Source of the DNA: a virus
Lineage: Duplodnaviria; Caudoviricetes
Strand: one strand, 5' to 3'
Virus record (IMG/VR): IMGVR_UViG_3300028886_001681
Location: 1-64,000 of that record
DNA: 64,000 bases
The stretch's first letter is position 1. The number at the start of each line of letters is the position of its first letter. The notes beneath the pieces are model-generated. The model was not told the origin of the DNA and searched no databases. It worked only from the letters and a program-made list of their open reading frames with translations. Made by a program: the position numbers and the translations under genes. This document shows, one piece after another, positions 1-64,000 of this stretch.

Positions 1-1
1 G

Positions 2-424
2 CTTGACGGAATCGTTGGCTCTTTGCAGAATTCGGATTATTCCTTCGTTGTCGCCTCTGATGTGGACGGATTGAAGGATATCAACTCTTTCGGAAAGGCC
101 GATGTCCCCTACAGTCAGTATGTTGACGAGGACAAGAACCTTTACTTTGAGTTCGCCTTGGCTGGAGTGTCGAAGGACTCAATAGAACTCACCAAGACAG
201 GCAAATCCATCGAAATCACCGTCAAGGCTGTCGAAGAAAAGGACAAATTTGCCTACACTCACAAAGGAATCAAGTTCCCCAAGGACAAGGATGTTTCAAT
301 CGCCACAATCGACATCACCGACAAGTATGTTGACGAACCGATTGTTTCATTTGAGAACGGACTTTTGAAAGTGAAGTTCGTGATTAAGCCTGAGGAAATG
401 CCGAAAAAACTCGCCATCAACTAA
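2..424 (+). CDS. Small heat shock protein (Hsp20/alpha-crystallin family), 5' end probably outside the window
   Basis: FEFALAGVSKDSIEL and SFENGLLKVKF match the alpha-crystallin domain. The frame is open to the window edge and lies upstream of groEL. Confidence 0.85.
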   Translation, partial: LDGIVGSLQNSDYSFVVASDVDGLKDINSFGKADVPYSQYVDEDKNLYFEFALAGVSKDSIELTKTGKSIEITVKAVEEKDKFAYTHKGIKFPKDKDVSIATIDITDKYVDEPIVSFENGLLKVKFVIKPEEMPKKLAIN

Positions 425-533
425 CGGCTAAACATTGCCTTGTCACGAAAGTTGTATGTTTTTCGTGACAAGGCTTGACTTTAATTCAAATCTCATTCAA
501 ACTACATTCAATACAAAGAAATGGAGGAATCAT

Positions 534-2153
534 ATGTCAATTCACAATGAAGTGAAATTTGGAAAAGACGCCCAAGACGACATTTACAAAGGAGCGCGAA
601 TTGTCGCCAAGGCGGTCGCTAGTTCGCTAGGCCCGAACGGAAAATGCGGAATCATCGAAGGGTTCAACGGAACTTCCTACACGGTCACCAAGGACGGAGT
701 TTCAATCGCCAAGGCGGTCGGCAAGTTGAAGAACCAACACCAAAACATCGGAGCCAACTTGATGAAGAATATTGCTAGCGAAAGCGCGAAAGTGGGCGAT
801 GGAACTACAACCGCGTCCGTGCTTGGACTAGCCATGTTGGAGAACGGAAGAAAGTATCTTGCTAGCGGAGTGAAACCTTCTGACTTAAAGAAAGGAATCG
901 ATGTCGCAACCAAGATGGCGGTCGATAAAATCAAGGAAAAGTCGAAGGACATCCGCAACCAAAACGACATCTTGAACATCGCCACTATCGCGTCCAACAA
1001 CGACGAGAGAATTGGAAAGTTGGTCGCAGAGGCTTACGCTCAAATTGGAGAGGATGGAATTCTCACAGTTGAGGATTCGCAGAAAACGGAGACATATCTT
1101 GAATTTGTCGAAGGCATGCAATTCAACAACGGCTATGAAAGCCAATACTTTGTCAACAACGACAGAATGACTTGCGAACTCAAGAACCCCTACATACTCA
1201 TCACCGACGAAGAAATTAACAACCTCAATGTGTTGGGAAAAATCTTGAATCAAATCGCCAACGAAGGCCGTCCCTTGCTCATCGTAGCCAACGGATATGG
1301 CGGACAGACAATGCCAGCCCTAGTTTTCAACGCGATGAACAAGACGCTCCAAGTGTGTGCGGTGAAGTCGCCTGAATTCGGAGAGATGAGAAAGGAAATC
1401 TTGACCGATATGGCAGTGTTGACTAAAGGCTCGTTCATCTCCGAATCGCTAGGAAAGTCGCTCTTGAAAATGACAATGGACGACTTGGGAAGCGCGGAAA
1501 AGGTTGTCATTTCAAAGGACAACACCTTGATTGTCGGAGGAAAGTGCGAGAAGTCCGCTCTCGACGAGAGAGTTGAGCGCATCAAGTCGGAGATGGCGGT
1601 CGAAACAGTGGAAGCCAAGAAAGACAAGATGAAGAAGAGAATCGCCTCGTTGACAGGCGGAGTTTGCGTTCTCCGAGTTTACGCGGACAACGAAGTCGAG
1701 ATGAAGGAGTTGAAAGACCGCATTGAGGACACGATTTGTTCCGTCAAGGCTTCCGTCAAGGAAGGAATCGTTTTAGGCGGAGGAGTTACCTTGTTGAAGG
1801 TTTCTTCCGAACTCGTTCCTCCGAAGGAATTGACCGACTCTCAAGTTTGCGGATTCAACATCGTGAAGGACGCTCTCGAAGCCCCAATCCGCCAACTCGC
1901 AGACAATAGCGGAATTTCAAGCGATGTTGTCGTCGAGAAGACTTTGGCTAAATCCGACGGAGAGAAGAACGGCTACAACTTCTCCACTATGGAATGGGAC
2001 GAGAACCTTTTCGACAAGGTTGTAGACCCCACATTGGTTGAAATCTCGGCCTTGAAGAACGCCTCGTCGTTCATAGGCCTCTACATCAACACGGAAGTCG
2101 TTATCACCACGGTGAACGAGGATGAACCCAAGGCTTGCGATTGCGGAAGATAA
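534..2153 (+). CDS. groEL: Chaperonin GroEL (Cpn60)
   Basis: SSLGPNG, VTKDGVSIA, GDGTTTA and EGMQFNNGYES motifs. Start at ATG 534 after the SD GGAGG. Confidence 0.97.
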   Translation: MSIHNEVKFGKDAQDDIYKGARIVAKAVASSLGPNGKCGIIEGFNGTSYTVTKDGVSIAKAVGKLKNQHQNIGANLMKNIASESAKVGDGTTTASVLGLAMLENGRKYLASGVKPSDLKKGIDVATKMAVDKIKEKSKDIRNQNDILNIATIASNNDERIGKLVAEAYAQIGEDGILTVEDSQKTETYLEFVEGMQFNNGYESQYFVNNDRMTCELKNPYILITDEEINNLNVLGKILNQIANEGRPLLIVANGYGGQTMPALVFNAMNKTLQVCAVKSPEFGEMRKEILTDMAVLTKGSFISESLGKSLLKMTMDDLGSAEKVVISKDNTLIVGGKCEKSALDERVERIKSEMAVETVEAKKDKMKKRIASLTGGVCVLRVYADNEVEMKELKDRIEDTICSVKASVKEGIVLGGGVTLLKVSSELVPPKELTDSQVCGFNIVKDALEAPIRQLADNSGISSDVVVEKTLAKSDGEKNGYNFSTMEWDENLFDKVVDPTLVEISALKNASSFIGLYINTEVVITTVNEDEPKACDCGR

Positions 2154-2165
2154 GGAGATTGAATT

Positions 2166-2417
2166 ATGAATGAAATTATTCCCATGAATGATTATTTGCT
2201 CGTTGAAATCGAGGAAAAGAAAAACGAAGGGGTTTATTTCGGCGAAACCAAGGACAAGCCGAAGGAAGGAACAATCTTGGCTTTCTCGAAGGAATGCAAG
2301 AACAAGAACTTTGAGAAAGGAAAGAAAGTCGTAATCAACCGATACGAAATGATTCCGAACGGAGATGAAGGAAGCCAATTCTTCGTTTCCGAAAAGGCGA
2401 TTATCGCCATGCTATAA
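2166..2417 (+). CDS. groES: Co-chaperonin GroES (Cpn10)-like
   Basis: IIPMNDYLLVE N-terminus and SEKAIIAML C-terminus fit Cpn10. It follows groEL directly, with SD AAGGAG. Confidence 0.8.
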   Translation: MNEIIPMNDYLLVEIEEKKNEGVYFGETKDKPKEGTILAFSKECKNKNFEKGKKVVINRYEMIPNGDEGSQFFVSEKAIIAML

Positions 2418-2440
2418 TCGATTCGGACATCGAGGAGAGG

Positions 2441-2470
2441 AAAGCCCTAGATTGATTTCTAGGGCTTTTT
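2441..2470 (+). terminator. Rho-independent terminator of the chaperone operon
   Basis: AAAGCCCTAGA-ttgatt-TCTAGGGCTTTTT. Confidence 0.85.
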
Positions 2471-2495
2471 AACTTTTTAATAAGTTAAGAAAGTT

Positions 2496-2523
2496 AAAAA
2501 CCGCCCAATCCAAGGGCGGTTTT
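2496..2523 (-). terminator. Terminator for the convergent minus-strand gene (potentially bidirectional)
   Basis: AAAAACCGCCC-aatccaa-GGGCGGTTTT. Confidence 0.8.
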
Positions 2524-2526
2524 GAT

Positions 2527-3108
2527 TCATTTGCTAATTTTTTTCACTTTTTTAACGACGGTCGTCGGCTCGCTTACCTCATCGGTTCTTACATGGCGAA
2601 TGAACTTTTCCTTCTGCAAATCCTCGTTGGCCTTGTCTTGTGTTTTTAACGCGATTAATTCCGACCTCATGTTCTGTGACAGTTGGACGATTTGTTGGCT
2701 ATTGGCTTTCCAACTTTCCATGATTCTGTAATAGAACGATTTTCTTTTTTCCGAAATGATTAGTTTCTGTTGCCAATCGACATATTCTGACTTGTTGGCG
2801 ACAATCAAGTTCTGCTCGATTTCCGTGGTGGATGCCATCTTCGTCTTAGCGGTGACTCCTTCATTCAAGGAAGTCTTGCTCTTCAAGAACTTCTCTGCAT
2901 ACCAAATCTTGTATTCGAGTTTGAGATTGTCGTCCTCCAAACTGACGGACTCATACAAAGTCAAAATATATCTAGTTATCGAAAAATAATTTCCCAAGCA
3001 CTCATTCAATGATTCTGGCGAAATCTCTCCGTTTTGAATCAAGTTGCCGATGTCGTTTATGAACTCGATTTTCTCACTGTCGTCCTCAAGGAAACTGAAA
3101 TCAACCAT
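2527..3108 (-). CDS. Helical protein, possibly a UvsY-like recombination mediator
   Basis: 193 aa from the ATG after SD GGAGG. The EIEQ..I...EY..WQQKL pattern resembles UvsY-like proteins; the function is tentative. Confidence 0.6.
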   Translation of the reverse strand: MVDFSFLEDDSEKIEFINDIGNLIQNGEISPESLNECLGNYFSITRYILTLYESVSLEDDNLKLEYKIWYAEKFLKSKTSLNEGVTAKTKMASTTEIEQNLIVANKSEYVDWQQKLIISEKRKSFYYRIMESWKANSQQIVQLSQNMRSELIALKTQDKANEDLQKEKFIRHVRTDEVSEPTTVVKKVKKISK

Positions 3109-3130
3109 GCAAATCCTCCATATGACTGAC

Positions 3131-3159
3131 ATTATATCAAAACTCGAAAAATTGTTCAA
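3131..3159 (-). promoter_or_regulatory. Sigma70-type promoter
   Basis: TTGAAC-17-TATAAT on the minus strand. Confidence 0.7.
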
Positions 3160-3169
3160 TGAATTTTGA

Positions 3170-3176
3170 TAACTAT
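3170..3176 (+). promoter_or_regulatory. Putative phage late promoter (YAACTAT)
   Basis: TAACTAT in the intergenic gap before 3214; recurrent motif. Confidence 0.55.
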
Positions 3177-3213
3177 TTTTCAAAACAAAATGAAGGAAAT
3201 ATGGAGGAATGAA

Positions 3214-3765
3214 ATGAACCCTAGAAATGTAGAGTACGCCAATTACGACTCTTACCTAGAAAGCCTAATCAAAAGTCTTTCCAATTTTTGTGACAAATGT
3301 CCATTGAAGCCCAAAATTCATGTGGTGAAGGATTTAGGAAAGATTTACATCCGCTACAATGAAAAAGAGATTGAGATTGTGATTGATGTCACGAAGGACA
3401 AGAAGAAGGTAATCGGCGACTTGAAGAAAGAAATCGAAAAAGATTATCCGATTGTATACGAAAAGACCACGAGGGTGCCTAGCGCGGACGAGGTTCGTGA
3501 GATTTTAGGGAAGGGTAAGACTTTGGAAGAGGCCTTGAACACTACGAAAACCGTCTATAAGAAACTTTACAAAATAGAGCGCGTTCACGACCGATATAAC
3601 GAGTTCGATGTGCTTTCAATCAAGGACGGAGAAATGTATAAATGCAAGTGCAAGATTCCGTTGACCGCTTTGTTGGAGGACTTGAAGCATTTGGGAAAGG
3701 ATTCGGAGGCGGTCGAGCATTTGAGCCTTTTGTATAAGTTGAATTCTGTCGGAGGTTCTAAATGA
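3214..3765 (+). CDS. Hypothetical protein
   Basis: 183-aa ORF with SD GGAGG. Confidence 0.75.
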   Translation: MNPRNVEYANYDSYLESLIKSLSNFCDKCPLKPKIHVVKDLGKIYIRYNEKEIEIVIDVTKDKKKVIGDLKKEIEKDYPIVYEKTTRVPSADEVREILGKGKTLEEALNTTKTVYKKLYKIERVHDRYNEFDVLSIKDGEMYKCKCKIPLTALLEDLKHLGKDSEAVEHLSLLYKLNSVGGSK

Positions 3766-3872
3766 GAGTGGATTGGTGCGAAAGCGAATTTAAGATGAAA
3801 ATTTACCTTTTTTTAATTAAGCGAGAATTCGGACGAAGGTTGCTTCTAGCGTTGAGCGAATAAATTCGAGGG

Positions 3873-3901
3873 TTGACTTCGCCTCGACTTTTGAATAAAA
3901 T
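3873..3901 (+). promoter_or_regulatory. Sigma70-type promoter
   Basis: TTGACT-17-TAAAAT. Confidence 0.75.
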
Positions 3902-3925
3902 GTGTCGAATAAATGGAGGAATCAT

Positions 3926-4888
3926 ATGTATAATGTGTTGATGTTCGATGTATACAATGTGTTTCATCGAGTGTTCTTCGGCAACGAAACTCTCACTAAG
4001 GTGGACAACAAACTCATACCCATAGACGCCATATGCAAATATTTTGAACTTTGCAACAATTACATTGAAAAATACGGAGTCAAGAGGGATTGCAAAATAT
4101 ATTGGTTGATGGACAACGCCAAAAGCAGAATCATCAACAGAAAGTTCATTGACGAAGACTATAAGAAAAATAGAAAGGAGATGCCTGAGCAATTTTACGA
4201 CGCTTTGAATTTCATCGAACTTATCTTGAAATTTTATAGAGATGGAATTCTTTATCGCAAGCAAGGCATAGAGGCGGATGATTATGTAGAGAATATAATC
4301 GACGCTTATGTGGGGGAGCACGACCATGTTTTGCTTTTTTCAAACGATATGGATTGGTCTAGGTCTTTGATGTTGGATGAAGAGCACGACATTAAGGTTG
4401 ACCAATACATCAAAAACAACGAGATATTGACTGTCAAGAGTTTTGAAGAAAAATACGGATTCAAACCAACAGTCAACAACATCACTATGTTCAAAACTAT
4501 GTATGGGGACAACGCGGACAATATTCCCTCGACATTGCCCAATTATCCCAAACAATATTTTTTGGACGCTTTGAGATACAACCACATAGACGCTTTCATT
4601 CGCGACGCTTTGGAGGGAAAGATGGCGTATCTTGATGGAGGGTGGCGAATCAAAATCAAGCAACTCCAAGAACGGATGCGAATGAATTGGAATCTTATTT
4701 CTGCGATAAGTATCAATGTCTCCGACCTTGAGAATTGGAAAGTTGAATGCTCTTTCAAACCCAACAAACTTTTGATAATATATAGCGCTTTGAATGTCAT
4801 GGGTAGATTCGACAAAAGAGTGGGGTATGACAAGAAAGGCTCGAATTTGTTGGACATGTTGGAAGGTGAAACTGTAAACCGAGCGTAA
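3926..4888 (+). CDS. 5'-3' exonuclease / flap endonuclease (T4 RNase H, PolI N-terminal-like)
   Basis: FDVYN, YKKNR, EADD, SNDMD and GDNADNIP motifs. Confidence 0.9.
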   Translation: MYNVLMFDVYNVFHRVFFGNETLTKVDNKLIPIDAICKYFELCNNYIEKYGVKRDCKIYWLMDNAKSRIINRKFIDEDYKKNRKEMPEQFYDALNFIELILKFYRDGILYRKQGIEADDYVENIIDAYVGEHDHVLLFSNDMDWSRSLMLDEEHDIKVDQYIKNNEILTVKSFEEKYGFKPTVNNITMFKTMYGDNADNIPSTLPNYPKQYFLDALRYNHIDAFIRDALEGKMAYLDGGWRIKIKQLQERMRMNWNLISAISINVSDLENWKVECSFKPNKLLIIYSALNVMGRFDKRVGYDKKGSNLLDMLEGETVNRA

Positions 4889-4903
4889 AGGAGGATTTAA
4901 GGA

Positions 4904-5107
4904 ATGAGCAAGAAACCAGACGCGTTTGTGAGAAGGTTCATTGAATGGAGTGCCTTTCATGGTTGCCCGATTTTAGTCGAAGACGACGATGGCACTTGGA
5001 AGGAATACCACGGAAAGAAGTTTGATTGGTTGCACAGAAATTATAAAATCGACAACCGTTCACATGAGGATTATTATAGCAGACTGTATGCTCATGGAGT
5101 GAATTAG
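4904..5107 (+). CDS. Hypothetical protein
   Basis: 67-aa ORF with SD, directly after the exonuclease. Confidence 0.6.
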   Translation: MSKKPDAFVRRFIEWSAFHGCPILVEDDDGTWKEYHGKKFDWLHRNYKIDNRSHEDYYSRLYAHGVN

Positions 5108-5511
5108 ATTGAATTTAGTATGACCGCCTTGGTGTTCACGCCTATAGCCAAGTCCGCATTGTAGGCCACTATTCCTATCTCCCACCTCTCCTTCTCCACA
5201 TTGGCGACCACAGTAACTTCGACAGGTGTCAATGGGGGAGTGAAGTCGTTCTGCAATCCTTGGGTTATGATGCCCTTCATTTCGTCCGCCTTGTCGTCGT
5301 CCATCATTTTTCCTAAATAAGGGTATAATATTCCTCCGCCCAAAGAGCGGACTTTTTCGTTTCTCTTAGAGGCAAGCCACATTTTGACCGCTTGAGCCAA
5401 AGCGTCTGAGTTTTCCATGTCCGCCAAGGAGCCGTCCTTGTTCACCTTCTTGTAGAAAGGGTAGTCGAAGTAGAGAGTGTGGTTGTTTTCGTTGCTTGCA
5501 AATGTTTCCAT
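5104..5511 (-). CDS. Baseplate wedge protein, gp25/GPW-like
   Basis: ALAQAVKMWL..RNEKVR..GG.L..YL and I..GL.NDF.P patterns, 135 aa. Confidence 0.7.
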   Translation of the reverse strand: METFASNENNHTLYFDYPFYKKVNKDGSLADMENSDALAQAVKMWLASKRNEKVRSLGGGILYPYLGKMMDDDKADEMKGIITQGLQNDFTPPLTPVEVTVVANVEKERWEIGIVAYNADLAIGVNTKAVILNSI

Positions 5512-5518
5512 ATGTCAA

Positions 5519-5529
5519 ATAGTTACTAT
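5519..5529. promoter_or_regulatory. Overlapping divergent YAACTAT-type promoters
   Basis: ATAGTTACTAT contains TAACTAT on the minus strand and TTACTAT on the plus strand, each 7 nt from an ATG (5511 and 5537). Confidence 0.6.
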
Positions 5530-5536
5530 TTTGGGT

Positions 5537-6550
5537 ATGAACATGGTTGACTTTGAAAAAGCGAAAAATTCACTCATAAACGCAGTCGAGTTGTTCTTGT
5601 CTTGCGAAGGATACGGACAAGTCGAGGAGAACATCAAAGGCTTCGACCCAAGCGAGAACTTCTTCATGTCCGCCTTGTATGAATATATTGATTTTGTCGA
5701 AATTCTCTCTTATGAAAAAATCGGAAACTTGGAAACATTCAACATTTATGTTCCCATGTTGGGAAGAAATATTCTTGTTTTGTTGGAGTCAACCAACGAA
5801 GTTCCTTACAGAATAAAGTTCGATGAAGAGGATGGAGAGCGAAAGTTGTCCAAGTTGAGGGAAAATAAGGCTATTGTTCCTAGCGATGTGAAAAAGTTTT
5901 ATAGAAGAGGGATTAAGGAGAATTTGTCGTTGCAAGACATCCGCTCTAAAGATGTGTATGCTAAGAACGCCCATGTGAACAAATTTTACAACATAAGGAA
6001 GGATTTGGTCGGAACCCCTAACAAAAACATCAAGTTTATAACATCGCAACTCAATGAGGATGGCTCGGCGGACTTCTTGTTTCAAACTGTAGTCACCCCA
6101 TATGAAGACCCAAACCATGTATACAAGGAATTGACGGACGCACCCATAGCGGACATCGTGAATAGCGGAGCGATGAAGGTCAACAATAGCGGAGAATACA
6201 TGATGTGCCTCCGAGTGAACGACTTTTGGGATTTGATTGAAGAGTTGGGAATTGTGGAGAACGGTGAATTCGACAAGAACACATTGAGCGCGATTTTAGA
6301 CTTGAGCGAGGATGTGAAGTATTCGTGTAATTGCGTTTCTTATGTATGGAGCGGGATTTCTTATTTTGCAACTCAAGAAAATGCTAGCCTAATTCCGAAC
6401 AACATTTATCCTAAAAAATGGGACAAATATCGTGACGGAGCGTTGGTATGCAAGCATCTTTCAGGATTGTGCAGAAACTTAGGGTTTTTTGAGAATTTGA
6501 TGGCCATGTCAATTAAGAAAAATATGAAAGACCAAGGATTGTTAAATTAA
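5537..6550 (+). CDS. SWIM zinc-finger domain protein
   Basis: YSCNC...VCKHL (CxC-xn-CxH). Confidence 0.75.
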   Translation: MNMVDFEKAKNSLINAVELFLSCEGYGQVEENIKGFDPSENFFMSALYEYIDFVEILSYEKIGNLETFNIYVPMLGRNILVLLESTNEVPYRIKFDEEDGERKLSKLRENKAIVPSDVKKFYRRGIKENLSLQDIRSKDVYAKNAHVNKFYNIRKDLVGTPNKNIKFITSQLNEDGSADFLFQTVVTPYEDPNHVYKELTDAPIADIVNSGAMKVNNSGEYMMCLRVNDFWDLIEELGIVENGEFDKNTLSAILDLSEDVKYSCNCVSYVWSGISYFATQENASLIPNNIYPKKWDKYRDGALVCKHLSGLCRNLGFFENLMAMSIKKNMKDQGLLN

Positions 6551-6598
6551 TGTATATTTAGAACAACAAACACCAAGTTTTGTTTATCATATGATGCA

Positions 6599-6856
6599 TT
6601 ATGAACGAGACTGCGATTCTGCCGATTTCTCGTAAAACCATTTCTTCATCTTTTTCTTGTACTCCTTTCTAGTAAGTTTCAGAATGTCTTTCACATACTT
6701 TTTCTCGAAGCAACAGTTGCACAAAGAGTCAACCAACTTGTCGTTCTCGTCAAACACCATCACTGAATAGAGGTTCAGTCCTAGCAATTCCGCCATTATT
6801 ATTCTGCCGTTTTTAAATCTCTTTTCTTTCAGAATTTTTTTAATTCCGTAGTTCAT
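6599..6856 (-). CDS. Hypothetical basic protein
   Basis: 85-aa ORF; ATG 9 nt downstream of CAACTAT. Confidence 0.55.
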   Translation of the reverse strand: MNYGIKKILKEKRFKNGRIIMAELLGLNLYSVMVFDENDKLVDSLCNCCFEKKYVKDILKLTRKEYKKKMKKWFYEKSAESQSRS

Positions 6857-6865
6857 TGGAAAAAG

Positions 6866-6872
6866 ATAGTTG
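6866..6872 (-). promoter_or_regulatory. Putative late promoter (YAACTAT)
   Basis: CAACTAT on the minus strand. Confidence 0.55.
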
Positions 6873-6888
6873 ATTTTTTCTCGAATTT

Positions 6889-6895
6889 TAACTAT
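6889..6895 (+). promoter_or_regulatory. Putative late promoter (YAACTAT) for the portal gene
   Basis: TAACTAT upstream of SD AGGAG and ATG 6928. Confidence 0.6.
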
Positions 6896-6927
6896 TTTGA
6901 GATATATGATTGATAGGAGAATTGTAA

Positions 6928-8883
6928 ATGGGAAACTCTAAAGTTAATTTGGTGAATGTTTCAAAATCGAACAAACTCTATGGAAAAAACACGAGTCGAC
7001 TTCTTAATTTTTTCAACATCGGTGTGACCGACAAGGGAAATATGATTCCAACAGAGCAAGTGTTGGACAAGCGAGGAAATCCCACCCAAAAAGTCAAGCC
7101 GATAGAGATGCCCTCCGCCATGGAGAGTGCCTATCAATACATTGTTTCCAACATGAACACCGCTCCATACATGGACAACGCCTATCGATTCTTGCGCTAC
7201 AAGGACATGAAAGCGGCTTGCGCGACCGAGCCTATTCTCGAAACCGCAGTCAAGGTATATGTGAGCGAAGCCTACACTTCTGAATACGGAAAGCAGTTGG
7301 TTCAAATCAAGGCCAAAGACTCAAAACTTGAGAAGCATTTCTATGAATGGTTTGAGAATGTAGGTTTCACCGAGAATGTAATTCGCGACATCTTCACCAA
7401 CTTGGTCATGTACGGCGACGCGTTTTGGCTTAACGGAATCGACATGGAGGGAAAGGGCGGAATCACGGCAATTACTCCGATAGACCCCTTCTTGGTGTCC
7501 GACAGAATCGAATTCAATGTCGGAATGGTCGAGGAGAAGCGACAGTGGTTCAACATGGCCTTGAACTTGGCCAACACATACCCCTCTCTCCAACAAATTA
7601 TAGATATCGTGACCCAAAAGAATGTCGAGGACATAAGCATGTTCTACAAGTCATATCTTTTCGGATATACTCTAAAATTGTGGGCGGAGGAAGAGAACGG
7701 AAACTCGCAAGATGTGAAGAATGTGAAGGGTGTTCCTCCGTGGTGCATAGCGCATTGCAGGCTCTTCACGACGGACAAAGATTTCTTCCCCTTTGGAAAG
7801 CCGATGATGTTGTCCGCTTTGCCGACATACAAATCTTACAAGACCACTCAACTCTTGGTCGATATGTTGAGAAGCCAATCATTCCCTCGCGAGCATTACT
7901 CAATTAAGTGTGACGAAAACAGCGACCCCTTCACACGTCAGATGCGCATATCGGAAGCCAAGAACTTTCTCGAAGGAATCACTCCGCAGACGCAAAATCA
8001 AGACGGACTTTCAGTGGGAGCCAAAATTTACAGTTGCGAAGGCCTCGTCGACTACGACTTGTTAGACCCCTCAATTGATTTGGACGCTCTAGGCGACCTT
8101 GAGGAAAAGAAATACTCAATGTGCATGTCCACAGGCATTCCGATGACTTATTTGTGTCCTGAAGAAGGAGATGGATTGGGCGGAGACAACGCCGAGAAGT
8201 TGTATTACTTGAACAAGATTTTCCAACGAAGGGTTGACGCATTAAGAAGGGCTTTCCTTGAAACATTGGATGAAACATATCGCATGCACTTGCTCTTGAC
8301 AGAGGAATTTGACGGCGACAAGTCGGAGTTTGAATTGAGCATAGAGAATCCTATAGAGGATATAACCTCGGATAAAATTTCACAAATTAGCGATGTGTTT
8401 GGTTTGGCACAAGAAATTCTTAATGTATTGGCTAGTTCCTTCGGATTAGACCGTGGGGAGTCTTTATCACCAAATATTGTAAAATCGGTACTCGCTCAAT
8501 ATCTTCCTGTAGAAAAAGATATAATTTCTAAATGGGTAGATGAAGTTTATCATTGTGCCGAAGAAGAAAATAAAAATAGCGATAGTGATAACGAAGATGA
8601 AAATGAAAAACCAAAAGATAACATGTTTAGTAAAAAAAATAATTTGTTTGAATCATTACAAGAAAAACAAATTATGGAAAAATGTGGAGAAAAACTTAAC
8701 GAAGGATATTTTAAATATAAAAAAGAGCATGGTGTGATGGAAGGACAAATGGGAAATCGTTATTATTATAATAACACCTATCGATTAAAAGCGCATTACA
8801 AATACACCCCTCTTTATTTCTTGAAGGAAGAAATTCAAACGCAAAAAGCAAAACGAATTCAAGAAGAAATGGAAAAGAAATAA
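6928..8883 (+). CDS. Portal protein, T4 gp20-like
   Basis: RYKDMK..EP.LETAV..YVSEA, NLVMYGDAF, AHCRL...FPFGKPM and GIPMTYL patterns typical of T4-superfamily portals. Confidence 0.8.
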   Translation: MGNSKVNLVNVSKSNKLYGKNTSRLLNFFNIGVTDKGNMIPTEQVLDKRGNPTQKVKPIEMPSAMESAYQYIVSNMNTAPYMDNAYRFLRYKDMKAACATEPILETAVKVYVSEAYTSEYGKQLVQIKAKDSKLEKHFYEWFENVGFTENVIRDIFTNLVMYGDAFWLNGIDMEGKGGITAITPIDPFLVSDRIEFNVGMVEEKRQWFNMALNLANTYPSLQQIIDIVTQKNVEDISMFYKSYLFGYTLKLWAEEENGNSQDVKNVKGVPPWCIAHCRLFTTDKDFFPFGKPMMLSALPTYKSYKTTQLLVDMLRSQSFPREHYSIKCDENSDPFTRQMRISEAKNFLEGITPQTQNQDGLSVGAKIYSCEGLVDYDLLDPSIDLDALGDLEEKKYSMCMSTGIPMTYLCPEEGDGLGGDNAEKLYYLNKIFQRRVDALRRAFLETLDETYRMHLLLTEEFDGDKSEFELSIENPIEDITSDKISQISDVFGLAQEILNVLASSFGLDRGESLSPNIVKSVLAQYLPVEKDIISKWVDEVYHCAEEENKNSDSDNEDENEKPKDNMFSKKNNLFESLQEKQIMEKCGEKLNEGYFKYKKEHGVMEGQMGNRYYYNNTYRLKAHYKYTPLYFLKEEIQTQKAKRIQEEMEKK

Positions 8884-8887
8884 ACAG

Positions 8888-8918
8888 AAAAGGCCTAGAT
8901 TGATTTCTAGACCTTTTT
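8888..8918 (+). terminator. Terminator after the portal gene
   Basis: AAAAGG-CCTAGA-ttgatt-TCTAGA-CCTTTTT. Confidence 0.7.
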
Positions 8919-8929
8919 ATAAAAAACAT

Positions 8930-8936
8930 TAACTAT
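8930..8936 (+). promoter_or_regulatory. Putative late promoter (YAACTAT) for the HNH endonuclease
   Basis: TAACTAT followed 7 nt later by a 5' hairpin. Confidence 0.55.
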
Positions 8937-9013
8937 TTATAACGGAAAAGAGAGACTAAATCTGTTCCCTCTTTTCCTGGCAAATTCACAACATATAATG
9001 GAGGTTGTAAAGT

Positions 9014-10361
9014 ATGCCTAAAGGGAATAGTATTACGAAAATTAAAAATGGTAAAGTGGTCTTTTCAAAAGAAGTTTTGGAATACTTTGAGAATTTAAGA
9101 AATGAAGAAAATTCAGAATGGATTGACAAATATTTTAAAGTTTTATCGAATTCTTCGAATTTTAATGCCGAAAAATACAATATTCATCATATAAGGCCTT
9201 GCTTTACATTTAAAGATAAAGAACATAAAAATAGAAAACAAACTGAAATTTTAGCAGATGAATTTAATGAAAATTTAATTAAATTGTCGATTTATAATCA
9301 TATTAAAGCCCATTATTTTTTATGGAAAATATTCGATGATTGGGATTCAAGACATGCGATTCAACAAATGTGCGGATTAAAGATATATATTAATGATTTG
9401 TCTGAAGATGAATTAAATGAAATTGCGTTGATGAAAGAAGAATGTGCTAAAAAGAACAAAACTAAAGAAGAAAAGTTGGAAGATTCAAGAAATTACAAAA
9501 GAAAGCATAAAGATAGAATAAAAGAAACGAAGAGAAAATATGAAAAAGAAAATAAAGATAAAAAATCAAAATGGGGAGCCACTTATAGAAAAAAGCATGC
9601 TAAAAAAATCACCAAATATAAAAAAGAAAATAAAGAGCGTTTAAGTAAACAAACTAAAGAACATAATGAACAAAAATGCTATGACTCTAAAGAAAACGAT
9701 ATATGTACTTTACGAGCATTGCAAAAAAGAAAACGAAAGAATGTTGAAAAATATAAAGATATAATTCCTAATGATTGTATTTTCAAAACAGAAGAAGAAT
9801 ATTTACAAAAGCAAAAAGAATTAGATGGCAAAGAAAAAGAAAGAATTAAATTTGAAGAAAAATATGGAAAAAATCTATGTTTTGACCCCAAAGAAATAAA
9901 TATTTGTGTTTTACGAACATTACAAGATAGAAAGCGAAAATATCTTGAAAAATATAAAGATACAAACCCCTAGAGATTGCATAATTAAATCTGAAGAAGA
10001 ATATCTACAAAAGAAACTCGAATGCGAAAAACATGAATCTGAAAAGAAGAAGGCACAAAGAGAACATTTATTACAGTATAAGAAAGATTATTATCAGAAA
10101 AATAAAGAACGATGTTCTGAAAATAATAAAAAGAATTACGAACAGAATAAAGAGAAATATCAAGAAAGAAAGAACGAATACGCAAAAACTCACAAAAAAG
10201 AAATTTTGGCATATAAACGACAATTTAATGCTAGAATGTGTTATGACCCAAAAGAAAATGATTATTGCACTTTGAATACATTATATTCTCGAAAATACGC
10301 AAATAAAGAAAAATACAAAGATGTGATTCCTAAAGATTGCATAATCAAAGAGCAAATTTAA
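9014..10361 (+). mobile_element. Free-standing HNH homing endonuclease with repeated C-terminal domains; split by a +1 frameshift at CCC-TAG (9968-9973)
   Basis: HHIRP...NLIKL..NH.KAH HNH motif. Three CxDxKE..ICxL..L..RK...EKYKD..P.DCI repeats continue across the frame change. Strongly AT-rich. Confidence 0.75.
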
Positions 10362-10368
10362 TAATCAG

Positions 10369-10397
10369 AAGGGCGGACTTAAAAATCCGCCCTTTTT
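10369..10397. terminator. Terminator between convergent genes
   Basis: AAGGGCGGA-cttaaaaa-TCCGCCCTTTTT. Confidence 0.8.
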
Positions 10398-10400
10398 AAT

Positions 10401-11063
10401 TCATTCTTCCTCTTGCTTGCTCTTGTCGTTTTCGGACGAGAGGTAGGTGTATGCGTTGTTCAACATTGTGATTTCGGTGAATCGATTTTGAATTGTGTCT
10501 TCCACATCCTTGCCTTCTTTAATCTTGTCCAAAATTCCCAACACATTGCAAAATGCGTTCTTGGGGGTGAAGTTCAATTCTTCCGCCTCTGCGGATTTTT
10601 CTTCCTTGAGTTCTTCCGTGAGCGCGTCGACATTTGTTTGCAATCTTGATGCGCTTTCTAGCACCTCATTCACTTCATCCAATCTTCCCAATTTGTCTTC
10701 GTCGAAACCAATTGTGATATGAATTCCCAAGTTGTCCATTGCCTTCAAATAAGGCTCCAAAAACTCTCGGTCTCCGATTTCGCGAAGGTTTTCCACGATT
10801 TCGGCCAATTTCATGAATGTGGGCGAAATTTTGTCTTTGTCCTTCTTATCCTTGTCCAACTTTAGAGGGTTTCCGTTCTCCCAATTCGCGCCCTTGTAGT
10901 GGCGGTAGTCCTTGGCTTTTTTGATTACTGAAGGCTTCACCCCAATCTTCTTGGCGCAATCCTTCATGATTGAATTCATCGTCTTGCTAAACTTTTTTCT
11001 GTCCGCCAAAGTCTCCAACGAATCGTCCAAAAGTTCCGTGATTTTTTTCGCGTTTTCGTTCAT
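10401..11063 (-). CDS. Probable DNA-binding protein with two T4 DsbA/GapR-like halves
   Basis: Two helical segments, IMKDCAKKIGVKPSVIKK and KSAEAEELNFTPKNAFCNVL; similarity judged by eye. Confidence 0.5.
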   Translation of the reverse strand: MNENAKKITELLDDSLETLADRKKFSKTMNSIMKDCAKKIGVKPSVIKKAKDYRHYKGANWENGNPLKLDKDKKDKDKISPTFMKLAEIVENLREIGDREFLEPYLKAMDNLGIHITIGFDEDKLGRLDEVNEVLESASRLQTNVDALTEELKEEKSAEAEELNFTPKNAFCNVLGILDKIKEGKDVEDTIQNRFTEITMLNNAYTYLSSENDKSKQEEE

Positions 11064-11081
11064 ATATGCTTCTCCTTTTGT

Positions 11082-11261
11082 TTAGCGGTCGAAGTGGCCG
11101 TCTTTGTGGAATTTAATTTGCTTGTCCTTGTTCTTCTTTGACGCGAAGTTTTTGACCTTCTTCGACATCATTCGAGAAACATCTCCGCCGAATTCCTCTT
11201 CGATTTCGTCAATTTCGTAATCGAACTCTTCCGCCAAATCCATTTCGTTGGACTTTTTCAT
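11082..11261 (-). CDS. Hypothetical small protein (59 aa)
   Basis: MKKSNEMDLAEEF...; SD AAGGAG; TTGACA-type promoter upstream. Confidence 0.6.
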   Translation of the reverse strand: MKKSNEMDLAEEFDYEIDEIEEEFGGDVSRMMSKKVKNFASKKNKDKQIKFHKDGHFDR

Positions 11262-11399
11262 TTTCTTTCAATCTCCTTGGTTTTATTTTCAAGGCTCGTC
11301 CTAGCCTTGAATGGACAAATAATACTTCAATTTAAGAAAAATGTCAAGGAATTTTTGCAAATTTTTTGAAAGAAATCCGCTTGATTTTTTCTCGAAATA

Positions 11400-11406
11400 T
11401 AACTAT
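11400..11406 (+). promoter_or_regulatory. Putative late promoter (YAACTAT)
   Basis: TAACTAT upstream of the structural operon starting at 11454. Confidence 0.6.
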
Positions 11407-11453
11407 CTTATTGAAAGAATATTTTGTTTTTCAAGAAAAATAGGAGATGAAAC

Positions 11454-12356
11454 ATGGCAGACAATAATGGCTCTCAGACAATAACATTCAACTACCAACA
11501 AGAAGGAACCTCGTTGGGATTCAACGGACTTTTGAACAATGTAGTGGCGAACGGAGTGATTAGCGGAGGAACTTTGGTGAAATACAGTTCCAATGTCGTC
11601 AAAATTAAGCCTTTGGAGATGATTATTTCGGATTCCGCCAAAAACGCGACAATTCATTTGAAAACTACGGACGACGCTGAAGTTGTCGTGGAGCAAGGAA
11701 AACCTTACATTGTAGCCTCATTCACTTGGATGAATGTCACCCAAAATTATGTGAAATTTGAAGCCAAAGCCTCCTCCGATTTTGGAACTGACGATATTAT
11801 TTTAGGAAAATGCGAATACACAGGCGGAACATTGGAGGACAAACTCGACTATACTTGCCGTATGTGGTCGCCCATTTATAGAAATAACGACTTCACCATG
11901 AACGCTTACAACTCGATGTACTCTAGCCTCACGGTAACTGAACTCCCTAGCACCAACGATTTGGGATTTGTCGTGAACAGAGGAAAAGCGGTGATTAACG
12001 GTCGAGAGGTCGTAGTCAATTCTCCGATTAGCGTGACTTTAGTGAATAGCCCCTCGTCAGACCCATATTACTTCAACGGAGCGGTAACGAACAAGAGAAT
12101 AGACATTATCGTAATGTATGAAAGTGGAACTGTCGGATATATAATGGGAATTGACGAAGCGTCGCCGACAATGCCGCAAGCCCCCTCGAACGCTTTGTTG
12201 TTGGCGAAAGTTACCTTGGAAGATAGAGTAAGCACCTCAAGAATTTACGGGCACGAAATCACAAATTTCAACAACAACAACTTCATGAGTTTTTCTCCGT
12301 CCGTAGGAAAGAAAGTCGGAGCCGACATCGTGAATCCCCACACTTTGTATATTTAG
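11454..12356 (+). CDS. Virion structural protein (baseplate or tail-fibre attachment-like)
   Basis: Beta-rich and N/S/T/V-rich; GVISGG and RIDII...G...P..P..ALLLAKVTL patterns seen in phage baseplate and fibre proteins. Confidence 0.6.
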   Translation: MADNNGSQTITFNYQQEGTSLGFNGLLNNVVANGVISGGTLVKYSSNVVKIKPLEMIISDSAKNATIHLKTTDDAEVVVEQGKPYIVASFTWMNVTQNYVKFEAKASSDFGTDDIILGKCEYTGGTLEDKLDYTCRMWSPIYRNNDFTMNAYNSMYSSLTVTELPSTNDLGFVVNRGKAVINGREVVVNSPISVTLVNSPSSDPYYFNGAVTNKRIDIIVMYESGTVGYIMGIDEASPTMPQAPSNALLLAKVTLEDRVSTSRIYGHEITNFNNNNFMSFSPSVGKKVGADIVNPHTLYI

Positions 12357-12374
12357 CCTAAATGGAGGACATAT

Positions 12375-12536
12375 ATGGAAAACATGAACGAACAGAAGAT
12401 TGAGGAAAAAGTGACCCTCAATGGAAAGGAAATGACGAAGGAAGAATTCGAGAGCGAGAGAAAATCCTTGACCGAAAAGAAGATTCAAATCGTGGAAACA
12501 TCGAAGAACACATTCGTCACTAGAATGTTGGACTAG
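12375..12536 (+). CDS. Hypothetical small protein (53 aa)
   Basis: MENMNEQKIEEK...; SD GGAGG. Confidence 0.65.
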   Translation: MENMNEQKIEEKVTLNGKEMTKEEFESERKSLTEKKIQIVETSKNTFVTRMLD

Positions 12537-12547
12537 AGGGATTTTGT

Positions 12548-13087
12548 ATGGCTAGGACGATACAAGACTGCCTCGCTAGAAGGCTTTGGAAATTCCAAAG
12601 AAAAATGGAGGACAACTTCATAAATGTTAGCGGAACAAGGTGTCGTTGCGCCATAGTCGAGGTGGAGTTCGACAAATACCAAAACACTTATCAAAATGTG
12701 AGTTTGAGCGGATTCGCAAATGTGTTGATGGATTTCCCTGATGACGACATTCCGACATCGACTATGAATTCCAATTCGTCATCATCAACACAAAGCAATG
12801 TCTTGCACATGTACGACATTTTGCCCATTTCCGCTTATTTCAAGAACGAAGATATAATGAAGTACAACATAAGGAAGGATTCTGTAATTCTTCTGAAACT
12901 CCGCAACTTCGACGAATCGTTTCAAATACTCAAACTTCAAGTGACCGATTCTGTGTCCAAAGGCAACGCGTCTAGCGGAGTGTATCACCACAACTTCACG
13001 GTCGCTCCAATCACATCATATCAACTGTTGAACGACGACAACTTCGTGTCGTTGGTAGAACAGTTGAAAAACTCCGACGAATGGTGA
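12548..13087 (+). CDS. Hypothetical virion protein (head or tail completion-like)
   Basis: 179 aa in a structural operon; function inferred from context. Confidence 0.55.
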   Translation: MARTIQDCLARRLWKFQRKMEDNFINVSGTRCRCAIVEVEFDKYQNTYQNVSLSGFANVLMDFPDDDIPTSTMNSNSSSSTQSNVLHMYDILPISAYFKNEDIMKYNIRKDSVILLKLRNFDESFQILKLQVTDSVSKGNASSGVYHHNFTVAPITSYQLLNDDNFVSLVEQLKNSDEW

Positions 13088-13092
13088 ATTAC

Positions 13093-13896
13093 CTATTTGA
13101 ATGTCATTTTTATTTTAGGAAGAATGGAAGCCATTTGAGCCGACAGTTGAGGAGAGGTGTGATTGTTCGGCGAGCCTGTGGTAGTGAGAGTGGCCAAGTC
13201 TTGGCATATCTCGGTGAGTATCGCCCCCAATGTGGCGACTGTGTTTCCTATTTCAAGCAACGACGATGTTTTGGATTTTAACGAAATCGAACTCATTGCG
13301 GATATATCCAATGTCGAGTTGCAGTTGACGGAACGCTTGTTTTTATAATTGGTCGAGGAGTTTCCTTTCACCTCGACATTTTCTCTTCCATCAATGATTT
13401 CATTTTTATTTCCTTTTATGGATGTCTTTTCATTCTTCGAGATTTCCTTCACCAAGTCGCCGTCTTTATCTATATATATCAAAGTCCCCACGCTATTCAC
13501 GATTCCGCTAGAGCCGTCCGAATTGTTGTGGAAGACCAATGTTCCGTCCAAGAAATACTTGAAGTCAACATTCTTGTATTCGGTGTTTATTTTCTCACAC
13601 TTGGCCAACAAACCGCTAACCTTAGAGAAGTCGAACAAATTGTAAAAGTATCGGTTCGACAAGTAGTAGAACCGTTTCCAATATTTGTCCACCAAGACCC
13701 ATACTTGAGAGCCTTCTTTCGGCAGATGTATTTCCCAAGTTCCGTCGGAAATGTTGGAGATTAGAGGAATCGCCCAAGGAAGCAAACTTTTGTCCCAACC
13801 GTCCGAAACGGACTCTATGGACACTTGTATTGCCCCTTTTTTGTTGGGGTCGTCTATTGAGACTACCTTCGCAGTATGTAAAGTAAGGTCGAACAT
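13093..13896 (-). CDS. Baseplate spike/hub protein (gp5/gpV-like)
   Basis: AKVVSIDDPNKKGAIQV...LPWA.P...HLPKEGSQVWV OB-fold, then IKGNKNEIIDG beta-helix repeats and a C-terminal TTGSP. Confidence 0.85.
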   Translation of the reverse strand: MFDLTLHTAKVVSIDDPNKKGAIQVSIESVSDGWDKSLLPWAIPLISNISDGTWEIHLPKEGSQVWVLVDKYWKRFYYLSNRYFYNLFDFSKVSGLLAKCEKINTEYKNVDFKYFLDGTLVFHNNSDGSSGIVNSVGTLIYIDKDGDLVKEISKNEKTSIKGNKNEIIDGRENVEVKGNSSTNYKNKRSVNCNSTLDISAMSSISLKSKTSSLLEIGNTVATLGAILTEICQDLATLTTTGSPNNHTSPQLSAQMASILPKIKMTFK

Positions 13897-13915
13897 ATGT
13901 GTATCCTAACGATTA

Positions 13916-14671
13916 TCAACGCATAATGCAATAGGTACTGTTATTTTGCATCCATTCCCGAAGGTCGTCGTACTTCTCTTTGTTAGAATCGTAGACCTCC
14001 CCCACGTCAATGCTCAAAGGCAAGTCGCTATTCTGAAGTTTAAGTATCTCTGCGAACCGCATGGCCAAAGCGTATTGACAAAGATTGAGATAACGAACTC
14101 TCAACCTTCTAGGGATAGACTCTTCGGATTCGCCATAGCAACCAGCATCAACAGAAACTGTGCCGACTAAAGTACTCTTGCATACGATGCGGTCATTCAA
14201 TTCGTCGTAATACGCGTAGAAACTTTTGTTTGAGTTCTGCAATGCTTTGTTGAAAAATTGTTGTTGTGAACTTGAAAAATAATACGAATTTATGTCGTAT
14301 GGAAGGCCGTAATTCCTCATCGTGCTAGAGGAAACGCTTGTTATGGTTGATGTGTAGAAGGGGTTTCCGCTCATAAGATTCATATTTCCGCCTCCGCTCT
14401 CAACGAACGCGCTATGAACTATCCCTAGACAGTTTTTAGGAGCGTCTACGGAAATCTCGCTCGTTCCGCTAACAGGAACTCCGACATTGACGACCAAAGG
14501 AAAATAATTGAAGAACACTTCCGCCTCGCGGCCGCAAATGTTTTCTTTAATCCAACTGTCCTCGAACAATTCGCTCAATGTGTCGTTGTCCACCAAAGGA
14601 TAGCCTATGCTTTCCTTAACCTTGTCGAGAAAATTGTTTGATACCTCGAAATTACTCAAATAGGTCGCCAT
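13916..14671 (-). CDS. Neck or head-tail adaptor-like virion protein
   Basis: IGYPLV N-terminus, 251 aa, structural context; tentative. Confidence 0.5.
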   Translation of the reverse strand: MATYLSNFEVSNNFLDKVKESIGYPLVDNDTLSELFEDSWIKENICGREAEVFFNYFPLVVNVGVPVSGTSEISVDAPKNCLGIVHSAFVESGGGNMNLMSGNPFYTSTITSVSSSTMRNYGLPYDINSYYFSSSQQQFFNKALQNSNKSFYAYYDELNDRIVCKSTLVGTVSVDAGCYGESEESIPRRLRVRYLNLCQYALAMRFAEILKLQNSDLPLSIDVGEVYDSNKEKYDDLREWMQNNSTYCIMR

Positions 14672-14690
14672 TGAAACTTCTCCTAAAAAG

Positions 14691-14697
14691 ATAGTTA
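14691..14697 (-). promoter_or_regulatory. Putative late promoter (YAACTAT)
   Basis: TAACTAT overlapping the amidase stop codon, upstream of SD AGGAG. Confidence 0.55.
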
Positions 14698-15348
14698 TGC
14701 TATTGAGAACGGAGAGATTGACAAATTCAATTCCCTCAATGCGTCGATTCTTTCTGAAACCCTATACTTGAAGGCAATCCACTGCGACTCGTCCTCCACG
14801 AAGAACTTGGGACAAAGTTTTCCTGTTATATCGAAGTGTCGGTACAAGTCGCCGACTCCCAATCCGTATTCCATGAGAAGTTGCGAGCACAAATTCGAGG
14901 CGGACTTCAATGTCTCTTCGCTAAAGCCCTTCTCGTCGTGGCACATTTCGATTCCAATCGTGGTGTAGTTGGGGTATGAGCCTAACTTTTCTTGAATTCC
15001 TTCCTTGTATCTCAACGCTCCGCAATGATAGGCCACTTCGTCGTTGGGGATGCATTGAACCACCTTTCCGTCTTGGCCGACCACATAATGGGCGGACGCG
15101 TAGATTTCATTTTTCCCTTCCTTCAAACTCTCAAAGTAGTTCACTGTCTGCTCAGGTTTTTGGTTGTTCGCCCCCACATAATGCACCACGATTCCCAAAA
15201 CCTTATCCAACTTCCTTCCGCACCTAGAGTACTTGTTCTCTGTCAACCATTTTTCGACAATCATAATCTTCTCCTCTTTCATATCCGCCTTCTTCTTTTT
15301 GAAAAGAGAGGCTATCGCATTTAAGACATGCAAAATCAACTCAAACAT
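14695..15348 (-). CDS. Endolysin, N-acetylmuramoyl-L-alanine amidase (Amidase_2)
   Basis: IVVHY, SAHYVV, AYHCG, IGIEMC and RHFDITGKLCP motifs. Confidence 0.92.
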   Translation of the reverse strand: MFELILHVLNAIASLFKKKKADMKEEKIMIVEKWLTENKYSRCGRKLDKVLGIVVHYVGANNQKPEQTVNYFESLKEGKNEIYASAHYVVGQDGKVVQCIPNDEVAYHCGALRYKEGIQEKLGSYPNYTTIGIEMCHDEKGFSEETLKSASNLCSQLLMEYGLGVGDLYRHFDITGKLCPKFFVEDESQWIAFKYRVSERIDALRELNLSISPFSIA

Positions 15349-15354
15349 TCAAAA

Positions 15355-15915
15355 TTACCACAACTTGAGCACGAGTCTTCCGCCGTTCCAAGCGATTTCC
15401 GCGCAGACCAATGTGGCCACTCCGCAACCTATCAACAGCTTGCCTTCGCTCTCCCTTCCGTTGGCGTAAAGGCACACCCCTCCGACTAGGGAAGGAACGC
15501 AAGCGATTGGAATCAACGCGTTCACGAAGATGTTGGCTCTTTTCAAACGGCTTTCCATCCGCGATACATAAGCCTTGTATCTGTCCAATTCCTCTTGCAT
15601 GTCGCCCAACACAGAAATGATTTCATGGGTGTCCTCTTTGTTCGACTCCAACGCCTTCTTGATTGACGCGATGTTCTCTTCCATGGCTTCAATCTTGGCA
15701 TTGCAAGACTCGACCGCCTTCTCCATTTGGGCGGAATACAAGGACAAATTCTTGTTGTCCTCTTGGAGAGATTGAATTGTCAAGCGAATCGACATCATCT
15801 CATCGCCTAAAGCGTCCAACAACTTGTCTTGCTCCTCGACCTTGTTGACTATCGACTCTTGGGCGGACAAAATTGAAACGAAAGTTAGCGCTAACGCGAA
15901 CAAGAATTTTTTCAT
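15355..15915 (-). CDS. Signal-peptide coiled-coil protein with C-terminal hydrophobic helices (lysis accessory?)
   Basis: MKKFLFALAL signal peptide, long heptad region and two hydrophobic segments; adjacent to the endolysin. Confidence 0.65.
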   Translation of the reverse strand: MKKFLFALALTFVSILSAQESIVNKVEEQDKLLDALGDEMMSIRLTIQSLQEDNKNLSLYSAQMEKAVESCNAKIEAMEENIASIKKALESNKEDTHEIISVLGDMQEELDRYKAYVSRMESRLKRANIFVNALIPIACVPSLVGGVCLYANGRESEGKLLIGCGVATLVCAEIAWNGGRLVLKLW

Positions 15916-16319
15916 TGGCTTATCTCCTTGGACACTGAAAGTATGTAGGCCTTTAAGACCTTTTGGTTCTCTTTAATTAAGGTCAATGTGTCGAATATTG
16001 ATGTGGCGGAGTTCCCCATTTCGTCCAACTTGTCCCTAGTGGAAATGGTCAACTCGTTTATGTTTCCGATTGTTTTCTTCATGCTCTTGTTCTCGGACTT
16101 TAATTGGGAGCACAACCTTTCTTGTTCCTCGTTCAAGGTAATCAACTCTTCGTTCCTTTTCTCAAGTTCGGAAACCTTTTCGTTCAATATTTTCAAGTCC
16201 TCGTCCAATTTCGTGGATTCGGAAATTCCCTTCGTGGCGGAAAAGCGACCCAAGAAAAAGGCGGTCGCTAACAAAGCCGATGCGATTAAGACTGTCCAAA
16301 CAATTGATTTAATTTTCAT
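15912..16319 (-). CDS. Inner-spanin-like membrane-anchored coiled-coil protein
   Basis: N-terminal TM helix followed by a coiled coil; in the lysis operon. Confidence 0.6.
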   Translation of the reverse strand: MKIKSIVWTVLIASALLATAFFLGRFSATKGISESTKLDEDLKILNEKVSELEKRNEELITLNEEQERLCSQLKSENKSMKKTIGNINELTISTRDKLDEMGNSATSIFDTLTLIKENQKVLKAYILSVSKEISQ

Positions 16320-16337
16320 AAAAACCTCTCGCTCCAA

Positions 16338-16344
16338 ATAGTTA
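16338..16344 (-). promoter_or_regulatory. Putative late promoter (YAACTAT) for the lysis operon
   Basis: TAACTAT upstream of SD GAGG and ATG 16319. Confidence 0.6.
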
Positions 16345-16411
16345 GAAATTTTCAAAAAATCGTTGCTTTTTTTGAGCGGTTTCGCTAAAATAAGACAATC
16401 TTGGAGGAAAC

Positions 16412-16813
16412 ATGAGGTTCTATTACAAAAAATCGGAATGGCGCTTCGCTAGCCCTAGAAGCGTGTCGCTTTTGAAGGAGATGATTTTGGACGAAGGGTT
16501 TGCCAACAAGTCCTTGTTTGGAAAAAAATATTTGACGGTAAAGCAATGCTCTCGCATACTGTATGGATTGAACCAATCATATGTCGTTTGGGGCGACGAC
16601 GAATACAAGGCTTTCATAACCGAAAAATTGAAGAAAGAGACCGAGGAATACTATACCACGATGATGTCAAACTCGAAGGGCAACAAGGTGTCGATTAGTA
16701 GAGAGAACATAAGTGCGGTCAAGACGGACTTCTTGATTCTGTTGAACCAATTCGCCTCGATTGTTTCGTCAATGGTCATGGACGGACAGAAGAAAGTTTA
16801 CTTTGAGGAATAG
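16412..16813 (+). CDS. Hypothetical protein
   Basis: 133 aa, SD GGAGG, TTGCTT-17-TAAAAT promoter upstream. Confidence 0.7.
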   Translation: MRFYYKKSEWRFASPRSVSLLKEMILDEGFANKSLFGKKYLTVKQCSRILYGLNQSYVVWGDDEYKAFITEKLKKETEEYYTTMMSNSKGNKVSISRENISAVKTDFLILLNQFASIVSSMVMDGQKKVYFEE

Positions 16814-16816
16814 CAA

Positions 16817-17308
16817 ATGACCCATTTCGAGTTGTGCAAAAAGACGGCAGAAAGGTTCGTTTCGTCGGTGGCTTTATTCGAAGTTTCAATGATGGGAATA
16901 CCAGAGAAACCTGATGTGTTGGACTTCAACTCTAGCGGACGGAGCACACTGTATGAAATCAAGATGAGTCGTTCGGATTTCTTGGCCGACAAAAAGAAGT
17001 ACTCTAGAACCACGGAAGCGTGGTTCGGAGAGAAACGGTATTTTGTGTGCGACGGAGATTTCATCAAGGCGGAGGAAGTTCCGCAAGGTTGGGGTTTGTA
17101 CCACTTTAAGAACGGAAAGTTCCGCAAAATCAAGGAATCCGACAAGTTCTTCACAGAAGATTTGGAGCAAAAGGAAATGTATCGACACAACACCGAACTT
17201 TTGTTAAACCACATAATTTGCGAGAAGGAAAATATTGTTTTCTCCAAGCGGATTTTGGAGAATAGGGAATATTTCAGAAAACTAAAGGAGAGCAAGAAAA
17301 ATGATTAA
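16817..17308 (+). CDS. PD-(D/E)xK nuclease-fold protein (MmcB-like)
   Basis: EKPDV...YEIKMSRSDFLADKKK...GEKRYF...EVPQGWGL. Confidence 0.7.
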   Translation: MTHFELCKKTAERFVSSVALFEVSMMGIPEKPDVLDFNSSGRSTLYEIKMSRSDFLADKKKYSRTTEAWFGEKRYFVCDGDFIKAEEVPQGWGLYHFKNGKFRKIKESDKFFTEDLEQKEMYRHNTELLLNHIICEKENIVFSKRILENREYFRKLKESKKND

Positions 17309-17867
17309 ACTGTTCTGCGGTTCGATGTATAGCGGGAAATCCGAAAGTTTGGTTCGCGATATGATTAAACTCACTTACGCCAAGAAGAAGATTTTGTTCG
17401 TGAGACCTGTGATTGACGACAGAGGATACATCACCCATTCAAGAAGCGACTTCAAGTTGAGCGACGCTATTGAGAAAGGGAAGATTGAGGTCGCCTTCTT
17501 GAAACGGTTTGACGGAGAGACCATAGACAAAATTCTCAACGAGCGCTACGACGCGGTGTTCATCGACGAGTATTTCATGATTGAGAACAACCGCGAGTTG
17601 TTGGAATTCATTTTGAAGAACGAAGCGGACACAGATGTCTACTTTGGAGGGTTAATTGCCGACTCCGACGCAAAGATGTTCGACGAGGCGATTGAAATAC
17701 TTCCTTTATGCGACGAAATCGAGAAGTTGAACGGAGTGTGCACGGAATGTGGCTCTATGTTGGGAAACTACTCTTATTACAAGGGAACGAAGTCTAGCCA
17801 AATCGAGGTGGGCGACGCGAAGTATGAGTGCGTCTGCGGAAAGTGCTATTTCGGAGGAATGAAATGA
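17301..17867 (+). CDS. tdk: Thymidine kinase
   Basis: GSMYSGKS Walker A, FIDEY, CTEC and CVCGKCY zinc site. Confidence 0.92.
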   Translation: MIKLFCGSMYSGKSESLVRDMIKLTYAKKKILFVRPVIDDRGYITHSRSDFKLSDAIEKGKIEVAFLKRFDGETIDKILNERYDAVFIDEYFMIENNRELLEFILKNEADTDVYFGGLIADSDAKMFDEAIEILPLCDEIEKLNGVCTECGSMLGNYSYYKGTKSSQIEVGDAKYECVCGKCYFGGMK

Positions 17868-18404
17868 TTGATTCGAAATCAATTCTGTATTCTAAAGGTT
17901 CAAATGATGAATGTTACACTCCAATGGGGGGGGGTCTATCCTATCTTAAAATATATTCCAAAAGATTGGGTGGTTTGGTGTCCATTCGATACAGAAGAAA
18001 GTAATTTTGTGAAACTTATTTCTAAACAAAACAAAGTCATTCGTAGCCATATATCGGAAGGAAAGGATTTCTATAATTACGAACCTACGGAGCATTGGGA
18101 TTGCATCATAAGCAATCCGCCATTCACAAACAAAAGAAAAATATTTGAAAGGGTGTTGTCGTTCAACAAGCCATTCGCTTTAATCATGAGCAACACATGG
18201 TTGAACGACTCCGCACCAAAACAGATATTCAAAGAAAAAGATTTGCAACTCTTGATGTTTGAAGAAAGAATGAAGTTTATGAATGATGGAAAAGTGAATA
18301 ATAAAATTACTTTTTCAAGTTCATATTATTGTTGGAATTTTCTACCGAAACAAATAATCATGGATAGTCTTAAAAATTACAATGAGGGTGTATTTAATCT
18401 TTAA
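17864..18404 (+). pseudogene. DNA adenine/N4-cytosine methyltransferase, out of frame at a G9 tract (possibly phase-variable)
   Basis: The frame from ATG 17864 gives NDECYTP. After G9 (17926-17934) another frame gives VYPILKY...WCPFD...SNPPF. A G8 tract would join them. Confidence 0.8.
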
Positions 18405-18801
18405 GGAAATCTTTCACATCTTTTCCTTCGTTGAGTTGAATGTGGAAATTCACTTCATCGGTTATTCTTTGCATGAATGTGGGGTCTTTGATTGTCTCGC
18501 TTACGAGCCAATGCAACACATCATGGGTGTTTGAATTGTAGCATCGGAAGTGTTTTTCATTCAATTCCGTGTAAAATCTAGGGTTAAATTTCATGTGGTG
18601 CAAATTAAAGGTTTTGTTTAATTTCCTATGCGTCAAATAATCCACTTTGAATTTATCACGCATGAATTTTCTAAACTCTTTCCAAATTTTCGTCAGTCTG
18701 AATTTTCCCTTGGTCTTTCCGTCAATCTTTTGCCCCTTGATTGACTCGACGAACCGCTTTTCTTCCAAATCTTTTAGATATTTTCTCTCTTCCTTAGTCA
18801 T
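18394..18801 (-). CDS. HNH-like endonuclease
   Basis: LHHM...Y.EL....F...N..THDVLH; CAACTAT upstream at 18818-18824. Confidence 0.6.
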   Translation of the reverse strand: MTKEERKYLKDLEEKRFVESIKGQKIDGKTKGKFRLTKIWKEFRKFMRDKFKVDYLTHRKLNKTFNLHHMKFNPRFYTELNEKHFRCYNSNTHDVLHWLVSETIKDPTFMQRITDEVNFHIQLNEGKDVKDFLKD

Positions 18802-18842
18802 AAAAACCTCGAAAATTATAGTTGAGAAAATTGTAATTTTTC

Positions 18843-18871
18843 TTGACATTTTTTCTAATTTAAGATACAAT
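18843..18871 (+). promoter_or_regulatory. Sigma70-type promoter
   Basis: TTGACA-17-TACAAT. Confidence 0.8.
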
Positions 18872-18901
18872 TTTCTTAAACTCATATTAAAGGAGAAATA
18901 T

Positions 18902-19087
18902 ATGATGGTCAATTCTGAAAAAATTGATTTTGATTTCGGAGAGTCGTTCTGTGAAATTCAAGACCTCTTGGGCTTTTGCGAAAGAAGAGAGTTCGACAGA
19001 ACGGAGGCGTTGCTAAACATCAACAAGGCGACTTCTAAATTAAACGAGATGCTTTCTGTATTGGTCAAGTTCGACCCTCAAAAATAA
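18902..19087 (+). CDS. Hypothetical small protein
   Basis: SD AAGGAG, downstream of the promoter. Confidence 0.65.
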   Translation: MMVNSEKIDFDFGESFCEIQDLLGFCERREFDRTEALLNINKATSKLNEMLSVLVKFDPQK

Positions 19088-19121
19088 TTCCAACTATATA
19101 AGAACTTTTGGTTGAATTGAA

Positions 19122-20627
19122 ATGATAAAGCAATGGCGAAATGAAAATCTTGGGGTGAATTATTTTTACCTTCCGAGTTCAAAGAACAACGAAATCCTCA
19201 CATCAGACGGAGTGTTGATTCCTTACGAGGAATTCAAGTCTATGACTTCCGAAACATACAACATGCGGAAGAACACCAACGGAGGCTACGACTACATTCT
19301 TAGCAAGCAGAGCGAAAGGCTCGTGAAGAAGGCGGTGGGAAATCCCACTAGAAAGGTTAAGAAGGTCAAGGCTCAAATCGAAGACTTAGACCCATTTGGA
19401 TTCGACGAGAGGAAGGAAACCTCGACTCAAGAAACGATAGAGCGAAATGTTGCCGAAGAAAAAACGGAAAAAAATGACTTATTTGATGAGTTGTTCTCGG
19501 AACCTAAAGCGGAGGAGGAATTTAACGAAGAGCCTTCTATCAAGTTCGAGGACGAAACGGAAGAGGACATGGAAGTTTCAGACGAGAGCGAAGAGCCTAT
19601 CTTTGAAACTTCCGTTCCCAAAATGCAATCCGTAGAACCGAAGGAAACGCGGACAGTCGAAATTGAGGAAAAGATTGTCGAGCCGAAAGAAGAAAATATT
19701 GAATATGAGCCTTCCGTCATAGAAGAAAAAGTCGAAGAAGAGGATTCTGAAATTCAAGAAGAAAGAATTCCTAGAGCTAAGCCGATTGCCCATAGGGAGC
19801 GGAGAAAAAGAAAGTTTCCGAAGGAAAAGAAACGCTTCAATCTGTTCGACTTCGCCTATCCCAAAATAATGCTTTGCTTGGCGATTGTGTGCTCAATCCT
19901 TTCGATTTATTTCACAGGAGTCTATCTCCAACGATTGCAAACCCCCTTAATCGCCTATTCCATTTCGACCGCGATGCTCTTGTTTGGAATCATCGGATTT
20001 CAAGTGGGTCGAATGGCTAAAAAGAGCGGACATAAAAAGAGGGCGTTCATTTATTTCTTGACCTCCGTTCTCACAATCGGATTCTCAATGTTGTCGTCGT
20101 TGGATGTGAATTACTCAAAGTACCAAGCGAACCACTCTGAAGTGGAGAAGTCTTACAATTCGGATGATGGAATGAGGGCGAACAAGGAATTCATCGAAAA
20201 GAGAATCGAGGAGAACAAGGAAGAAATCAACCGACTGCGAGAGGACGCGGAATTCCAAAAGACGCAGTTCGCTATTTTATGGGACAATGAATTGAAGAAA
20301 AATGTCGTGCTTGAAGGAAGGCTTTCGTCCACCGCACAAAACAAGATTTCTGAAGATAACTCGAAGATTGAGGAGTTGATGAAGGAGAACAAAGTTTTGG
20401 GCGACAAGTTGATGGAATACTCCGAGAGCGGAGTTTCCATGACGGAGGAAGGGTCGAAAGAAAAATCCAAGACTTTGACGGATTTGCTGGGGTCAACATT
20501 TCACATGAGCGGAAACTTGATACAGTTGATGATATTGTTGATTCCCGCGTTCTTTGTTGACATCATAAATTTGCTCGCAAGTACGGCTTACATTGATTCG
20601 TTTGAAAAAGAGAAAGAAGAGGAATGA
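19122..20627 (+). CDS. Membrane protein: acidic disordered N-half, about four TM helices and a coiled-coil loop
   Basis: E-rich region followed by hydrophobic segments; CAACTAT at 19091-19097. Confidence 0.75.
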   Translation: MIKQWRNENLGVNYFYLPSSKNNEILTSDGVLIPYEEFKSMTSETYNMRKNTNGGYDYILSKQSERLVKKAVGNPTRKVKKVKAQIEDLDPFGFDERKETSTQETIERNVAEEKTEKNDLFDELFSEPKAEEEFNEEPSIKFEDETEEDMEVSDESEEPIFETSVPKMQSVEPKETRTVEIEEKIVEPKEENIEYEPSVIEEKVEEEDSEIQEERIPRAKPIAHRERRKRKFPKEKKRFNLFDFAYPKIMLCLAIVCSILSIYFTGVYLQRLQTPLIAYSISTAMLLFGIIGFQVGRMAKKSGHKKRAFIYFLTSVLTIGFSMLSSLDVNYSKYQANHSEVEKSYNSDDGMRANKEFIEKRIEENKEEINRLREDAEFQKTQFAILWDNELKKNVVLEGRLSSTAQNKISEDNSKIEELMKENKVLGDKLMEYSESGVSMTEEGSKEKSKTLTDLLGSTFHMSGNLIQLMILLIPAFFVDIINLLASTAYIDSFEKEKEEE

Positions 20628-21223
20628 AAATGAAAAGAATTTTTGGATTGACTTTAGGAGTCACCATGTGTTGCTTAATCACGCTCTCATTCTTTGTCGG
20701 AAAAAACATGGGACGAAGGATTGCGGTGAATTTTGAGCCTAAGAATTTGAACGAAAGCGAAAGGCACGAATATGAGTTCTTGCCGAAGGAAATGTCGAAC
20801 TACATATGCGACTTGTGCACGGAAGTGGGATTGGACTCCGACTTGGCGGTGGCCATATTGATGGTCGAGAATCCCAAATTCGACACGGATGCGGTGAACA
20901 GAAACATCAACGGAACCTTGGACTGCGGATTGTTTCAACTAAACGACAGATACTTGTGGACTGTGTTCAAGGAGAGTTATTGGTTCGAGAACTTGGAGTT
21001 AGACCCCTTCAATTGGAAGCACAGTTGCTATTTGGCGATACACCACATTGGATTCTTGCAGAAGAAGTTGAAGGTTCGCAACGAGGTCATCATGGCGTAC
21101 AATTGCGGAATGGGGGCGGTGATGAGGAATGAAGTGCCTGAAAGGACGAAAGTGTATTTGGCGAAGGTGAACAACAATATTTATCTTTTGAAGCAGAACA
21201 AAGCGAAGATGATAAATTTTTGA
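20624..21223 (+). CDS. Lytic transglycosylase (SLT) with an N-terminal membrane anchor
   Basis: AILMVEN catalytic Glu, DCGLFQLN and MAYNCG motifs. Confidence 0.88.
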   Translation: MKMKRIFGLTLGVTMCCLITLSFFVGKNMGRRIAVNFEPKNLNESERHEYEFLPKEMSNYICDLCTEVGLDSDLAVAILMVENPKFDTDAVNRNINGTLDCGLFQLNDRYLWTVFKESYWFENLELDPFNWKHSCYLAIHHIGFLQKKLKVRNEVIMAYNCGMGAVMRNEVPERTKVYLAKVNNNIYLLKQNKAKMINF

Positions 21224-21243
21224 AAAATTTTTCAAAAAAAGAC

Positions 21244-21272
21244 TTGACAAAAATTTAATTGTGTGTTATAGT
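21244..21272 (+). promoter_or_regulatory. Strong sigma70-type promoter of the RNA operon
   Basis: TTGACA-17-TGT-TATAGT with an A/T-rich UP region. Confidence 0.85.
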
Positions 21273-21304
21273 GCAATCATTGAATGAGTTGTGACGCAAC
21301 TCGC

Positions 21305-21378
21305 GGTTCCTTAGCCTAACGGTTTTAGGGCATCCGACTTTCTATCGGAGGACGAAGGTTCGACTCCTTCAGGAACTA
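21305..21378 (+). tRNA. tRNA, anticodon TTC (Glu) by position, with atypical U37
   Basis: Acceptor GGTTCCT/AGGAACT, anticodon stem TCCGA/TCGGA with loop CTTTCTA, T-arm GAAGG-TTCGACT-CCTTC. Confidence 0.8.
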
Positions 21379-21390
21379 ATACGAAGCACA

Positions 21391-21508
21391 CTCGGAGAGG
21401 CGTTTCCGCGCCATCGGAATCTCCGAGAGAGCGGTTGGAAGAGGGTTCAACCTTATCTGTGGATTTGGTTGTTAAAACAAGACCGTTAGGTTGCGGAGTA
21501 TAACCCTC
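21391..21508 (+). ncRNA. Two structured RNA modules between the tRNAs, the first with a predicted pseudoknot
   Basis: CTCGGAGA/TCTCCGAG, GAGGGTT/AACCCTC and CAACCT/AGGTTG stems; no ORF. Confidence 0.55.
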
Positions 21509-21516
21509 AAAATTTT

Positions 21517-21588
21517 GTCTCCTTCGTCTAGTGGTTAGGACTTGCGGTTCTCATCCGCACAACAGCAGTTCGACTCTGCTAGGAGATA
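21517..21588 (+). tRNA. tRNA-Glu(CTC)
   Basis: Acceptor GTCTCCT/AGGAGAT, anticodon arm TGCGG-TTCTCAT-CCGCA, T-arm AGCAG-TTCGACT-CTGCT. Confidence 0.92.
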
Positions 21589-21590
21589 AA

Positions 21591-21907
21591 AGAGAACATG
21601 AACCTTTTAGGAAACGAATAAGTCAAGTTCCGATTAGGTTTGAATTCCGCAAGTTCTCACTTTTTCTTTTTCGCGGAAACATCATTGGCGGAACAACAAT
21701 CCGTCAAGGAAGACTGTAAGAAAGGAAGCGCGAGTCCCATAAGTCGCGCCTAAAGCGGGTGAAGTGTTGCGGAGCCGTCGCCTTTCTTGGAGGTGAACGA
21801 TAAGAAATCCCTTCAATCAACCTCCTAAACCGAGATTGTTGGGCGGTCATATTTAGAGTTTGCGAGCAACTTGTTCAGAACCGATTACAAGAAGGAAACT
21901 CGCGTAA
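21591..21907 (+). ncRNA. Structured non-coding RNA region of unknown family
   Basis: Stems GAGAAC/GTTCTC, TTGGCGGA/TCCGTCAA, AAGAAAGG/CCTTTCTT, GCGCGA/TCGCGC, GGAGGT/ACCTCC and GCGAG/CTCGC; no credible ORF. Confidence 0.55.
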
Positions 21908-21911
21908 TTTT

Positions 21912-21992
21912 GGGACATCCTATGGCAGAACCGAGACTAAAGCCTACAACGGAAAGTTTCGGACAAAGCGAGTTCAATCCTCGTATGTTCCA
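21912..21992 (+). ncRNA. RNA resembling the tmRNA tRNA-like domain (TLD), without an mRNA-like domain
   Basis: Acceptor GGGACAT/ATGTTCC with G3.U70 and A73; 12-nt stemless D-loop; 8-bp CCGAGACT/AGTTTCGG stem; T-arm GCGAG-TTCAATC-CTCGT. Confidence 0.6.
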
Positions 21993-21997
21993 ATTTG

Positions 21998-22082
21998 GAG
22001 TTCGGTGCTCATTGAAAGCCCACGAATCGCGTTTTCCCCTCCCACCCACGCGGTTCAAGGCGAGCGCCGAACTCTTTTTTTT
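21998..22082 (+). ncRNA. Long hairpin RNA with a C-rich apical loop, ending in a U-tract (also the operon terminator)
   Basis: GAGTTCGGTGCTC/GAGCGCCGAACTC, TTGAA/TTCAA and CGCG-TTTTCCCCTCCCACCCA-CGCG, then T8. Confidence 0.6.
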
Positions 22083-22110
22083 CAACTATTTATGATTTGA
22101 GAGGTTGAAG

Positions 22111-22272
22111 TTGGACATATTGATTCATTTCAAAGACGGATTTGAGATTGAGGTTCGCGATGTTGTCGATAGAAAGGTGAACTCTGAAATTTATAAAGTC
22201 GTGACACAATGCGGTTGCGTCCAAGAATTCGTGACTGAAAAAATTGAGTATGTCAAAACCCTCAAAGAATAA
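22111..22272 (+). CDS. Hypothetical small protein (53 aa, TTG start)
   Basis: SD GAGG; CAACTAT at 22083-22089. Confidence 0.5.
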   Translation: MDILIHFKDGFEIEVRDVVDRKVNSEIYKVVTQCGCVQEFVTEKIEYVKTLKE

Positions 22273-22295
22273 ATCGAAAAAATTTGTAAAATTCC

Positions 22296-22324
22296 TTGAC
22301 ATTTTTTCTAGTCCGCGCTATCAT
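22296..22324 (+). promoter_or_regulatory. Sigma70-type promoter
   Basis: TTGACA-17-TATCAT. Confidence 0.75.
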
Positions 22325-22356
22325 CTTTCTCAAGATTATCGAGGAGTGAATGAAGC

Positions 22357-22635
22357 ATGAAAAGATTTATTATCGCGTTGGTTGCGCTTTTAACATTGTT
22401 GTTGGGTTCTTGTACAGTCAAATATGGCGAAATTCGTTCTATGGAAAATAAACAGACGATTGAGGTGGAAGATTTTATCAATCTTGAACCGCTCATTATC
22501 ACCTCATCGAGCAATATTTATGTGGACAAGAACACCGATGTATTGTATCTTAGAGAATATCACATTCTTTGTCCGATTATGAAGGCTGACGGCACTTGCT
22601 TGACTCTGACGGAGTGGAAGGAGAGCAGAAAATGA
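22357..22635 (+). CDS. Lipoprotein (DUF6440-like)
   Basis: Signal peptide with LLGSC lipobox; IYVDKNTDVLYL...PIMKADG. Confidence 0.7.
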   Translation: MKRFIIALVALLTLLLGSCTVKYGEIRSMENKQTIEVEDFINLEPLIITSSSNIYVDKNTDVLYLREYHILCPIMKADGTCLTLTEWKESRK

Positions 22636-23768
22636 ACTTTTTGTGCCAAGGCGGAACAGTGAAATCCATCAATGACGGACAGACTCATTACATCAATCCG
22701 TCCGAAGTGAAGTCTTGCTTTAAAAAGGCGTTGCGGAATTTCGGTCGAGTCAATGTTTTGTGCGAAGGATACGGAACTTTCTACAGTAAAGATTTCAAGC
22801 CCATAGTTCTCAAACCGAGGAGCGACGGAAACTATTCGATGGTCGACGAGATTTTCCAACAGTTCAAGCCGAAGGAGAAATGGGCGTCCGTCGCTATAAC
22901 AGGAAAGGACGGAAAGCCTTTCTACATCAAGGACAAGGAACTAGTCAACGAAATCATAATGCGGTGCGACTCCGCAATCGTCGGCGTTCAAGGCAACAAC
23001 GAATTGTTCAACAAGTTGATTGATGTGTCGACAAGAAAGCCTCAACCGAATCCTACCTTGTCGTTTGACGAATGGGATGAAATATACGACAAGTGGCGGA
23101 AATTTTGGGGAGCGAAGCCTTGCGTCTTGGATTGCGAAGTGTTCGATGTACAGTTGATTTCGTCTTGCCATTGCGACGGCCCGCTCTCGTTCGTCCATCC
23201 TGAAACTGGAAAGGTCGGCTTGGTGACGAACTGCCGTTGGACTTGGGAACCAATTGAGGCTTGCCGAGAAGAACTCCAATGGATTTGCGACGAGATATGC
23301 GACGAGGACAACAAACTTGAGTTCTATGTGTCATTCTTTGACGAGGACTACAACTACGGAAACTACGGAAAGTTGCCGGATTACGATTCGGAAAAGATGA
23401 GGATGAAGAAAGTCGAATACAACGACCCTCAAGTAACCTTCAAACTTTCCCACAAGGGAATAGAACTTGTTCCGATTATTCCCGTCAAGAAAATGAAATG
23501 GGTGTTCAAGTGCAACAAGAAACTTTACGGAAAGGAATACAAAAGGTGGTCTTTGGTTTGGATAGTTGAAAAATTGTTCAGAAATTTGCAAGAGAAATTT
23601 TTCTATAATGATTGGGTGGCGTGGCATGACTACACTATGTGGGGCGGCTTGGATTCAGTTTACACTAGATGCGAAAGGCACTTCACAATAGACCAAACAA
23701 TCAGAATGTTGCAGATGTGGCAAGATTTTTGTTGCGAATGGCAGAAGGAGAATGAAGATAGAAAATGA
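22632..23768 (+). CDS. Hypothetical protein
   Basis: 378-aa ORF overlapping the previous stop (ATGA). Confidence 0.75.
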   Translation: MNFLCQGGTVKSINDGQTHYINPSEVKSCFKKALRNFGRVNVLCEGYGTFYSKDFKPIVLKPRSDGNYSMVDEIFQQFKPKEKWASVAITGKDGKPFYIKDKELVNEIIMRCDSAIVGVQGNNELFNKLIDVSTRKPQPNPTLSFDEWDEIYDKWRKFWGAKPCVLDCEVFDVQLISSCHCDGPLSFVHPETGKVGLVTNCRWTWEPIEACREELQWICDEICDEDNKLEFYVSFFDEDYNYGNYGKLPDYDSEKMRMKKVEYNDPQVTFKLSHKGIELVPIIPVKKMKWVFKCNKKLYGKEYKRWSLVWIVEKLFRNLQEKFFYNDWVAWHDYTMWGGLDSVYTRCERHFTIDQTIRMLQMWQDFCCEWQKENEDRK

Positions 23769-23989
23769 AAAAATTCTCAAGGTATTATGTTGCTTATATA
23801 AGAAAGGGGCATTATGAAGACCGCGAGGTCGAGTGTATTGTGTTTCTGCGAAAGGATGGAACATTCGGAGAGTTGGACAAGGATTCAAAGTCGTTCGCGA
23901 CTAGGTTCTTCGCAAACTTGTATATGAAGACGCACAAAAACATTTGCCGTAATTACGAAATTTTGTCCGTCAATTTTGCCGAACTATAG
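23765..23989 (+). CDS. Hypothetical protein
   Basis: ATGA-coupled 74-aa ORF. Confidence 0.6.
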   Translation: MKKFSRYYVAYIRKGHYEDREVECIVFLRKDGTFGELDKDSKSFATRFFANLYMKTHKNICRNYEILSVNFAEL

Positions 23990-23998
23990 GAGGAACAT

Positions 23999-24250
23999 GT
24001 GGCAATGACAAATGAGGTTATTTCAAGCGTTTCGTTTGAGACAATCCAGAATGCTATGGACTACGCGAAGGCTTTGATTTCGGAAGGCTATCCGGTCGCA
24101 ATCAACCCCATGCTTGAGAAGTCCATCGAGTCTCCTTTTGAAATGAGAGTGGGCGAATATGTCGTCTCCACCAATTCAAAGAAAGGTTCGCAATTCAAGT
24201 TCATGGTTGTTGGAAGCGATAAGGATTCTTATGAAAGAAGCCCAAACTGA
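23999..24250 (+). CDS. Hypothetical protein
   Basis: 83-aa ORF with SD AGGAGG. Confidence 0.6.
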   Translation: MAMTNEVISSVSFETIQNAMDYAKALISEGYPVAINPMLEKSIESPFEMRVGEYVVSTNSKKGSQFKFMVVGSDKDSYERSPN

Positions 24251-24567
24251 AAAGATTTATGTTCCGTGTCTTGGAATCGACGGAAAGTGGCATTTATGCG
24301 AGCCTCATCTTGATGTCTGCAAGTGCGGGGTGAAGGTAAAGTCGAAGAAGGACAATAAGGAATTGTTCAACAAACATTGCGCTTGCTATGAGTGCACATA
24401 TTGAGGAGGTTAAGGAATGACTGACTACAAATACGAGAAATGGAGCATAGCGGAATGATAGGCCTTGTAATCTTCGGTTTGGTAGTGGCTGCGTATATTG
24501 CTTATGAACTGTCCATCATCAACCACAACATTGTGGAAATCGGAAAGTTGCTGGAGGAGTTGAAGAA

Positions 24568-24744
24568 ATGAATTGGAAGTTGAGAAGGTTCATCCAAATG
24601 TTCATAATGGTGGGAGTTTCCGTGGGGATTTTCGTTCCTGTGGTTCTCGCCCTTCTAGTGGATTGGAAGTTGGGCTTGTTGATGTTTCCCGCCATAGGGC
24701 TTGCGGTCTTGGTTGGGTGGGCGCTTATGTTGTTCGACAAATAA
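24568..24744 (+). CDS. Small two-TM membrane protein
   Basis: 58-aa hydrophobic ORF with SD GGAGGAG. Confidence 0.55.
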   Translation: MNWKLRRFIQMFIMVGVSVGIFVPVVLALLVDWKLGLLMFPAIGLAVLVGWALMLFDK

Positions 24745-24756
24745 GGAGGCAAGTAA

Positions 24757-25269
24757 ATGATTCTGACGCAGAAAGAGGCCAAACTATGGGGAGAGATACT
24801 GACGGGCTTCTCCCAAGGCAAAGAGTATGTCTATCCGCGAGCTTACAACAAGGATTTTGAAGTTGTCGAGTGGACGGATTTGACGGATTTTGTTATCAAT
24901 CAGGACACCCCAACAATTCGATTGACGGGAAGCAGCGCCATTTCGTTTCTTAACCCTGAACTTATCAAGGAGAAAGGCAAATCGGAAAAAGGAACGAATG
25001 AAATAAAATCCTATTGGCATTATGTTTCAAACGACGACTTGCCTAAGCAAGAGAACAACATGAGCGAAGATTTGTTCATAGCGGTTTATAATACAACTAT
25101 GGATTGTAAGTTTGTGACTTTGGGCGCTTACGACAAGTCTGAAAAATGCTTTTGTCGCATTGTGCATGACTCCGATGTCGATTACGAATATTTGGAGGAC
25201 TATGAGGAAGTCTATGCTTGGAAATACTGCAACGACGATGTGCCTAGTTTGAAGGAGAAAGGCAAATGA
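24757..25269 (+). CDS. Hypothetical protein with a DUF551-like C-terminal domain
   Basis: WHYVSNDDLP...VYAWK. Confidence 0.7.
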   Translation: MILTQKEAKLWGEILTGFSQGKEYVYPRAYNKDFEVVEWTDLTDFVINQDTPTIRLTGSSAISFLNPELIKEKGKSEKGTNEIKSYWHYVSNDDLPKQENNMSEDLFIAVYNTTMDCKFVTLGAYDKSEKCFCRIVHDSDVDYEYLEDYEEVYAWKYCNDDVPSLKEKGK

Positions 25270-25496
25270 AAAACAAAATTAAGCAGGAAATAGAGGACTT
25301 GGCGAACGAGGCCGTTTTGGTTTGGAACCATTACAGAAGCCTTTGCGAGGAAATAGGCAGGAAACTTACGACCGTTTCCGATGAGCCTATTTTCGACGTT
25401 ATGTATCAGCCGGGCGATGGAATTGTCGTAGGCGTTGAATGCCCTGAACATAATGTTCCGGACAACATTCCGATTGAGCAATTTTTGGAGGGGTAG
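25266..25496 (+). CDS. Hypothetical protein
   Basis: ATGA-coupled 76-aa ORF. Confidence 0.6.
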   Translation: MKNKIKQEIEDLANEAVLVWNHYRSLCEEIGRKLTTVSDEPIFDVMYQPGDGIVVGVECPEHNVPDNIPIEQFLEG

Positions 25497-25739
25497 TCTT
25501 ATGAAAGTGTACGTATGCTTGGAATGGCATTTTGACACGGAATTAGTGGCGAGCGAATGGCGGATTGTCAAAGCTGTGAAAGACGAGCTGTCCGCCAGGA
25601 AGTGGTGCGGCAACGACGGCTATAGAAGATACGAAGAGTGCGAATTGGAGAAATAGAGATATAGTTCACTCGGACACAAATCATTCAACATGTTGAATCT
25701 CGAACCAATTTTCCGCTAAAAAACAATCGGTAAATTTAC

Positions 25740-25768
25740 TTGACAAATTTTTTCTTTTATGGTATTGT
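25740..25768 (+). promoter_or_regulatory. Sigma70-type promoter
   Basis: TTGACA-17-TG-TATTGT. Confidence 0.7.
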
Positions 25769-25785
25769 TTTTTCGGAGGAAACGG

Positions 25786-26673
25786 ATGAAAAACTTCAAA
25801 AATTATTTGTACGGCAATTTGGACACTAAGATTTACGGAAAGGTGTATCACGACAAGAAAAACAAGCAAGCGGTGTTAAGCGACGGAAGGTTCATGGTGG
25901 TGTCTAAGGAATTGTTCGACGAGTCCAAGGATGTGGTATTCTTGAAGAAGGGCAAACACAAGGATTTCGACTATTCCCAATTCAAGTACATGAGTTGCGT
26001 TTTGCCACAATCGAATAGAGAGGAAGGAAATTTCCAAAAGTTTAAGGAATGCGTGGCCTCCGCGGAAGAGTTGTTGTTTGATGAAAAAATTCCATACGAA
26101 GACGCTCTTTATAATAAGGTGTTTTTTAAGGATTTCGATTTGTGTCTGTCCGTTCCCATAATCCACGCCATAGGCCAATTCATAGACGACAATAAGGGCT
26201 TGGAAATGAAGGTTTTCTTTGACAAGAACGACCGTTGCAGAAGCGCCTTGATTGAGGCTTACAACCCAAATCCCTTGTCTCAAGAAAACGAATGGTTGAA
26301 CTTGATTGCGTTCGCTCCCATAAGGAACGGATTTGAATACCAAACGGTCGTTGAGGGCGGAAAGGCTAGGGAGGAAATCGGAGTCTACGAAAAGAACATT
26401 GAAACGCGCTACTCTTGGTCGGACATGGCCAACGAGTTCACGAATAGAGGAATTCCCCACGAAGTCGTGTCAAGAATGGCCGATGTCGAAACCGCGATGA
26501 TACTGAATAGACCTGTAATGAGCATGTTTAAATTCGACGAATGGCTTCACGAAAAATACGGAGACTATGAATCGGAAGGAAAGTCCATGAGCGACTTGTT
26601 CAATGAAATGTTCGGAAACGACGCGGACAAAATGGCTTGGTATTTCGGAATAGAATCGGAGGAAGATAAATGA
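25786..26673 (+). CDS. Hypothetical protein
   Basis: 295 aa, SD GGAGG. Confidence 0.75.
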   Translation: MKNFKNYLYGNLDTKIYGKVYHDKKNKQAVLSDGRFMVVSKELFDESKDVVFLKKGKHKDFDYSQFKYMSCVLPQSNREEGNFQKFKECVASAEELLFDEKIPYEDALYNKVFFKDFDLCLSVPIIHAIGQFIDDNKGLEMKVFFDKNDRCRSALIEAYNPNPLSQENEWLNLIAFAPIRNGFEYQTVVEGGKAREEIGVYEKNIETRYSWSDMANEFTNRGIPHEVVSRMADVETAMILNRPVMSMFKFDEWLHEKYGDYESEGKSMSDLFNEMFGNDADKMAWYFGIESEEDK

Positions 26674-27554
26674 GTTCATATTTTGACTTTACTGTGGAAA
26701 GGTTGAAGGACGGAAAGAGAATCGACATAGCGAATTCGTGGACTGACTGCGAGTTGGCGGTCATAAATCCTTGTGTATTGAAGGCCTTGTTTTGGGAAAG
26801 CGGAGAAAGTTCGTTTCCGTTGAGTTCGCATGAAAAGGAAGCGTCCATTCAAACAATAAGGCAGTTCGGACGGAAAATCAAAATGAGCGAAACCGAAATG
26901 AAGGAATATCCTTACGACAAGACCCTTAAAAGGGAGAGTTGGAACATCGTCGACAAGGAAAAGGCTTTGGATTGGCTTGAAAAAATTTCAGAGTCCGAGT
27001 CCAAATTCGACGACATCGCCCTTTATTTTTCCAAAGAGAAAAACAAACGGAAGAAATTTTCCGAAGAATTGGGATGCAATAAATTTTGGTCTAGCGTATT
27101 CTTCGATGGCTTTTTATGGAAGGAAGGGGCTTGGAGCCTTCACGAAAGGCTAAAGTACGACCCGTCATTTGAGGACGGAATCGGCTTCGAGCGGATAGGG
27201 TTGGTTTCCTATTGGAACGACGAGAATGAAAATGCAAAGCAATGGGTCTTGGAGGGAAATGTTTCCGATAAGGAAGACCTTGAGATTATGGCTCGTCATT
27301 TGACGAGTGATATAGAGAACGCCGAGAGATGCAACGAAAGCGCCGAGTTGGCCAAGCGAGAGGTCAAGGAGATTTTGGACGAATTTGAGGGCGACGATTC
27401 CGAGATTTACAAGCGTTTCAAGGAATTCTGCGGAGGAGCGGACGGATACTATGACTTGGAATACATCGACGAGTTGAAGGCTCAGTTAGATGAGTTGAGG
27501 CTCTTGATTCGCTTCGTGGGGGACGACGGAATCCTATGTTGGAGCATTCAATGA
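26670..27554 (+). CDS. Hypothetical protein
   Basis: 294 aa, ATGA-coupled. Confidence 0.75.
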   Translation: MSSYFDFTVERLKDGKRIDIANSWTDCELAVINPCVLKALFWESGESSFPLSSHEKEASIQTIRQFGRKIKMSETEMKEYPYDKTLKRESWNIVDKEKALDWLEKISESESKFDDIALYFSKEKNKRKKFSEELGCNKFWSSVFFDGFLWKEGAWSLHERLKYDPSFEDGIGFERIGLVSYWNDENENAKQWVLEGNVSDKEDLEIMARHLTSDIENAERCNESAELAKREVKEILDEFEGDDSEIYKRFKEFCGGADGYYDLEYIDELKAQLDELRLLIRFVGDDGILCWSIQ

Positions 27555-27587
27555 ACCGAACCGACTATTTTTCGTCAAGAGGTTGAA

Positions 27588-27854
27588 ATGTTGGAATTTT
27601 TAATGGTTTTGGTTTGTCTTTTGTCGTGGTGCTTGATGGGAAATCTTTCCATAAGGTTAATTTTCAAGGCGATGGGAATTCAAGAAAGGAGCGATTCTTT
27701 CGCCTTGGGTTGCTTGCTCGGAGCGTTGGTCGTGCCGATGTTCTTGTTTGGAGTTTTGGTTGACCTTCTTTTGGGGTTGGATTCCTTAAAGAACAACGGA
27801 AAAAATTCACAATCTAAAAAGCCTAAATTTGAGCGAAAAACAAAGACTATGTAA
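27588..27854 (+). CDS. Small membrane protein
   Basis: Two hydrophobic helices and a basic tail; SD GAGG. Confidence 0.65.
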   Translation: MLEFLMVLVCLLSWCLMGNLSIRLIFKAMGIQERSDSFALGCLLGALVVPMFLFGVLVDLLLGLDSLKNNGKNSQSKKPKFERKTKTM

Positions 27855-27918
27855 GAAAATCCCAAGACAGAATAACTATTAAAGAAAGAAGAGAAAGTTT
27901 TCTAGGAGAAAAAAGGCG

Positions 27919-28941
27919 ATGGCTAAATACAACCCCAAAAGCGTGTACGGAACATTCTTCTCGATGTTGGAGAATCTTCCCCAAAAAGACCAAGATTGGC
28001 TTATGGACGAGAAGTTCGGAGGGAGTTTCTTGAAGGACATCAAGGAAAATCCCAAGGGCGCTTACGGAGTGTTGAACGAAATCGTCGTGGACATGGAAGA
28101 CGGAAAGGGCGGAAAGGCGGTCGAACTGTTGAAGCCCTATGAGGACAAGTTGTTCATGATGAAGGCCATGCTCAAGGACTACGGAAACTTTAAGGAGAGA
28201 AGAATGAGGATGGATGAAGGAATTTCATACAAATATAACTTTAGCGGAGACCGATACATCGACTACGCTTTGTCCTATTGGCTAGAGTGGTGGAACAAGG
28301 AGAACAACCGCCAATTCGACCCCACGAACAAGCAGTTGGACGAGATGTTCTTGGAGAAGGGCTTCGACAAGTTGGCGGAAATCATATTCGAGGAGTTTCC
28401 AATCTGCGCTAGAACGACGAACTGCGACTTTGACGCCAAGTGGTGTTGGGACTTGTTCACGGACACCAAGGAAGGAAGAAAGGCGGAGGCTTGGCTTGAG
28501 GAGAGCGGAGCCACAAAAATCGACTCATCAATCGTCAACGAATACTTGGACTACAATCTCATAGCGGAAAGTTTGGGAAGCGAAGAAATCGACTTGTTGA
28601 AGGGCTACTTGTCCTCCAACAAGGACACCAAACTCTTGAAGAAGGCGGACAAAGACAAAATCGTGACCGCTTTCGAGGAGGGCGTTTTCTGCGAACTTTC
28701 CAACGGATTCGCCTTCACTCCCAACGAATACGCGGAAGTGGCGATGTGCGTGAACGACGAGAGCGGAGCCACCGAGGAAGATTTGGACAACCTTATGAAA
28801 AACAGAGTCTCGGAGTTGAAGAAAGGCAACTTGCTCGTCAGAACCAATCTATGGAATCCTCGCCTTTACAACGGAGAGGACATCGACTTTGTGTTTGAAA
28901 TTTTAATCGGAACGCTCGTTTACGAAGCGGTCCGCCATTAA
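27919..28941 (+). CDS. Hypothetical acidic protein, possibly an internal head protein
   Basis: 340 aa; TAACTAT at 27873-27879; SD AGGAG. Confidence 0.75.
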   Translation: MAKYNPKSVYGTFFSMLENLPQKDQDWLMDEKFGGSFLKDIKENPKGAYGVLNEIVVDMEDGKGGKAVELLKPYEDKLFMMKAMLKDYGNFKERRMRMDEGISYKYNFSGDRYIDYALSYWLEWWNKENNRQFDPTNKQLDEMFLEKGFDKLAEIIFEEFPICARTTNCDFDAKWCWDLFTDTKEGRKAEAWLEESGATKIDSSIVNEYLDYNLIAESLGSEEIDLLKGYLSSNKDTKLLKKADKDKIVTAFEEGVFCELSNGFAFTPNEYAEVAMCVNDESGATEEDLDNLMKNRVSELKKGNLLVRTNLWNPRLYNGEDIDFVFEILIGTLVYEAVRH

Positions 28942-28960
28942 TGGAAAAAATAGGAGGAAT

Positions 28961-29563
28961 GTGATGAAAATCATAATTGAGGAGCCTAGCGAATGGGACT
29001 TGAAGGGAATGTTGTGGAGCGGAGCGGAAAAGGCTCTTGAGGAAATCGTGGACGCGGACAAGTTCGACGAGTTCAACGCCTACATCGACGAACTTTACTA
29101 CGACGGAATCGGCTTGACGGAGTTGAACGACTTGCTCCGCTTCGACTTCGATTCAGTCAAGGAATCGTTGGGAATGTTGGACTTTGAGGAGTTCAAGGAC
29201 TTGCTCGACAAGAAGGCTTTGGACAAGGCCGAGAAGGTAATCGAGAAAATCGAGAAGGAATGGGAGGAGTTCAAGGACTCTGACGAGAACAAGGACGAGG
29301 ACGGAAAGGAAATCTACAAGTCAATCGAGGATTGGGCGGAAGAAACATATTCTAGCGAGCCTTGGACTTTGGTTGAGGGAGCGGTTCGCGGAATCGAGGA
29401 CGAAGTGGATACGATAGCGGACGACGAAGTGAAGACCGACGATTGGGATTCCATGGTCGAGGCCATCACTAGAAGCGGTCTTGAGAACTTTTTCGGAGAG
29501 TTCCAAGGATTGGTGGATTCCGTGGAGGACTTGGACGTTTGGGTCGCGAACAAGAACCTCTAA
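28961..29563 (+). CDS. Hypothetical very acidic protein
   Basis: 200 aa, D/E-rich, SD AGGAGG. Confidence 0.75.
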   Translation: MMKIIIEEPSEWDLKGMLWSGAEKALEEIVDADKFDEFNAYIDELYYDGIGLTELNDLLRFDFDSVKESLGMLDFEEFKDLLDKKALDKAEKVIEKIEKEWEEFKDSDENKDEDGKEIYKSIEDWAEETYSSEPWTLVEGAVRGIEDEVDTIADDEVKTDDWDSMVEAITRSGLENFFGEFQGLVDSVEDLDVWVANKNL

Positions 29564-29586
29564 TTCTTTATTTAGAATGATATGAG

Positions 29587-29621
29587 AAAAAGCCTTCTCT
29601 AGAAAATGGGAAGGCTTTTTT
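29587..29621 (+). terminator. Rho-independent terminator
   Basis: AAAAAGCCTTCT...GGAAGGCTTTTTT. Confidence 0.8.
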
Positions 29622-29631
29622 CATTATTTCG

Positions 29632-29660
29632 TTGACTTTCCCTTTAATTTCCCTTAAAAT
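29632..29660 (+). promoter_or_regulatory. Sigma70-type promoter
   Basis: TTGACT-17-TAAAAT. Confidence 0.7.
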
Positions 29661-29694
29661 GCTCGTAGCGAAAGAGAAAAGGAGAATTCACGGA

Positions 29695-30015
29695 ATGAAC
29701 TACAAGTCTTTCAAGAAACTGTGCGAATGGGTCAAGAAGGTCGAAAAGGACTGCGACGAATTCAACAAGGGAATGGAGAAGGTTTTGGGGAGCGACACGA
29801 TTTCGATGTTCCTAAAGCCTTTGGAGAGGGCGAACGAATTGTTCGTTTCCTTGATTGCGAGCGAATTCAACGAGTCCAAGGAAGGGGCGGAATGGCTAGC
29901 CTACGAGGGCTTGAAGCAAATCGAGGTCGGCGGAACTGAAATCAAGGACGGCGACAAGGATTGGATTATAACCGACTTGAGGGGAATGTACGACTACTTG
30001 AAGAGCCTAGGTTGA
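29695..30015 (+). CDS. Hypothetical protein
   Basis: 106 aa, SD AGGAG. Confidence 0.7.
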   Translation: MNYKSFKKLCEWVKKVEKDCDEFNKGMEKVLGSDTISMFLKPLERANELFVSLIASEFNESKEGAEWLAYEGLKQIEVGGTEIKDGDKDWIITDLRGMYDYLKSLG

Positions 30016-30098
30016 TTGAAAAAGCGAACTAATTTGGAGCGCCAAAGTCCGAATTTAACTATTATACCCATGATATTTTTGCTTGCGAGGTAATTCCA

Positions 30099-30776
30099 AT
30101 GAATTTTTTGGACTTTTACAACCAACACTTTGAGAGCGTGACCCTCTTGTTGGTTTTCATCATAGGCGGAGCGGTCGTCCTTTTAGTCCGTTACTTCAAA
30201 GAGTCGAACAAGAAAGTGAAGACGCCTTGGTTCGAGATAGCGCCTGATTCGGTGAACACGCCAGAGAGCGAGGAGATGGGAAAGACTAGGCTTCTTTTGA
30301 AAAGGCAGTTCGACTATGTGGACAATTATATAAATGGAATATCCAACATATTGTTGGCTTTGGACAAGGCCACCGTGACCGACGCGATGAGCGTTCTATT
30401 CAAGGACGGAGCGGTTCCCAAGACCCACATGCAGACTTGCTTGATAAACTCCAACACCAACGAATTGGTGCAACTGTTCAAGAACTACTTGAACGGAATT
30501 TTGGTGATAAACCACATAGGGAGCGACAAGGAGAAGATAAAGCGCTACGCCAAGAGCCATGTGTGCCAAGTGTCGGCCATAGCCAAGAAGCATGTGTGCG
30601 ATTTGTACTGCAAGTTGAGCGGAGCGATATGCACGGACTCGTTGAAGTATTGGAAGGAGATAGGCATAGACGACCCCAACGCTTGGGCGGAGGCTAGGTT
30701 GGTGGAACTCTTGCTAGGATTGAGCGAGTTGCGGTACTCGGATTTCGACGCCACCAACGACGAGCCTATGGAGTAA
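30099..30776 (+). CDS. Single-TM membrane protein (late gene; holin or antiholin-like topology)
   Basis: N-terminal TM helix; TAACTAT at 30056-30062. Confidence 0.7.
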   Translation: MNFLDFYNQHFESVTLLLVFIIGGAVVLLVRYFKESNKKVKTPWFEIAPDSVNTPESEEMGKTRLLLKRQFDYVDNYINGISNILLALDKATVTDAMSVLFKDGAVPKTHMQTCLINSNTNELVQLFKNYLNGILVINHIGSDKEKIKRYAKSHVCQVSAIAKKHVCDLYCKLSGAICTDSLKYWKEIGIDDPNAWAEARLVELLLGLSELRYSDFDATNDEPME

Positions 30777-30800
30777 GTTTGGAATTGAAAGCCACAAATG

Positions 30801-30830
30801 AAAAGCCCCCGCAATCTTGGGGGCTTTTTT
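30801..30830. terminator. Bidirectional terminator
   Basis: AAAAGCCCCC-gcaatctt-GGGGGCTTTTTT. Confidence 0.85.
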
Positions 30831-31039
30831 GTTTCAAATGAAGTGGATTGAGACCGCCAAGGCGACGAACGACAAGGCGATTCCCACCGCGAATCCCAAA
30901 GCCAAGGGGTAGAGGTCGAAAGCCCTTTTTCCCTTGTTTCCTTTGATTTTGTAGTACATGAATGTTTCCTCCCATTGAGAAAGATTATACTTTATCTTCG
31001 GATTTTTGTCAAGTAAGTTTAGCGTTTTTTTATTTATTT

Positions 31040-31351
31040 TTATTGATTTTGTAGGCTTTCCCCATCCGATTGCGGGGCTTTCTCTGTAGGGGTTGATGTC
31101 GGCTTGTCTTTCCTAGGCTCGAACCCTTGCAAGGCCTTGGGAGCGGCCACAAGCCCCGTAAGGATGCCCAACAAAGTCGCCACGGAGTAGAAGAACGAGT
31201 TGTCCAAAGGCTTTCCGATTAAATGCGCCACCGTGAAAAGGATTACCGCAACCAAAATCATAATCATGTCGTACTTTATCACCGAGGCGAAAGCCCATCT
31301 TGTCGAGGATATTGTGGTTTTGTCGTCCGCTATTTCCCTTATGCTTACCAT
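31040..31351 (-). CDS. Putative holin (two TM helices)
   Basis: ISSTRW motif, two hydrophobic helices and a charged tail; ATG 8 nt after TAACTAT (31360-31366). Confidence 0.55.
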   Translation of the reverse strand: MVSIREIADDKTTISSTRWAFASVIKYDMIMILVAVILFTVAHLIGKPLDNSFFYSVATLLGILTGLVAAPKALQGFEPRKDKPTSTPTEKAPQSDGESLQNQ

Positions 31352-31396
31352 AATGAAAGATAGTTAATGATTGGGAATTTCGTCCAACTTTTTCCT

Positions 31397-31708
31397 TCAA
31401 TCCCATTGGATAGGAACATACCTCAAGGCTATCGTAGGCTCCTTCTCGTCGTAAAAGCATTCCAATCGGAAATTGTACTTGGTTTCAATCCAATAGTCCG
31501 CCTTCCTTTTAAGGCATTCCTCCGCGCACTCCCACAGATTGCTCAAGGCGAATTCCTTGATTTCGTCCGTTAGCGAGTCGTCTTCATTTTCAACCTTTCG
31601 TTCGAAGAACTTTTCCTCGATTTCCGCCATCTTCTCAAAGTCGAAGAAGACCATTATTCGGCTTATCGAATTCGCCAACGAGAGCGGAATCTTGTCACCA
31701 TTCCTCAT
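31397..31708 (-). CDS. Hypothetical protein
   Basis: 103-aa ORF. Confidence 0.65.
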   Translation of the reverse strand: MRNGDKIPLSLANSISRIMVFFDFEKMAEIEEKFFERKVENEDDSLTDEIKEFALSNLWECAEECLKRKADYWIETKYNFRLECFYDEKEPTIALRYVPIQWD

Positions 31709-32165
31709 AAATTTTCTCCATTTTCTCCTTGAATTCCTCGGAAGGGTCGTTCTTGGTGATTTTCTCCCATTCGTCGTTCAAGATGAAGGAAATTCTGTTT
31801 CCCTCGATTTCCAAAAAGCGGAGGCCTTTTTTCTCCGCCTTCCTTAAAAATGACCTTTCAAAACTGTTCATTCCGTTTTTCTCCTATCTAGAGTTTCTTT
31901 TCAATGATGTATTCATTGTAGTTTGATTTCGAAATCACCGTCACAACTGTCCATCCTTCATTAAGGTAATTGTTCAATTCTTCGCAATTGGTTGTGGAGC
32001 AAGCATTTCTACTACAATCCAAGTCATAAGTTCTTACACATTTTTGCACGACCATAATCAATCCTCCTTGTCGTTTTGGTAATACAATTTCTTTTCAAGC
32101 GTAAATCACACCCTTTGCTTTATCAAGAAAACATTTTTGGTTGCAATCAAAATAACCTAGCCATA

Positions 32166-32483
32166 TCATTCTTTTACCTCTTTGGATGTTATATTACATT
32201 TAAGATTTGTGCAAGCGTAAACATCGCTCGATTTGACAACATGTGAGCAAATGTCATAAGCGATTCTGTCAAAATATCCTTTCATATATGAGGCACATTC
32301 CGAAAAAGTTCCTTTGTAGACTATCTTGCTTTGTTCCTCGCATTCACTTTCTTTGCAACAGTCTATTCCTTTCAATGGCTTGCCACTAACGCTCTTTGTC
32401 GGATACCAATACACAACAAATTCATCGTTTGCGCCTTCATTTTCGCAATTTTCATTTGTATTTATTACAACATCCTCAATCAT
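32166..32483 (-). CDS. Hypothetical protein
   Basis: 105 aa, ATGA-coupled. Confidence 0.6.
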   Translation of the reverse strand: MIEDVVINTNENCENEGANDEFVVYWYPTKSVSGKPLKGIDCCKESECEEQSKIVYKGTFSECASYMKGYFDRIAYDICSHVVKSSDVYACTNLKCNITSKEVKE

Positions 32484-32665
32484 TTATCTTCCTTCAAAAA
32501 GTCCATAGCTCTTTGCCTTGCGTATTCGTCAGAGTTGTCCAACAAGTCTTGAATGATTGTCTTTGCGTATTCAAGTTGCTCTTCAACGCTCGTTGTCTTG
32601 GCGTTTTCGTTTTCTTCCGCAAGAGCCATGCTTGCGCCTATTCCCCATAGTAAAGCACCCAACAT
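32480..32665 (-). CDS. Hypothetical protein (AKxII family)
   Basis: QLEYAKTIIQDLL...AMDFLKE. Confidence 0.6.
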   Translation of the reverse strand: MLGALLWGIGASMALAEENENAKTTSVEEQLEYAKTIIQDLLDNSDEYARQRAMDFLKEDK

Positions 32666-32992
32666 TTATTCGCTCTCCTTTAGTTCTGGAACAGAAATGA
32701 AGAAATATGCTTTCACTTCTTGCCAAGAAAAATTTCCTTTCCGAGATTCCCAAAATCTACCGTTATAAAAGCCAAAAGTTTTAATACCTCTTCCTAATAA
32801 TAAAAGATATTCTTTTTTATCGGTTGGCAAATCTTTTTCATCTTTCACATAATGCCATTCATTAGCCTTGTTATAGCCGTATTCAATGCCTTTTTGGATG
32901 AGTTCACAAACTTTATCAACTTGTATAAAATTTCCGCTATGAGTTCTGCAACCATTTTGTCGCATTATTTCTTCCGCTTTTTCCTCAAACAT
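32666..32992 (-). CDS. DUF551-like protein
   Basis: NEWHYVKDEKDLP. Confidence 0.65.
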   Translation of the reverse strand: MFEEKAEEIMRQNGCRTHSGNFIQVDKVCELIQKGIEYGYNKANEWHYVKDEKDLPTDKKEYLLLLGRGIKTFGFYNGRFWESRKGNFSWQEVKAYFFISVPELKESE

Positions 32993-33010
32993 AATTCACT
33001 CCTCTGCGCG

Positions 33011-33325
33011 TTATGGCATCTCGCACCATTCGATTACATCGTCGATTTTATCGTAATCGCTAGACCACCAACTATTTGAATGCGTGCTATACCAACTCAT
33101 CTGTTTGCCACCATCCGAAGTCTTAACAATGAATTGCTTCGCGTTTTCCTTCGGCAAGTCGTTTGGGTTTTTCCGCAAGTCGCGCCACTTCGGTCTGCCC
33201 TCGTTAAGCCCCGCAAGATAAGCATATTTCAAGTCAGTTTCTGTATATAACTTTTCACCGCTTTCTGTAGTGTCTAAAGGTACTTCATTATTACAGTATT
33301 CTTCCGCCATTTCTTTATCTGTCAT
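33011..33325 (-). CDS. DUF551-like protein
   Basis: KWRDLRKNPNDLP...VIEWCEMP. Confidence 0.7.
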   Translation of the reverse strand: MTDKEMAEEYCNNEVPLDTTESGEKLYTETDLKYAYLAGLNEGRPKWRDLRKNPNDLPKENAKQFIVKTSDGGKQMSWYSTHSNSWWSSDYDKIDDVIEWCEMP

Positions 33326-33401
33326 TTCACAATCCTTTCTAGTGTAAATCCAAAGAAATATCCAAATATGAATATTGCGCCCATAGTTAATATTGTTTCA
33401 T

Positions 33402-33818
33402 TCATACGCTTTGATACTCCATCGATTCCATTACCGCAATGTTCCGCTCGGTAGGCTCCAAGCCAAGCCTTCTGCACAAGCGAATTCGCAAGTAATGCTT
33501 TGCGTAAGCGAAGATAAAGTTCGCTAGCGCGTAACAAACATTATTCACGACCAAAACAACGGCAATCTTGATGAGTTCGTTGACTTTGCATTTGTCAAGC
33601 AATAACGTTCCAAAAATGAGAAACACGCCTGACAACGCTTGGTAAGGGAACGACTCGAATAGAACGGTCTTGGCGCTTCTAATTTCGTTGTAAACAGGCG
33701 TCTTTCCCTTTTCGATTCCGTCAAGAACCCTGTCAAATTCCGCCTTGTAATTCTTCAAGTCTTTCTCTTTTCGCATAAAAAGATAATACATTTTAACCCT
33801 CCGTTCCGCCCATGGCAA
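33402..33818 (-). CDS. Two-TM membrane protein
   Basis: Hydrophobic helices; probable start at MYYLFM. Confidence 0.6.
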   Translation of the reverse strand: MPWAERRVKMYYLFMRKEKDLKNYKAEFDRVLDGIEKGKTPVYNEIRSAKTVLFESFPYQALSGVFLIFGTLLLDKCKVNELIKIAVVLVVNNVCYALANFIFAYAKHYLRIRLCRRLGLEPTERNIAVMESMEYQSV

Positions 33819-33975
33819 ACCACATCTTCGTCATTCCTTCGCCTCGCTTTCTGGCCTATAAATTAAAACGGAATGTCCTTGTTTTAACAACCGAACTATC
33901 CGCATTATCCATTTAAAAAATGAATGGTGATGTTCACCGTAGAACCTTCACGCTCGCCATAACTCAATGCGTATA

Positions 33976-34455
33976 TCATTCTTTCACATCCTCCAAGAAT
34001 CGCTCCGCTTCTTTTCTAACTTTATAATACGAACTTTTATCCGAACCGTTCATTTCCCAATACATATTGTTCTTTTCTTCCTCAAGAAGTTTTGCTAGAA
34101 TTTCTTTTGCTTTGGCAAGATTTTCGTTAATGTCCATTAAATCTTTTTCGTACTGTTCATTTTGCGCAAGAAAAGCGTTTCGTTCATTTCTTAAAGTAAA
34201 TTGTTGCTTTTTCAGTTCCGCAACTTCCTTTTCCAAACTTTTGAGATGCGCCCAACTAGTTCCTTCATCTGTTGCTTGCAGATATTTTGTTCTAAGTTCC
34301 TCGTTTTCCTTTTCAAGAGAAACTATGCGATTGAATGTTTCTTCAACGTGCTCCTTCCAATACTCCATGCTTGCGGGGCACATTCCGCTCGCTTGACCTT
34401 TCACATAAGCAATCAATTCTTTCGTCGCTAGTCGTTTTAACTCTTCGCCAGTCAT
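33976..34455 (-). CDS. Coiled-coil hypothetical protein (AKxII family)
   Basis: NLAKAKEILAKLL...AERFLED. Confidence 0.7.
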   Translation of the reverse strand: MTGEELKRLATKELIAYVKGQASGMCPASMEYWKEHVEETFNRIVSLEKENEELRTKYLQATDEGTSWAHLKSLEKEVAELKKQQFTLRNERNAFLAQNEQYEKDLMDINENLAKAKEILAKLLEEEKNNMYWEMNGSDKSSYYKVRKEAERFLEDVKE

Positions 34456-34988
34456 TCCTTCACCTCAACAATTTCAAACCCTTTCAATACAAGTTCGTCT
34501 AATTCTTTATCTTTTTCGTCATACCAATCTTGTTCATCGCCCAACAAAGAATGCATCAATTTTCTTGTAAAAGCAAACAACCGAATCCAATCTGAAATTC
34601 CACTACAGATATGATAATACGAATCTTTTTCCGTTTCGTCAACTAAAGATTCATCATAATCTTCTCCATAGAACCACCAATGCGTGCAGAAATCCCATTT
34701 CCAATGCACTTTCGCAATAAATTTCTTTTCATAAATATCCGAATAATCACTTTCCCAAGAAATCGCTTTATAAATTATAAAATCGCAAAAATATTTGTCC
34801 AACTTTTCAATTTTCACCCCAAAAATCGGACATCCGTTAGAATCTTTCAAATGATATTTTTTCATTTTATTTTCTTCCGCTTCTGACTTCAGAACTTGTA
34901 TCAGAGCCTGTTGCTTCCAATGCTTGGACCCGTTCTCTTTCATTTCGTCAATGGTCATTCCTTTACCTCCACAATTTTGACAAATCAT
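34452..34988 (-). CDS. Hypothetical protein (possibly two fused ORFs)
   Basis: 178 aa with an internal SD-like site and ATG at MKKYHLK. Confidence 0.65.
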   Translation of the reverse strand: MICQNCGGKGMTIDEMKENGSKHWKQQALIQVLKSEAEENKMKKYHLKDSNGCPIFGVKIEKLDKYFCDFIIYKAISWESDYSDIYEKKFIAKVHWKWDFCTHWWFYGEDYDESLVDETEKDSYYHICSGISDWIRLFAFTRKLMHSLLGDEQDWYDEKDKELDELVLKGFEIVEVKE

Positions 34989-35006
34989 ATCATTCCTCCA
35001 ATTTTG

Positions 35007-35192
35007 CTAATATTCGCTTAACCCCAATCCAACCGCTCGCCATTTGACCGCAGTCGGCGACACTTTGAATCGTTCCGCGACCGCTTCCAAGCGTCCACAT
35101 TTCTCTTTCCATATCTGTCTGAATAACTTTTCCGGCATAAGAAAAGCGGCGGCAAAAGTATTGGCCTCTTTTTCAAGCTCTTCTTCATTCAT
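35007..35192 (-). CDS. C-terminal HTH fragment of the ImmA/IrrE family
   Basis: EKEANTFAAAFLMP...AERFKVS..AV.WR; lacks HEXXH. Confidence 0.7.
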   Translation of the reverse strand: MNEEELEKEANTFAAAFLMPEKLFRQIWKEKCGRLEAVAERFKVSPTAVKWRAVGLGLSEY

Positions 35193-35466
35193 TCCTCAAT
35201 CTCCTTTCATCGCAGGCTTTCAAATAAATGTCCCACATCTTGTCCGCGTACTTCTCGTCGTTCTTCCATCTGAAATATCTGATTGCCGACAAGGGAATCC
35301 ATAGGGGAGACAAGACGAGATGAAAGGCGAAAGCGAACAAGTTCACGAGAAAAATCGTCGTTTCCTTAAAGCCGTCCGCGATGTTGCATAAATCCTCTCC
35401 GAAAGTTTCAGCAACCATGTTCTTGTTTCTTTTTGTGCAGTATTCTACAAATTCTTCCTTGGTCAT
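35185..35466 (-). CDS. Single-TM hypothetical protein
   Basis: 93 aa with a hydrophobic segment. Confidence 0.6.
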   Translation of the reverse strand: MTKEEFVEYCTKRNKNMVAETFGEDLCNIADGFKETTIFLVNLFAFAFHLVLSPLWIPLSAIRYFRWKNDEKYADKMWDIYLKACDERRLRNE

Positions 35467-36302
35467 ACCTTCGCCTCGCTATCTTTCTGTTTCGCTTGTT
35501 CAATTTTTTCTTTACTCAATTTTGTAGCATAAGCAAAATCTTCATCACTCATAGATAAATATTGCCAATCCCATTCATTCATTCCTTCCTTCACCTCCAT
35601 TCCGCAAGGGCTGTCGTTAAATGCTTTTTCGATAGGCCAGTGATATTTGTTTATCCTGTCCTTAACCTTAATATAATTTAATTTTAGTTCTTTACACCAT
35701 GCTGCTAAATGTTGCGTCTTTCCTTTATAGGTTATCATTTTATAACGAGCGTTTCCTTTTGTTTCAAACGCTTTTTCAACAGACCAATGAGAATCATTAA
35801 GTCTAGATATAACCGTGTAATATTTTAGATTTAATTCTCTGCACCAATCGGCAAGCGATTGAGTCCGCCCCTTATATGTTATAAGCCTTAGGCTATGATT
35901 TCCTTTTGTTTCAAACGCTTTGTCAACAGACCAACGCAAGGAGTTTATTCTGCATTTTATTTTATGATAATCAAGCCCAAGTTCCTCACACCATTGACTT
36001 AAAGGCTTTGTTTCGCCTTTATATTTTATTAAATGATTCCGTCTTTGGTTATTATTCTGTTGTTTTCTTGTCGCCCATCTACAATTCTCAGGACTGTAGC
36101 CTTTGTTATTGTCGATACGGTCAATGCTTAAATCATCATTATAACCGTTTGACAACGCCCATTCGTAAAATAAATTAGGTTTTTTCAACCACTCATCACA
36201 TATTGTTATCCCTCTTGCACCATAATCCTTAAAATTTTGGGCTTTAGGGTTGTAACATCTATTTTTCATTGCTTGATAAATTCTTTTTAATCTTTCATTC
36301 AT
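35463..36302 (-). mobile_element. HNH homing endonuclease with three helix-turn-helix-like C-terminal repeats
   Basis: MKNRCYNP...YGARGI.IC.EW...LSIDRIDNNKGYSPENCRWAT; three ITYKG.T..L..WC.EL repeats. Confidence 0.85.
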
Positions 36303-36894
36303 CTAAGACTCCTACGGGGCTTCCGTCCAAGTAGGTGTAGTCATCTAACAACTGCTCAAACCCAATTATGAAAGGATTAAAGTCAATGCTCACACTATCC
36401 TCGCGAAAAGAGGATACTAAAGTCTGGCGGTCAACATCCTTGCCCTTGAGCCAAATCGACGGTTCGCAGTATGGCGGACAGTCGACCTTGAATCGAGCGA
36501 TAAAGTCCGCAATTATTTCGGTGGAATCCTTATATGGACGGTAACGCTTTTCATCTTCTTCAGGCTTGATGCGATACTCAATATTCAAGTCCCAACGTGG
36601 ATTATATGCAGAACACCAGTCTCCACTTACATCGTCTTTAAATTGTATTTCTTTGCCCTCGTTGAAAGCCCTCTTGGCCTCGTAGTTTGGGTCGTAGTAT
36701 GCGAAACGATAGCGAACAAGGTCGTCGCTCTCAAAAGGCATTCCGTTATCTCTTGACCAACGAACCTTGTAAATTGACGCGCCTTTTTCCACGCGCTCAA
36801 TCAAAGAGTTTATGTTATCCGCCACAAAGACTTCCTTGCCTTCCAACTCGTCGTCCCACATGAAGCGGACGAATTTTTTGTCGAATAACTCCAT
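36295..36894 (-). CDS. Hypothetical protein
   Basis: 199 aa, SD GGAGG. Confidence 0.75.
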   Translation of the reverse strand: MELFDKKFVRFMWDDELEGKEVFVADNINSLIERVEKGASIYKVRWSRDNGMPFESDDLVRYRFAYYDPNYEAKRAFNEGKEIQFKDDVSGDWCSAYNPRWDLNIEYRIKPEEDEKRYRPYKDSTEIIADFIARFKVDCPPYCEPSIWLKGKDVDRQTLVSSFREDSVSIDFNPFIIGFEQLLDDYTYLDGSPVGVLDE

Positions 36895-37268
36895 AAGCCT
36901 ACCTCCAAATATCGGCCAAACTTTCAGTAATCAAGGCCAAGGGGAAAAGCACGGCCCCGCAAAGCAAGCCGAATAAAACCGCGAAGGGAAGGAGAATGAG
37001 CGAAAGGAGCGTCATCCCCAAATTCTTCAAAATCATCGTCATTTACGCTCCTCTCCTTCCTCGTAGACCGTCAATGTTCCGTCAATCGGATTGTCGACCA
37101 CCATATTCACCTTTCTGTCGCTCTTGGTGCGATGGAGGAAAGTTCCGCCTTGAGTCTGAACCTCAAATTTCTTGTCCTTGACTAAATGCGAGCACGCGAG
37201 GTCGCCCCAATGTTTTTCCTTCAATTTCTCGTTCTCGTAGATTAAAACCTTCATCCTCCCAAACTCCT

Positions 37269-37715
37269 TTATCTGCAACAATCCCTAATTATTCTGCTTG
37301 AATACAAAGGGTCGTCCTTCCTCAACTCCTCCCATTCGACCAAGAATCCGTCCTTGTTCTCGTAGACTCCGTTGAAGTCGTAGGGAATTCCGTCTATCTC
37401 GCAGAGGAAATGCCCTTGAATCTCGTCGTATAGAATCGTTCCGTTGAACGCGTCCTTTAGAATCAAGGCGAAGAAATAGCAGTTTCCGCTAGTCCACTTG
37501 CAGTCGGTCGGAAACCTTCTCTTGATGAAATTCAAGACTTTTTTCTCGGTGTCCTCTCCGCCGTCTTTTTCCTCGAACAAGTCCGAACCCAAGGCGACCT
37601 TTCTCCAATAGCGGAACACTCCCATAGCCACTCCGAACCCTCCGTAAATGAAGGCGAAGGGGAAGGCCAAAAGGCTCGCCAAGAATGTCAAGGACAAGAA
37701 CAAAATTCGTTTCAT
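37269..37715 (-). CDS. Hypothetical protein with an N-terminal hydrophobic segment
   Basis: GNCYFFA...GHFL...YDFNG; TTGACA promoter upstream. Confidence 0.7.
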   Translation of the reverse strand: MKRILFLSLTFLASLLAFPFAFIYGGFGVAMGVFRYWRKVALGSDLFEEKDGGEDTEKKVLNFIKRRFPTDCKWTSGNCYFFALILKDAFNGTILYDEIQGHFLCEIDGIPYDFNGVYENKDGFLVEWEELRKDDPLYSSRIIRDCCR

Positions 37716-37783
37716 TTCTTTTTCTCCATATGGTTATGATATACCGAAACTCGCCCTTTTGTCAAGGAAATTCCGATTTTTTT

Positions 37784-38137
37784 TTATGAAATTGCGAGGC
37801 TTTTCCTCGATTTTACGATGAAATCCACCCTTTCCAACACATCCAAGCCGATTATTTCGTCCAATTGAGTTAGAATCTCCTCGTCAGAGAGCGAGCACCA
37901 ATGGGAATCCATCGTCCTCAACATTCCGCCGAAGGAATACAACTTGGGATGCTCAAGAAACCTCTCGTCGTTCAACATTGGGAAGAACTCGCGGTATGTG
38001 GCGGAAAGCATTCGTTCAAGCGCCTTTTGTTGGGCTTCCTTCTTGGAGTCGGCCTCGACAATCAACTCTCTGTAAGTTTCCTTGCCGTACTTTCCGTGGC
38101 TTCCCTTGGCCACGACTCTGACTACGAACTCCTTCAT
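37784..38137 (-). CDS. Hypothetical protein
   Basis: 117 aa, SD GGAGG. Confidence 0.7.
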   Translation of the reverse strand: MKEFVVRVVAKGSHGKYGKETYRELIVEADSKKEAQQKALERMLSATYREFFPMLNDERFLEHPKLYSFGGMLRTMDSHWCSLSDEEILTQLDEIIGLDVLERVDFIVKSRKSLAIS

Positions 38138-38162
38138 GAAGTTTTCCTCCGTTTTCTAGTCA

Positions 38163-38191
38163 ATTATAACCCAAATTATCCAATTTGTCAA
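38163..38191 (-). promoter_or_regulatory. Consensus sigma70 promoter
   Basis: TTGACA-17-TATAAT. Confidence 0.85.
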
Positions 38192-38304
38192 GGGAAATTG
38201 TTAAAAAATCGAAAAAAAAAACGGATTGAACATGGCTCTTTATGGAATCGACTTGGAGGAATGGCCGAAGCGGAGTTGTCTTGAAAGGAAAATTAGGGGG
38301 AAGA

Positions 38305-38338
38305 AAAAAGCCCCGCAATTGGATTTTTGCGGGGCGTT
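38305..38338 (-). terminator. Terminator
   Basis: AAAAAGCCCCGCAA...TTGCGGGGC. Confidence 0.75.
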
Positions 38339-38392
38339 CGTATTTATATAAAATCCGTAAGAATGATTCCACCCTTTAGGGTGGTGCGTAGT

Positions 38393-38803
38393 TCACTTAA
38401 TTCTAGCGTCAACTTCTTTAATCAGATTATTGATTTCTTCTTCACTTGCAAGTTTTCCGCCTTTGATTGAAATTTCATCGTAATCTTCCATAAAAATTTC
38501 TTCATCCGCCACTTTATCAAGCGCGTAAGAATTATTCAAAACATAATTAGAAACTTGTCTCAAATCTTTTGTAGAAACTTCACATTCTTTTTTATCAAAT
38601 GTATCTTCAATGATATTTCCATACAAATCCATGCAACAAAATGGTTGATTCTGCATTTTTTCACCATAATTCATTTGAACCTTGATTCTTTTAGCATGAC
38701 CGCCGAGCTTATACCAACCGTTTTCATCAATCCAAATGTTGATTGGGAGTCCTGTCTGTCTTTTTCTTCTGTTGGCCATTTCGTAGATTCTTTCCATAAT
38801 CAA
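38393..38803 (-). CDS. Hypothetical protein (EMAN...TGLP..IWID family)
   Basis: 136 aa with its own TTGACA-17-TATATT promoter (38819-38847). Confidence 0.7.
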   Translation of the reverse strand: MIMERIYEMANRRKRQTGLPINIWIDENGWYKLGGHAKRIKVQMNYGEKMQNQPFCCMDLYGNIIEDTFDKKECEVSTKDLRQVSNYVLNNSYALDKVADEEIFMEDYDEISIKGGKLASEEEINNLIKEVDARIK

Positions 38804-38885
38804 ATCACCTCAATAAAAAATATAGCATGAAACGCTTGTTTTGTCAAGTAAAATTATAATCTCAAATCCTTTCAACTTTCATGTA

Positions 38886-39692
38886 TCATTCATTCACCTT
38901 TTCCCAATAAGCGGAATCTTCACCCAAAGCCATGTCAATCAACCAAAAATCTCCGTTATATTCCATTATGTCTACAGACCAAACGCCTTCCAAGTCTGCA
39001 ATTGATTTCAATTTATCAGACACCAATTCACAAACCTTGCCTTTATTTTCATTATAATGTTTCAAAAGGTTGTCATAAACCGATTCATAAATTATTTTAT
39101 CGGTTTTATTAGAACTGATGGAATCATGGCAATAATCCCAATCCCAATAATTCACAACATCTAAAAGTTTATGCTTTGTAAAATCATAGAATATTCTATA
39201 TTCGTTTCTTAAAGGAAGTCCGTTATAAATGCAAGGCGTTTCGCAAGGATTATAAGGAATTCTTTCCCTTATCGCAATTTCATTGTTGCCCATGGTGTCG
39301 TAACAGAAAGAATAATACTGAATGTCTTGAATGCATTCGGAAATGCATTCTACAGTATTGTTTCTTGGCGCGGCGGTAACAAAATCAAATTTGTTGGAGA
39401 AGCATCCGTTTTTAATAAAAAGGTTGGTGTCTTTCAATTCTTGAGGAATGCTAGGATAGAGTTCGTTTCTCACCCATTCAGTGATTTTATCGGAATCATC
39501 TTTGTTGTCATGAAAGAAACATTCCATGATGTCTTTCGGAACTTGATATATGAAAGTTTTTGGTTGTTTAATTCCGCAATCCTTTATTTTCGGATACCAA
39601 TAAGATATGTTGTTTTTATTTGAAATCAAATCATTGTAAAATGACTTTCCCATTTCTTCTAAGTCTTGATTGTCAAAAATTAATTTTTCCAT
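38886..39692 (-). CDS. ATP-grasp protein (R2K/Cdc123-like)
   Basis: LFIKNG, IRERI, EYRIF and WSVDIM...FWLIDMA pattern. Confidence 0.65.
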   Translation of the reverse strand: MEKLIFDNQDLEEMGKSFYNDLISNKNNISYWYPKIKDCGIKQPKTFIYQVPKDIMECFFHDNKDDSDKITEWVRNELYPSIPQELKDTNLFIKNGCFSNKFDFVTAAPRNNTVECISECIQDIQYYSFCYDTMGNNEIAIRERIPYNPCETPCIYNGLPLRNEYRIFYDFTKHKLLDVVNYWDWDYCHDSISSNKTDKIIYESVYDNLLKHYNENKGKVCELVSDKLKSIADLEGVWSVDIMEYNGDFWLIDMALGEDSAYWEKVNE

Positions 39693-40148
39693 TTATTCAT
39701 TCTCCTTTCTAGGCGGTGGAACTTCCACCGAACCTTCCAACCAAGCATAAATAGGATAATTTTTGTTTTCTCCGTTCCACACGCCGTCGCCTAAATACAT
39801 GAACTCATCGCATTCATAATCACCGTCACCGCAATCATAAGCGCAAATATAATTCAATGGCAGAATGGATTTGCCGTCTTCGCTTTCTTTTGGATTTGGC
39901 GGTAATTTATCCGTTACATAACACCATGTTTTAGCGTTTATATGTCCGTTTGACTCTCGATTTATATCGCCATAATCTTTTCCAAGATAATAGCCGTGAT
40001 TTTCTCCCATCTCCCATGAATATTCCGCGATTGAATAATAAGGCTCTAAAGGGCATTTATCGGAACGCCCAAATTCCTTTCCATAGTTGTCGTCCCAAAA
40101 CTGCTCAAAGACTTCATATTTTACATTTTCATTATATTCGTCGCTCAT
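39693..40148 (-). CDS. DUF551-like protein
   Basis: WCYVTDKLP...IYAWL. Confidence 0.65.
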   Translation of the reverse strand: MSDEYNENVKYEVFEQFWDDNYGKEFGRSDKCPLEPYYSIAEYSWEMGENHGYYLGKDYGDINRESNGHINAKTWCYVTDKLPPNPKESEDGKSILPLNYICAYDCGDGDYECDEFMYLGDGVWNGENKNYPIYAWLEGSVEVPPPRKENE

Positions 40149-40178
40149 TTTTTATGTCCTCCTCAACTTTTCCCAAGT

Positions 40179-40808
40179 TCACTGCCTCATCATAGCCAAC
40201 GCTTTTATAAAATGCTTGAATCCAAATCCGCCACGCTTTTTATAAAAATTCGTAATGACCAATCGTTTCTCCAAATCTTTATAAAACTCTACATCTAGAT
40301 AATCATCTTCCAAGATGACATATTTTCCTTCAAAATGATTTCTTTCAATCCATTCCATTATTTGAGTTCCACGTGCATACTGCAGAATAAAATCTCGGTT
40401 CTTTATATTTTCAAATCCTTGGAATGTTGGTCTATTGCACCAATCAGTTATTTTATCTTCGTTCATTTCATAATTATTTTCAAGACTTAATTTTCCTTCT
40501 CTAGTGACTGAAATAACATTTATTCCATTCTTACGGAATAGAGAATCAGTCTTCATCATATCATGGCCTTTAATGTCTTTTCTTACAGAACCGTCTTCAT
40601 TCCACCCATATTTCCAAGTGGAAGATAAAACTACTTTAGATTTTGTCAGTCCGCATAACAAACTTAACCAAAACAAGTTTCTTTTGCAAATCTGGCTCAC
40701 CATATCATAGCCATTTTTCTTCACATTTCTTTGGTAATATTTTGATTTATAGAAATAATGATAGTTGAGAACACCGTCAATGTCTAGAAAAATTATTTTA
40801 TCTGTCAT
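40179..40808 (-). CDS. HAD-superfamily phosphatase (Swiss Army Knife RNA-repair-like)
   Basis: IFLDIDGVLN, VLSSTW, RGTQI..W and YVILEDD motifs. Confidence 0.85.
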   Translation of the reverse strand: MTDKIIFLDIDGVLNYHYFYKSKYYQRNVKKNGYDMVSQICKRNLFWLSLLCGLTKSKVVLSSTWKYGWNEDGSVRKDIKGHDMMKTDSLFRKNGINVISVTREGKLSLENNYEMNEDKITDWCNRPTFQGFENIKNRDFILQYARGTQIMEWIERNHFEGKYVILEDDYLDVEFYKDLEKRLVITNFYKKRGGFGFKHFIKALAMMRQ

Positions 40809-40877
40809 CTGTGTCTGTCTCAATATATTTAAAATTATCGTTATCAAATTCAACTTCTACATTCATTTCGGATGTAT

Positions 40878-41069
40878 CTATTTTGCAACAAGAGTAAATG
40901 ATTCAAAATCATCTATAAAATTTTTCTTATCATAAAGATTCTTAAAATTTACTCTAATTTCAACCTCATGAGAATCTTCCATATCTCTGACTTCTGTAAT
41001 TAAAATTTCTTTATCCAATAATTCAGATAAAAGTTTTCTTTGTTCAAATTCAAAAGAATCCATTACCAT
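40878..41069 (-). CDS. Hypothetical protein
   Basis: 63 aa, SD GAGG. Confidence 0.5.
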   Translation of the reverse strand: MVMDSFEFEQRKLLSELLDKEILITEVRDMEDSHEVEIRVNFKNLYDKKNFIDDFESFTLVAK

Positions 41070-41152
41070 AATTTTAATCCTCTTCCCATTCCTTATTGAA
41101 CTTACTCATCGCGCGACTTAAAGTTTTTTATAAATCTTCAAGGAATTATGCT

Positions 41153-41344
41153 TTATTTTAATTTTCTAAAAAATATCGCTCCTTTCATTTTTAGAAAACC
41201 TTTCGCGTTAGAATCCAATTCTTCAAGAGTAAAAGAATTTTCATTCAATCCGACAAATCGATTTCCAAATCTCGAAAACTTGTATTTGGCTTTTCCGAGA
41301 TTTACCAATTCAATGACCTCTTTTAATTTCATAGTCATATTCAT
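41153..41344 (-). CDS. Hypothetical basic protein
   Basis: 63 aa, SD GGAGG. Confidence 0.55.
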   Translation of the reverse strand: MNMTMKLKEVIELVNLGKAKYKFSRFGNRFVGLNENSFTLEELDSNAKGFLKMKGAIFFRKLK

Positions 41345-41490
41345 GCCTCCAAATCGTTTTTATAGTCTGTCTGACAGACAGACCGTTATATAGTTTCTTT
41401 TTATCTCCTACGAAATAAATTATTGCATTTCAACGATTAGTTTGTCAATATTTATGCGCCATATTCATTAAATGAAATGTCGTATTTTAA

Positions 41491-43191
41491 TTAATAATCC
41501 ATGAAATGTTCCTTGAAATAATCCTCCCTTTCATAAGCCTTGGTCTTAAAGTATTTGTAGGCAAGTTTTATTTTCGGCAACATATCAAGATATTTTTCCC
41601 TTTCTCGTCTGTCATTCAAATAATACCTCAAGTCTTTTTCCGTGGTCTGACTGATGTTGAAGAATTCCGTTTTGTCCAACCAAATCGCGGTTCTTTTCCT
41701 CTTGGTGTCGTCATGCCATCTTTCCTCAAAATAAAGGATTTTATATCCCCAATCTTCGTCATAATCCTTTATTTCGTAAACTTTGCTTCTATTCGGAATT
41801 CCCACCCATCTTCTTCTCCAATCCATATGATGCTCATAGATGAAATCCGAATCGTCGGTCGCTCTGCCGTAATAATTTTTAGAACCCCACAAGTCGGTGA
41901 CGATGATTCTGTCGCCTATTTTGCTTCTGTCTCTGTTTTCTTGAAGATAACTTCTCCAACTAGGCATCGTGTTGTCGCCAATCAAATCTTTTCTTTCCTT
42001 ATCGCGAACCAACACGATTTTTTCCTTGTCAAAAAGTCCGCATATGAGATTCGTCTTGAATTGGCAGTCCGTTCCGAGAATGTCGGTTCTGTCAAGAATG
42101 CCTTGAATCGCTATGAGAATGTATTTCCAAGGGAGAATGTTTTCCATGAAAGTTTCTTGGTCGAATTCTTCATCGCCGTTCCATTTCTTTCCCGCTTGAA
42201 TGCTTTGTTCTTCTGTGGGAAACATCGTGTCGTCTCTTGACTCGACATCGGAGAAAATTCTATAGAGCCTTTCTCCGTTTCTTATGAGAAAATAACAGTT
42301 GGCGTTATATCCGTTGCACACCATGTTTTCCCATCTGTCGCCGTAGTCTTTTCCCCGCCTTTTGATTCGCCACATCACAATTCCGCGCTCCGACGGAATG
42401 AACATCTTGTAATTCTTGACAATCCATTCGTCAAAAAGATTGATGTTCTTGTAATCAAAGTCGTCCGTTTCCACATAAGTGGTTTCCGTAATTTGCTCAA
42501 GATTCACGATTCCATATTCTTCGTCCATGAATCTAACGGCTTGGTACAAATGAATGGGTTCGTCGCTCGTCTTTCCTTCGCCGATAAGTTCGACGACCTC
42601 TTCTTTCGCCCCAAGATATGTTTCGTACGCGCAAATCACGCGATATTTTCCTTTAAGCCATTTTTCCATTTCGGCAACTTGCAACTTCAATTCTTGCCTC
42701 TGTTTTTCAAGTTCAAGCATTTTCCTTTCGATTTCATTTCTGCAATCATTGAAATCTTTCACCGTTTTGATTTTGCCTTCCTTGAATTCTTGCGGTAGGT
42801 TTTCGGAATAGGCTTTGACCGCGTCGTCTTTCAACAACGCTATTTCTTGGGAATCCGCTTTCTGCCCTTTGGACGACAGTTTCTTTTCCACATCGTCAAA
42901 ATTAAAGTTTTCAAATTCCGACACTTTGATTGTTTTCACGAGTTTATAATCTTCTTCCGTTTCAACATAGATGTTGATTTCGGCTTTATCATAACATCCG
43001 TCTTTAATGGCATATTTATTTGAATCATGATTGTATTCAGAAAGGCTATAGTCCGAGAGATATTTATAGATGTCGTCTTCCGTGTAAACAAATTTATATA
43101 CGGCGAATTCAAAGGAGTCCGCTTCAATCCAAACGCCCTCAAGTCTCGGATATCCGTTCGTTTCTTCTTTTCTGCCGAAAAAATATTTCAT
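41491..43191 (-). CDS. Large hypothetical protein with a central coiled coil
   Basis: 566-aa ORF, SD GGGAG. Confidence 0.85.
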   Translation of the reverse strand: MKYFFGRKEETNGYPRLEGVWIEADSFEFAVYKFVYTEDDIYKYLSDYSLSEYNHDSNKYAIKDGCYDKAEINIYVETEEDYKLVKTIKVSEFENFNFDDVEKKLSSKGQKADSQEIALLKDDAVKAYSENLPQEFKEGKIKTVKDFNDCRNEIERKMLELEKQRQELKLQVAEMEKWLKGKYRVICAYETYLGAKEEVVELIGEGKTSDEPIHLYQAVRFMDEEYGIVNLEQITETTYVETDDFDYKNINLFDEWIVKNYKMFIPSERGIVMWRIKRRGKDYGDRWENMVCNGYNANCYFLIRNGERLYRIFSDVESRDDTMFPTEEQSIQAGKKWNGDEEFDQETFMENILPWKYILIAIQGILDRTDILGTDCQFKTNLICGLFDKEKIVLVRDKERKDLIGDNTMPSWRSYLQENRDRSKIGDRIIVTDLWGSKNYYGRATDDSDFIYEHHMDWRRRWVGIPNRSKVYEIKDYDEDWGYKILYFEERWHDDTKRKRTAIWLDKTEFFNISQTTEKDLRYYLNDRREREKYLDMLPKIKLAYKYFKTKAYEREDYFKEHFMDY

Positions 43192-43259
43192 GCGTCAAAC
43201 TCCCATTTTAGTTGAGCCTTTAATCCATCAATTTCAGTTTTCATTAAAAATTATCCCAA

Positions 43260-43643
43260 TTACATATCCAAATAATTCGGCATTTTAATGTCATTCAAAC
43301 TAATTTCATCATTATTGTTCATATCCCACAACAAGCAAAGAACATCGAAATTAGTCAAACCTTCGGCAAACATTTTCTGATACTGTTTCTTCGGCTCGGA
43401 TTTCAAAAATTTCACCAAAAGTTTTCTTTCTTTAGCGTTCAAAGTGTCGGTGTACTGTCCATGAAAGAAATATTCATTGGCAAGCAATTTAACGCAACCT
43501 TGTTTTCCATTCTGCGGATTTCTGAAATGAAAATGAGGAATCGTGCCTTCTCCTTCATAGACCATCACTTCGTAATCGTCGAAGTTTCCGAGTCGAGCCA
43601 TTTCTTCCAATCTGTGAATTTCTTTCATAATGGTTTCCTCCAA
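43260..43643 (-). CDS. DUF4160-like protein
   Basis: VYEGEGTIPHFH motif; own promoter. Confidence 0.6.
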   Translation of the reverse strand: MEETIMKEIHRLEEMARLGNFDDYEVMVYEGEGTIPHFHFRNPQNGKQGCVKLLANEYFFHGQYTDTLNAKERKLLVKFLKSEPKKQYQKMFAEGLTNFDVLCLLWDMNNNDEISLNDIKMPNYLDM

Positions 43644-43654
43644 GTTTCCGCGCC

Positions 43655-43683
43655 ATTATACACGCTTTCGTTCAATTTGTCAA
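43655..43683 (-). promoter_or_regulatory. Consensus sigma70 promoter
   Basis: TTGACA-17-TATAAT. Confidence 0.85.
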
Positions 43684-43765
43684 TGAAAATTATCAAAAAT
43701 TTAATGTTTATTTTCTTAGACAAAATTATTCAAAATGTCTAGGAATATCGACATTATGAAAAACA

Positions 43766-43796
43766 AAGAGCGGAAAATATAAAACTTTCCGCTCTT
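43766..43796 (-). terminator. Terminator
   Basis: AAGAGCGGAAA...TTTCCGCTCTT with a U-rich tail on the minus strand. Confidence 0.7.
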
Positions 43797-43830
43797 AGAA
43801 ACTGTTCTTACTCTCGCAAGTTAGATAATT

Positions 43831-44256
43831 TTATTCGTCGTCTTCGTCAGATTCAAAATATCCTTGGCCTACACACCAATTATAAAATGATTCTTCCCCA
43901 TCATCGAGATATTCTACTTTATCTTTAATAAAATCATTTTTGTTATGCTCAGACAAAGAATAAAAATTGCCGTAACCGTTCACTACATAATATTCTTCAT
44001 TTGGGTCAAAAGTATCTTTTGTATGAAAATCACCATTATAATATTGACCGCCAAAATATATTCGATTTAACAACCAATTCAAATCTTCTTTCTCTAAATA
44101 ATATTCAAGGTCATCCATATCATGAATGTAATCTTCCCAATCACGACCAACATCGTTGAGATATTCTTCTCCATATTCTTCCGCCATTTCATCAAAATCC
44201 CAACCTTTCGGGGCGTCGAATTTTTCAGTCATTCTTTTATCGTTCATAGTTTTCAC
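43831..44256 (-). CDS. Acidic hypothetical protein (late gene)
   Basis: 141 aa, D/E/Y-rich; TAACTAT at 44290-44296. Confidence 0.7.
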   Translation of the reverse strand: MKTMNDKRMTEKFDAPKGWDFDEMAEEYGEEYLNDVGRDWEDYIHDMDDLEYYLEKEDLNWLLNRIYFGGQYYNGDFHTKDTFDPNEEYYVVNGYGNFYSLSEHNKNDFIKDKVEYLDDGEESFYNWCVGQGYFESDEDDE

Positions 44257-44348
44257 TCTCCTTTTTCATTGTGAACTGAATATGATAATATAGTTATTTT
44301 TCCGCGTAAAAACGCCTAAGATTGGAAGGAAATCCAACTATCTTTCCC

Positions 44349-44528
44349 ATGAGCGTAAGCGAAATTTGCGCCTTGGTCGGAACGGTTCTGTCCTTGGCGG
44401 TTATTCTGTACAAACTAGGCCGTCTCTCTTCAAAGGTGGACTCCAACACACATAGGTTGGACAGACACGAATCCGACTTGCGTGGCCTCAACGACAAGGT
44501 TTTCTCCTTGAAGTCAGAGCGGAAGTAG
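44349..44528 (+). CDS. Small TM plus coiled-coil protein (XhlA or holin-like), apparently leaderless
   Basis: ATG 7 nt after CAACTAT (44335-44341); TM helix followed by RLDRHE. Confidence 0.55.
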   Translation: MSVSEICALVGTVLSLAVILYKLGRLSSKVDSNTHRLDRHESDLRGLNDKVFSLKSERK

Positions 44529-44551
44529 GAAAAAGCCTTGCAAGTTTTTAA

Positions 44552-44953
44552 TCAAAAAGGCTTTCTGTCCACATTTCCCAACTCGTCCGCCCACTTCTCA
44601 GGGTATCCTCGGTGATACCAATTGTATCTTTTTCGATACGCCCACTTTCTGTGGAACAGTCGGTCAAATATATTGCGAGCGAAGGAAGGAATTCCCACAA
44701 CAAGAAGATATAGCCAACCCAACCTCTTGGACTGTTCGGAATGCCCCAACTCGTGCTTTAGGTTGTCTTTCGCCACATACAAATTCCGTTGGATAATCAC
44801 ATGGCTTCCCAAACTCACCGCGGAGTCGAAAAACTTTAGCCTAGTGAACACATCCACATCGTTTATGGTCGTTTCGTACTTGCAAAAGAGCGAAACTGCG
44901 AATCCGACCAAGTTTTGCGGAAGTTGCCATATATATGAAAGAAATCGTTTCAT
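44552..44953 (-). CDS. Membrane-associated zinc metallopeptidase-like protein
   Basis: WQLPQN...HELGH..QS..LGWLYL...EKWAD. Confidence 0.75.
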   Translation of the reverse strand: MKRFLSYIWQLPQNLVGFAVSLFCKYETTINDVDVFTRLKFFDSAVSLGSHVIIQRNLYVAKDNLKHELGHSEQSKRLGWLYLLVVGIPSFARNIFDRLFHRKWAYRKRYNWYHRGYPEKWADELGNVDRKPF

Positions 44954-44974
44954 TTAATCCTCCCTTGAAAAGCC

Positions 44975-45283
44975 CTACTTCAACATGTAGTCGAAGTAGT
45001 CTCCGTCCTCAAATCTGTCGTGTATGTAGAATGTCTTGAAGCCGTCGAAGTCCTTCATCTTCTTGCAATTTTTGACTTTCAAGTTTTCCAAGATGTAGTT
45101 TTTCGTCTTTTTCTCGACCTTCATCGACTCTAGAAATTCCTTGATTATTTCCTTCGCGTGCTTGGCTATGCTCCGCTTTCCTTTTTCCTTCAAGTATGAG
45201 GGAAGGCATAGGCACACGCATTTTATAGCCCAAGTCATGATGAAGTTGTGCTTGTTGTCGTTTATCGTTATTTCCACCAACAT
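44975..45283 (-). CDS. Hypothetical protein
   Basis: 102 aa. Confidence 0.6.
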   Translation of the reverse strand: MLVEITINDNKHNFIMTWAIKCVCLCLPSYLKEKGKRSIAKHAKEIIKEFLESMKVEKKTKNYILENLKVKNCKKMKDFDGFKTFYIHDRFEDGDYFDYMLK

Positions 45284-45284
45284 G

Positions 45285-45632
45285 CTACAACTCCCACTCT
45301 ATGTCGGATAATATCGCTTCGATTTCACCCTTGTCCTCGAATTCCATTCCGTCAAGTTGCTTGCGCATTCTCTTGATGTAAGAGCGGATTTCCTCCAATT
45401 TACATTCCAATTCTCCGACTTGGGCTTCCAACTGCTCGTTGTCGTCCTCTAGTTCGAAAAGTTTGTCCGAAGCCCACTCTTGTTCGCCAATCCATTCGGA
45501 CAACGGCTCGCACAAGTCTTCGACATGACGGCTCACATCCGCGAAGTTAGGCTCAATCCCTAAACCTCTCAAATAGTCCATCTCCATGTTCTCCATTTTA
45601 GGGGATATTGTGTCCCAATTCAACTCATCCAT
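45285..45632 (-). CDS. Acidic coiled-coil protein
   Basis: 115 aa from MDELNW. Confidence 0.65.
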   Translation of the reverse strand: MDELNWDTISPKMENMEMDYLRGLGIEPNFADVSRHVEDLCEPLSEWIGEQEWASDKLFELEDDNEQLEAQVGELECKLEEIRSYIKRMRKQLDGMEFEDKGEIEAILSDIEWEL

Positions 45633-45645
45633 ATCGTTTTCCTTC

Positions 45646-45852
45646 TTACATTTCCAACGCTTCATAGATTTCCTCGTCCACATCGATTTGGAAACCCTTG
45701 TTGGCTCGGTATTCCCAAATCACATCGTCCCAAACATTGAACTTCTTGGGGTCTTCCCTCAAGAGCCTAGACAAGACGACCTTGCCGTCCTCAATCTTGG
45801 CCAAGGCCTCATAGTTCTTTCCTTGCAAACTGAACGAAACGCACTCGCCCAT
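45646..45852 (-). CDS. Hypothetical protein
   Basis: 68 aa, SD GGAGG. Confidence 0.6.
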   Translation of the reverse strand: MGECVSFSLQGKNYEALAKIEDGKVVLSRLLREDPKKFNVWDDVIWEYRANKGFQIDVDEEIYEALEM

Positions 45853-45861
45853 ACATTCCTC

Positions 45862-46284
45862 CTACCAATCTCCGTCGTAATCCAACACTGTTATCACTAA
45901 CTTGTCATGCTTGCTTCTGAACGAATAGGTTAATTTTTTGTTGGACTTGTTGTCAATCATTATGAAATTCGCTCTTTTCATTATTCTATAGTCGGACGAA
46001 CTTTTCCATTTCTTGCCCTTCTCCACGATAGGAGTCTTTGTCAAGAAAACCCAACCTTCCTTCAATCTTCCCACATTTACATTAGTCAAACTGACATTGA
46101 CATCCACGCTTCCGTCCAATTCCTCTGGAACATGGACATACACCTTGAACGCGTCCGCTTCCGAAGACTCGTTGACTACGATGATTTCTTCGTCCGCATC
46201 CTCGTTGAATGGAAATTCCATAGGCTCGCAGAAAACTGAAAACGAGAGCAAAAGCAAGGAAACCGCAAGAATGGCACTTTTCAT
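45862..46284 (-). CDS. Secreted or periplasmic beta-rich protein
   Basis: MKSAILAVSLLLLSFSVFC signal peptide; SD GGAGG. Confidence 0.7.
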   Translation of the reverse strand: MKSAILAVSLLLLSFSVFCEPMEFPFNEDADEEIIVVNESSEADAFKVYVHVPEELDGSVDVNVSLTNVNVGRLKEGWVFLTKTPIVEKGKKWKSSSDYRIMKRANFIMIDNKSNKKLTYSFRSKHDKLVITVLDYDGDW

Positions 46285-46286
46285 TG

Positions 46287-46697
46287 TCAAGCCTCCTCCC
46301 TTTTCCAATCCTCGACTTTCATGTCCAAGGCTTGTTTCAAGTCTTTCTTCAACGAGTCCATTTTGGATTTCCAATACATTTCACCAGAGCCTCCGACGAA
46401 GCGGTTGGGGTATTCCAATCCGTCCTCCGCTCCCTTGATGTAGTTTGAGTTGAGCGAGATTCTGTAGCCCTTGAATGTCTTGTCGTCTCCGTTTCCGAAA
46501 TCCAAGTTCAAGTGAACCACATGGCTTTTTCCCAAGCAGATGTTGGCGGAAGAGTTTAGCGAGAATGAAAATTCCTTCCCTTTTTCAAGACCCACTCTCA
46601 TGGAGTCGTCCGCAATTTCTTCGAACCCCTCCGCTACCAACATTTCTTTGACCGCCTCGACGGTCTTTCTAATCTCCGAAACATACTTCACGAACAT
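46287..46697 (-). CDS. Hypothetical protein
   Basis: 136 aa from MFVKYV. Confidence 0.7.
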   Translation of the reverse strand: MFVKYVSEIRKTVEAVKEMLVAEGFEEIADDSMRVGLEKGKEFSFSLNSSANICLGKSHVVHLNLDFGNGDDKTFKGYRISLNSNYIKGAEDGLEYPNRFVGGSGEMYWKSKMDSLKKDLKQALDMKVEDWKREEA

Positions 46698-46798
46698 ATT
46701 TTTTTTCAATTTCCTCCTATGAAAATCTCGATTAAAATCGCGGAAGCCCCGCAAGCCAAGCCGAACAGAATCAAAGGCCACTCTGTCCAAAATTCCGC

Positions 46799-47176
46799 TC
46801 ACAATCCCACCTCTTCGTAAACTTTCTTGAACGACGCTTCCTTGGCCTTCATCACCCTATAGGAATACCTAGCCAACTCGTCGTCCTCGAAAGTCGGTCG
46901 GTTTCTCAATGTGCCCCAACCCTTGAAGTTGCCCTTGAATTTCCTTTGTATTGCGTAGCCTTGGTCGTAGAACTCTTGAAGTTGCTCGGCGGTGTAGCGG
47001 TTCTCATAGGACAAGTCCCTTTCCTTGAAGCGGATTTTATTGACCTCATTGACCGTCATTTCAATCGCTCGAACCACATTCTCGCATTCCTTGGAAAGGG
47101 ATGTCGTCTTGGCGTATTCTTTCACGATTTTCTCGACCTTGATTAAAGCCGAGTTTACTTCGCTCAATTTGCCCAT
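46799..47176 (-). CDS. Hypothetical protein
   Basis: 125 aa. Confidence 0.7.
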   Translation of the reverse strand: MGKLSEVNSALIKVEKIVKEYAKTTSLSKECENVVRAIEMTVNEVNKIRFKERDLSYENRYTAEQLQEFYDQGYAIQRKFKGNFKGWGTLRNRPTFEDDELARYSYRVMKAKEASFKKVYEEVGL

Positions 47177-47179
47177 TCC

Positions 47180-47419
47180 CTAACTCCAATCGAAAAGGGT
47201 GGGGAACAAAGAGAAGTCCACTTTCCAAATCTTGCGGAGAATGACCTCGCAGAAAAGGAAGTTCAAGAGAAAGATTCCGCACAAGACGAAGAACGGAACC
47301 GCCGTGGCAATCACCAAAATCTCGCTCGTTCCGAACACATAGCCCACGAACAACCCTACCGCCAACAGAGGGAGCGAAACCGCACCCAACGACCAAAACA
47401 CTTTCTCGAAAATGTTCAT
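47180..47419 (-). CDS. Two-TM membrane protein
   Basis: 79 aa, hydrophobic. Confidence 0.65.
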   Translation of the reverse strand: MNIFEKVFWSLGAVSLPLLAVGLFVGYVFGTSEILVIATAVPFFVLCGIFLLNFLFCEVILRKIWKVDFSLFPTLFDWS

Positions 47420-47640
47420 TTCCTTCCTCCAAGGCCGACTTTGTCCGCCACGGCCTTCAACTCCAAGTAACTTTCCTTCAACTTGGCGTAGTCCTCGTCG
47501 CCTTGGAACGCCTCTTCGAATTCCTCAATCGACTTCACTTTCATCAGTTTGAGCGTCTTTTCCTTGGTCTTTTCGTCCATTCCTCTTCTGTCCAAGAATT
47601 CCTCGAATGTGGACGGCCATCTCTCTTCCTTCTTCGCCAT
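47416..47640 (-). CDS. Hypothetical protein
   Basis: 74 aa. Confidence 0.65.
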   Translation of the reverse strand: MAKKEERWPSTFEEFLDRRGMDEKTKEKTLKLMKVKSIEEFEEAFQGDEDYAKLKESYLELKAVADKVGLGGRK

Positions 47641-47647
47641 TTTTTTT

Positions 47648-47884
47648 CTATCCCTCCAACAGTTGGGAAAGCAAGAACCTTATGTCCGCGATGTAGGCCA
47701 CGCTTTCGCCCTTAGAATTTTCCACAATGTATGTTTCCGAGTCGTGCTTGCGGAATCTGACCGACTCGAATGTCGACTTGTTCATCAAGTTCAATCCGTT
47801 TCCCTTGTCCACGAAGACCGCCACCTTGTCGCCTTCGCTCAACTTGATTTTGACTCCGTTCCATTCCACTGTCGCTTTTTCCAT
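47648..47884 (-). CDS. Hypothetical protein
   Basis: Starts MEKATV after SD AGGAGG; TTGACA promoter upstream. Confidence 0.65.
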   Translation of the reverse strand: MEKATVEWNGVKIKLSEGDKVAVFVDKGNGLNLMNKSTFESVRFRKHDSETYIVENSKGESVAYIADIRFLLSQLLEG

Positions 47885-48002
47885 AAGAAATTCCTCCTTT
47901 CCCATCGGATTTCTACCGCATATTACCATATAATGGGGATTTTGTCAAGCGTTTTTGCCAAAATTCGCAACTATTTTAATCATTCCAAAAACGGAGGAAT
48001 CT

Positions 48003-48818
48003 ATGAAAACAGGAAAATTGGTCGAAAATTTCAAGAACAGAAAAATTTTCGAATGGAACGGAAAGGAATACTCCTACGACGAAATCTACAACTTGATAAA
48101 GGACTTGGATTATGTGAAGAGCGGAGAGGACTGCGATTGGCGGATTATAAGGGTGCGCGACATAAAGGACGGACGAGACTGCTACTGCTTGGCCTTCCAA
48201 GACTCGCGCTCGACGACGGATTGGATACACAACTTCATGTTCTTGCCTCGCTCCACCAAGGCCTACAAAGGATGGAGGAACAGGTTGAAGTTCGTGAAAG
48301 GCTTCTTCAAGGAATACCAATCGGCTAGGGACGAGATACACTCGAACCTTTCGCTCCTTTTGCAAGACATGGCGATTGAGCAAGATTGCGCGATTTCCGC
48401 CTTGAAGGTGTATGTGATAGGCTTCTCCTTGGGAGCGTCCATAGCCCCAATCGCTTGCGAGGACTTGAACTTCACTTACGGAGTGAACCCTGTCCTAATA
48501 GGATACGAGGGGGCGGAGTGTTGCTCGAACAACCACACTAGGAATGTGGTGGCCGACTCTTTGAACCAAGACGAGTCAATCTCTTTCGTGTTCGCCCAAG
48601 ACATAGTGCCTAGATGCCCCTTCTGCTTCGGAAGGAAACTGAAAGACTTCATCTACTTCTTGGACGACGGAACGGTGAAATTCCCCTTTAAATTCATAAA
48701 GTGGCTAGTTTCCACCATAACGAAGACCCCTTGGTATCACGCCAATGTCGACGAGGGAATATTGAGATACATGCCTTGGGACGAAAGCGAGTTGGCCAAG
48801 GCGGACAGAGGGGAGTAG
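48003..48818 (+). CDS. Lipase, class 3 (alpha/beta hydrolase)
   Basis: LAFQDSRS..DW..N, KGF..EY, GFSLG nucleophile elbow, QDIVPRCP and a C-terminal His; CAACTAT at 47968-47974. Confidence 0.85.
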   Translation: MKTGKLVENFKNRKIFEWNGKEYSYDEIYNLIKDLDYVKSGEDCDWRIIRVRDIKDGRDCYCLAFQDSRSTTDWIHNFMFLPRSTKAYKGWRNRLKFVKGFFKEYQSARDEIHSNLSLLLQDMAIEQDCAISALKVYVIGFSLGASIAPIACEDLNFTYGVNPVLIGYEGAECCSNNHTRNVVADSLNQDESISFVFAQDIVPRCPFCFGRKLKDFIYFLDDGTVKFPFKFIKWLVSTITKTPWYHANVDEGILRYMPWDESELAKADRGE

Positions 48819-48824
48819 GGCTTT

Positions 48825-49520
48825 ATGGAAGATTTTTTGTGTTTCGACGACAAAGACTTGGTTGAAAGAGTCCGAGAGTTGGCCGACGAGTATTTCTACG
48901 ACTTTCCGCTAATCGTGCACGACGCTTATTTCGGAAAGAAATCCAATTCCATCATGGGTCAAGCGATTCCCTTGGACGGAATTCCTTCGCAGAACATCGC
49001 GGAGATGAACTTGAAGGAAGTCGAAGGAAACCCCAAGAGCGTGGCTTGCGACATCGAAATCAACGGCCATTTCAAGGGCTTGAATGTGGACGAAACCCTT
49101 TTGCATGAAATGGTGCATTGCGTGAACTTCGCGGAAGGGGATTGGAATGCCAACCACGGAAAGAAGTTCAAGGAAGTGGCGGAGGCCATAGGAAAGAGGA
49201 GCGGACATGACTTCTCGTCCACTAGCGGAGACGACTACTTGAACACGCTTCTGTCGTCAATCAATCTGTTGAAGAAACTCAAGAAAGAGCCGTCGAACAT
49301 GGTGTTCTCTAGAAAGGTGTTGAAGAGTTACATGAAATTTGAGGACATCTACACCAAGACTATTGACGAACTCAACTCAATATACGAGGGTTGCGGAGAC
49401 TTGATGGCCGATTTGGTTGAGAATGGCGATGTGGACTCTGAAAAGGACTTGAACGAGTGCGCGGACGAGATGGACAAAATTTTGCCCAAACCGCAGTTGA
49501 GATGGTGGAACTTCAAATAG
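48825..49520 (+). CDS. SprT-like zinc metalloprotease
   Basis: ETLLHEMVH...HGKKFK. Confidence 0.8.
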   Translation: MEDFLCFDDKDLVERVRELADEYFYDFPLIVHDAYFGKKSNSIMGQAIPLDGIPSQNIAEMNLKEVEGNPKSVACDIEINGHFKGLNVDETLLHEMVHCVNFAEGDWNANHGKKFKEVAEAIGKRSGHDFSSTSGDDYLNTLLSSINLLKKLKKEPSNMVFSRKVLKSYMKFEDIYTKTIDELNSIYEGCGDLMADLVENGDVDSEKDLNECADEMDKILPKPQLRWWNFK

Positions 49521-49543
49521 GAAACGGTTGATGTGGAATGAAG

Positions 49544-49575
49544 AAAGCCCCGCAAGTGATTTGCGAGGCTTTTTT
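49544..49575. terminator. Bidirectional terminator
   Basis: AAAGCCCCGCAAG-tga-TTTGCGAGGCTTTTTT. Confidence 0.8.
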
Positions 49576-49762
49576 GTTCTCAATCCACAACATTCACAAT
49601 TTTATTTTTCTTAAACTTGTTCTTGAGATTTTCGACCACGACTTGAAGAAAATTTTTCGTACAATAACAAGCGGTCAGACCAATTATATCTTTGTTTTTG
49701 CAGATTCGACAAGGATTAAAAAATCCTTTAGCGTTTCCTAGAATGCATCTGCTCATAGTTTT

Positions 49763-50422
49763 TTAATCGCTCCATTTCCAAGACAATCTTATGGCGTCAT
49801 TTATGTTGATTCCATGATAGACCAAAACATCTTCCAAATCGGAAGTTAGAGAATTTGAACAAGTTAAATAATCCTCATTGGTGTGATTTATCAAACATTT
49901 GTTTATGGCATCGTTTAATGCTTGTGATGAATTCCCATATCCCATTTTTTCCAATCGCCATTTAATAGAATCTTTAATCCAAGAAGAAAATTCTATGCAC
50001 ATTGGATTTTTGAGAAAATCGCCTTCGAATGTTTTTAATGTACTACTCATTATTTTTTGCTCCTTTAAAAATTGCTCTGCTTGTTTATAAGTATCAAACT
50101 TTTCTTGTTCGTAACAGTATATGGCTCGTTCTTTACTTTCTTTGAAGTCTACAGTATCATCAATCAAATCTCTTACAATTCCTTTTGCAAGGAATAAAGA
50201 TTTTGACAATTTTTCTATAAGTTCTTTTGCTTCAGTAAGTTGCTCTTTATTAAAACTGTTGCTTGCATTAAGTACACTTAATCCTTTTTTCAGTTCTGCA
50301 TTTTCCGCTTCAAGTTCTGAAAGGTTCTTACAGATAATCTCAAATCCTTGTTGTAGTGTCGAGTCTTTAAGCGCCATAGATATTGCGCCCATAACAGATG
50401 AACGCGCTTCGTCTTTAGTCAT
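49763..50422 (-). CDS. Hypothetical protein (AKxII family, probably fused to a second ORF)
   Basis: QLTEAKELIEKL...AEQFLKE followed by an internal SD and ATG (MSSTLK). Confidence 0.65.
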   Translation of the reverse strand: MTKDEARSSVMGAISMALKDSTLQQGFEIICKNLSELEAENAELKKGLSVLNASNSFNKEQLTEAKELIEKLSKSLFLAKGIVRDLIDDTVDFKESKERAIYCYEQEKFDTYKQAEQFLKEQKIMSSTLKTFEGDFLKNPMCIEFSSWIKDSIKWRLEKMGYGNSSQALNDAINKCLINHTNEDYLTCSNSLTSDLEDVLVYHGININDAIRLSWKWSD

Positions 50423-50771
50423 TTTCTATTATCTCCCATCTAATGTTAAAATAACATCCGCTACCTTATGTATAAACTGTTGAAAATCCATAAGTTAATC
50501 CTCTGCCTAATTCAAATTACGCAATGAAAATTCCGAACCACATTTTAAAATAGGGTCTTTGCATTTATAATATCGAATAAAGCAAGAGTTTCTAATTTTG
50601 AAGCGCACATAAATTTTTGTCTTGTGTTAGATGCCTTCACTTCAATCATATTCAATCTCCTTACAGATATAAATATATCATAAAAGAGATTGAATGTCAA
50701 GGAAAATTATTAAAAATGTTAAATAAAAAATCCGCCCAAAAAATGAGCGGATTTCATAATATGATGCTAAT

Positions 50772-51368
50772 TTATCGTTTATTTATTTGATACAAAATTT
50801 TATTACAAAGGTCTTCGACTTCTTCAATCTTTCTTTTTAATTCTTTCAAACTTTTATCACTATAATTACTCTGATAATCGTCCATAGCATAAATTAATTG
50901 TTTAGTTGAACCTTTACACATCGCAAGCAAATCATCGTTTATCAAATCGTAATTAGATTCTTTCAGACTTCTCTTTGTTGTTCCTTTTATAGATTCTTCA
51001 AACTTGAAGAAATAATCTTCAATGTTAGAACTGATTACTTTATATGAATAATCAACATCATATTTTGCAAAATGCCAACTTCCAAGGTGGTCGTCTGTAT
51101 ATGATGCGCCGTCAGTATAATGTCTTATGATGTCTGCCCATCCACCCTCATCAAATGTAAAGAACAACCTTACAGGGAAATTATGATTCTCTGCTACAAT
51201 ATAACAGTTATCTTGACCATAATCAGCCTTAAACCACCAATCTTTCTTGAACTCTTTTGTAAGATATTCAACCATTCTCTTGAGATTAATATGAATCAAG
51301 AAATAAGCATATGTATCATCAGACCAATCGTCATCTCTCGGTTCAACTTTCCAATCGTATCTTGCCAT
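50772..51368 (-). CDS. Hypothetical protein (late gene)
   Basis: 198 aa; TAACTAT at 51410-51416; terminator at about 50727-50755. Confidence 0.75.
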   Translation of the reverse strand: MARYDWKVEPRDDDWSDDTYAYFLIHINLKRMVEYLTKEFKKDWWFKADYGQDNCYIVAENHNFPVRLFFTFDEGGWADIIRHYTDGASYTDDHLGSWHFAKYDVDYSYKVISSNIEDYFFKFEESIKGTTKRSLKESNYDLINDDLLAMCKGSTKQLIYAMDDYQSNYSDKSLKELKRKIEEVEDLCNKILYQINKR

Positions 51369-51435
51369 AAATTTATCTCCTAAATTAATTTTCAGTTTTT
51401 ATATGTTAAATAGTTAATTTTCAAAATACATATTT

Positions 51436-51518
51436 AAAAAAAATTAAAGAGGTGTGGTCGAACGAGATTAGCGATTCAACCAATGTTTAGGGTAACGACC
51501 TAAACTTCACCTCTTGTA
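51436..51518 (-). ncRNA. Putative three-way-junction small RNA of about 80 nt
   Basis: AAGAGGTG/CACCTCTT closing stem plus GTTTAGG/CCTAAAC and TGGTTGAA/TTCGACCA arms; TAACTAT at 51526-51532 upstream and a U-tract downstream. Confidence 0.55.
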
Positions 51519-51529
51519 ATTTTCAATAG

Positions 51530-52669
51530 TTAGTTTTCCGTGTCTTGTGAAACCGCGTCGTTGTCGTTCGCGGTGACCTTCAAATCCGCCAACTCCGCTT
51601 TCTTCGCCTCAAGTTCGTCGGTTTTGTCGTCGTCTTGCATTACAGTCTTTTCGTCCGCGTTCTTGTAGGCGCTCAATGTTTCCTCATACAACTTGTCCTT
51701 GAATTCCTCATGCTCCTTCAAGTAGTTGCAGAAGGCCTCCTCTCCTTGCCATCTATGGTCGTCGGAACAAGACTCCTTGTTGGGGTAGTAGAACCAAGCC
51801 CCTCCTTTATTAACCGTCCCTAGTTGAACCGACGCTCTAGCCAAGTCGGTTATTTTGTCAATTCCTTGCCCATAACGACAAACGAGAGTGCACTTGCGGT
51901 AAGGAACTCCGACTTTGTTCTTGGTGACCTTGAATGTGATTTCGTTGCTCACCGCCAATCCGTCCTCTTCCGTAACTTTGGTTTGACGGCGCATTGTCAC
52001 TTGTTGGGAGAATGTAAACTCCCCTGCTCGTCCGACGGATTTCACTTCGGACGGGCCCATTCCCATCGTGTTGATTGAGGCTCTGACTTGTTCGATTACA
52101 ATCAAGGAACAATTGTTGTCCGCGCACACACCAGCCAACTGTTTGTATGCGTTTCCCAAAATGCGAGCCACCAAAGCCATGCTCACGCTAGTGATTTCCT
52201 CGTCGTTCGCCTTTGACGGAGAAAGGGCGGATGTTGAATCCAAAACCGCGATTCCATAGATTCCGCTAGCGATAGAGTCGCGCAATTTGGTCAATCCTTC
52301 CTCCGCGCTCTTCGTTTGGTCGATTACCGTTCTGTCCAAGTCCACACCTAGAGCCTTCAAATAGGACACATCTGTGCTCTGCTCAGCGTCGTATATGTAT
52401 GCGTAGAAGGACTCGTCCTTTCTCTGTTGCTCCGCAATCGTCATGTAGGCGAGAGAGGATTTTGCTGACGAATACGTTCCGTTGATTGCTGCCACACGTC
52501 CAACTGCTATACCTCCGTTTAGCGCTAGGTCGATGCCCATGATTCCTGTGCTATAGAATTTCACTTTCTCAAGGTTGTTGGCGGTTTTCACCGTTCCTTC
52601 CTCGCCGTACTGCTTGGCGAATTTTTTATTCAACTCCGCCAACTTCTTCTTTTTTTCAGACAAATCCAT
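51530..52669 (-). CDS. recA: RecA/UvsX-family recombinase
   Basis: STG..GIDLAL.GGI..GR, DAEQ, LGVD, VLDS and KVTKNKV..PYR motifs. Confidence 0.95.
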   Translation of the reverse strand: MDLSEKKKKLAELNKKFAKQYGEEGTVKTANNLEKVKFYSTGIMGIDLALNGGIAVGRVAAINGTYSSAKSSLAYMTIAEQQRKDESFYAYIYDAEQSTDVSYLKALGVDLDRTVIDQTKSAEEGLTKLRDSIASGIYGIAVLDSTSALSPSKANDEEITSVSMALVARILGNAYKQLAGVCADNNCSLIVIEQVRASINTMGMGPSEVKSVGRAGEFTFSQQVTMRRQTKVTEEDGLAVSNEITFKVTKNKVGVPYRKCTLVCRYGQGIDKITDLARASVQLGTVNKGGAWFYYPNKESCSDDHRWQGEEAFCNYLKEHEEFKDKLYEETLSAYKNADEKTVMQDDDKTDELEAKKAELADLKVTANDNDAVSQDTEN

Positions 52670-52757
52670 GTTCTTTTCTCCTTTCTATATGATTTTTTTT
52701 CCAAAGCCCATTCTATTCCAAAACGCCCATTCCAATCAAGCGATTTTAGAAAATTTT

Positions 52758-52982
52758 TCATTCTTCCCATTCCTTGTTGAATTTTTTCATCCGCTCATAC
52801 GTCTCCAAAGCGAACTTCTTGGCGTCCTTGAACTCCTTCTCAACCCTAGGCTTTCCGTCCGCGCCCTTGACCGAGTATGTTCCGTCGGAATTCCATTTTA
52901 TCATGGGAACATGCTCGTGGGAAACGCACACTGTATGCCACTTTCCGCATATCAGTTCCTTCTTCCATCTGTAAGCCTTCAT
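52758..52982 (-). CDS. Hypothetical protein
   Basis: 74 aa, ATGA-coupled. Confidence 0.6.
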   Translation of the reverse strand: MKAYRWKKELICGKWHTVCVSHEHVPMIKWNSDGTYSVKGADGKPRVEKEFKDAKKFALETYERMKKFNKEWEE

Positions 52983-53224
52983 TCGTCAACTCCTCCGAAA
53001 ATTATTCCGTTTCCGTCCTTTTTCAAGACGAACTCAGTCCACTCACCCCACTTCATGAACTCTTCTTCGTTTTCAAGAATTCCCTTCAACAACAAAAGGA
53101 TTCCTTTCTTGTTGAAAAGTTTGTTTCGCTTCAACGACTCCGAGTGCCTTTCAATCCAATTCCTTATGTCTAGCAAGCACTTGAAGTAGCCTTGGCGGTA
53201 AATCGACTCCTCGACAAAGTTCAT
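52979..53224 (-). CDS. Hypothetical protein
   Basis: 81 aa, SD GGAGG. Confidence 0.65.
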   Translation of the reverse strand: MNFVEESIYRQGYFKCLLDIRNWIERHSESLKRNKLFNKKGILLLLKGILENEEEFMKWGEWTEFVLKKDGNGIIFGGVDE

Positions 53225-53421
53225 TTATAGCCTCCGTTCGATTCCATGTACAACACATCCTCGCCCTCAATTCTAATGTCAATCGTCCTAGTGGGCGGAA
53301 AGCACTTGATGTAAGACAATGTAATTTTAGGATGGCTATAAGCCTTCGCCACTCCGTCTTCAATTATCGTGATTGGCTCTCCGTCCTTCCATTCGTCGAA
53401 ATTTATGACCATTCTTCGCAC
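53221..53421 (-). CDS. Hypothetical protein
   Basis: 66 aa, GTG start. Confidence 0.55.
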   Translation of the reverse strand: MRRMVINFDEWKDGEPITIIEDGVAKAYSHPKITLSYIKCFPPTRTIDIRIEGEDVLYMESNGGYK

Positions 53422-54747
53422 CTAGTTGTTCGGTTCTTGTCCTTCTTCCTTCAACTCAAGGAACACAGGAAATCTCAAAGATTTAACATGAGTTGTAGTA
53501 TTTTCAGTTTGCTCGAAATACTGTACGGAAATTACTCTACCAATCAATTCATCTTTCATGTTGTAGAATCTAATTCTTTCCTCTTCACTATATCCGCTTC
53601 CCACTTTAGCCTCAATGTGTCCAAGAGTGGGATGGTCTATGTCGCAAATCAACGCTCCTAGCCTTCCTTTGTTGGCGTTCGTTCCTTCCTCCACCCCTCG
53701 GACAATCAAGTCCATTTCGTCAAAAGCCTTGACCTTTAGCCAATCGTTCGTCCTTTTCCAAGAATATGTGCTATCCGTAAATTTAATGACCAAACCTTCC
53801 CAATCATCCTCGCGGACTATTCCTTTCATCAGTTCCTCGATTTTGGAAACATCGCTTCCGACATAAATGTCCTCTACGAAATTGAGATGATTGTGCTTGG
53901 TCTGTCCGAGAGTTTTTCTCAATATGCCGTGGCGCTCCTTGTATGTTTGAGGGCACTTCTTCTTGTTCCAACAATCAACATTCATCATGTCGAACACATT
54001 GTATGTGACCCCTCGTTTCTCTTCGTCTTTGGTGGAAATGACTTTTGTCGTCATTTTGTACACATCTTTTGACGGATATTTCATAAAGTCGTCAATTGTG
54101 AGTTCTCCGTCCAACACGAAGTTGTCGAAAGGCAGATTCTTGATTTCTTCCTCCACTTCAACCAAGCCCACCCAAGGCTTTCCTTGCCGACTAATGAGGC
54201 GGACATTGCCTTTTTCCTTCACCGCTATGCAACGGCAACCGTCTATCTTCACTGAAATTGCGAATTCCCTAGTTCCGTCGACGAGTTGCGGTTTGTCATA
54301 GTATTTGTTGCACAAGCAACAATCCCAAGTTGGCACGAAGTTGGGGATGGCTTTGTTCAAAGTTTTGGCATCCACTCCAAGAGGAAGGTCGCGCGTGACA
54401 ACTCTGTTGAAGAACTCGATGTCATCCTCGCTTTTGCATAGCAAGTTTCTGCAATATTGAACCACCGCTATGTCCTTGTCGGTTCCTGTCTTGTGGGATT
54501 CCAAGTAATCGAACATGCCGAACAAGTCGGTTATGTTGCTTGTCGCTTGTTCCCAACCTTCCGCGACATCCACATTCTTGTTGATTTTTTTGGACGAAAG
54601 CCCCGTAATGACGGAAGAGTCCAAGAGCCATTTCAAGAATTTCTTGAAGTCCTCATCATCAATCGTCTTCAAGAACTCCTTCTTTTCGTTTGTCGACGAT
54701 ATTTTCTTCAACTCGTCGCATGTTTTCTTTATTTTTGAAAATGTCAT
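53422..54747 (-). CDS. ATP-dependent DNA ligase
   Basis: KIDGCR motif I, LDGEL, FDMM, EGLVIK, WLKVK and LRFPVF. Confidence 0.95.
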   Translation of the reverse strand: MTFSKIKKTCDELKKISSTNEKKEFLKTIDDEDFKKFLKWLLDSSVITGLSSKKINKNVDVAEGWEQATSNITDLFGMFDYLESHKTGTDKDIAVVQYCRNLLCKSEDDIEFFNRVVTRDLPLGVDAKTLNKAIPNFVPTWDCCLCNKYYDKPQLVDGTREFAISVKIDGCRCIAVKEKGNVRLISRQGKPWVGLVEVEEEIKNLPFDNFVLDGELTIDDFMKYPSKDVYKMTTKVISTKDEEKRGVTYNVFDMMNVDCWNKKKCPQTYKERHGILRKTLGQTKHNHLNFVEDIYVGSDVSKIEELMKGIVREDDWEGLVIKFTDSTYSWKRTNDWLKVKAFDEMDLIVRGVEEGTNANKGRLGALICDIDHPTLGHIEAKVGSGYSEEERIRFYNMKDELIGRVISVQYFEQTENTTTHVKSLRFPVFLELKEEGQEPNN

Positions 54748-55171
54748 ATCGTTCCTCGCATATTGTTTTTTTATTAGGCTATTCTTCGTCGCCTTCCACG
54801 AAAATCGTGAATTCCTTTTCCTCCGACTTTCCGCTCTCGTTCCATTCCCTAGCGGTCAAGAACGCCTTCTCCCTATTGTTCTTGTACACGCTCATTCCGA
54901 GCACCGCCTCGTCGTCCAATTCTTCAAGCCATTTCTTCAAGTCTTTAACTGTGGTTCTCATTCCATTCCTCCAAAGTCCACGGACTCCACGCCAACCAAG
55001 CATTCCGCCCAATCGTAGTTTTCTTGGGAGAATGTCCTTTTGACAACCTTGTAAATTTTTCCGTTGACTTTCAAATAGTCGCCCCTTCTAGCCTCGCTCA
55101 ACGCATAGTCGCCTATCTGCAACTTGTCACCGTTCTCGTCTCGGCATTTCCATTTGACCATAAATATCTCC

Positions 55172-55837
55172 TTATTCCAACATTTCTTCCAATCCAACCA
55201 TAGGCCAAGCCTTCTCCCCTTCATCCAAGCGAAGGTTCATCTCGAATTTCCCTATGCATATTAGGCCGAACTTCCGCTTTTCCGCCCAATCTTGCATTGA
55301 ATTCCAAAAAGCGTCGTCCTTTATGAATTCGCAAGGGTTTTTGGCGAACAAGAAAATCCGTCCGCTTGGATTTTCCATAATCCACGAAAAGTTTGTCGCC
55401 TTCAACAGAGAGCAAGCCTTTTCCTTGCCCTTCAAATTGGCGACTTTCTCGACGAATTCCTTCTTGAAGCCATTGACCCAAGAAGGAATTTCGTCGCCAA
55501 CATTTTTCTCTTGGAATTCATTGTTGGAGCAAGTTTCGCACATCGAATTTCCCTCGCAATCATAGTCGTCGCCATACCCTCGGCACTCGTAGCACCGCTC
55601 CGCCCTATCACGCTCATCTTCGATTTTCTTGATTTCGCTCTCATCTATTTCTTCAACGAACGAGTCGTTTTCTTTCTTCCAACGAACCGACTTCAACTCT
55701 TCGGACACCGTGAAAGTTTCGTCCAACTTCGAATTCTCGCATAGGGAACATAACCGTTCCTTCGAAAAGTCGCCCTTAAATTCATTGTCGTCGACCTCAA
55801 CTTGAAAGCGGATTAATTTCTCGAATTCGACAATCAT
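55172..55837 (-). CDS. Hypothetical protein with Cys-rich motifs
   Basis: 221 aa from MIVEFEK; CYEC...C..C. Confidence 0.65.
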   Translation of the reverse strand: MIVEFEKLIRFQVEVDDNEFKGDFSKERLCSLCENSKLDETFTVSEELKSVRWKKENDSFVEEIDESEIKKIEDERDRAERCYECRGYGDDYDCEGNSMCETCSNNEFQEKNVGDEIPSWVNGFKKEFVEKVANLKGKEKACSLLKATNFSWIMENPSGRIFLFAKNPCEFIKDDAFWNSMQDWAEKRKFGLICIGKFEMNLRLDEGEKAWPMVGLEEMLE

Positions 55838-56430
55838 TCTCCAACCTCCAAAGCCTTGAGCCAAGCGTCCGTTTTCTTCACCGCTCGCCATATCTCGGTC
55901 AAATCCAACTCGTCCACATTATCGAAAAGCCTAGAGCCTACGGAATGGAATTCATAGCCTTCGCTCGTCCATTCCCAAGTGGCGATTGAAAAACAGTTGC
56001 CTTCGAATCCGTTCTCGAAACAGTTCAATTCAAACGAGGGGTTGTTGGGCTTTCTTCCCAAATATGAGCACTCGCATATGGAGTAGCATTTTTTGGTTTC
56101 ATACGACTGCCATTCCCAACGGAGCGAGGGTTTTGTTCTGAACGCGCTTTCGCCGACATAAGGATGGCTTTCGTAATATTCCTCAGTCATGTCGTAGCAT
56201 ATTGACCCTTCTCCGTCCAACTCTTTTTCGATGAACTTAGACAAGTCTTTAATATTTTTTATGGGAGTCAATTCTCCCCTCCAAAATCCGTCTTTCTGCC
56301 AATTCCAATCCTTCGGCTCTTGCGTCGAGTCCTCGAACCAAACATTGTATTTATTGGACTCAACTATTCTTTTCAATCTATTCAAGTCCACGCTTCCATG
56401 AGGATACATCATTTTCCAACTCCTTGCCAT
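55834..56430 (-). CDS. Hypothetical protein
   Basis: 198 aa. Confidence 0.7.
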   Translation of the reverse strand: MARSWKMMYPHGSVDLNRLKRIVESNKYNVWFEDSTQEPKDWNWQKDGFWRGELTPIKNIKDLSKFIEKELDGEGSICYDMTEEYYESHPYVGESAFRTKPSLRWEWQSYETKKCYSICECSYLGRKPNNPSFELNCFENGFEGNCFSIATWEWTSEGYEFHSVGSRLFDNVDELDLTEIWRAVKKTDAWLKALEVGE

Positions 56431-57092
56431 TTGGCTTCCATTTTACGATATTGATTTATGGCGAAACACATGTCCATTATGATTGGACTGTATTTTCCTT
56501 TCTCCCTCTTGATTTTTCCATTTTCGTCCGTGAATGTGGAGTATCCGTTCTTCCTCGCGTATTCGACGAATTCCTCCCTAAACCTATTGTGCATTGGGTC
56601 GTGAATTCCCCAAAAGTAGTTGGGGATGAGCCAAGTTTCGACGAATCTTGACGCTTCTCTATAGTCGGAAGACAAGTGCCATTTGGTTATATCGTTGTCT
56701 TTCTTTATTCTGTCCACGATTTCGAGCCAAACCAAGTCATAGTCTTCGCCCCAAAAGAATTTGCTCTTCTTCAAATACTCGATGTTGAATTCCTTCTTCT
56801 CCTTCTTCGCCTTTCGGAAGGCCTTTATCGCTTGAATCACTTTCCAAGACAAGCGCTCCGCCTCCTCCGAGTCGATGAAAGACCTCTTGGACAAGTGGAT
56901 TACATTCCCCTCATCCTTGCTATAGCAACTCATCGCCTCCAAGTAAGTGTAGTAGGGAATCAAGTCGGTTTCGTCCTTGATGTCGATTTTGGCCCCGCAA
57001 AGATAGACGGCGGATTTCTCAACCATGCTCTTGGGGTCGTGTATCATTTCGCAAGAATCCGCGAAATCGCATTTGCCAGTCCAACGACTCAC
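56409..57092 (-). CDS. Hypothetical protein
   Basis: 227 aa, SD GGAGG. Confidence 0.75.
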   Translation of the reverse strand: MSRWTGKCDFADSCEMIHDPKSMVEKSAVYLCGAKIDIKDETDLIPYYTYLEAMSCYSKDEGNVIHLSKRSFIDSEEAERLSWKVIQAIKAFRKAKKEKKEFNIEYLKKSKFFWGEDYDLVWLEIVDRIKKDNDITKWHLSSDYREASRFVETWLIPNYFWGIHDPMHNRFREEFVEYARKNGYSTFTDENGKIKREKGKYSPIIMDMCFAINQYRKMEAKWQGVGK

Positions 57093-57143
57093 ATAACCTC
57101 CTTTGTCGTTTCAAATGACGACAGTAATGGAATTTATTTTTTT

Positions 57144-57413
57144 TTATTTAATCAGAGTTATAATCAAGACCACAACTAAGACGGCCAACACAATCGGAAG
57201 CCCGACCCATAGCGGAAGGAACACCATGAACCAACCGTCCCACCAAGCGTCCGTGCTTTGCAAGAACCTTGGAAAGTATCCGTCCCAAAACGAGCACTTT
57301 TCCGTCAACTTCATCGCCAAGAAAAGGACGAACAAAAGGCTTCCTATCGTAAAGCCTTGACTAGTGGCATTCCTCTTCTCGCGCTCCCATTCGTATTCAG
57401 TTTCGCTCATCAT
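57144..57413 (-). CDS. Two-TM membrane protein
   Basis: LFVLFLAMKL...W.MVFLPLWV. Confidence 0.7.
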   Translation of the reverse strand: MMSETEYEWEREKRNATSQGFTIGSLLFVLFLAMKLTEKCSFWDGYFPRFLQSTDAWWDGWFMVFLPLWVGLPIVLAVLVVVLIITLIK

Positions 57414-57654
57414 CGCTCTCCATTCCCTTGAACCATTCGTCCGCCAACTTTAGGCAAGTGGAGAACCTTTCAAATTCCCCAAACTTGGTTCCGTTCTTGT
57501 CCAACTCGAAGGAAAATGTTGGCAACACAAGATAAATCTCCGCGTAGTTGTCGCCCAAAGACTTGACCGCCAATGTTTTCTTGTCGTCCTTGTCTCCCTT
57601 TATTCCATTGTAGTCGAACAAATTCCATCCGTCTATCACAATTCCCCTCGTCAT
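57397..57654 (-). CDS. Hypothetical protein
   Basis: 85 aa. Confidence 0.6.
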   Translation of the reverse strand: MTRGIVIDGWNLFDYNGIKGDKDDKKTLAVKSLGDNYAEIYLVLPTFSFELDKNGTKFGEFERFSTCLKLADEWFKGMESDDERN

Positions 57655-58217
57655 TTCGCTTCCTCTTTTTCGATTTTAATTTTCTTTAGTTTGAGCCAAC
57701 CGTCGGACTCTTCGTACTCTTTCGTCATTTTGCCGTTTTTGTTCCAACTAGTCAAGAGAAATTTGGATTTTTTCAACCTAGATTTCTCGATTTCCTTTTT
57801 GGAAAGACCTTCCTTTCTCGCGCATTCCTTGCACAAGGGAAGAACCCAACCTCCCATTTCCCAAATCAAAAGTTTCCCCTTGGAATCTCTCGAAACCTTT
57901 CCACATTTGTAGCAAGTCCATTGGGAGAGCATGCAGAGTATGTCCTCCGCTTCGTTAGTACGCTCATCTCCGCCATAAATGTCCACTCTCAATGAACCCC
58001 ATTTTTCCTTGCAATCCATTATGCGGAAAAGGACTTTCCTTTCTTCGCTCCAAGAGTCGTAGATTTTTAAAATTTCGTCCAAGAACCTTTTCCACAGTCT
58101 TTCCCAACCAAGGCCGTCCCAATAAGTCCGCCAATTACTTTCCATAGCGGACTCTAGGCTCTCGTCGTCCTTGATTTTGAGAAAAGGGTATTTTTCCAAA
58201 AGTTCCTTAATTTTCAT
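57651..58217 (-). CDS. Phage protein with a KEKWGSLR motif and zinc ribbon
   Basis: KEKWGSLRV...CYKCG...LCKEC. Confidence 0.75.
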   Translation of the reverse strand: MKIKELLEKYPFLKIKDDESLESAMESNWRTYWDGLGWERLWKRFLDEILKIYDSWSEERKVLFRIMDCKEKWGSLRVDIYGGDERTNEAEDILCMLSQWTCYKCGKVSRDSKGKLLIWEMGGWVLPLCKECARKEGLSKKEIEKSRLKKSKFLLTSWNKNGKMTKEYEESDGWLKLKKIKIEKEEAK

Positions 58218-58428
58218 TCTCCCTAGCCTCGGCTTCGGCGAACAGTCTTTCCAACTCTTCCGCTTCGTAGCCGTAGTCGGTCGCCCCTTCGGTCGAAAGC
58301 CATTCCCATTCCTCGTAGGTCGGCTCCTTTCCATTAAGCCAACAAAGGCTCTCGTACTCAGACCAATCCATTCCGAACGAAACCGCTCCAATGGCCAACA
58401 AAGCCAAACCAACAAAAATCTTTTTCAT
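58207..58428 (-). CDS. Small secreted protein
   Basis: Signal peptide MKKIFVGLALLAIG. Confidence 0.65.
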   Translation of the reverse strand: MKKIFVGLALLAIGAVSFGMDWSEYESLCWLNGKEPTYEEWEWLSTEGATDYGYEAEELERLFAEAEARENEN

Positions 58429-58488
58429 TTTTTCTCCTTGACATCCTTCTTATATTGTCGGAATTTTGTCAAGTAACTTTATCATTTT

Positions 58489-58893
58489 TTATCCTTTTAT
58501 TGATTTTAATGTCAAAATCTTGGCTTCCGTGATTGTCTTGTATTTGTCCAACAAGTCCTTGCGTCCGCTAGCCTCAATCGCCTTTTGAGTGACCGTGAAT
58601 CCCTTTCGGCACTCCTCGTCCGTCAGTTCGTCCATGATTTTGGGGTCTATTGTCGACGACTTCTTGAACGACATCTCCAAGACCTTTCCGCATTCATCGT
58701 TAGTCCAAGATGTCTTCTCGTCGACCTTGAGTTTCAACACTTCATCCAAGCCTTTAATGTATTCTTCAATCCTTTCCTTCAAGATTGAAGCCCTTATTCT
58801 CTTGTCGGCCAAGACGGAAGGCTCCTCCTCCTTGTCCAAGATTTCAGTGTTCCACGCTTCCCTCAAGTTTTCCCAAAGTTCACTCGTTTCCAT
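58489..58893 (-). CDS. Hypothetical protein
   Basis: 134 aa, SD AAGGAG. Confidence 0.75.
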   Translation of the reverse strand: METSELWENLREAWNTEILDKEEEPSVLADKRIRASILKERIEEYIKGLDEVLKLKVDEKTSWTNDECGKVLEMSFKKSSTIDPKIMDELTDEECRKGFTVTQKAIEASGRKDLLDKYKTITEAKILTLKSIKG

Positions 58894-58903
58894 ATGTTTC
58901 TCC

Positions 58904-59365
58904 TTATTGGGGAAGAAGGCTCTCGACCAACTTCCGCTCTCTCTTCAATTCCGACAAATTCAACTCGCAGTGTCCGATAACCTCTCCGCAGTAGTCCAAA
59001 ATTTTTCCGAAGTGGGCTTTCAACCGCTCGAACTGCTCCTTCTTGATTGACCTCTCCTTGAAGTAACAGTCGTAAAGTTCCGTCATGTAGGGCGTGATTT
59101 CATTCTTCATGTCCTCGGCCTTTTCCTTCTCCTCAAGCCATTCTTCTTTCTCGGCTTCCAATCCGAGTAGATGGTCTTGGATTTCATCCTTCATGTACAT
59201 TAATCTGTCTTCCATGAAAGATGAGAAAATTCCGTATGTTGAATTGAATATTCGCTTGGCTTCAATTCTCAATTCATTGTCCGTGGCGTCGTCGATGGGA
59301 AGACACTTCTCGGCGATTTCCTTGCCTACTTCATGATACCACAATTCGAACATTCTCTTTTTCAT
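58904..59365 (-). CDS. Hypothetical coiled-coil protein
   Basis: 153 aa, SD AAGGAG. Confidence 0.7.
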   Translation of the reverse strand: MKKRMFELWYHEVGKEIAEKCLPIDDATDNELRIEAKRIFNSTYGIFSSFMEDRLMYMKDEIQDHLLGLEAEKEEWLEEKEKAEDMKNEITPYMTELYDCYFKERSIKKEQFERLKAHFGKILDYCGEVIGHCELNLSELKRERKLVESLLPQ

Positions 59366-59376
59366 TCAAAATCTCC

Positions 59377-59718
59377 TTAAAGTCCGTATTCGCCGTAGAT
59401 GATTGAAATGACTTCCTTCATCTTATCCATTATGTATTGCACTTGCTCGAAGTCGAATTCCTCAAAATTCTCGCAGACGATTTTTCCCTTGCACCACGGA
59501 CGCAAGAACATTTGGTAAAAGTCGGCGAACTTGTCTATCAAGTCATACATCTTGATGTAGCCGACGCCATCGAATCCGTCCAACAAGTTTCTGAAGGCCA
59601 CGCAGATGTGGAGGTCATCGTTGTCTAACTTTTCAGAATACAACAAGTCGATTGCCTTCTCCATCTTCTCCAAATCCTTCAACTTGATTGACGCGCTATA
59701 TGTGAAATTGTTCTTCAT
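59377..59718 (-). CDS. Hypothetical protein
   Basis: 113 aa, SD AGGAG. Confidence 0.7.
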   Translation of the reverse strand: MKNNFTYSASIKLKDLEKMEKAIDLLYSEKLDNDDLHICVAFRNLLDGFDGVGYIKMYDLIDKFADFYQMFLRPWCKGKIVCENFEEFDFEQVQYIMDKMKEVISIIYGEYGL

Positions 59719-59733
59719 TGTCCGCTTCTCCTA

Positions 59734-59970
59734 TTAGAACACTCGCAAATGTATGTTTCTTTCGAACACTTGGCACATTCCCAAGACCAACTTTTGACAC
59801 TCCAACTCGTTTTCCAAGTCCTTGGGCGAAAGTCTGTCCGAATAGTGCCATTCTCCGTAAAGGAAGACGATTTCGTAAAATCCGCTTCCGTTCTTCACCG
59901 AGATTTTGTAAGGTTTGGTTTCCGCCAACTTTCTCACCCAATTCGTCAATTTGTCGATTGTCATTTTCAT
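59734..59970 (-). CDS. Hypothetical protein
   Basis: 78 aa. Confidence 0.6.
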   Translation of the reverse strand: MKMTIDKLTNWVRKLAETKPYKISVKNGSGFYEIVFLYGEWHYSDRLSPKDLENELECQKLVLGMCQVFERNIHLRVF

Positions 59971-60653
59971 GCCTTTCTTCTCCTTTTCTTGCTCGTCGTT
60001 CCGTTCAAACTCTTGTCGATTTCCTTTTGAGCCATCGACGAGTACTTGCTCGTGATTTTCTGAATCGACTCCATTTTCTCAATTTCGTCCTTTTGGTAGT
60101 TATTCAACCGCTCCATGGTCTCCTCATTGTCGAAGTAGAAGTCCTTGCCTCCCAAGCACTCCTCAATTTCCTTGTCGGTCATGAAGTTCTTGTAGAGTTC
60201 CTTGAAATGGCGAACCGCCACCTTCTTGTCGAAGTCGTACTTGGCGACCAACTCATTCCACTTGCCGTATCCGCAGTCAGTCCAACAATGAACCATGCAA
60301 TAGGCGTGCTTTGAAATTTCCCAAGCGTTGGCTCCCAACATAATCATCGTCGCTGCGGAACAACAAGCCCCTTCAATTGAAACCACTACATCCGCGTTCG
60401 ACGACCTCAACTCGTCGTATATGTTCCAAGCGGTGTCAGCCAACCCTCCGTAGCAGTTGATGTGGATTGTGACCAAGTCTCCGCTTCGGCAGTTTCCGAC
60501 CGCTCTCAAGAAATCGATGTAGTTCTCGATTTCGGCGATTTCTCCGCTCAAGTAAAAGTCGATTTCCTTGCGCTCGCCAGTGTCCTTGATTTGAAGGGGG
60601 TTGTTCTGAAATTCCTCCGCTCCGTCAATTACTGTTGAAATTCTTTTCTTCAC
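59967..60653 (-). CDS. ClpP-like serine protease
   Basis: YLSGEI, HINCYGG, GACCSAAT (catalytic Ser), CMVH and KDFYF. Confidence 0.85.
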   Translation of the reverse strand: MKKRISTVIDGAEEFQNNPLQIKDTGERKEIDFYLSGEIAEIENYIDFLRAVGNCRSGDLVTIHINCYGGLADTAWNIYDELRSSNADVVVSIEGACCSAATMIMLGANAWEISKHAYCMVHCWTDCGYGKWNELVAKYDFDKKVAVRHFKELYKNFMTDKEIEECLGGKDFYFDNEETMERLNNYQKDEIEKMESIQKITSKYSSMAQKEIDKSLNGTTSKKRRRKA

Positions 60654-61366
60654 TTTAAGTCGTCCTCCTCTCTCGATTTTTTATAATCCTCTATTATTTT
60701 ATCCTTCAATCCTTCCAAACCCTTGGGCATTCGTCCGCAACACTTGATTTCCTTGCAGTAACCGATGTCCTCGCACTTGGGGACGAAGTAGTTGTCGCAA
60801 ATCCACTTCCATTCCTCGGAGTAGGCGGAAAGTTTATCCTTGATTTCCTTGGACAATTCCCTAATCTCATTGTAAGCCCTAGAGCAAAGCCTTTCGTTCA
60901 TGAAGTGAATCAATGCTCGCAAGTTTATCTTCCACACGATTTTCGTGTCCATTCCCAACGGAAGGATGTTGGCTATGTCCTCTTTCGGCATTCCCAATTC
61001 CGCCAATTTTCCGTATGAGTCGGAAATCTCGTCCATCACCGTCTCGTAAATTTCTAGTTGCTTGGAGGATACTCCTTTGGGAGTATAGTAGTTGAAGTTC
61101 TCATAGTCAACATACCTCGTGGACGATTGTAAATAAGTGGTTCCCACTATATGACGACCCAATTCTCTGATACATCTTGCGGATTTACAATCTATAATAA
61201 ATACCACATCCACATATTCCATTATTCGCCCGTGTCCGCTATTGATGCATGACTTGGCTCGTTTTATATTTTTATCAACATCGTCAATATTAGAATTCCA
61301 ACAAACCCCAGCGATTTTTCCAATATAATTCAATGGATTTTTTTGGCAAGACTCAATCAATATCAT
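60650..61366 (-). CDS. thyX: Flavin-dependent thymidylate synthase
   Basis: SGH..IMEY, RELGRH....YLQSSTRY, EDIANILP and INLRAL..F..ERLC.RA..EIR. Confidence 0.93.
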   Translation of the reverse strand: MILIESCQKNPLNYIGKIAGVCWNSNIDDVDKNIKRAKSCINSGHGRIMEYVDVVFIIDCKSARCIRELGRHIVGTTYLQSSTRYVDYENFNYYTPKGVSSKQLEIYETVMDEISDSYGKLAELGMPKEDIANILPLGMDTKIVWKINLRALIHFMNERLCSRAYNEIRELSKEIKDKLSAYSEEWKWICDNYFVPKCEDIGYCKEIKCCGRMPKGLEGLKDKIIEDYKKSREEDDLK

Positions 61367-62586
61367 TTATCTCTCCTTTCAGATACATAATCATTCAAAT
61401 CATAAGCGTTTTGTTCAAAATGTTCAAACGCATCAAATAAATCATCTTTCTTTAAAATTTTGACATTATTGACAATCATACAGTTTTGTTTTTCAATCAA
61501 CAATTCATTTTTATTATAAGGATTGATTAATTCACCTTTTTCGTTAAAAAAATGGTCGCCTTTTATTTCAACCAATTCTCCATTTATCAAAAAATCAGGT
61601 TCGTATGAGTGTACTTTTCCATCTATTTCATAAGTTATGTTGGTTTTGGGATGAAAAATAAAATCAATTTTATTATCTTTCAGATACATATAATAAATTA
61701 ATTCCCACGAACTATCAAATTTATTATTATCATATTCGAATTTATATTGATTCCATTGCTTTCCGTATTTTTCGATACATGTTTTTCTTATTTTATCTCT
61801 AACCCATTCTAATTTATTAATATTATCTACTCCATATTTCGCTAATGAAGATTCCGCTTTATGTTGTTTTACAACATCGCTTGAATTTGGACTTTCGACT
61901 CCGTATTTCAATAGGCTAGTTTGTTTGGTTTTTTCTTTATAATCTTTCGTTCCTAAATATTCTTCACTTCCATATTTAATTAGATTTGTTTGTTTTTTCT
62001 TTTTTTTAAATTCCTCAACTTGGCTCACATTTTCAATATTGTTGCCATAGCGACTTTTTAATGTATTTTTAGTGTGCTCTTTCATAATTTCAGATTGAGT
62101 TGTATATTCAACTCCGTATTTTTTAAGATTTGTTTCTTTGGTTTTTTTCATTTTTAATTCATTGAAATTTTCCAAAGAACCATATTTTTCAATAATGGTT
62201 TTATTTCTTTTTTCGGCGGAAATTTTATTAAAATTTTCCAAAGAGCCAAAACGCTCGATTATTTTATTTTTGCGATTTTTTATATTTTTTTCAGTATTCA
62301 TTGTACACGAAACCCCATATTTTGTTAAATTTGTTTCTTTTGCTTTATCGGCATTTACATAATTTTCATTTCCATATTTTAATAATTTAGTATGTTTTAC
62401 TGAACAAACCATACATCGAGAAATATTATTTCTATTTTTTATATTTTTTGCAAATTTTGAAAATGGTTTTCCACAAACGCAACAAAGACCTTCAAACATT
62501 ATGTTTGATGATTTTTTAAACAAAATATCATCGTTTACAATATCATTTATATTCGATGAAGTTATTGTGATAATATTATATTCCAT
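61363..62586 (-). mobile_element. Putative homing endonuclease: zinc ribbon, KxTNLxKYG repeats and a PD-(D/E)xK domain
   Basis: CCVC...CMVC; multiple K..T.L.KYG repeats; FDSSWE...YEPDF...VEIKG; strongly AT-rich. Confidence 0.75.
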
Positions 62587-62598
62587 TCAATCCTCCAA

Positions 62599-63063
62599 TC
62601 AAAAGTCGTCGTCGAACATCGAAGGCTCGACATAATCGACCCCGATTTTCCAACCGTGAAGTTTGGCCATGTTGAGCAAGGTTTCCTTCTTGTAACCTGT
62701 CGCCTTGGACAAGGACGGAATTTTGTTGCTTTCATACAACCTTCGCTCGTCCAAAATTTCTTGCGGTATGTCGCTAGCCCTAACAGTCACCTCGCATATG
62801 TCGAACAAGGTTTCCCTATACTTTTTCAACTCATTGAACTCAATCTTGAAGTCCAACTCGTTGAGCACTTCGTCTCTCTTGGCTCTCTTCTTGCGATAAA
62901 CCTTCCATTCCTCGAAGTCCTCCGTCAAGAACTCCACATCCGCGTCCTCTATGGCGGATAAAAGAATTGCAGAAGCCAACTGCTTTATGTTTTGCAAACT
63001 CGCCGACTCTAAGGCGATGTCCATGTATGGCGTTATTTGTTTCGTTCGCTCGCTCTTTTTCAT
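62599..63063 (-). CDS. Hypothetical protein
   Basis: 154 aa from MKKSERT. Confidence 0.7.
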   Translation of the reverse strand: MKKSERTKQITPYMDIALESASLQNIKQLASAILLSAIEDADVEFLTEDFEEWKVYRKKRAKRDEVLNELDFKIEFNELKKYRETLFDICEVTVRASDIPQEILDERRLYESNKIPSLSKATGYKKETLLNMAKLHGWKIGVDYVEPSMFDDDF

Positions 63064-63500
63064 TCGCCAATCTCCGCGTGGTACTTCACGCTCTCGTCCG
63101 TCAATTCGACCAACTTTTTGAAATCCTTTTCGTCCAACTCGTTCTTGGCCTCGATGTAGAACCGCCAAAGCCAATGCTCCTTTTCCCTTTGGTTGCTCTC
63201 CTTTTCGTTTCTGTCGTACATGTTGACTTTCGCCAAAGAGCGTTTTAGACAAGCCATGGCGGTCTTGTACTTGGCCATTTGCTTGAAGAAGTTCTTGGAG
63301 TTCAACTCCTCTTCGTTCTCCGCTTGGTAGCGCATTCTCTTGGCGGACACCTCTTCGATGTTGCATTGCAAGTCTTGCTTCAACTGTTTCAGTTGCTCGC
63401 GCGTCATTTCAGACAAGTCCTCGTCGGAATAGACGATTTCCTCCCTCCCAATCCTAACTTTAACCATTTTGTCGTTTCCTCCAAATTTTTTATATTTCAT
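63060..63500 (-). CDS. Hypothetical helical protein
   Basis: 146 aa. Confidence 0.7.
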   Translation of the reverse strand: MKYKKFGGNDKMVKVRIGREEIVYSDEDLSEMTREQLKQLKQDLQCNIEEVSAKRMRYQAENEEELNSKNFFKQMAKYKTAMACLKRSLAKVNMYDRNEKESNQREKEHWLWRFYIEAKNELDEKDFKKLVELTDESVKYHAEIGE

Positions 63501-63683
63501 CCGAGCCTCTTGTCGGTTCAAGCGTTCGGATTGTTTCTCATGCAATCGCTGATTCTTTTGACTTCCACAATCTTGTTGTTGGGAAACTTCTTCCTAGCCT
63601 CTAGTTCCGCGCAATATCCGTCGGCAGTCACACAGACATATTCGGAAGGCTTTCCGCTTTCGTCAACCATTTCGACTTTATAC

Positions 63684-64000
63684 TTATACATTGGGGTATT
63701 TCCTCCAATAATCGGAAGGCACATTGTTAGCCCAAACATTGAATCTTTCGACCAAAGACTTGGAATAAATCGTCGTAGGCTCGTGGTTCGTATCCTTGCA
63801 CAATGAATATGCCACTTTCGGATTTGAGTAGTTTGTCATCGCGGTATTCAAAGCGATGTTTCTGTTTTCCGAATTGGATTTGGCCAATTTCTTAATGTCC
63901 TTGAATTTCTGTTCCGCCCCCTTCAACTTGTCGTTCAATTCTTTTCTTTGAGCGGATATTTCGCTCAATTTCTCCTTGAGAAGTTTTCCGTCAAGGCAAG
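63684..64000 (-). CDS. C-terminus of a eukaryote-like DNA topoisomerase IB (partial)
   Basis: Coiled-coil linker, then ENRNIALNTAMTNYSNPKVAYSLCK...IYSKSLVERFNVWA, matching eukaryotic Top1 ENKxxALGTSKLNYLDPRIxxxWCK...IYNKTQREKFxWA; frame open to the window edge. Confidence 0.75.
   Translation of the reverse strand, partial: CLDGKLLKEKLSEISAQRKELNDKLKGAEQKFKDIKKLAKSNSENRNIALNTAMTNYSNPKVAYSLCKDTNHEPTTIYSKSLVERFNVWANNVPSDYWRKYPNV

Follow-up and report, generated by a model that had tools for sequence, protein, structure and literature searches.

TAACTAT behaves like a single-element, phage-specific promoter in a clade of uncultured cattle-gut phages related to T4

The 64,000-nt stretch of DNA analysed here (the window) is part of a 160-kb contig (G000; 77% complete, GC 38.5%), in which the word YAACTAT stands ahead of a series of genes facing either way (Table 1). 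The phage is, by its gene content, an uncultured and distant cattle-gut member of the T4 superfamily, and the kinship with T4 on which the initial annotation had drawn is borne out by capsid, baseplate-wedge, UvsX and clamp-loader evidence. A gp23-type capsid was recognised through PF07068 on P0101, a homologue of the 517-aa protein, and the relative G001 (218 kb, 92% complete, GC 29%; median protein identity to G000 66%) encodes a gp6-like baseplate wedge protein (phrog_219, E = 9e-41) and a clamp loader (phrog_5846, E = 7e-40). Other T4-superfamily genes are a DnaB-like helicase, UvsX, a ligase, SbcC/SbcD-like genes and a Dda-like gene. The labels of portal, neck, holin, lipase and SprT given earlier to genes behind the motif received no confirmation from Pfam or PHROGs. 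Two metatranscriptome runs contain pieces of the phage, as contigs, at a depth of 2-7.

Table 1. Intergenic YAACTAT sites of the window, with their counterparts in G001, and the gene of the candidate reader in G001
Element	Position	Strand	Downstream gene	Distance (nt)	Remarks
TAACTAT	3170..3176	+	ORF 3214-3765	37	TAACTAT also precedes G001 orthologue, flanks diverged
TAACTAT-N7-ATG	5519..5525	-	ORF 5104-5511, 135 aa, putatively leaderless	7	G001 orthologue likewise TAACTAT, ATG 8 nt on
CAACTAT-N9-ATG	6866..6872	-	ORF 6599-6856, 85 aa	9	CAACTAT kept in G001 orthologue
TAACTAT	6889..6895	+	ORF 6928-8883, 651 aa	32	divergent from 6866 site
TAACTAT	8930..8936	+	ORF 9014-9973, homing-endonuclease-like	77	directly after terminator-like hairpin
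TAACTAT	11400..11406	+	ORF 11454-12356	47	motif retained in G001, flanks unalignable
TAACTAT	14691..14697	-	ORF 13916-14671	19	
TAACTAT	16338..16344	-	ORF 15912-16319, ATG at 16319	18	
CAACTAT	18818..18824	-	ORF 18394-18801	16	17 nt from -35 box of opposite-strand promoter; TAACTAT in G001 orthologue
CAACTAT	19091..19097	+	ORF 19122-20627, 501 aa	24	
CAACTAT	22083..22089	+	ORF 22111-22272	21	after T-run ending tRNA array; CAACTAT kept in G001
TAACTAT	27873..27879	+	ORF 27919-28941, 340 aa	39	
TAACTAT	30056..30062	+	ORF 30099-30776	36	
TAACTAT-N8-ATG	31360..31366	-	ORF 31040-31351, 103 aa, putatively leaderless	8	TAACTAT-N7-ATG in G001 orthologue
TAACTAT	33383..33389	-	ORF 33011-33325	57	
TAACTAT	44290..44296	-	ORF 43831-44247	42	
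CAACTAT-N7-ATG	44335..44341	+	ORF 44349-44528, 59 aa	7	CTACTAT-N7-ATG at G001 orthologue
CAACTAT	47968..47974	+	ORF 48003-48818	28	18 nt from opposite-strand CTTGACAA box; no homologue in G001
TAACTAT	51410..51416	-	ORF 50772-51368	41	
TAACTAT	51526..51532	-	ORF 50772-51368	157	second copy; overlaps stop codon of UvsX-like gene
Candidate reader	G001 206259-207086	-	275 aa		conserved; N-terminal zinc ribbon

Enrichment over the AT-rich background had been set beforehand as a test of the motif, and the window holds 26 copies of YAACTAT, where dinucleotide shuffles gave 9.3 +/- 2.5 and at most 17. Twenty of these are intergenic and all point into the next gene; the 19 sites listed in the initial annotation are correct in sequence and strand, each intergenic and facing the next gene, and the one intergenic TAACTAT that it overlooked is at 33383 (-). 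The remaining six are CAACTAT copies inside genes (23562, 25094, 33069, 40083, 40761 and 56361). Over the whole contig TAACTAT occurs 65 times, 60 times between genes, and 59 copies are both intergenic and in the sense of the downstream gene, a class that makes up 6.6% of positions (binomial P = 9e-63). About 60 gene starts are marked in this way, and in a ranking of 7-mers from upstream regions TAACTAT comes first, above the Shine-Dalgarno words. Within genes the word is depleted 2- to 4-fold, with 2 + 3 copies on the two strands of G000 versus 13.7 + 6.6 expected from synonymous-codon shuffles, and 16 + 5 versus 24 + 16 in G001. CAACTAT is the only one-mismatch variant that is enriched (10/29 intergenic and in sense); of its copies between genes roughly half are conserved, and it is not counter-selected in genes. 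The YAACTAT originally proposed thus stands in its TAACTAT form and less firmly in the other: on these counts the core element is TAACTAT, and CAACTAT is a weaker variant.

The same picture was obtained in G001, where 71 of 95 TAACTAT copies are intergenic and in sense and the logo is that of G000. Among orthologue pairs of the two genomes the motif precedes both members in 23, one member in 10 and neither in 86 (odds ratio 79, P = 3e-15), and it forms a conserved island amid diverged upstream DNA. It also stands at the head of an RNA gene (66.9-67.2 kb), the homology of which with G001 starts exactly at TAACTAT. In every relative whose capsid identity is at least 38%, TAACTAT ranks first among the upstream words, and more distant relatives have another fixed word, TACTAATA.

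Position matrices built from 59 sites of G000 and 74 of G001 gave the consensus wTAACTAT-T-T-w-a; purines peak 8 nt past the final T, and the information is confined to -1 to +10 of the motif. No -35 element appeared in either, in keeping with what had been noted at the outset. Eleven long ORFs (59-444 aa) have their ATG 7-9 nt after TAACTAT or CAACTAT and lack a Shine-Dalgarno site, N7 being the mode and the others N8 or N9, and this spacing is kept in the G001 orthologues. Because of these ATGs the RNA start is placed about 8 nt downstream of the motif, which agrees with the +1 predicted earlier at 7-9 nt past the final T. Position, orientation, counter-selection in genes, conservation between orthologues and the fixed spacing to ATGs devoid of a Shine-Dalgarno site all agree, and from them we infer that TAACTAT behaves like a phage-specific promoter without a -35 box.

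About 25-30 strong CTTGACAA-17-TATAAT-like sites make up a second class, which corresponds to the TTGACA-17-TAnnnT promoters described in the initial annotation. The two classes divide the genes in a manner compatible with the “late” character first suggested for the motif: TAACTAT lies immediately upstream of the major capsid gene in G000 and G001 and of the baseplate-wedge gene in G001, and the polymerase, ligase, UvsX, SbcCD, Dda, helicase and clamp-loader genes have no TAACTAT upstream, several of them having TTGACA-type promoters instead. The “late” assignment fits because of this split, and it rests on three virion-gene instances (the capsid in two genomes and the wedge in G001), since most genes downstream of the motif lack an assignable function. 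It is not a clean one, as the motif also heads five of nine HNH-type nuclease genes, a transposase gene, the RNA gene and, in G001, nrdD.

In T4, late promoters consist of TATAAATA and are read by gp55 together with gp33 and the gp45 clamp (PMC3184105, PMC3606486). The element described here would likewise be a single one, ~8 bp long and located at -10, unaccompanied by a -35 box; it precedes virion and homing-nuclease genes, early genes are left to host-type promoters, and G000 and G001 carry T4-type capsid, baseplate, clamp-loader, UvsX and gp46/47-like genes. It differs in its word, TAACTAT(T)T rather than TATAAATA, in the apparently leaderless state of a subset of its transcripts, and in that neither a gp55 nor a gp45 homologue was detectable by sequence. 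Late words are known to vary, with NATAAATA-type words in cyanophages and TggTAaAAtA in rV5, a phage that has a T4-late-like motif and no recognisable gp55, gp33 or gp45 (PMC3184105, PMC3606486). Drift of the promoter word among lineages, and a missing gp55 in the case of rV5, are thus shared with those phages, whereas their words stay near TATAAATA, TAACTAT differs in register and in its invariant C, and distant relatives of the present phage use yet another word, TACTAATA. A further parallel is found in the Thermus phage phiYS40, the middle and late promoters of which give leaderless mRNAs from a host-like element, leaderless expression being a habit of the host. The -10-type element right before start codons and the leaderless phage mRNAs would be common to both; here, however, the majority of genes retain Shine-Dalgarno leaders, and the word does not resemble a host-type -10. 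Taken together, TAACTAT looks like the late-promoter strategy of T4 carried out with a new sequence and without a recognisable gp55.

The reader of the word had been expected to be a phage sigma factor or RNA polymerase, and neither was detectable by sequence. A search for the gp55 family (phrog_234) was empty up to E = 10 for G000 and G001 and up to E = 1 for G002-G006, and phmmer and hhalign with the gp55 profile were negative as well; the gp55-like sigma factor that was to be sought in the rest of the genome was accordingly not found in the 77%-complete G000 or the 92%-complete G001. Sigma70 region 2 (PF04542) gave no match in either, including a six-frame search of G001, and all 313 small proteins, compared profile to profile with gp55 and phage-sigma profiles, gave probabilities below 20%. 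There was no match to the gp45 clamp (phrog_223) in G000-G004, although G001 does have a clamp loader, so a gp45-type clamp may simply be diverged.

A single candidate for the reader was found, and it is a weak structural one in the genome of the relative. It is a 275-aa protein of G001, the gene of which adjoins the clamp-loader module in relatives and has a TTGAAA-17-TAGAAT promoter of its own; the 160 kb of G000 do not encode it, its locus falling in the roughly 36 kb missing from the contig. The family is found in G001, G006 and the distant relatives G002 and G003. The candidate has 68 homologues, all of them devoid of Pfam domains. A Pfam scan of the candidate at E <= 0.5 gave no sigma family, hhalign of the family with the phage-sigma profile a probability of 2.6%, and profile-profile comparison with gp55 and phage-sigma profiles probabilities all below 20%. 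The protein, the structure model of which has a pLDDT of 71, combines a zinc ribbon and a helical domain weakly resembling sigma region 2 with another helical domain behind a linker; helical domain, linker and helical domain follow the order sigma2-linker-sigma4 of ECF sigmas such as E. coli sigmaE and M. tuberculosis SigC. With Foldseek the top matches of domain 38-140 were sigma region-2 structures (SigC 2o7g with a probability of 0.96, ShbA, and sigmaE region 2 on non-template -10 DNA). VIA-align gave Z 7.3-7.6 for ShbA (9isn/9m84), a range in which unrelated helical bundles score equally, and Z 6.7 for SigC 2o7g (87/88 residues, rmsd 3.2) and 6.1 for T4 gp55 (7d7c_F; 87 residues, rmsd 3.4), with helical bundles interleaved; all fold matches have Z < 8, a range that the tool rates as non-discriminating and in which hemerythrin and ion-channel domains interleave. 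In contrast to ECF sigmas, the candidate has no Pfam sigma domain or profile-profile signal, its Z of 6-7.6 lies within helical-bundle noise, and TAACTAT has no -35 element. An invariant aromatic-rich stretch, YYxxKxDFK(I/V)xxSFxxY...LYNK, recalls by eye sigma region 2.2-2.3. Compared with the 185-aa gp55 of T4, the candidate has the N-terminal zinc ribbon and the second helical domain in addition.

One might dispense with a new sigma altogether and suppose that the host primary-sigma holoenzyme reads TAACTAT as a -10-only promoter, after a small phage protein has disabled -35 recognition or remodelled sigma, as gp39/gp76 of the Thermus phage P23-45 and AsiA of T4 do. This would accommodate the failure to detect a sigma factor or gp55 by sequence and the clear use of host sigma at the CTTGACAA class, and a start 7 nt past the motif would put an A of AACTAT at -11 and a T at -7, i.e., the bases flipped by primary sigma. 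It nevertheless seems unlikely to us: TAACTAT differs from TATAAT at 3/6 positions, has no TG extension and contains an invariant C, a base that host-type -10 boxes do not have; selection acts strongly against the word within genes, which need not hold for TATAAT-like words; G000 and G001 yielded no homologue of AsiA; and the fixed TACTAATA of related phages is explained more easily by a phage factor that co-evolves with its word.

A phage RNA polymerase of an unrecognised type, comparable to those of phiKZ/AR9-type or crAss-type phages, is a very improbable reader, even though G000 is 77% complete and many large proteins (410-1122 aa) without a family are encoded in G000 and G001. These proteins are about as numerous as the T4-type virion proteins that presumably have yet to be found, neither T7-type (PF00940) nor beta-prime (PF00623) polymerase gave a signal in G000 or G001, no protein of at least 250 aa has a convincing DxDGD catalytic motif or T7 motif B/C, and the motif is -10-like with a sigma-type geometry. 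More improbable still would be a word that is not a promoter at all, i.e., an RNA-level signal for processing or translation, or the operator of a regulator such as the conserved 86-aa double-HTH protein encoded at 100663-100923 (-). The word does lie upstream of starts on the sense strand, and read-through mRNA would contain it, but anything between 7 and >100 nt separates it from start codons, a non-coding RNA gene has one copy at its head, its depletion in genes includes the antisense strand, other promoter-like elements are missing from the neighbourhood of most sites, and ATGs without a Shine-Dalgarno site at a fixed 7-9 nt require that a transcript start there.

The reading that we consider the probable one is that TAACTAT is a single-element, -10-like promoter to which a phage subunit in the role of gp55 redirects the core RNA polymerase of the host. 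The word (in its fuller form wTAACTAT-T-T-w) would occupy roughly -14 to -6 and would not be an ordinary host promoter in this clade of uncultured cattle-gut phages; transcription would start at a purine 7-8 nt past the final T, and for that reason about 11 genes of G000 would be expressed from leaderless or near-leaderless mRNA, most others having a leader of 20-90 nt with a Shine-Dalgarno site. Host-type CTTGACAA-17-TATAAT promoters would form a separate class serving small early genes, the tRNA array and replication genes. The specificity subunit would most likely be a phage protein, with the 275-aa zinc-ribbon protein as its candidate. A wider proposal is offered tentatively, as something rather less than probable: in a large gut clade of the T4 superfamily gp55 may have been replaced by a hitherto unrecognised family of late sigma-like factors built of a zinc ribbon, a sigma2-like domain and another helical domain, the word co-evolving with it (TAACTAT, or TACTAATA in a distant sub-clade) and leaderless mRNAs becoming routine in spite of hosts that rely on Shine-Dalgarno sites.

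For a clade of phages that is uncultured and largely unannotatable, TAACTAT would serve as a transcription map, which delimits transcription units, splits two expression classes and, for leaderless genes overlooked by gene callers, corrects the start codon. The short and orthogonal promoter-factor pair is potentially a genetic part, and one concrete candidate for its reader can be pointed to. The strategy of T4 late promoters, it would appear, can persist while both the word and its reader drift past sequence recognition.

The word TAACTAT and its variant CAACTAT (together YAACTAT) have 26 copies in the window, where 9.3 would be expected. All 19 sites that the initial annotation had listed as T4-late-like promoters were confirmed in their coordinates, strand and placement with respect to the genes, and there is an additional site at 33383 on the minus strand. 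In the whole contig from which the window derives (G000), for which our own gene calls were used, TAACTAT is present in 65 copies, 60 of them intergenic, and 59 of these 60 are directed into the next gene; intergenic positions in the sense orientation make up 6.6% of all positions, and a chance origin of the site pattern is excluded (P = 9e-63 for 59 copies there). The supposed enrichment upstream of genes was borne out, TAACTAT being the commonest upstream 7-mer, above the ribosome-binding words, and among its one-base variants enrichment is limited to CAACTAT (10/29). The aligned sites have no -35 element, as had been noticed at the outset, and the conserved stretch reads wTAACTAT-T-T-w-a, with a purine peak 8 nt past the final T. 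The observation of the word is thus real and very strong. The hexamer TAACTA is followed in G000 by T in 65 copies, and by A, C and G in 5, 2 and 3, respectively. An arrangement of terminator then promoter was rejected as a general feature, being found at 3 of the 59 sites only.

The IMG/VR record, whose first 64 kb form the window, is linear, 160,258 bp long and 38.5% GC, with a CheckV completeness of 77%, and its sequence is present in DNA runs from bovine gut. Family searches place the phage in the T4 superfamily, having detected a GroEL-like chaperonin, an ATP-dependent ligase, a UvsX-like recombinase, a topoisomerase IB, a split NrdD, an SbcC/SbcD-like nuclease, RtcB, a Dda-like helicase, many HNH homing nucleases and a 517-aa capsid protein (see table). 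DNA and protein searches of the 'phages' collection gave zero matches, and no capsid relatives were found among the genome contigs collection. The relative G001 (IMGVR_UViG_3300021387_000796; 218 kb, 92% complete, 29% GC) is syntenic with G000 at a median protein identity of 66%, has extra genes for a gp6-like baseplate wedge, a clamp loader, a DnaB-like helicase and a DNA polymerase, and about 36 kb of it (176-212 kb) maps past the left end of the G000 contig. The two genomes differ locally: a 566-aa ORF of the window without Pfam or PHROG match is reduced in G001 to a 42-aa remnant and is therefore a variable or recently acquired gene, and a 952-aa ORF beside nrdD in G001, without PHROG match, is missing at the same site of G000. 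In one cattle-gut DNA run, the contig of a relative has 1144 unrelated bases in place of window 8876-10401, a stretch comprising a homing-endonuclease-like ORF (9014-9973) and its flanks, which is skipped in a second run, so this cassette is mobile between strains.

Four independent lines indicate that the word is functional: counter-selection, conservation, spacing and a non-coding unit. When synonymous codons were shuffled within genes, 13.7 sense and 6.6 antisense copies of TAACTAT were expected inside the genes of G000 vs 2 and 3 seen, and 24 and 16 were expected in G001 vs 16 and 5 seen; the same shuffles revealed no depletion of CAACTAT or control words. In G001, 71 of 95 copies are intergenic and in the sense orientation, with a logo identical to that of G000 despite the very different base composition. 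Among 119 one-to-one orthologue pairs, the word lies upstream of both members in 23, of one in 10 and of neither in 86 (odds ratio 79, P = 3e-15), and in several pairs the upstream conservation is confined to the word itself. Eleven ORFs (59-444 aa) lacking a Shine-Dalgarno sequence have their ATG 7 (the mode), 8 or 9 nt past the word, with the same peak in G001 and the arrangement retained in orthologues; without a promoter at the word, this fixed spacing would be difficult to account for, and it makes the eighth base or so after the final T the likely RNA start. Finally, one copy stands at the head of an RNA gene of ~290 nt, where the homology to G001 starts exactly at the word. A non-promoter role is contradicted by this copy and by the leaderless spacing, as well as by the variable distance to starts and the depletion of antisense copies inside genes. 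The original reading of the word as a phage-specific, T4-late-like promoter is well supported in kind. Inclusion of the C form in the motif held in part: at six of the 11 intergenic CAACTAT sites G001 has conserved either CAACTAT or TAACTAT, in some cases at leaderless distance from the start, which justifies the Y at those sites, but CAACTAT is not avoided inside genes and is therefore probably weak on its own.

The word directly precedes the capsid gene in G000 and G001 and the baseplate-wedge gene in G001, and it is found before five of nine HNH-type nuclease genes, a transposase gene and the RNA gene. It is absent before the polymerase, ligase, UvsX, SbcC/SbcD, Dda, helicase, clamp-loader, GroEL and topoisomerase genes, several of which have TTGACA-type promoters; nrdD in G001, which does carry the word, departs from this pattern. 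This is the pattern that a late class would give, and from it we infer the timing of expression; T4 late promoters also precede homing-nuclease genes. Most genes downstream of the word received no assignable function in family searches: ten motif-driven window proteins gave noise-level hints alone in Pfam and PHROGs (baseplate, E = 0.003; spanin, E = 0.003), and four large ones had no match in the PDB with phmmer. The labels portal, neck, holin, lipase and SprT of the initial annotation found no confirmation in Pfam or PHROGs. The second promoter class of the initial annotation was recovered as distinct from the word, with about 25-30 strong CTTGACAA-17-TATAAT-like promoters preceding small minus-strand genes, a tRNA array and several replication genes. 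YAACTAT and an early-type promoter on the opposite strand stand back to back at window 18818-18871 and 47920-47974 and at G000 81294-81348 and 142784-142850, the word lying 17-23 nt away from the reverse complement of the -35 box (TTGTCAAG), with the same geometry in G001; as the spacing is fixed, the two classes may share a divergent promoter cassette or compete with each other.

Relatives were collected from IMG/VR by their capsid protein. In every locus with a capsid identity of 38-91%, TAACTAT ranks first among the upstream words. At 27-35% identity this rank goes to TACTAATA, likewise a single element, which stands 17-70 nt ahead of starts. The form TACTAATA(t/a)aat, which has the core ACTA in common with TAACTAT, is seen in loci of this more distant group, L035-L037, L040, L042, L046-L049 and L051, also before the capsid genes there. 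A literature search for TAACTAT returned noise only. Two bovine gut metatranscriptome runs contain pieces 100% identical to the phage, available as contigs only and thus carrying no start information, and these may be DNA carry-over. Such short contigs cover window 10983-11298 and 12100-12941, among others; two stop at 11293-11298 and miss by ~15 nt the predicted start of a TTGACA-17-TATTAT promoter at 11319.

The gp55-like factor suggested as a possible reader did not turn up, phrog_234 being without match in six-frame searches of G000 and G001 at E <= 10, nor did such searches detect Sigma70_r2, T7-type polymerase, beta-prime domain 2, gp45 (phrog_223) or AsiA. ORF length does not go beyond 746 aa in G000 or 1122 aa in G001. 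A regex search for catalytic motifs of polymerases brought up nothing convincing. A weak phrog_12791 match was judged spurious because the ORF encodes a coiled-coil protein. Matches to Sigma70_r4 and r4_2 trace to a protein of 86 aa with two HTH units of the generic HTH_23/28 type rather than to a sigma factor, and its gene sits upstream of the SbcD-like gene; a 191-aa candidate had no match in Pfam or the ESM Atlas. Small sigma factors are present in two distant relatives, G003 and G002, with region 2 matched at E = 1.5e-5 and region 4 weakly. No homologues of these were found among all G000 and G001 proteins by family HMM, phmmer or hhalign, and the synteny around their genes is too eroded for use.

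Proteins and ORFs considered in the analysis, with coordinates (L-numbers are fetched loci)
Feature	Location	Strand	Remarks
517-aa protein	122839-124392	minus	its distant homologue carries Gp23, the Pfam family of the T4 major capsid protein
566-aa ORF	window 41491-43191	minus	
952-aa ORF	G001 76512-79370 = L021:2512-5370	minus	
ORF with phrog_12791 match	34204-34431	minus	coiled coil
86-aa protein	G000 100663-100923 = L054:1486-1746	minus	two HTH units (Sigma70_r4/HTH_23/HTH_28-like), conserved
191-aa candidate	95224-95799		
Small sigma-70-family protein	L052:1114-1761 in G003	minus	215 aa, region 2 + region 4
Small sigma-70-family protein	L055:1423-2010 in G002	minus	195 aa
275-aa candidate reader	G001 206259-207086	minus	own TTGAAA-17-TAGAAT promoter

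A 275-aa protein was picked by reading unassigned protein sequences near the G001 clamp loader. Its family (68 homologues, 0/68 with a Pfam domain) occurs in G001, in the relative G006 and, at E ~1e-16, in G002 and G003, both of the TACTAATA type; the 160 kb of G000, from which the syntenic region is missing, contain no member. The AlphaFold model (pLDDT 71) begins with a zinc ribbon (1-37), followed by a helical domain (40-142) and, after a disordered linker, by a second helical domain (183-271). The best Foldseek matches are weak (E 0.7-3) and mostly sigma region-2 domains, including SigC (2o7g, probability 0.96), ShbA and sigmaE region 2 bound to -10 DNA. VIA-align gave Z-scores of 7.3-7.6 for ShbA, 6.7 for SigC (87/88 residues, rmsd 3.2) and 6.1 for T4 gp55 (7d7c_F; 87 residues, rmsd 3.4), in a range (Z < 8) that is not discriminating for helical proteins, and the same scores are reached by hemerythrin, ion-channel helices and other bundles. 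Comparing its profile with those of gp55 and sigma factors gave a negative result, and the family profile matched PDB sequences by its zinc ribbon only (MCM). An invariant aromatic-rich segment, YYxxKxDFK(I/V)xxSFxxY...LYNK, is found in both sub-clades, which differ in the residues just after it; by eye it resembles sigma region 2.2-2.3 and may serve as a lead. The 275-aa protein is a possible reader of TAACTAT, though less likely so than not.

Recognition of the word as a -10-only promoter by a remodelled host sigma-A holoenzyme would agree with the absence of a recognisable sigma factor, but three features sit badly with it: the C is invariant, the counter-selection is strong, and relatives use a different fixed word. 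A phage polymerase of unrecognised type may be the reader, for which the 77% completeness of the contig leaves room, although positive support for it is nil. We regard it as fairly probable that the host core polymerase reads the word together with a phage-encoded, sigma-like subunit. TAACTAT represents a known strategy in a new sequence form, which possibly comes with a new reader protein.

Follow-up and report, generated by a model that had tools for sequence, protein, structure and literature searches.

What does a large phage keep in a stretch of its genome that holds no credible gene and is bracketed by a promoter and a terminator? The question is raised by about 840 nt found in the first 64 kb of the 160-kb IMG/VR record of a large uncultured phage (the window, 64,000 nucleotides, is the whole stretch of DNA analyzed here). 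The original prediction held that tRNAs and compact structured RNAs are strung there in one unit. This is supported by the data, except for the kinship and the mutual pairing assigned to two of the modules, B and C. The locus is probably a host-transcribed phage tRNA operon, in which the tRNA borders would release several structured RNAs kept by selection. The genetic and structural part of this reading is held with high confidence; any one named functional role for the modules is unlikely to be the right one.

The gene-free stretch reads as a single transcription unit, running from the promoter to the end hairpin and its U-run (Table 1). The strong sigma-70 promoter initially proposed is the best match of this type in its neighbourhood, and a TTGACA-17-TACTAT promoter heads the related arrays of loci L003 and L027. 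The final U-tract is found where expected, next to a terminal hairpin of high folding score. The two tRNAs predicted at 21305 and 21517 are both tRNA-Glu by ARAGORN and Rfam. Homologs of the UUC one reside in L012, L013, L019, L027 and L028, and no tRNA beyond these two is detected by ARAGORN in the whole 160-kb record. Low-threshold extras returned by the relaxed, intron and mitochondrial modes of the program (for example, a tRNA-Ser with a 158-nt intron) were judged spurious, as was a permuted tmRNA called at the 80% threshold on the opposite strand, across the tRNAs. The 496 nt located 3' of the second tRNA fold with a z-score of -3.5, beating 100 out of 100 shuffles. ORFs between promoter and terminator are short, start with TTG or GTG, overlap the RNAs and match no PHROG family, in line with the predicted absence of a credible ORF.

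Table 1. Features of the array. Positions refer to the window; z is the folding score.
Feature	Position	Strand	Details
Sigma-70-type promoter, extended -10	21244-21272	+	TTGACA-17-TATAGT, TG extension, 11/12 consensus positions
tRNA-Glu (UUC)	21305-21378	+	ARAGORN; Rfam tRNA RF00005, 60.9 bits
Module A	21387-21441	+	outer stem 21391-21398/21420-21427; inner stem 21399-21402/21409-21412; z -2.5
Module B	21440-21508	+	7-bp closing stem 21441-21447/21502-21508 around local hairpin 21448-21452/21467-21471; MFE z -2.3
tRNA-Glu (CUC)	21516-21589	+	ARAGORN; Rfam RF00005, 53 bits (21517-21588)
Module C	21591-21680	+	nested stems, invariant 14-nt apical segment, then U-rich spacer
D1	21682-21790	+	hairpin H1, then three-way junction; 76-78% DNA identity to 10 loci
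D2	21791-21907	+	hairpin H5 and crossing helices; present in 12 loci
tRNA-like element	21912-21992	+	acceptor 21912-21918/21985-21991, discriminator A 21992, T-arm 21968-21984; MFE fold z -2.9
Hairpin E (intrinsic terminator)	21998-22082	+	long stem, 15-nt C-rich loop at about 22033-22047; z -7.2
Conserved motif with AACTATTT	22083-22093	+	directly 3' of the U-run; conserved after the terminator in relatives

At the gathering score, Rfam finds only tRNA in the window, and likewise at E<=10 in the 21100-22300 interval, so that novelty with respect to Rfam stands. Group I introns, RNase P RNA, T-boxes, known self-cleaving ribozymes and riboswitches gave no Rfam match in the same interval (E<=10). 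Six related loci yielded tRNAs only, at gathering and permissive thresholds (E<=1 in L003). Blastn of the 21200-22100 segment against 50,697 phage records gave no match, and no relatives of the array were found by tblastn among cultured phages.

Relatives were reached through the 390-aa protein encoded downstream (42 metagenomic relatives), and through pattern scans on the first conserved block; a search for related loci with the upstream transglycosylase found none. Viral contigs were also scanned with exact or degenerate patterns for the tRNA-like element and for D. Some of these scans gave no match, one gave a true match, L014, and four matches (L021-L024) showing no similarity were discarded as due to chance. 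Thirteen distinct related tRNA arrays were thus collected (L003, L010, L012, L013, L014, L016, L017, L019, L020, L027, L028, L029 and partial ones). The phages carrying them are from gut and rumen, and the name of one record points to a Hadza gut sample. All share one layout: a TTGACA-type promoter heads three to eight tRNAs (Leu, Glu, Asn, Arg, Ile/Met, Lys, Gln) along with non-tRNA stretches, and a terminator is followed by a small ORF, the same in each case. The flanking protein is about 52-57% identical on array contigs, whereas parts of the non-coding DNA reach 72-78% identity. L002 and L015 are closer relatives by flanking gene, yet have no array at the same site. The array in the window is pared down, with two tRNAs only, and the tRNA-like element in the place of tRNA-Gln. 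The presence and absence of modules from locus to locus shows that they are cassettes reshuffled among tRNAs.

Conservation and covariation show that most of the predicted non-tRNA RNAs of the array are under selection for structure. Module A has homologs in L012, L013, L016, L020 and L029. Its 4-bp inner stem exists in three paired forms of entirely different sequence, and changes in the outer stem are compensatory in L016. The apical loop (21404-21408) and the 3' internal loop (21415-21419) are complementary in all cases, and a compact pseudoknot, made by bases which barely vary, is possible. Module B is found in L012, L013, L014, L016, L020 and L029; its closing stem swaps A-U for U-A, and its hairpin stem is fully rewritten around a conserved loop. 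The AACCT/AGGTT inner stem attributed to B is contradicted by these homologs, which keep the local hairpin through entirely different stem sequences. As the local hairpin is conserved, and not the long-range inner stem, B and C do not share an architecture, and the kinship proposed for the two modules is to be dropped. The complementarity noticed between B and C amounts to 7 contiguous bases (about 0.24 matches of this size are expected by chance for two 69-nt pieces, by our own arithmetic), close to what chance would produce, and is absent from the homologs of B as from those of C. Neither module has a T-arm or is matched by the tRNA model (Rfam E<=10, ARAGORN). The sole homolog of module C resides in L027 (2186-2275, 72% identity), and keeps the inner stem by a different sequence; taken by itself, C does not fold better than its shuffles (z -1.5). 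The partition of the region into modules therefore holds for A, B, D and E, which recur in related arrays with compensatory changes, and less firmly for C.

Region D (21682-21907) was taken as a single entity. The region is real, and features compensatory changes, but is made up by two separable conserved domains which are found apart in some relatives, with an overall DNA identity to relatives of 72-78%. In D1, hairpin H1 (21682-21692 with 21700-21710, 11 bp, 7-nt loop) is followed by a junction formed by P1 (21718-21725/21781-21788), P2 (21728-21733/21744-21749) and P3 (21770-21772/21778-21780), the junction strands being long and strongly conserved (alignments A6 and A9). Counted together in alignment A6, the D1 helices and the first D2 hairpin make up 31 pairs, with 98.6% of cells paired and 12 out of 31 pairs compensatory; none of 500 shuffles scored as high, and sliding the partners by 1-3 columns lowered pairing to 36-57%. 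In D2, hairpin H5 (21789-21794 with 21820-21825) carries a conserved loop (21800-21809), and a short helix (21845-21847/21880-21882) is crossed by H7 (21862-21866/21899-21903) in a pseudoknot topology. The sequence of the crossing helix differs in almost every lineage; a purine-rich strand (21889-21898) is conserved. In alignment A10, 16 pairs of D2 show 91.6% of cells paired, 10 of them being compensatory; again no shuffle out of 500 was as high, and slid partners paired in 30-50% of cells. Homologs are few (9-12 sequences from about six distinct lineages), and shuffle controls can be exceeded by related sequences devoid of structure; the slid-partner controls argue against this here. In our reading, the crossing helices of D2 recall a P3/P7-type topology, with no room for a P4-P6 domain.

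D2 occurs without D1 in L010 and L027, and 0-130 nt of extra hairpins separate the two domains in other loci. About 60 unpaired positions of D are invariant. In relatives, D1 begins 3-4 nt after an Ile2/Met-type tRNA, and a few bases separate the end of D2 from tRNA-Gln, unless further modules come first. As both ends adjoin tRNAs, ordinary tRNA processing would set the limits of D. D1 was sought in 185,579 bacterial and archaeal species, with one genome per species, and no copy, prophage or bacterial, was found there. Some other hypotheses on D were discarded. A pseudoknot between the strand 5' of P1 and the P2 loop is broken in L029, and nothing in it covaries. No frame for a tag peptide is conserved, and relatives hit a stop within two codons of the sole frame in the window. 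Finally, D does not look like an intron, the tRNAs flanking it being intact in relatives, and has no Rfam match.

The tRNA-like element has a fully paired acceptor stem (7/7) with G3:U70 and A73, a 5/5 T-stem with a canonical T-loop, and a 12-nt D-region which has GG but no stem; the anticodon arm is replaced by a helix of 8 bp closed by a 16-nt loop. An acceptor plus T-arm descriptor, run on both strands of the 160-kb genome, selects this element and the two tRNAs only, and in the loci of relatives essentially tRNAs only; the element is therefore tRNA-derived, and not a chance fold. It is not called by ARAGORN (default and 90% threshold), and has no Rfam tRNA or tmRNA match at E<=10. The lack of both an anticodon arm and a match to the model indicates that it is not a decoding tRNA. 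No homologue was found in any related locus or by pattern scan of viral contigs; in relatives the same position is occupied by tRNA-Gln(UUG). The set G3:U70 plus A73 is the established identity set of AlaRS, and alanylation of the element is thus a reasonable prediction. G3:U70, A73 and the T-arm are shared with tRNA-Ala, from which the element differs for the missing anticodon arm.

Hairpin E is the terminator of the unit, with a U-run of eight U (22075-22082). Its loop contains CCUCC, the core of the anti-Shine-Dalgarno sequence. E was found in nine distinct related arrays, with a 20-26 bp stem different each time and a 15-nt loop nearly invariant; in the genome of origin the loop occurs once. 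In L014, L016, L020, L027 and L028 a copy of E without U-run lies upstream of tRNA-Gln, and in L014, L016 and L020 a second E, with a variant loop, follows tRNA-Gln and is the terminator. A plain terminator needs no conserved loop, which argues that E is more than that. Sites complementary to the loop in the phage genome, some of them at ribosome-binding sites, are no commoner than expected by chance. Outside the window, the ribosome-binding sites of three phage genes (87145, 82754 and 67880, minus strand) have 9-10 contiguous complementary bases and are candidate targets, their count being at chance level. Pairing of the E loop with phage ribosome-binding sites, for which neither site counts nor covariation speak, was rejected, as was pairing with D1, where nothing covaries.

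The motif which directly follows the U-run in relatives as in the window may be a candidate phage-specific promoter for the next gene, or a terminator-promoter junction. About 12 sites of the genome have a T-run directly before AACTAT(TT), where shuffles predict about 2; among others, these are at 22075-22093 in the window, 23573 (-), 71348, 116620 and 125433.

Related arrays host further elements. An abnormal tRNA of 80-83 nt, with UAU in the anticodon loop, a D-arm that is reduced or missing and a long variable region, was detected in L003 (2980-3062) and, as homologs, in L010, L012, L014, L016, L017, L020 and L029. It regularly precedes D1, is absent from the window, and is missed by ARAGORN, though the L003 copy scores 33.5 bits in Rfam. 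In L015, where the protein of the flanking gene is 79% identical, an 81-nt tRNA-like gene (225-305) has a malformed anticodon region and is labelled "tRNA-???" by ARAGORN; odd tRNA-like genes hence recur in this phage group. tRNA-Gln(UUG) is unusual in L016 (1441-1532), L020 (4152-4243) and L028 (2739-2830), where it reaches 92 nt and has a long extra arm. In L003 the array terminator is followed by a conserved non-coding stretch (3580-3865, about 285 nt) which has a terminator of its own. This stretch is found in eight relatives (homologs in L010, L012, L014, L016, L020, L028 and L029), and is missing from the window, where the small ORF is directly next. A conserved module of about 63 nt, made of nested stems, resides in L020 (3952-4014), with homologs in L013, L014, L027 and L028, and is also absent from the window. 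Genes of the HNH_3 and GIY-YIG homing-endonuclease type and of the TnpB/IS605 type are found in or beside arrays (L013 2573-2995, L027 2807-3349, L010 2892-4229), which suggests that the islands are hot spots of mobile-element insertion. The tRNA sets of relatives are dominated by Leu-UAA, Arg-UCU, Gln-UUG, Glu-UUC and Lys-UUU. The wobble U of these tRNAs is normally hypermodified, and they are the usual prey of anticodon nucleases; such sets would fit a counter-defence role of the islands.

Alternative explanations of the locus were weighed against these data. The modules could be processing or stability elements which guide or block RNases for tRNA maturation, E being a mere terminator, and none of them acting in trans. 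In favor of this hypothesis, every module lies against a tRNA, most arrays close with E, the hairpins of A, B and C are short, and structured spacers are common in tRNA operons. Nevertheless we regard it as unlikely, because terminators and spacers have no need for an invariant loop of 15 nt or for the many invariant unpaired positions of D, because five relatives carry E upstream of tRNA-Gln without U-run, and because D1 and D2 persist beside different neighbouring tRNAs. A possible, though doubtful, alternative is that the array is decaying in a lineage whose tRNA island is being lost, with module C and the tRNA-like element as functionless relics of tRNA genes. The low number of tRNAs in comparison with relatives, the tRNA-like element sitting without homologs in the place of tRNA-Gln, the folding of C, no better than that of shuffles, and the lack of an array at the same site in the closer relatives L002 and L015 are what decay would leave. 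Scattered damage, however, would hardly result in a perfect acceptor stem and T-arm joined to a new, perfect 8-bp helix; the invariant apical segment of C is common to L027, and selection on A, B, D and E is clear.

The tRNA-like element was originally likened to the tRNA-like domain of tmRNA. The tRNA-like fold with G3:U70 and T-arm is there, as are A73, the stemless D-region with GG and the long helix in lieu of the anticodon arm, all features of that domain; the remainder of a tmRNA is not. The element might be a stand-alone, alanylated mimic of the domain, interfering with trans-translation or exploiting it. This is very improbable, since neither the Rfam tmRNA model (RF00023) nor the ARAGORN tmRNA search matches it, neither a message-like domain nor pseudoknots belong to it, D contains no conserved tag frame, and the element is known from a single sequence. 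The phage genome encodes neither SmpB nor a CCA-adding enzyme which would indicate a dedicated partner; lacking a message domain and a phage SmpB, the element is not a tmRNA. That the region hides small protein genes is hardly credible. ORFs of 62-74 codons occur on both strands, but these have GTG or TTG starts, overlap tRNAs and hairpins and belong to no PHROG family, and homologs differ by paired stem changes and by indels of non-triplet length.

In the tRNA operon that we favor, host RNA polymerase would transcribe the unit from the sigma-70-type promoter, the only element that may point to early expression. The tRNAs would serve as punctuation marks for A, B, C, D1-D2, the tRNA-like element and E. 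Cuts at the tRNA borders, made by RNase P and by the enzymes that process tRNA 3' ends, would free the modules as separate stable RNAs, as for the T4 RNAC and RNAD species. Such a release is suggested by the position of the modules, which sit directly against tRNA ends both here and in relatives. D1-D2, about 225 nt with many invariant unpaired bases and a pseudoknot, might adopt a tertiary fold as an RNA or RNA-protein particle, and act on tRNA or on the translation apparatus. Freed as 3' trailer, E would present its anti-Shine-Dalgarno-like loop to G-rich sequences. AlaRS, or enzymes directed at tRNAs, would take the tRNA-like element as a substrate or be decoyed by it. Roles linked to tRNA or to translation are favored by the constant company of the modules with tRNAs, and by the precedents of T4 RNAC and RNAD, of GOLLD and ROOL, and of the E. 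coli leuZ-operon trailer. More specifically, and with quite low probability, D1-D2 could be a new class of pseudoknotted phage RNA, cut out of tRNA transcripts, which acts on tRNAs or ribosomes during infection either as a ribozyme or as the RNA core of a particle. In this lineage it would be accompanied by an alanine-charged, non-decoding minihelix in place of tRNA-Gln; the minihelix might for example mislead defences that target tRNAs, or donate its amino acid outside the ribosome.

The likeness drawn to large non-coding RNAs lying beside phage tRNAs is apt (PMC12286853, PMC3014915). RNAC and RNAD are small non-tRNA RNAs of unknown role from the tRNA region of T4 (PMC3014915, PMC9697503). 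Also known as species 1 and 2 stable RNAs, they reside within a phage tRNA cluster and are transcribed with it, as the modules described here would be. The two systems have no sequence similarity by blastn, the array comprises at least six module types, and D is larger and pseudoknotted; RNAC and RNAD are classed as late, whereas the array has a host-type promoter. GOLLD (RF01998) and ROOL (RF03087) are often found near phage tRNA islands (PMC12286853). Like D, they are RNAs of phage or prophage tRNA islands with conserved unpaired bases, pseudoknots and no known protein partner or function (PMC12286853), but they span roughly 580 to over 800 nt, against about 225-365 nt for D, and D gives no sign of multimeric cages. 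Their covariance models match nothing in the window or in related arrays. The 3' external transcribed spacer of the E. coli glyW-cysT-leuZ operon is a tRNA-operon trailer acting as regulatory RNA (10.1101/2021.04.25.441314). As E, it comprises the 3' end of a tRNA operon, terminator included, and it pairs in trans (10.1101/2021.04.25.441314). The trailer uses a linear seed, E would use a C-rich hairpin loop, and candidate sites for E are at chance level.

Non-tRNA RNAs among phage tRNAs are thus an RNA kind already known, and by comparison the families found here are new to Rfam. At least four of the RNA families of this locus are supported by covariation and absent from Rfam 15, the newness being judged against this release and not against the 10,006 candidates of the 2023 viral structured-RNA catalogue. 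To our knowledge, T4 RNAC and RNAD, GOLLD and ROOL have gone for decades without an assigned function. Phage tRNA islands are increasingly seen as a counter to host tRNA-directed defences, and as tools for the takeover of translation. The alanine-identity element offers a simple biochemical test, and the relatives provide a natural experiment, with D2 devoid of D1, E as terminator or internal element, and either tRNA-Gln or a tRNA-like stand-in at the same place. This modularity would make the RNAs tractable for expression, probing and deletion studies.

What the first reader, a model, noticed from the sequence alone, without database searches (positions are those of the whole stretch)
21912..21992. 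Stand-alone tmRNA tRNA-like domain: a candidate trans-translation mimic or inhibitor
Seen: a 7-bp acceptor stem starting GGG with a G3.U70 wobble and discriminator A; a 12-nt D-loop with GG and no D-stem; an 8-bp helix in place of the anticodon arm ending TTTCGGAC; and a canonical T-arm. The helix is closed by only 16 nt. Known: G3.U70 plus A73 is the AlaRS identity signal, and a stemless D-loop with a UUUCGGAC-type junction is characteristic of tmRNA, whose TLD binds SmpB. tmRNAs lacking the mRNA domain are known from jakobid and oomycete mitochondria. Inference: a phage mini-tmRNA that could sequester SmpB, or rescue stalled ribosomes without tagging. Caveats: the linker before the T-arm (ACAAA) is longer than in tmRNA, and CCA is not encoded. 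Weak extra: a frame GCA...CTC-GCG-TAA (ATCSEPITRRKLA) ends just upstream at 21907, faintly tag-like.
Basis: partly seen in the sequence, partly recalled or inferred. Interest (0 to 1): 0.85.

Follow-up and report, generated by a model that had tools for sequence, protein, structure and literature searches.

The report
Anticodon-less alanine-type tRNA-like phage RNA
A gut phage ends its small tRNA operon with an 81-base tRNA-shaped RNA gene that carries the alanine-charging signal but no anticodon. It is built like the tRNA-like head of the ribosome-rescue RNA (tmRNA), a type already known in phages, but it lacks the nucleotides that this head uses to hold its partner protein SmpB, so its role is open.

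Summary
The structure is real. Window 21912-21992 (+) folds as described, with a 7-bp acceptor (G3:U70, A73), a 12-nt D region, an 8-bp helix with a 16-nt cap, a 5-nt linker and a canonical T arm. A minimal acceptor-plus-T-arm descriptor hits only this element and the two tRNA-Glu genes in the 160-kb phage record, and nothing in 40 shuffles. In related phages the same slot holds a tRNA-Gln gene.

The "mini-tmRNA" reading is only partly supported. The architecture and the alanine identity fit. The near-invariant D-loop motif GG-N-UUCGAC, which carries the SmpB contacts, is replaced by GGCAGAACC. The GGAC Gs are Watson-Crick paired, and AAA separates GGAC from the T stem. Rfam tmRNA does not detect the element, although it gives the published DS6A TLD-only RNA 43 bits. 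A model built from phage mini-tmRNAs gives it 17 bits, against 39-66 for held-out minis and 34 for a tRNA-Ala.

The tag-like frame is not conserved. Only two distinct copies exist, so there is no covariation evidence, and their near-identity lies in a recombination block.

TLD-only RNAs are already published, and this scan has reported them repeatedly on other DNA. This one is a lineage-restricted outlier: most likely a non-decoding alanine acceptor, with uncertain function.

The parts
21244..21272 (+). Operon promoter: TTGACA, 17 nt spacer, TATAGT, with TG before the -10
   Evidence: 11 of 12 matches. It is the only strong promoter upstream of the RNA array. Function is inferred.
21305..21378 (+). 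tRNA-Glu(UUC), no encoded CCA
   Evidence: ARAGORN; Rfam tRNA 60.9 bits; sequence.
21516..21589 (+). tRNA-Glu(CUC), no encoded CCA
   Evidence: ARAGORN; Rfam tRNA 53 bits; sequence.
21908..21911 (+). U-rich 5' leader (UUUU) directly before G1; presumed RNase P site
   Evidence: The U run at -1 to -4 is kept in three otherwise unrelated leaders (window, L032, L062). Cleavage is inferred.
21912..21918 (+). Acceptor stem, 5' strand GGGACAU (G3 at 21914)
   Evidence: It pairs with 21985-21991.
21919..21930 (+). D region CCUAUGGCAGAA: GG present, no stem, lacks the tmRNA motif UUCGA
   Evidence: Positions 8, 11 and 12 differ in L032, where a 4-bp hairpin can form.
21931..21962 (+). Long arm: 8-bp helix CCGAGACU/AGUUUCGG closed by a 16-nt cap (internal loop, 2 bp, hexaloop); no 7-nt anticodon loop
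   Evidence: Identical in all six copies.
21963..21967 (+). Linker ACAAA. Together with G50 and G51 it reads GGAC followed by an AAA insert
   Evidence: In 14 of 14 phage TLD-only RNAs and in the full tmRNAs listed, GGAC abuts the T stem directly.
21968..21984 (+). T arm GCGAG-UUCAAUC-CUCGU with a canonical T loop
21985..21992 (+). Acceptor stem 3' strand AUGUUCC (U70 at 21989) and discriminator A73 (21992); no CCA follows (AUU)
21998..22090 (+). Terminal hairpin with the conserved loop UUUUCCCCUCCCACCC and a U tract; ends the operon
   Evidence: Homologous hairpins with covarying stems occur in L007, L002 and L039.
21866..21907 (+).
   Evidence: The stop is lost and the frame altered in L032. 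The whole segment 21799-21907 is replaced in L062.

Best explanation
This is a real gene for an 81-nt tRNA-shaped RNA that cannot decode. It is transcribed as the last tRNA-type unit of a phage tRNA/small-RNA operon.

Proposed maturation, like the neighbouring CCA-less tRNA-Glu genes:
- RNase P cuts after the U-rich leader.
- A 3' endonuclease cuts after A73.
- The host enzyme adds CCA.
- Host AlaRS then charges the RNA with alanine, because it carries G1-C72, G2-C71, G3:U70 and A73.

With no anticodon arm it cannot read codons. In build it is an analogue of the tmRNA tRNA-like domain, that is, of the TLD-only 'mini-tmRNAs' of phages such as DS6A. I do not file it as a member of that family.

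Its most likely action is as a non-productive competitor of host tmRNA for AlaRS and EF-Tu. If the host SmpB tolerates its altered D loop, it could also compete for SmpB and stalled ribosomes.

Shown: the fold, the identity nucleotides, the operon position, and the absence of the tmRNA D-loop motif. Inferred: transcription, processing, CCA addition, alanylation and any effect on ribosome rescue.
For: - The fold is the MFE structure.
- The minimal tRNA descriptor hits only this element and the two tRNA-Glu genes in 160 kb, and nothing in 40 shuffles.
- The element occupies exactly the slot between the conserved 'region D' RNA and the terminal hairpin where relatives L007 and L002 carry tRNA-Gln(UUG). 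A tRNA gene stands at that place in the related arrays.
- In L062 a TnpB cassette replaces 110 nt up to 4 nt before G1 but leaves the element intact, and a phage-type promoter lies about 60 nt upstream.
- All 20 stem pairs are intact, and the T loop and GG are canonical.
- Features shared with the TLD:
  - G3:U70 and A73 are the keys to AlaRS recognition (PMC3968760).
  - The D region has no stem.
  - A long helix replaces the anticodon arm.
  - The 3' UUUCGGAC is identical to the Rfam tmRNA consensus.
  - GG sits at positions 13-14, as in that consensus.
- A model built from this element ranks the DS6A TLD-only RNA first among about 860 kb of phage loci (26.1 bits, against 22 for the best tRNA).
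- Genuine phage TLD-only RNAs do sit in tRNA arrays (L128), and some also lack encoded CCA (L073, L151, L161, L178).
Against: - Rfam tmRNA, tRNA and mt-tmRNA give no hit at E<=10. DS6A gets 43.2 bits.
- Model R1, built from phage minis, gives 17.1 bits, and 16.2 for L032. Held-out minis get 38.7-66.2, tRNA-Ala gets 33.6 and other tRNAs 12-27.
- The motif GG-N-UYGAC is present in 42 of 45 full tmRNAs and in all 14 minis examined, and is absent here.
- At the positions that contact SmpB in E. coli tmRNA (A15, U17, C18, G19; G19C abolishes binding, PMC8363625), this RNA has C, G, A and A.
- The tandem G.A neck is replaced by Watson-Crick C-G pairs, and AAA is inserted before the T stem.
- There are only two distinct sequences and no covariation. 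The 100% identity of positions 13-81 between window and L032 lies within a 430-nt block that is also 96-100% identical at ORF third positions and in intergenic DNA. It is therefore not evidence of selection on the RNA.
- In L032, pair 7:66 is broken.
- The phage record encodes no SmpB.
Confidence: 0.4

Rival explanations
1. It is a tRNA-shaped processing module, or a relic kept for processing. Only the acceptor/T-arm minihelix matters. It recruits RNase P and the 3' tRNA endonuclease to cut the polycistronic transcript, defining the 3' end of the upstream region-D RNA and the 5' end of the terminal hairpin RNA. G3:U70 would be incidental.
For: - The parts RNase P needs (acceptor, T arm, U at -1) are perfect, while the D and anticodon parts are non-canonical.
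- The 5' D region is the most variable stretch between window and L032 (8 of 12 nt identical).
- The element lies between two conserved structured RNAs.
- Relatives have an ordinary tRNA in the same slot, so any tRNA shape may serve.
- CM scores are no better than for generic tRNAs.
- G.U pairs are frequent in this RNA (3 of 20 pairs), so a G.U at 3:70 is not very improbable.
Against: - In L039 the terminal hairpin has its own promoter and no tRNA-like unit before it, so it needs no such handle.
- In L062 region D is disrupted, yet the element is kept with a promoter.
- The element is unrelated in sequence to the tRNA-Gln of relatives. It was therefore acquired, not decayed in place.
- A perfect 8-bp helix, GGAC at the junction and the full Ala identity set together are an unlikely coincidence.
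- A non-Ala tRNA-like RNA carrying G3:U70 would be mischarged.
Confidence: 0.3
2. It is a non-decoding Ala-tRNA mimic that acts outside ribosome rescue. It could be an alanine donor for a tRNA-dependent transferase, or a decoy that absorbs a host factor or defence nuclease that recognises the acceptor/T-arm of tRNA-Ala.
For: - The alanine identity set is present with no anticodon and no SmpB-contact motif.
- The apical 16 nt of the long arm are unlike any tmRNA feature.
- tRNA-dependent, non-ribosomal uses of Ala-tRNA exist in Firmicutes (from general knowledge, not tested here).
Against: - No FemAB-type or related GNAT transferase gene is found in the 160-kb record. The record is about 77% complete.
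- No partner gene is evident; the conserved 390-aa neighbour has no recognisable family.
- No complementarity of the cap loop above chance was found in the genome.
Confidence: 0.12
3. The element is a bona fide tmRNA-derived TLD that binds host SmpB as canonical TLDs do, and either sequesters it or rescues ribosomes without tagging.
For: - The TLD-like architecture: GGAC, GG at positions 13-14, and a D region of the same length as in E. coli tmRNA when aligned on GGAC.
- DS6A is the top hit of model R2.
- A TLD-only molecule is reported to inhibit tmRNA (PMC4131195, PMC11915505).
Against: All sequence-defined TLD hallmarks apart from GGAC and the acceptor are missing, including the G19 equivalent (PMC8363625). 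An AAA insert changes the junction geometry. The tag-like frame is not conserved.
Confidence: 0.13
4. It is not a functional RNA. It is either a chance fold or a dead tRNA-like remnant carried along in a recombining block.
For: Only two distinct sequences exist. No covariation is seen. The identity with L032 is explained by a shared block. No homologue was found in IMG/VR, INPHARED phages or 185,579 prokaryote species.
Against: The descriptor gives 0 hits in 40 shuffles. All stems are intact. The element sits in a tRNA slot of a promoter-to-terminator RNA operon. It is retained next to a TnpB insertion, with a promoter.
Confidence: 0.05

Closest known systems
TLD-only ('Standard, no CDS') tmRNA of Mycobacterium phage DS6A (JN698994, 28478-28557), and unannotated phage mini-tmRNAs found here in IMG/VR (e.g. 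L128:7874-7954, L178:3066-3143, L092:2322-2399)
   Same: Both are phage-borne and about 80 nt long. Both have a 7-bp acceptor with G3:U70 and A73, a stemless D region with GG, a capped helix in place of the anticodon arm, GGAC before a canonical T arm and no tag frame. Some sit inside tRNA arrays, and some lack encoded CCA.
   Different: All of those carry GG-N-UYGAC, a G.A/A.G neck, and GGAC directly abutting the T stem. They score 38.7-66 bits on model R1, and DS6A scores 43 bits on RF00023. This element has GGCAGAACC, a fully Watson-Crick neck and an AAA insert. It scores 17 bits on R1 and is missed by RF00023.
tRNA-like domain of bacterial tmRNA (Rfam RF00023)
   Same: The acceptor identity elements, the T arm, the reduced D loop and a 3' strand cuuucGGAC (PMC3968760).
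   Different: It has no mRNA-like domain or pseudoknots. The SmpB-contact nucleotides A15, U17, C18 and G19 are replaced (PMC8363625). There is no CM hit.
tRNA-Ala
   Same: G1-C72, G2-C71, G3:U70, A73, the T loop and GG.
   Different: It has no D stem, no 5-bp anticodon stem, no 7-nt loop and no UGC/GGC anticodon. Rfam tRNA gives no hit, and ARAGORN calls it only at a lowered threshold, as an implausible 'tRNA-Arg(acg)'.
Reduced mitochondrial and plastid tmRNAs lacking a tag frame (jakobids, Mallomonadaceae; PMC3590771, PMC11915505)
   Same: A tmRNA-type RNA reduced to little more than the tRNA-like part.
   Different: Those are organellar and co-occur with SmpB. Rfam mt-tmRNA does not match this element.
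Non-tRNA stable RNAs encoded in phage tRNA clusters (T4 species 1 and 2 RNAs; recalled from memory, not checked here)
   Same: Small stable RNAs of unknown role that are co-transcribed and co-processed with phage tRNAs.
   Different: They have no known alanine identity or TLD-like build. No sequence comparison was made.

Membership tests
tmRNA tRNA-like domain / TLD-only mini-tmRNA | 7-bp acceptor stem with G3:U70 wobble and A73 discriminator (AlaRS identity) | tested here: met
   GGGACAU/AUGUUCC plus A. The same holds in L032, apart from pair 7:66.
tmRNA tRNA-like domain / TLD-only mini-tmRNA | Canonical T arm (5 bp, loop UUCRANY, G53-C61) | tested here: met
   GCGAG-UUCAAUC-CUCGU.
tmRNA tRNA-like domain / TLD-only mini-tmRNA | Reduced D loop without a stem | tested here: inconclusive
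   There is no stem in the window copy. In L032 two substitutions allow a 4-bp hairpin.
tmRNA tRNA-like domain / TLD-only mini-tmRNA | Conserved D-loop motif GG-N-UUCGAC carrying the SmpB contacts (A15, U17, C18, G19) | tested here: not met
   The motif is present in 42 of 45 full tmRNAs and in 14 of 14 minis. Here the sequence is GGCAGAACC. The contacts are from PMC8363625.
tmRNA tRNA-like domain / TLD-only mini-tmRNA | Neck of tandem G.A pairs (5' GAC with 3' GGAC), with GGAC directly abutting the T stem | tested here: not met
   GGAC is present, but both Gs pair with C20 and C21, and AAA is inserted before the T stem.
tmRNA tRNA-like domain / TLD-only mini-tmRNA | Helix (H2) in place of the anticodon arm | tested here: met
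   8-bp helix with a 16-nt cap.
tmRNA tRNA-like domain / TLD-only mini-tmRNA | Recognised by covariance models of the family | tested here: not met
   RF00023 gives no hit at E<=10, against 43.2 bits for DS6A. R1 gives 17.1 bits, against 38.7-66.2 for held-out minis and 33.6 for tRNA-Ala.
tmRNA tRNA-like domain / TLD-only mini-tmRNA | 3' CCA (encoded or added), alanylation, SmpB and EF-Tu binding | not testable with these tools
   CCA is not encoded, as in the neighbouring tRNA-Glu genes and in some genuine minis. The biochemistry could not be run.
Canonical tRNA (Rfam RF00005) | D stem, 5-bp anticodon stem with 7-nt loop, CM score | tested here: not met
   There is no D stem or anticodon loop and no RF00005 hit at E<=10. 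ARAGORN does not call it at default settings.
Mitochondrial tmRNA (Rfam mt-tmRNA) | CM score | tested here: not met
   No hit at E<=10 among all 4227 Rfam families in the 111-nt search.

The most novel reading that the evidence does not exclude
The element founds a separate kind of phage effector RNA: an anticodon-less tRNA mimic that is charged with alanine and does not use the canonical SmpB-binding surface. It would act either through a divergent contact with SmpB or by tying up AlaRS, EF-Tu or another Ala-tRNA-handling factor. That would be a route to manipulating host translation quality control distinct from the DS6A-type mini-tmRNAs.
Probability: 0.15. Interest if true: 0.7.

Novelty: new variant of a known kind. 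Interest (0 to 1): 0.4.

Why it matters
TLD-only tmRNAs are a published but barely studied phage tool against the host's ribosome-rescue system. An outlier that keeps the alanine-charging signal and the overall shape but drops the SmpB-contact nucleotides is useful in two ways. If it still binds SmpB, it shows which TLD features are really needed. If it does not, it points to a second use for anticodon-less Ala-tRNA mimics.

For annotation, it shows that such elements escape ARAGORN and Rfam. It also shows that resemblance to a TLD needs a positive-control CM test before an element is filed as a mini-tmRNA.

Tried and rejected
- **Detectors.** ARAGORN in default, tmRNA, intron and mitochondrial modes gave no credible call. 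At -ps70 it gave only a poor 'tRNA-Arg(acg)'. Rfam gave nothing for the element in gathering mode or in two E-value runs.
- **Searches for homologues.**
  - INPHARED phages, blastn in distant mode: none.
  - IMG/VR exact and degenerate patterns: none, or three chance hits without a tRNA shape.
  - Prokaryote genomes: none for the 24-mer, and one chance hit inside a coding region of an alphaproteobacterium.
  - A terminal-hairpin pattern found nothing in IMG/VR. In JGI metagenomes it gave mostly chance hits but did recover L032 and L039.
  - Protein anchors: the 390-aa neighbour gave relatives with tRNA-Gln in the slot. The 55-aa neighbour gave the near-identical copies. SLT homologues led to unrelated smaller phages without the array.
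- **Tag-like frame.** Rejected.
- **Conservation in L032 as a sign of selection.** Rejected, because the identity is a block that includes synonymous and intergenic sites.
- **Cap-loop complementarity to the phage genome.** Chance level.
- **Phage-encoded partners.** No SmpB, CCA-adding enzyme, FemAB or FemAB-like GNAT gene was found.
- **The 390-aa neighbour.** No Pfam, PDB or Atlas lead.
- **Host identification.** Not achieved. Only indirect hints exist (gut and rumen samples, extended -10 promoters, strong GGAGG ribosome-binding sites), and they suggest a Firmicute.

Full report
**The object.** Window 21912-21992 (+) reads as follows:
- GGGACAU (acceptor 5' strand)
- CCUAUGGCAGAA (12-nt D region)
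- CCGAGACU (helix 5' strand)
- a 16-nt cap
- AGUUUCGG (helix 3' strand)
- ACAAA (linker)
- GCGAG-UUCAAUC-CUCGU (T arm)
- AUGUUCC (acceptor 3' strand)
- A (discriminator)

This three-way junction is the minimum-free-energy fold (-23.1 kcal/mol, z = -2.44).

**Is it more than chance?** The window is part of a 160,258-nt IMG/VR virus record, about 77% complete. ARAGORN finds only two tRNAs in the whole record, tRNA-Glu(UUC) and tRNA-Glu(CUC), 320-600 nt upstream on the same strand. I wrote a minimal descriptor: a 7-bp acceptor, a 5-bp T stem closed by G53-C61, a UUCRANY loop, and a total length of 60-95 nt. On both strands of the record it hits exactly three places, the two tRNA-Glu genes and this element. 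It hits nothing in 40 composition-preserving shuffles. The three units lie between a near-consensus promoter (TTGACA-17-TATAGT) and a long terminal hairpin with a U tract. This is a tRNA-type gene, not a chance fold.

**Context in relatives.** Homologues of the 390-aa protein just downstream are abundant in gut and rumen metagenomes. In relatives at about 55% protein identity (L002, L007, L039) the same operon layout recurs. tRNA genes come first, then a conserved non-coding stretch ('region D', 77% identical to window 21688-21787). In L002 and L007 a tRNA gene follows, and then the same terminal hairpin with the loop UUUUCCCCUCCCACCC. In L039 the tRNA and the hairpin are separated by a reverse-strand gene. 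The unit between region D and the hairpin in L002 and L007 is a tRNA-Gln(UUG), and L039 carries a 90-nt tRNA-Gln(UUG) after its array. It is unrelated in sequence to the present element. The element therefore occupies a tRNA slot as a swapped cassette. Neither tRNA-Glu gene encodes CCA, so its absence here is the norm for the operon.

**Close copies.**
- Four contigs carry the element unchanged (L062-L065).
- In L062 a cassette with an IS605-type TnpB gene replaces window 21799-21907. It ends 4 nt before G1, and a phage-type promoter (TTGACA-17-TAATAT) lies about 60 nt upstream of the intact element.
- L032 is the only divergent copy. It differs at positions 7, 8, 11 and 12 and nowhere else. 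T7G breaks pair 7:66, while C8U and A11G create a possible 4-bp hairpin in the D region.

I first read the 69 unchanged positions as purifying selection. A segment-wise comparison does not support that. The whole stretch 21924-22356 is 95-100% identical, including third codon positions of the next ORF (96%) and intergenic DNA (100%). The following ORF is 72% identical. The identity is a shared, presumably recombined, block. With two distinct sequences there is no covariation evidence either way.

The tag-like frame loses its stop and frame in L032 and is deleted in L062. It is not linked to the element.

**Is it a tmRNA tRNA-like domain?** TLD-only tmRNAs are published. Hudson et al. list phage DS6A as 'TLD only' and note that a similar molecule strongly inhibits tmRNA, perhaps by titrating SmpB (PMC4131195). 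The 2025 tmRNA database counts nine 'Standard, no CDS' sequences (PMC11915505). Earlier notes of this scan also report many such phage genes on other DNA. I used them only as a lead to DS6A.

- *Positive control.* Under the same Rfam settings the DS6A RNA (L061:179-261) scores 43.2 bits on RF00023 (E = 5e-16), with the 312 internal model positions skipped. The present element gives no hit to tmRNA, tRNA or mt-tmRNA at E<=10, even in a 111-nt search.
- *Collected minis.* An IMG/VR pattern scan gave me genuine phage minis: L073, L092, L098, L109, L111, L128, L131, L143, L151, L157, L161, L165 and L178. Together with DS6A, all 14 carry GG-N-UYGAC in the D loop and GGAC directly abutting the T stem. 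So do 42 of 45 full-length tmRNAs in the same contigs.
- *Model R1.* A covariance model of ten minis (R1) scores held-out minis at 38.7-66.2 bits, a plain tRNA-Ala at 33.6 and other tRNAs at 12-27. It scores the present element at 17.1 and its L032 copy at 16.2.
- *Model R2.* In the reverse direction, a model of the element (R2) ranks DS6A first in about 860 kb of phage loci. The margin is small, 26.1 bits against 22 for a tRNA, and the other minis do not reach E<=1.

**Where it differs.** I aligned the element on GGAC and on GG at positions 13-14, using the Rfam consensus GGGGguGAucuGGaUU.CGAC...cuuucGGACG. At the consensus positions aUUCGA after GG the element has CAGAAC.
- In E. coli tmRNA, SmpB Trp122 sits in a pocket made by A15, U17 and A334. 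G19 stacks with C18 on a hydrophobic patch of SmpB, and G19C abolishes binding (PMC8363625).
- Here those positions are C15, G17, A18 and A19. Only the A334 equivalent is kept.
- The tandem G.A neck is replaced by two C-G pairs.
- Three extra As separate GGAC from the T stem.

The element therefore has the TLD's architecture and its AlaRS signal but not its SmpB-binding signature.

**What it most likely does.** The acceptor/T-arm half is a perfect tRNA half, with a U-rich leader at -1 to -4 that is kept in three otherwise unrelated leaders. Processing by RNase P and a 3' tRNA endonuclease, followed by CCA addition, is the natural inference. With G1-C72, G2-C71, G3:U70 and A73, the keys to AlaRS recognition (PMC3968760), alanylation is likely once CCA is added.

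The RNA cannot decode. I therefore favour a non-decoding alanine acceptor that works like a TLD-only RNA, as a competitor in the tmRNA pathway (confidence 0.4). SmpB engagement remains doubtful.

The main rival (0.3) is that only the minihelix matters and the unit serves as a processing signal between two conserved small RNAs. Against this, L039 expresses the hairpin from its own promoter without any tRNA-like unit, and L062 keeps the element although region D is disrupted. Other decoy or donor roles (0.12), the strict SmpB-sequestration reading (0.13) and no function (0.05) remain open. The phage record encodes no SmpB, CCA-adding enzyme or Fem-type transferase.

**Novelty and score.** The kind (phage TLD-only RNA) is known and, according to this scan's own earlier notes, common. 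This element is a lineage-restricted outlier that fails the family's sequence tests, so I rate it a new variant of a known kind. Evidence is limited to two sequences and there are no expression data. The interest is moderate (0.4). It rests mainly on what the element could teach about which TLD features are needed for SmpB binding, or on a possible SmpB-independent role.

Noticed in passing
window 21688-21872 (also L007:3172-3394, L002:3072-3169): 'Region D' is a conserved non-coding RNA, 77% identical across phages whose neighbouring proteins are only about 55% identical. One hairpin covaries: GCGCGA...UCGCGC in the window, AUGCUA...UAGCAU in L007 and ACGCUA...UAGCGU in L002, around a conserved loop GUCC(C)AUAAG. 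No Rfam family matches it.
   Followed up: partly
window 21998-22090; L007:3524-3595; L002:3503-3570; L039:5130-5205: The terminal hairpin has a conserved C-rich loop (UUUUCCCCUCCCACCC) and fully covarying stems in four phage lineages, followed by a U tract and the motif CAACTAT. In L039 it has its own promoter and no tRNA before it.
   Followed up: partly
L062:737-2295: A 1.56-kb cassette with an IS605-family TnpB (OrfB, 444 aa, minus strand) replaces window 21799-21907 inside region D in an otherwise 97-99% identical phage. A phage-type promoter follows it.
   Followed up: partly
window 21760-22640 versus L032: Identity is mosaic: 95% (21760-21871), 68% (21872-21911), about 97-100% (21924-22356) and 72% (22357-22635). 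This suggests recent recombination, with a junction inside the first 12 nt of the element.
   Followed up: yes
L002:2980-3062 and L039:3621-3710: Relatives carry odd tRNAs. One is an 83-nt tRNA-like unit with a UAU anticodon loop and a long extra arm, which ARAGORN does not call. The other is a 90-nt 'tRNA-Gln(UUG)' with a long extra arm.
   Followed up: no
window 22596-23768: A 390-aa protein is conserved next to the RNA operon in all relatives, and in L002-L005 an RNA ligase gene (PF09414) follows it. It has many invariant Cys and Trp residues and no Pfam, PDB-sequence or Atlas match. Only its N-terminus hits phrog_7644.
   Followed up: partly
L127:1108-1188: A GC-rich IMG/VR phage carries an 81-nt G3:U70 tRNA-like RNA that also lacks the UYGAC motif, yet scores 38.7 bits on the mini-tmRNA model. 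It is another possible deviant TLD-only RNA.
   Followed up: no
L128:5859-10986: A canonical 81-nt TLD-only mini-tmRNA (7874-7954) sits between tRNA-Ala and tRNA-Trp inside a 26-tRNA phage array.
   Followed up: partly
L130:964-1151: ARAGORN labels two adjacent tRNAs with CUA anticodons as tRNA-Pyl in a phage tRNA array. They are likely amber suppressors.
   Followed up: no
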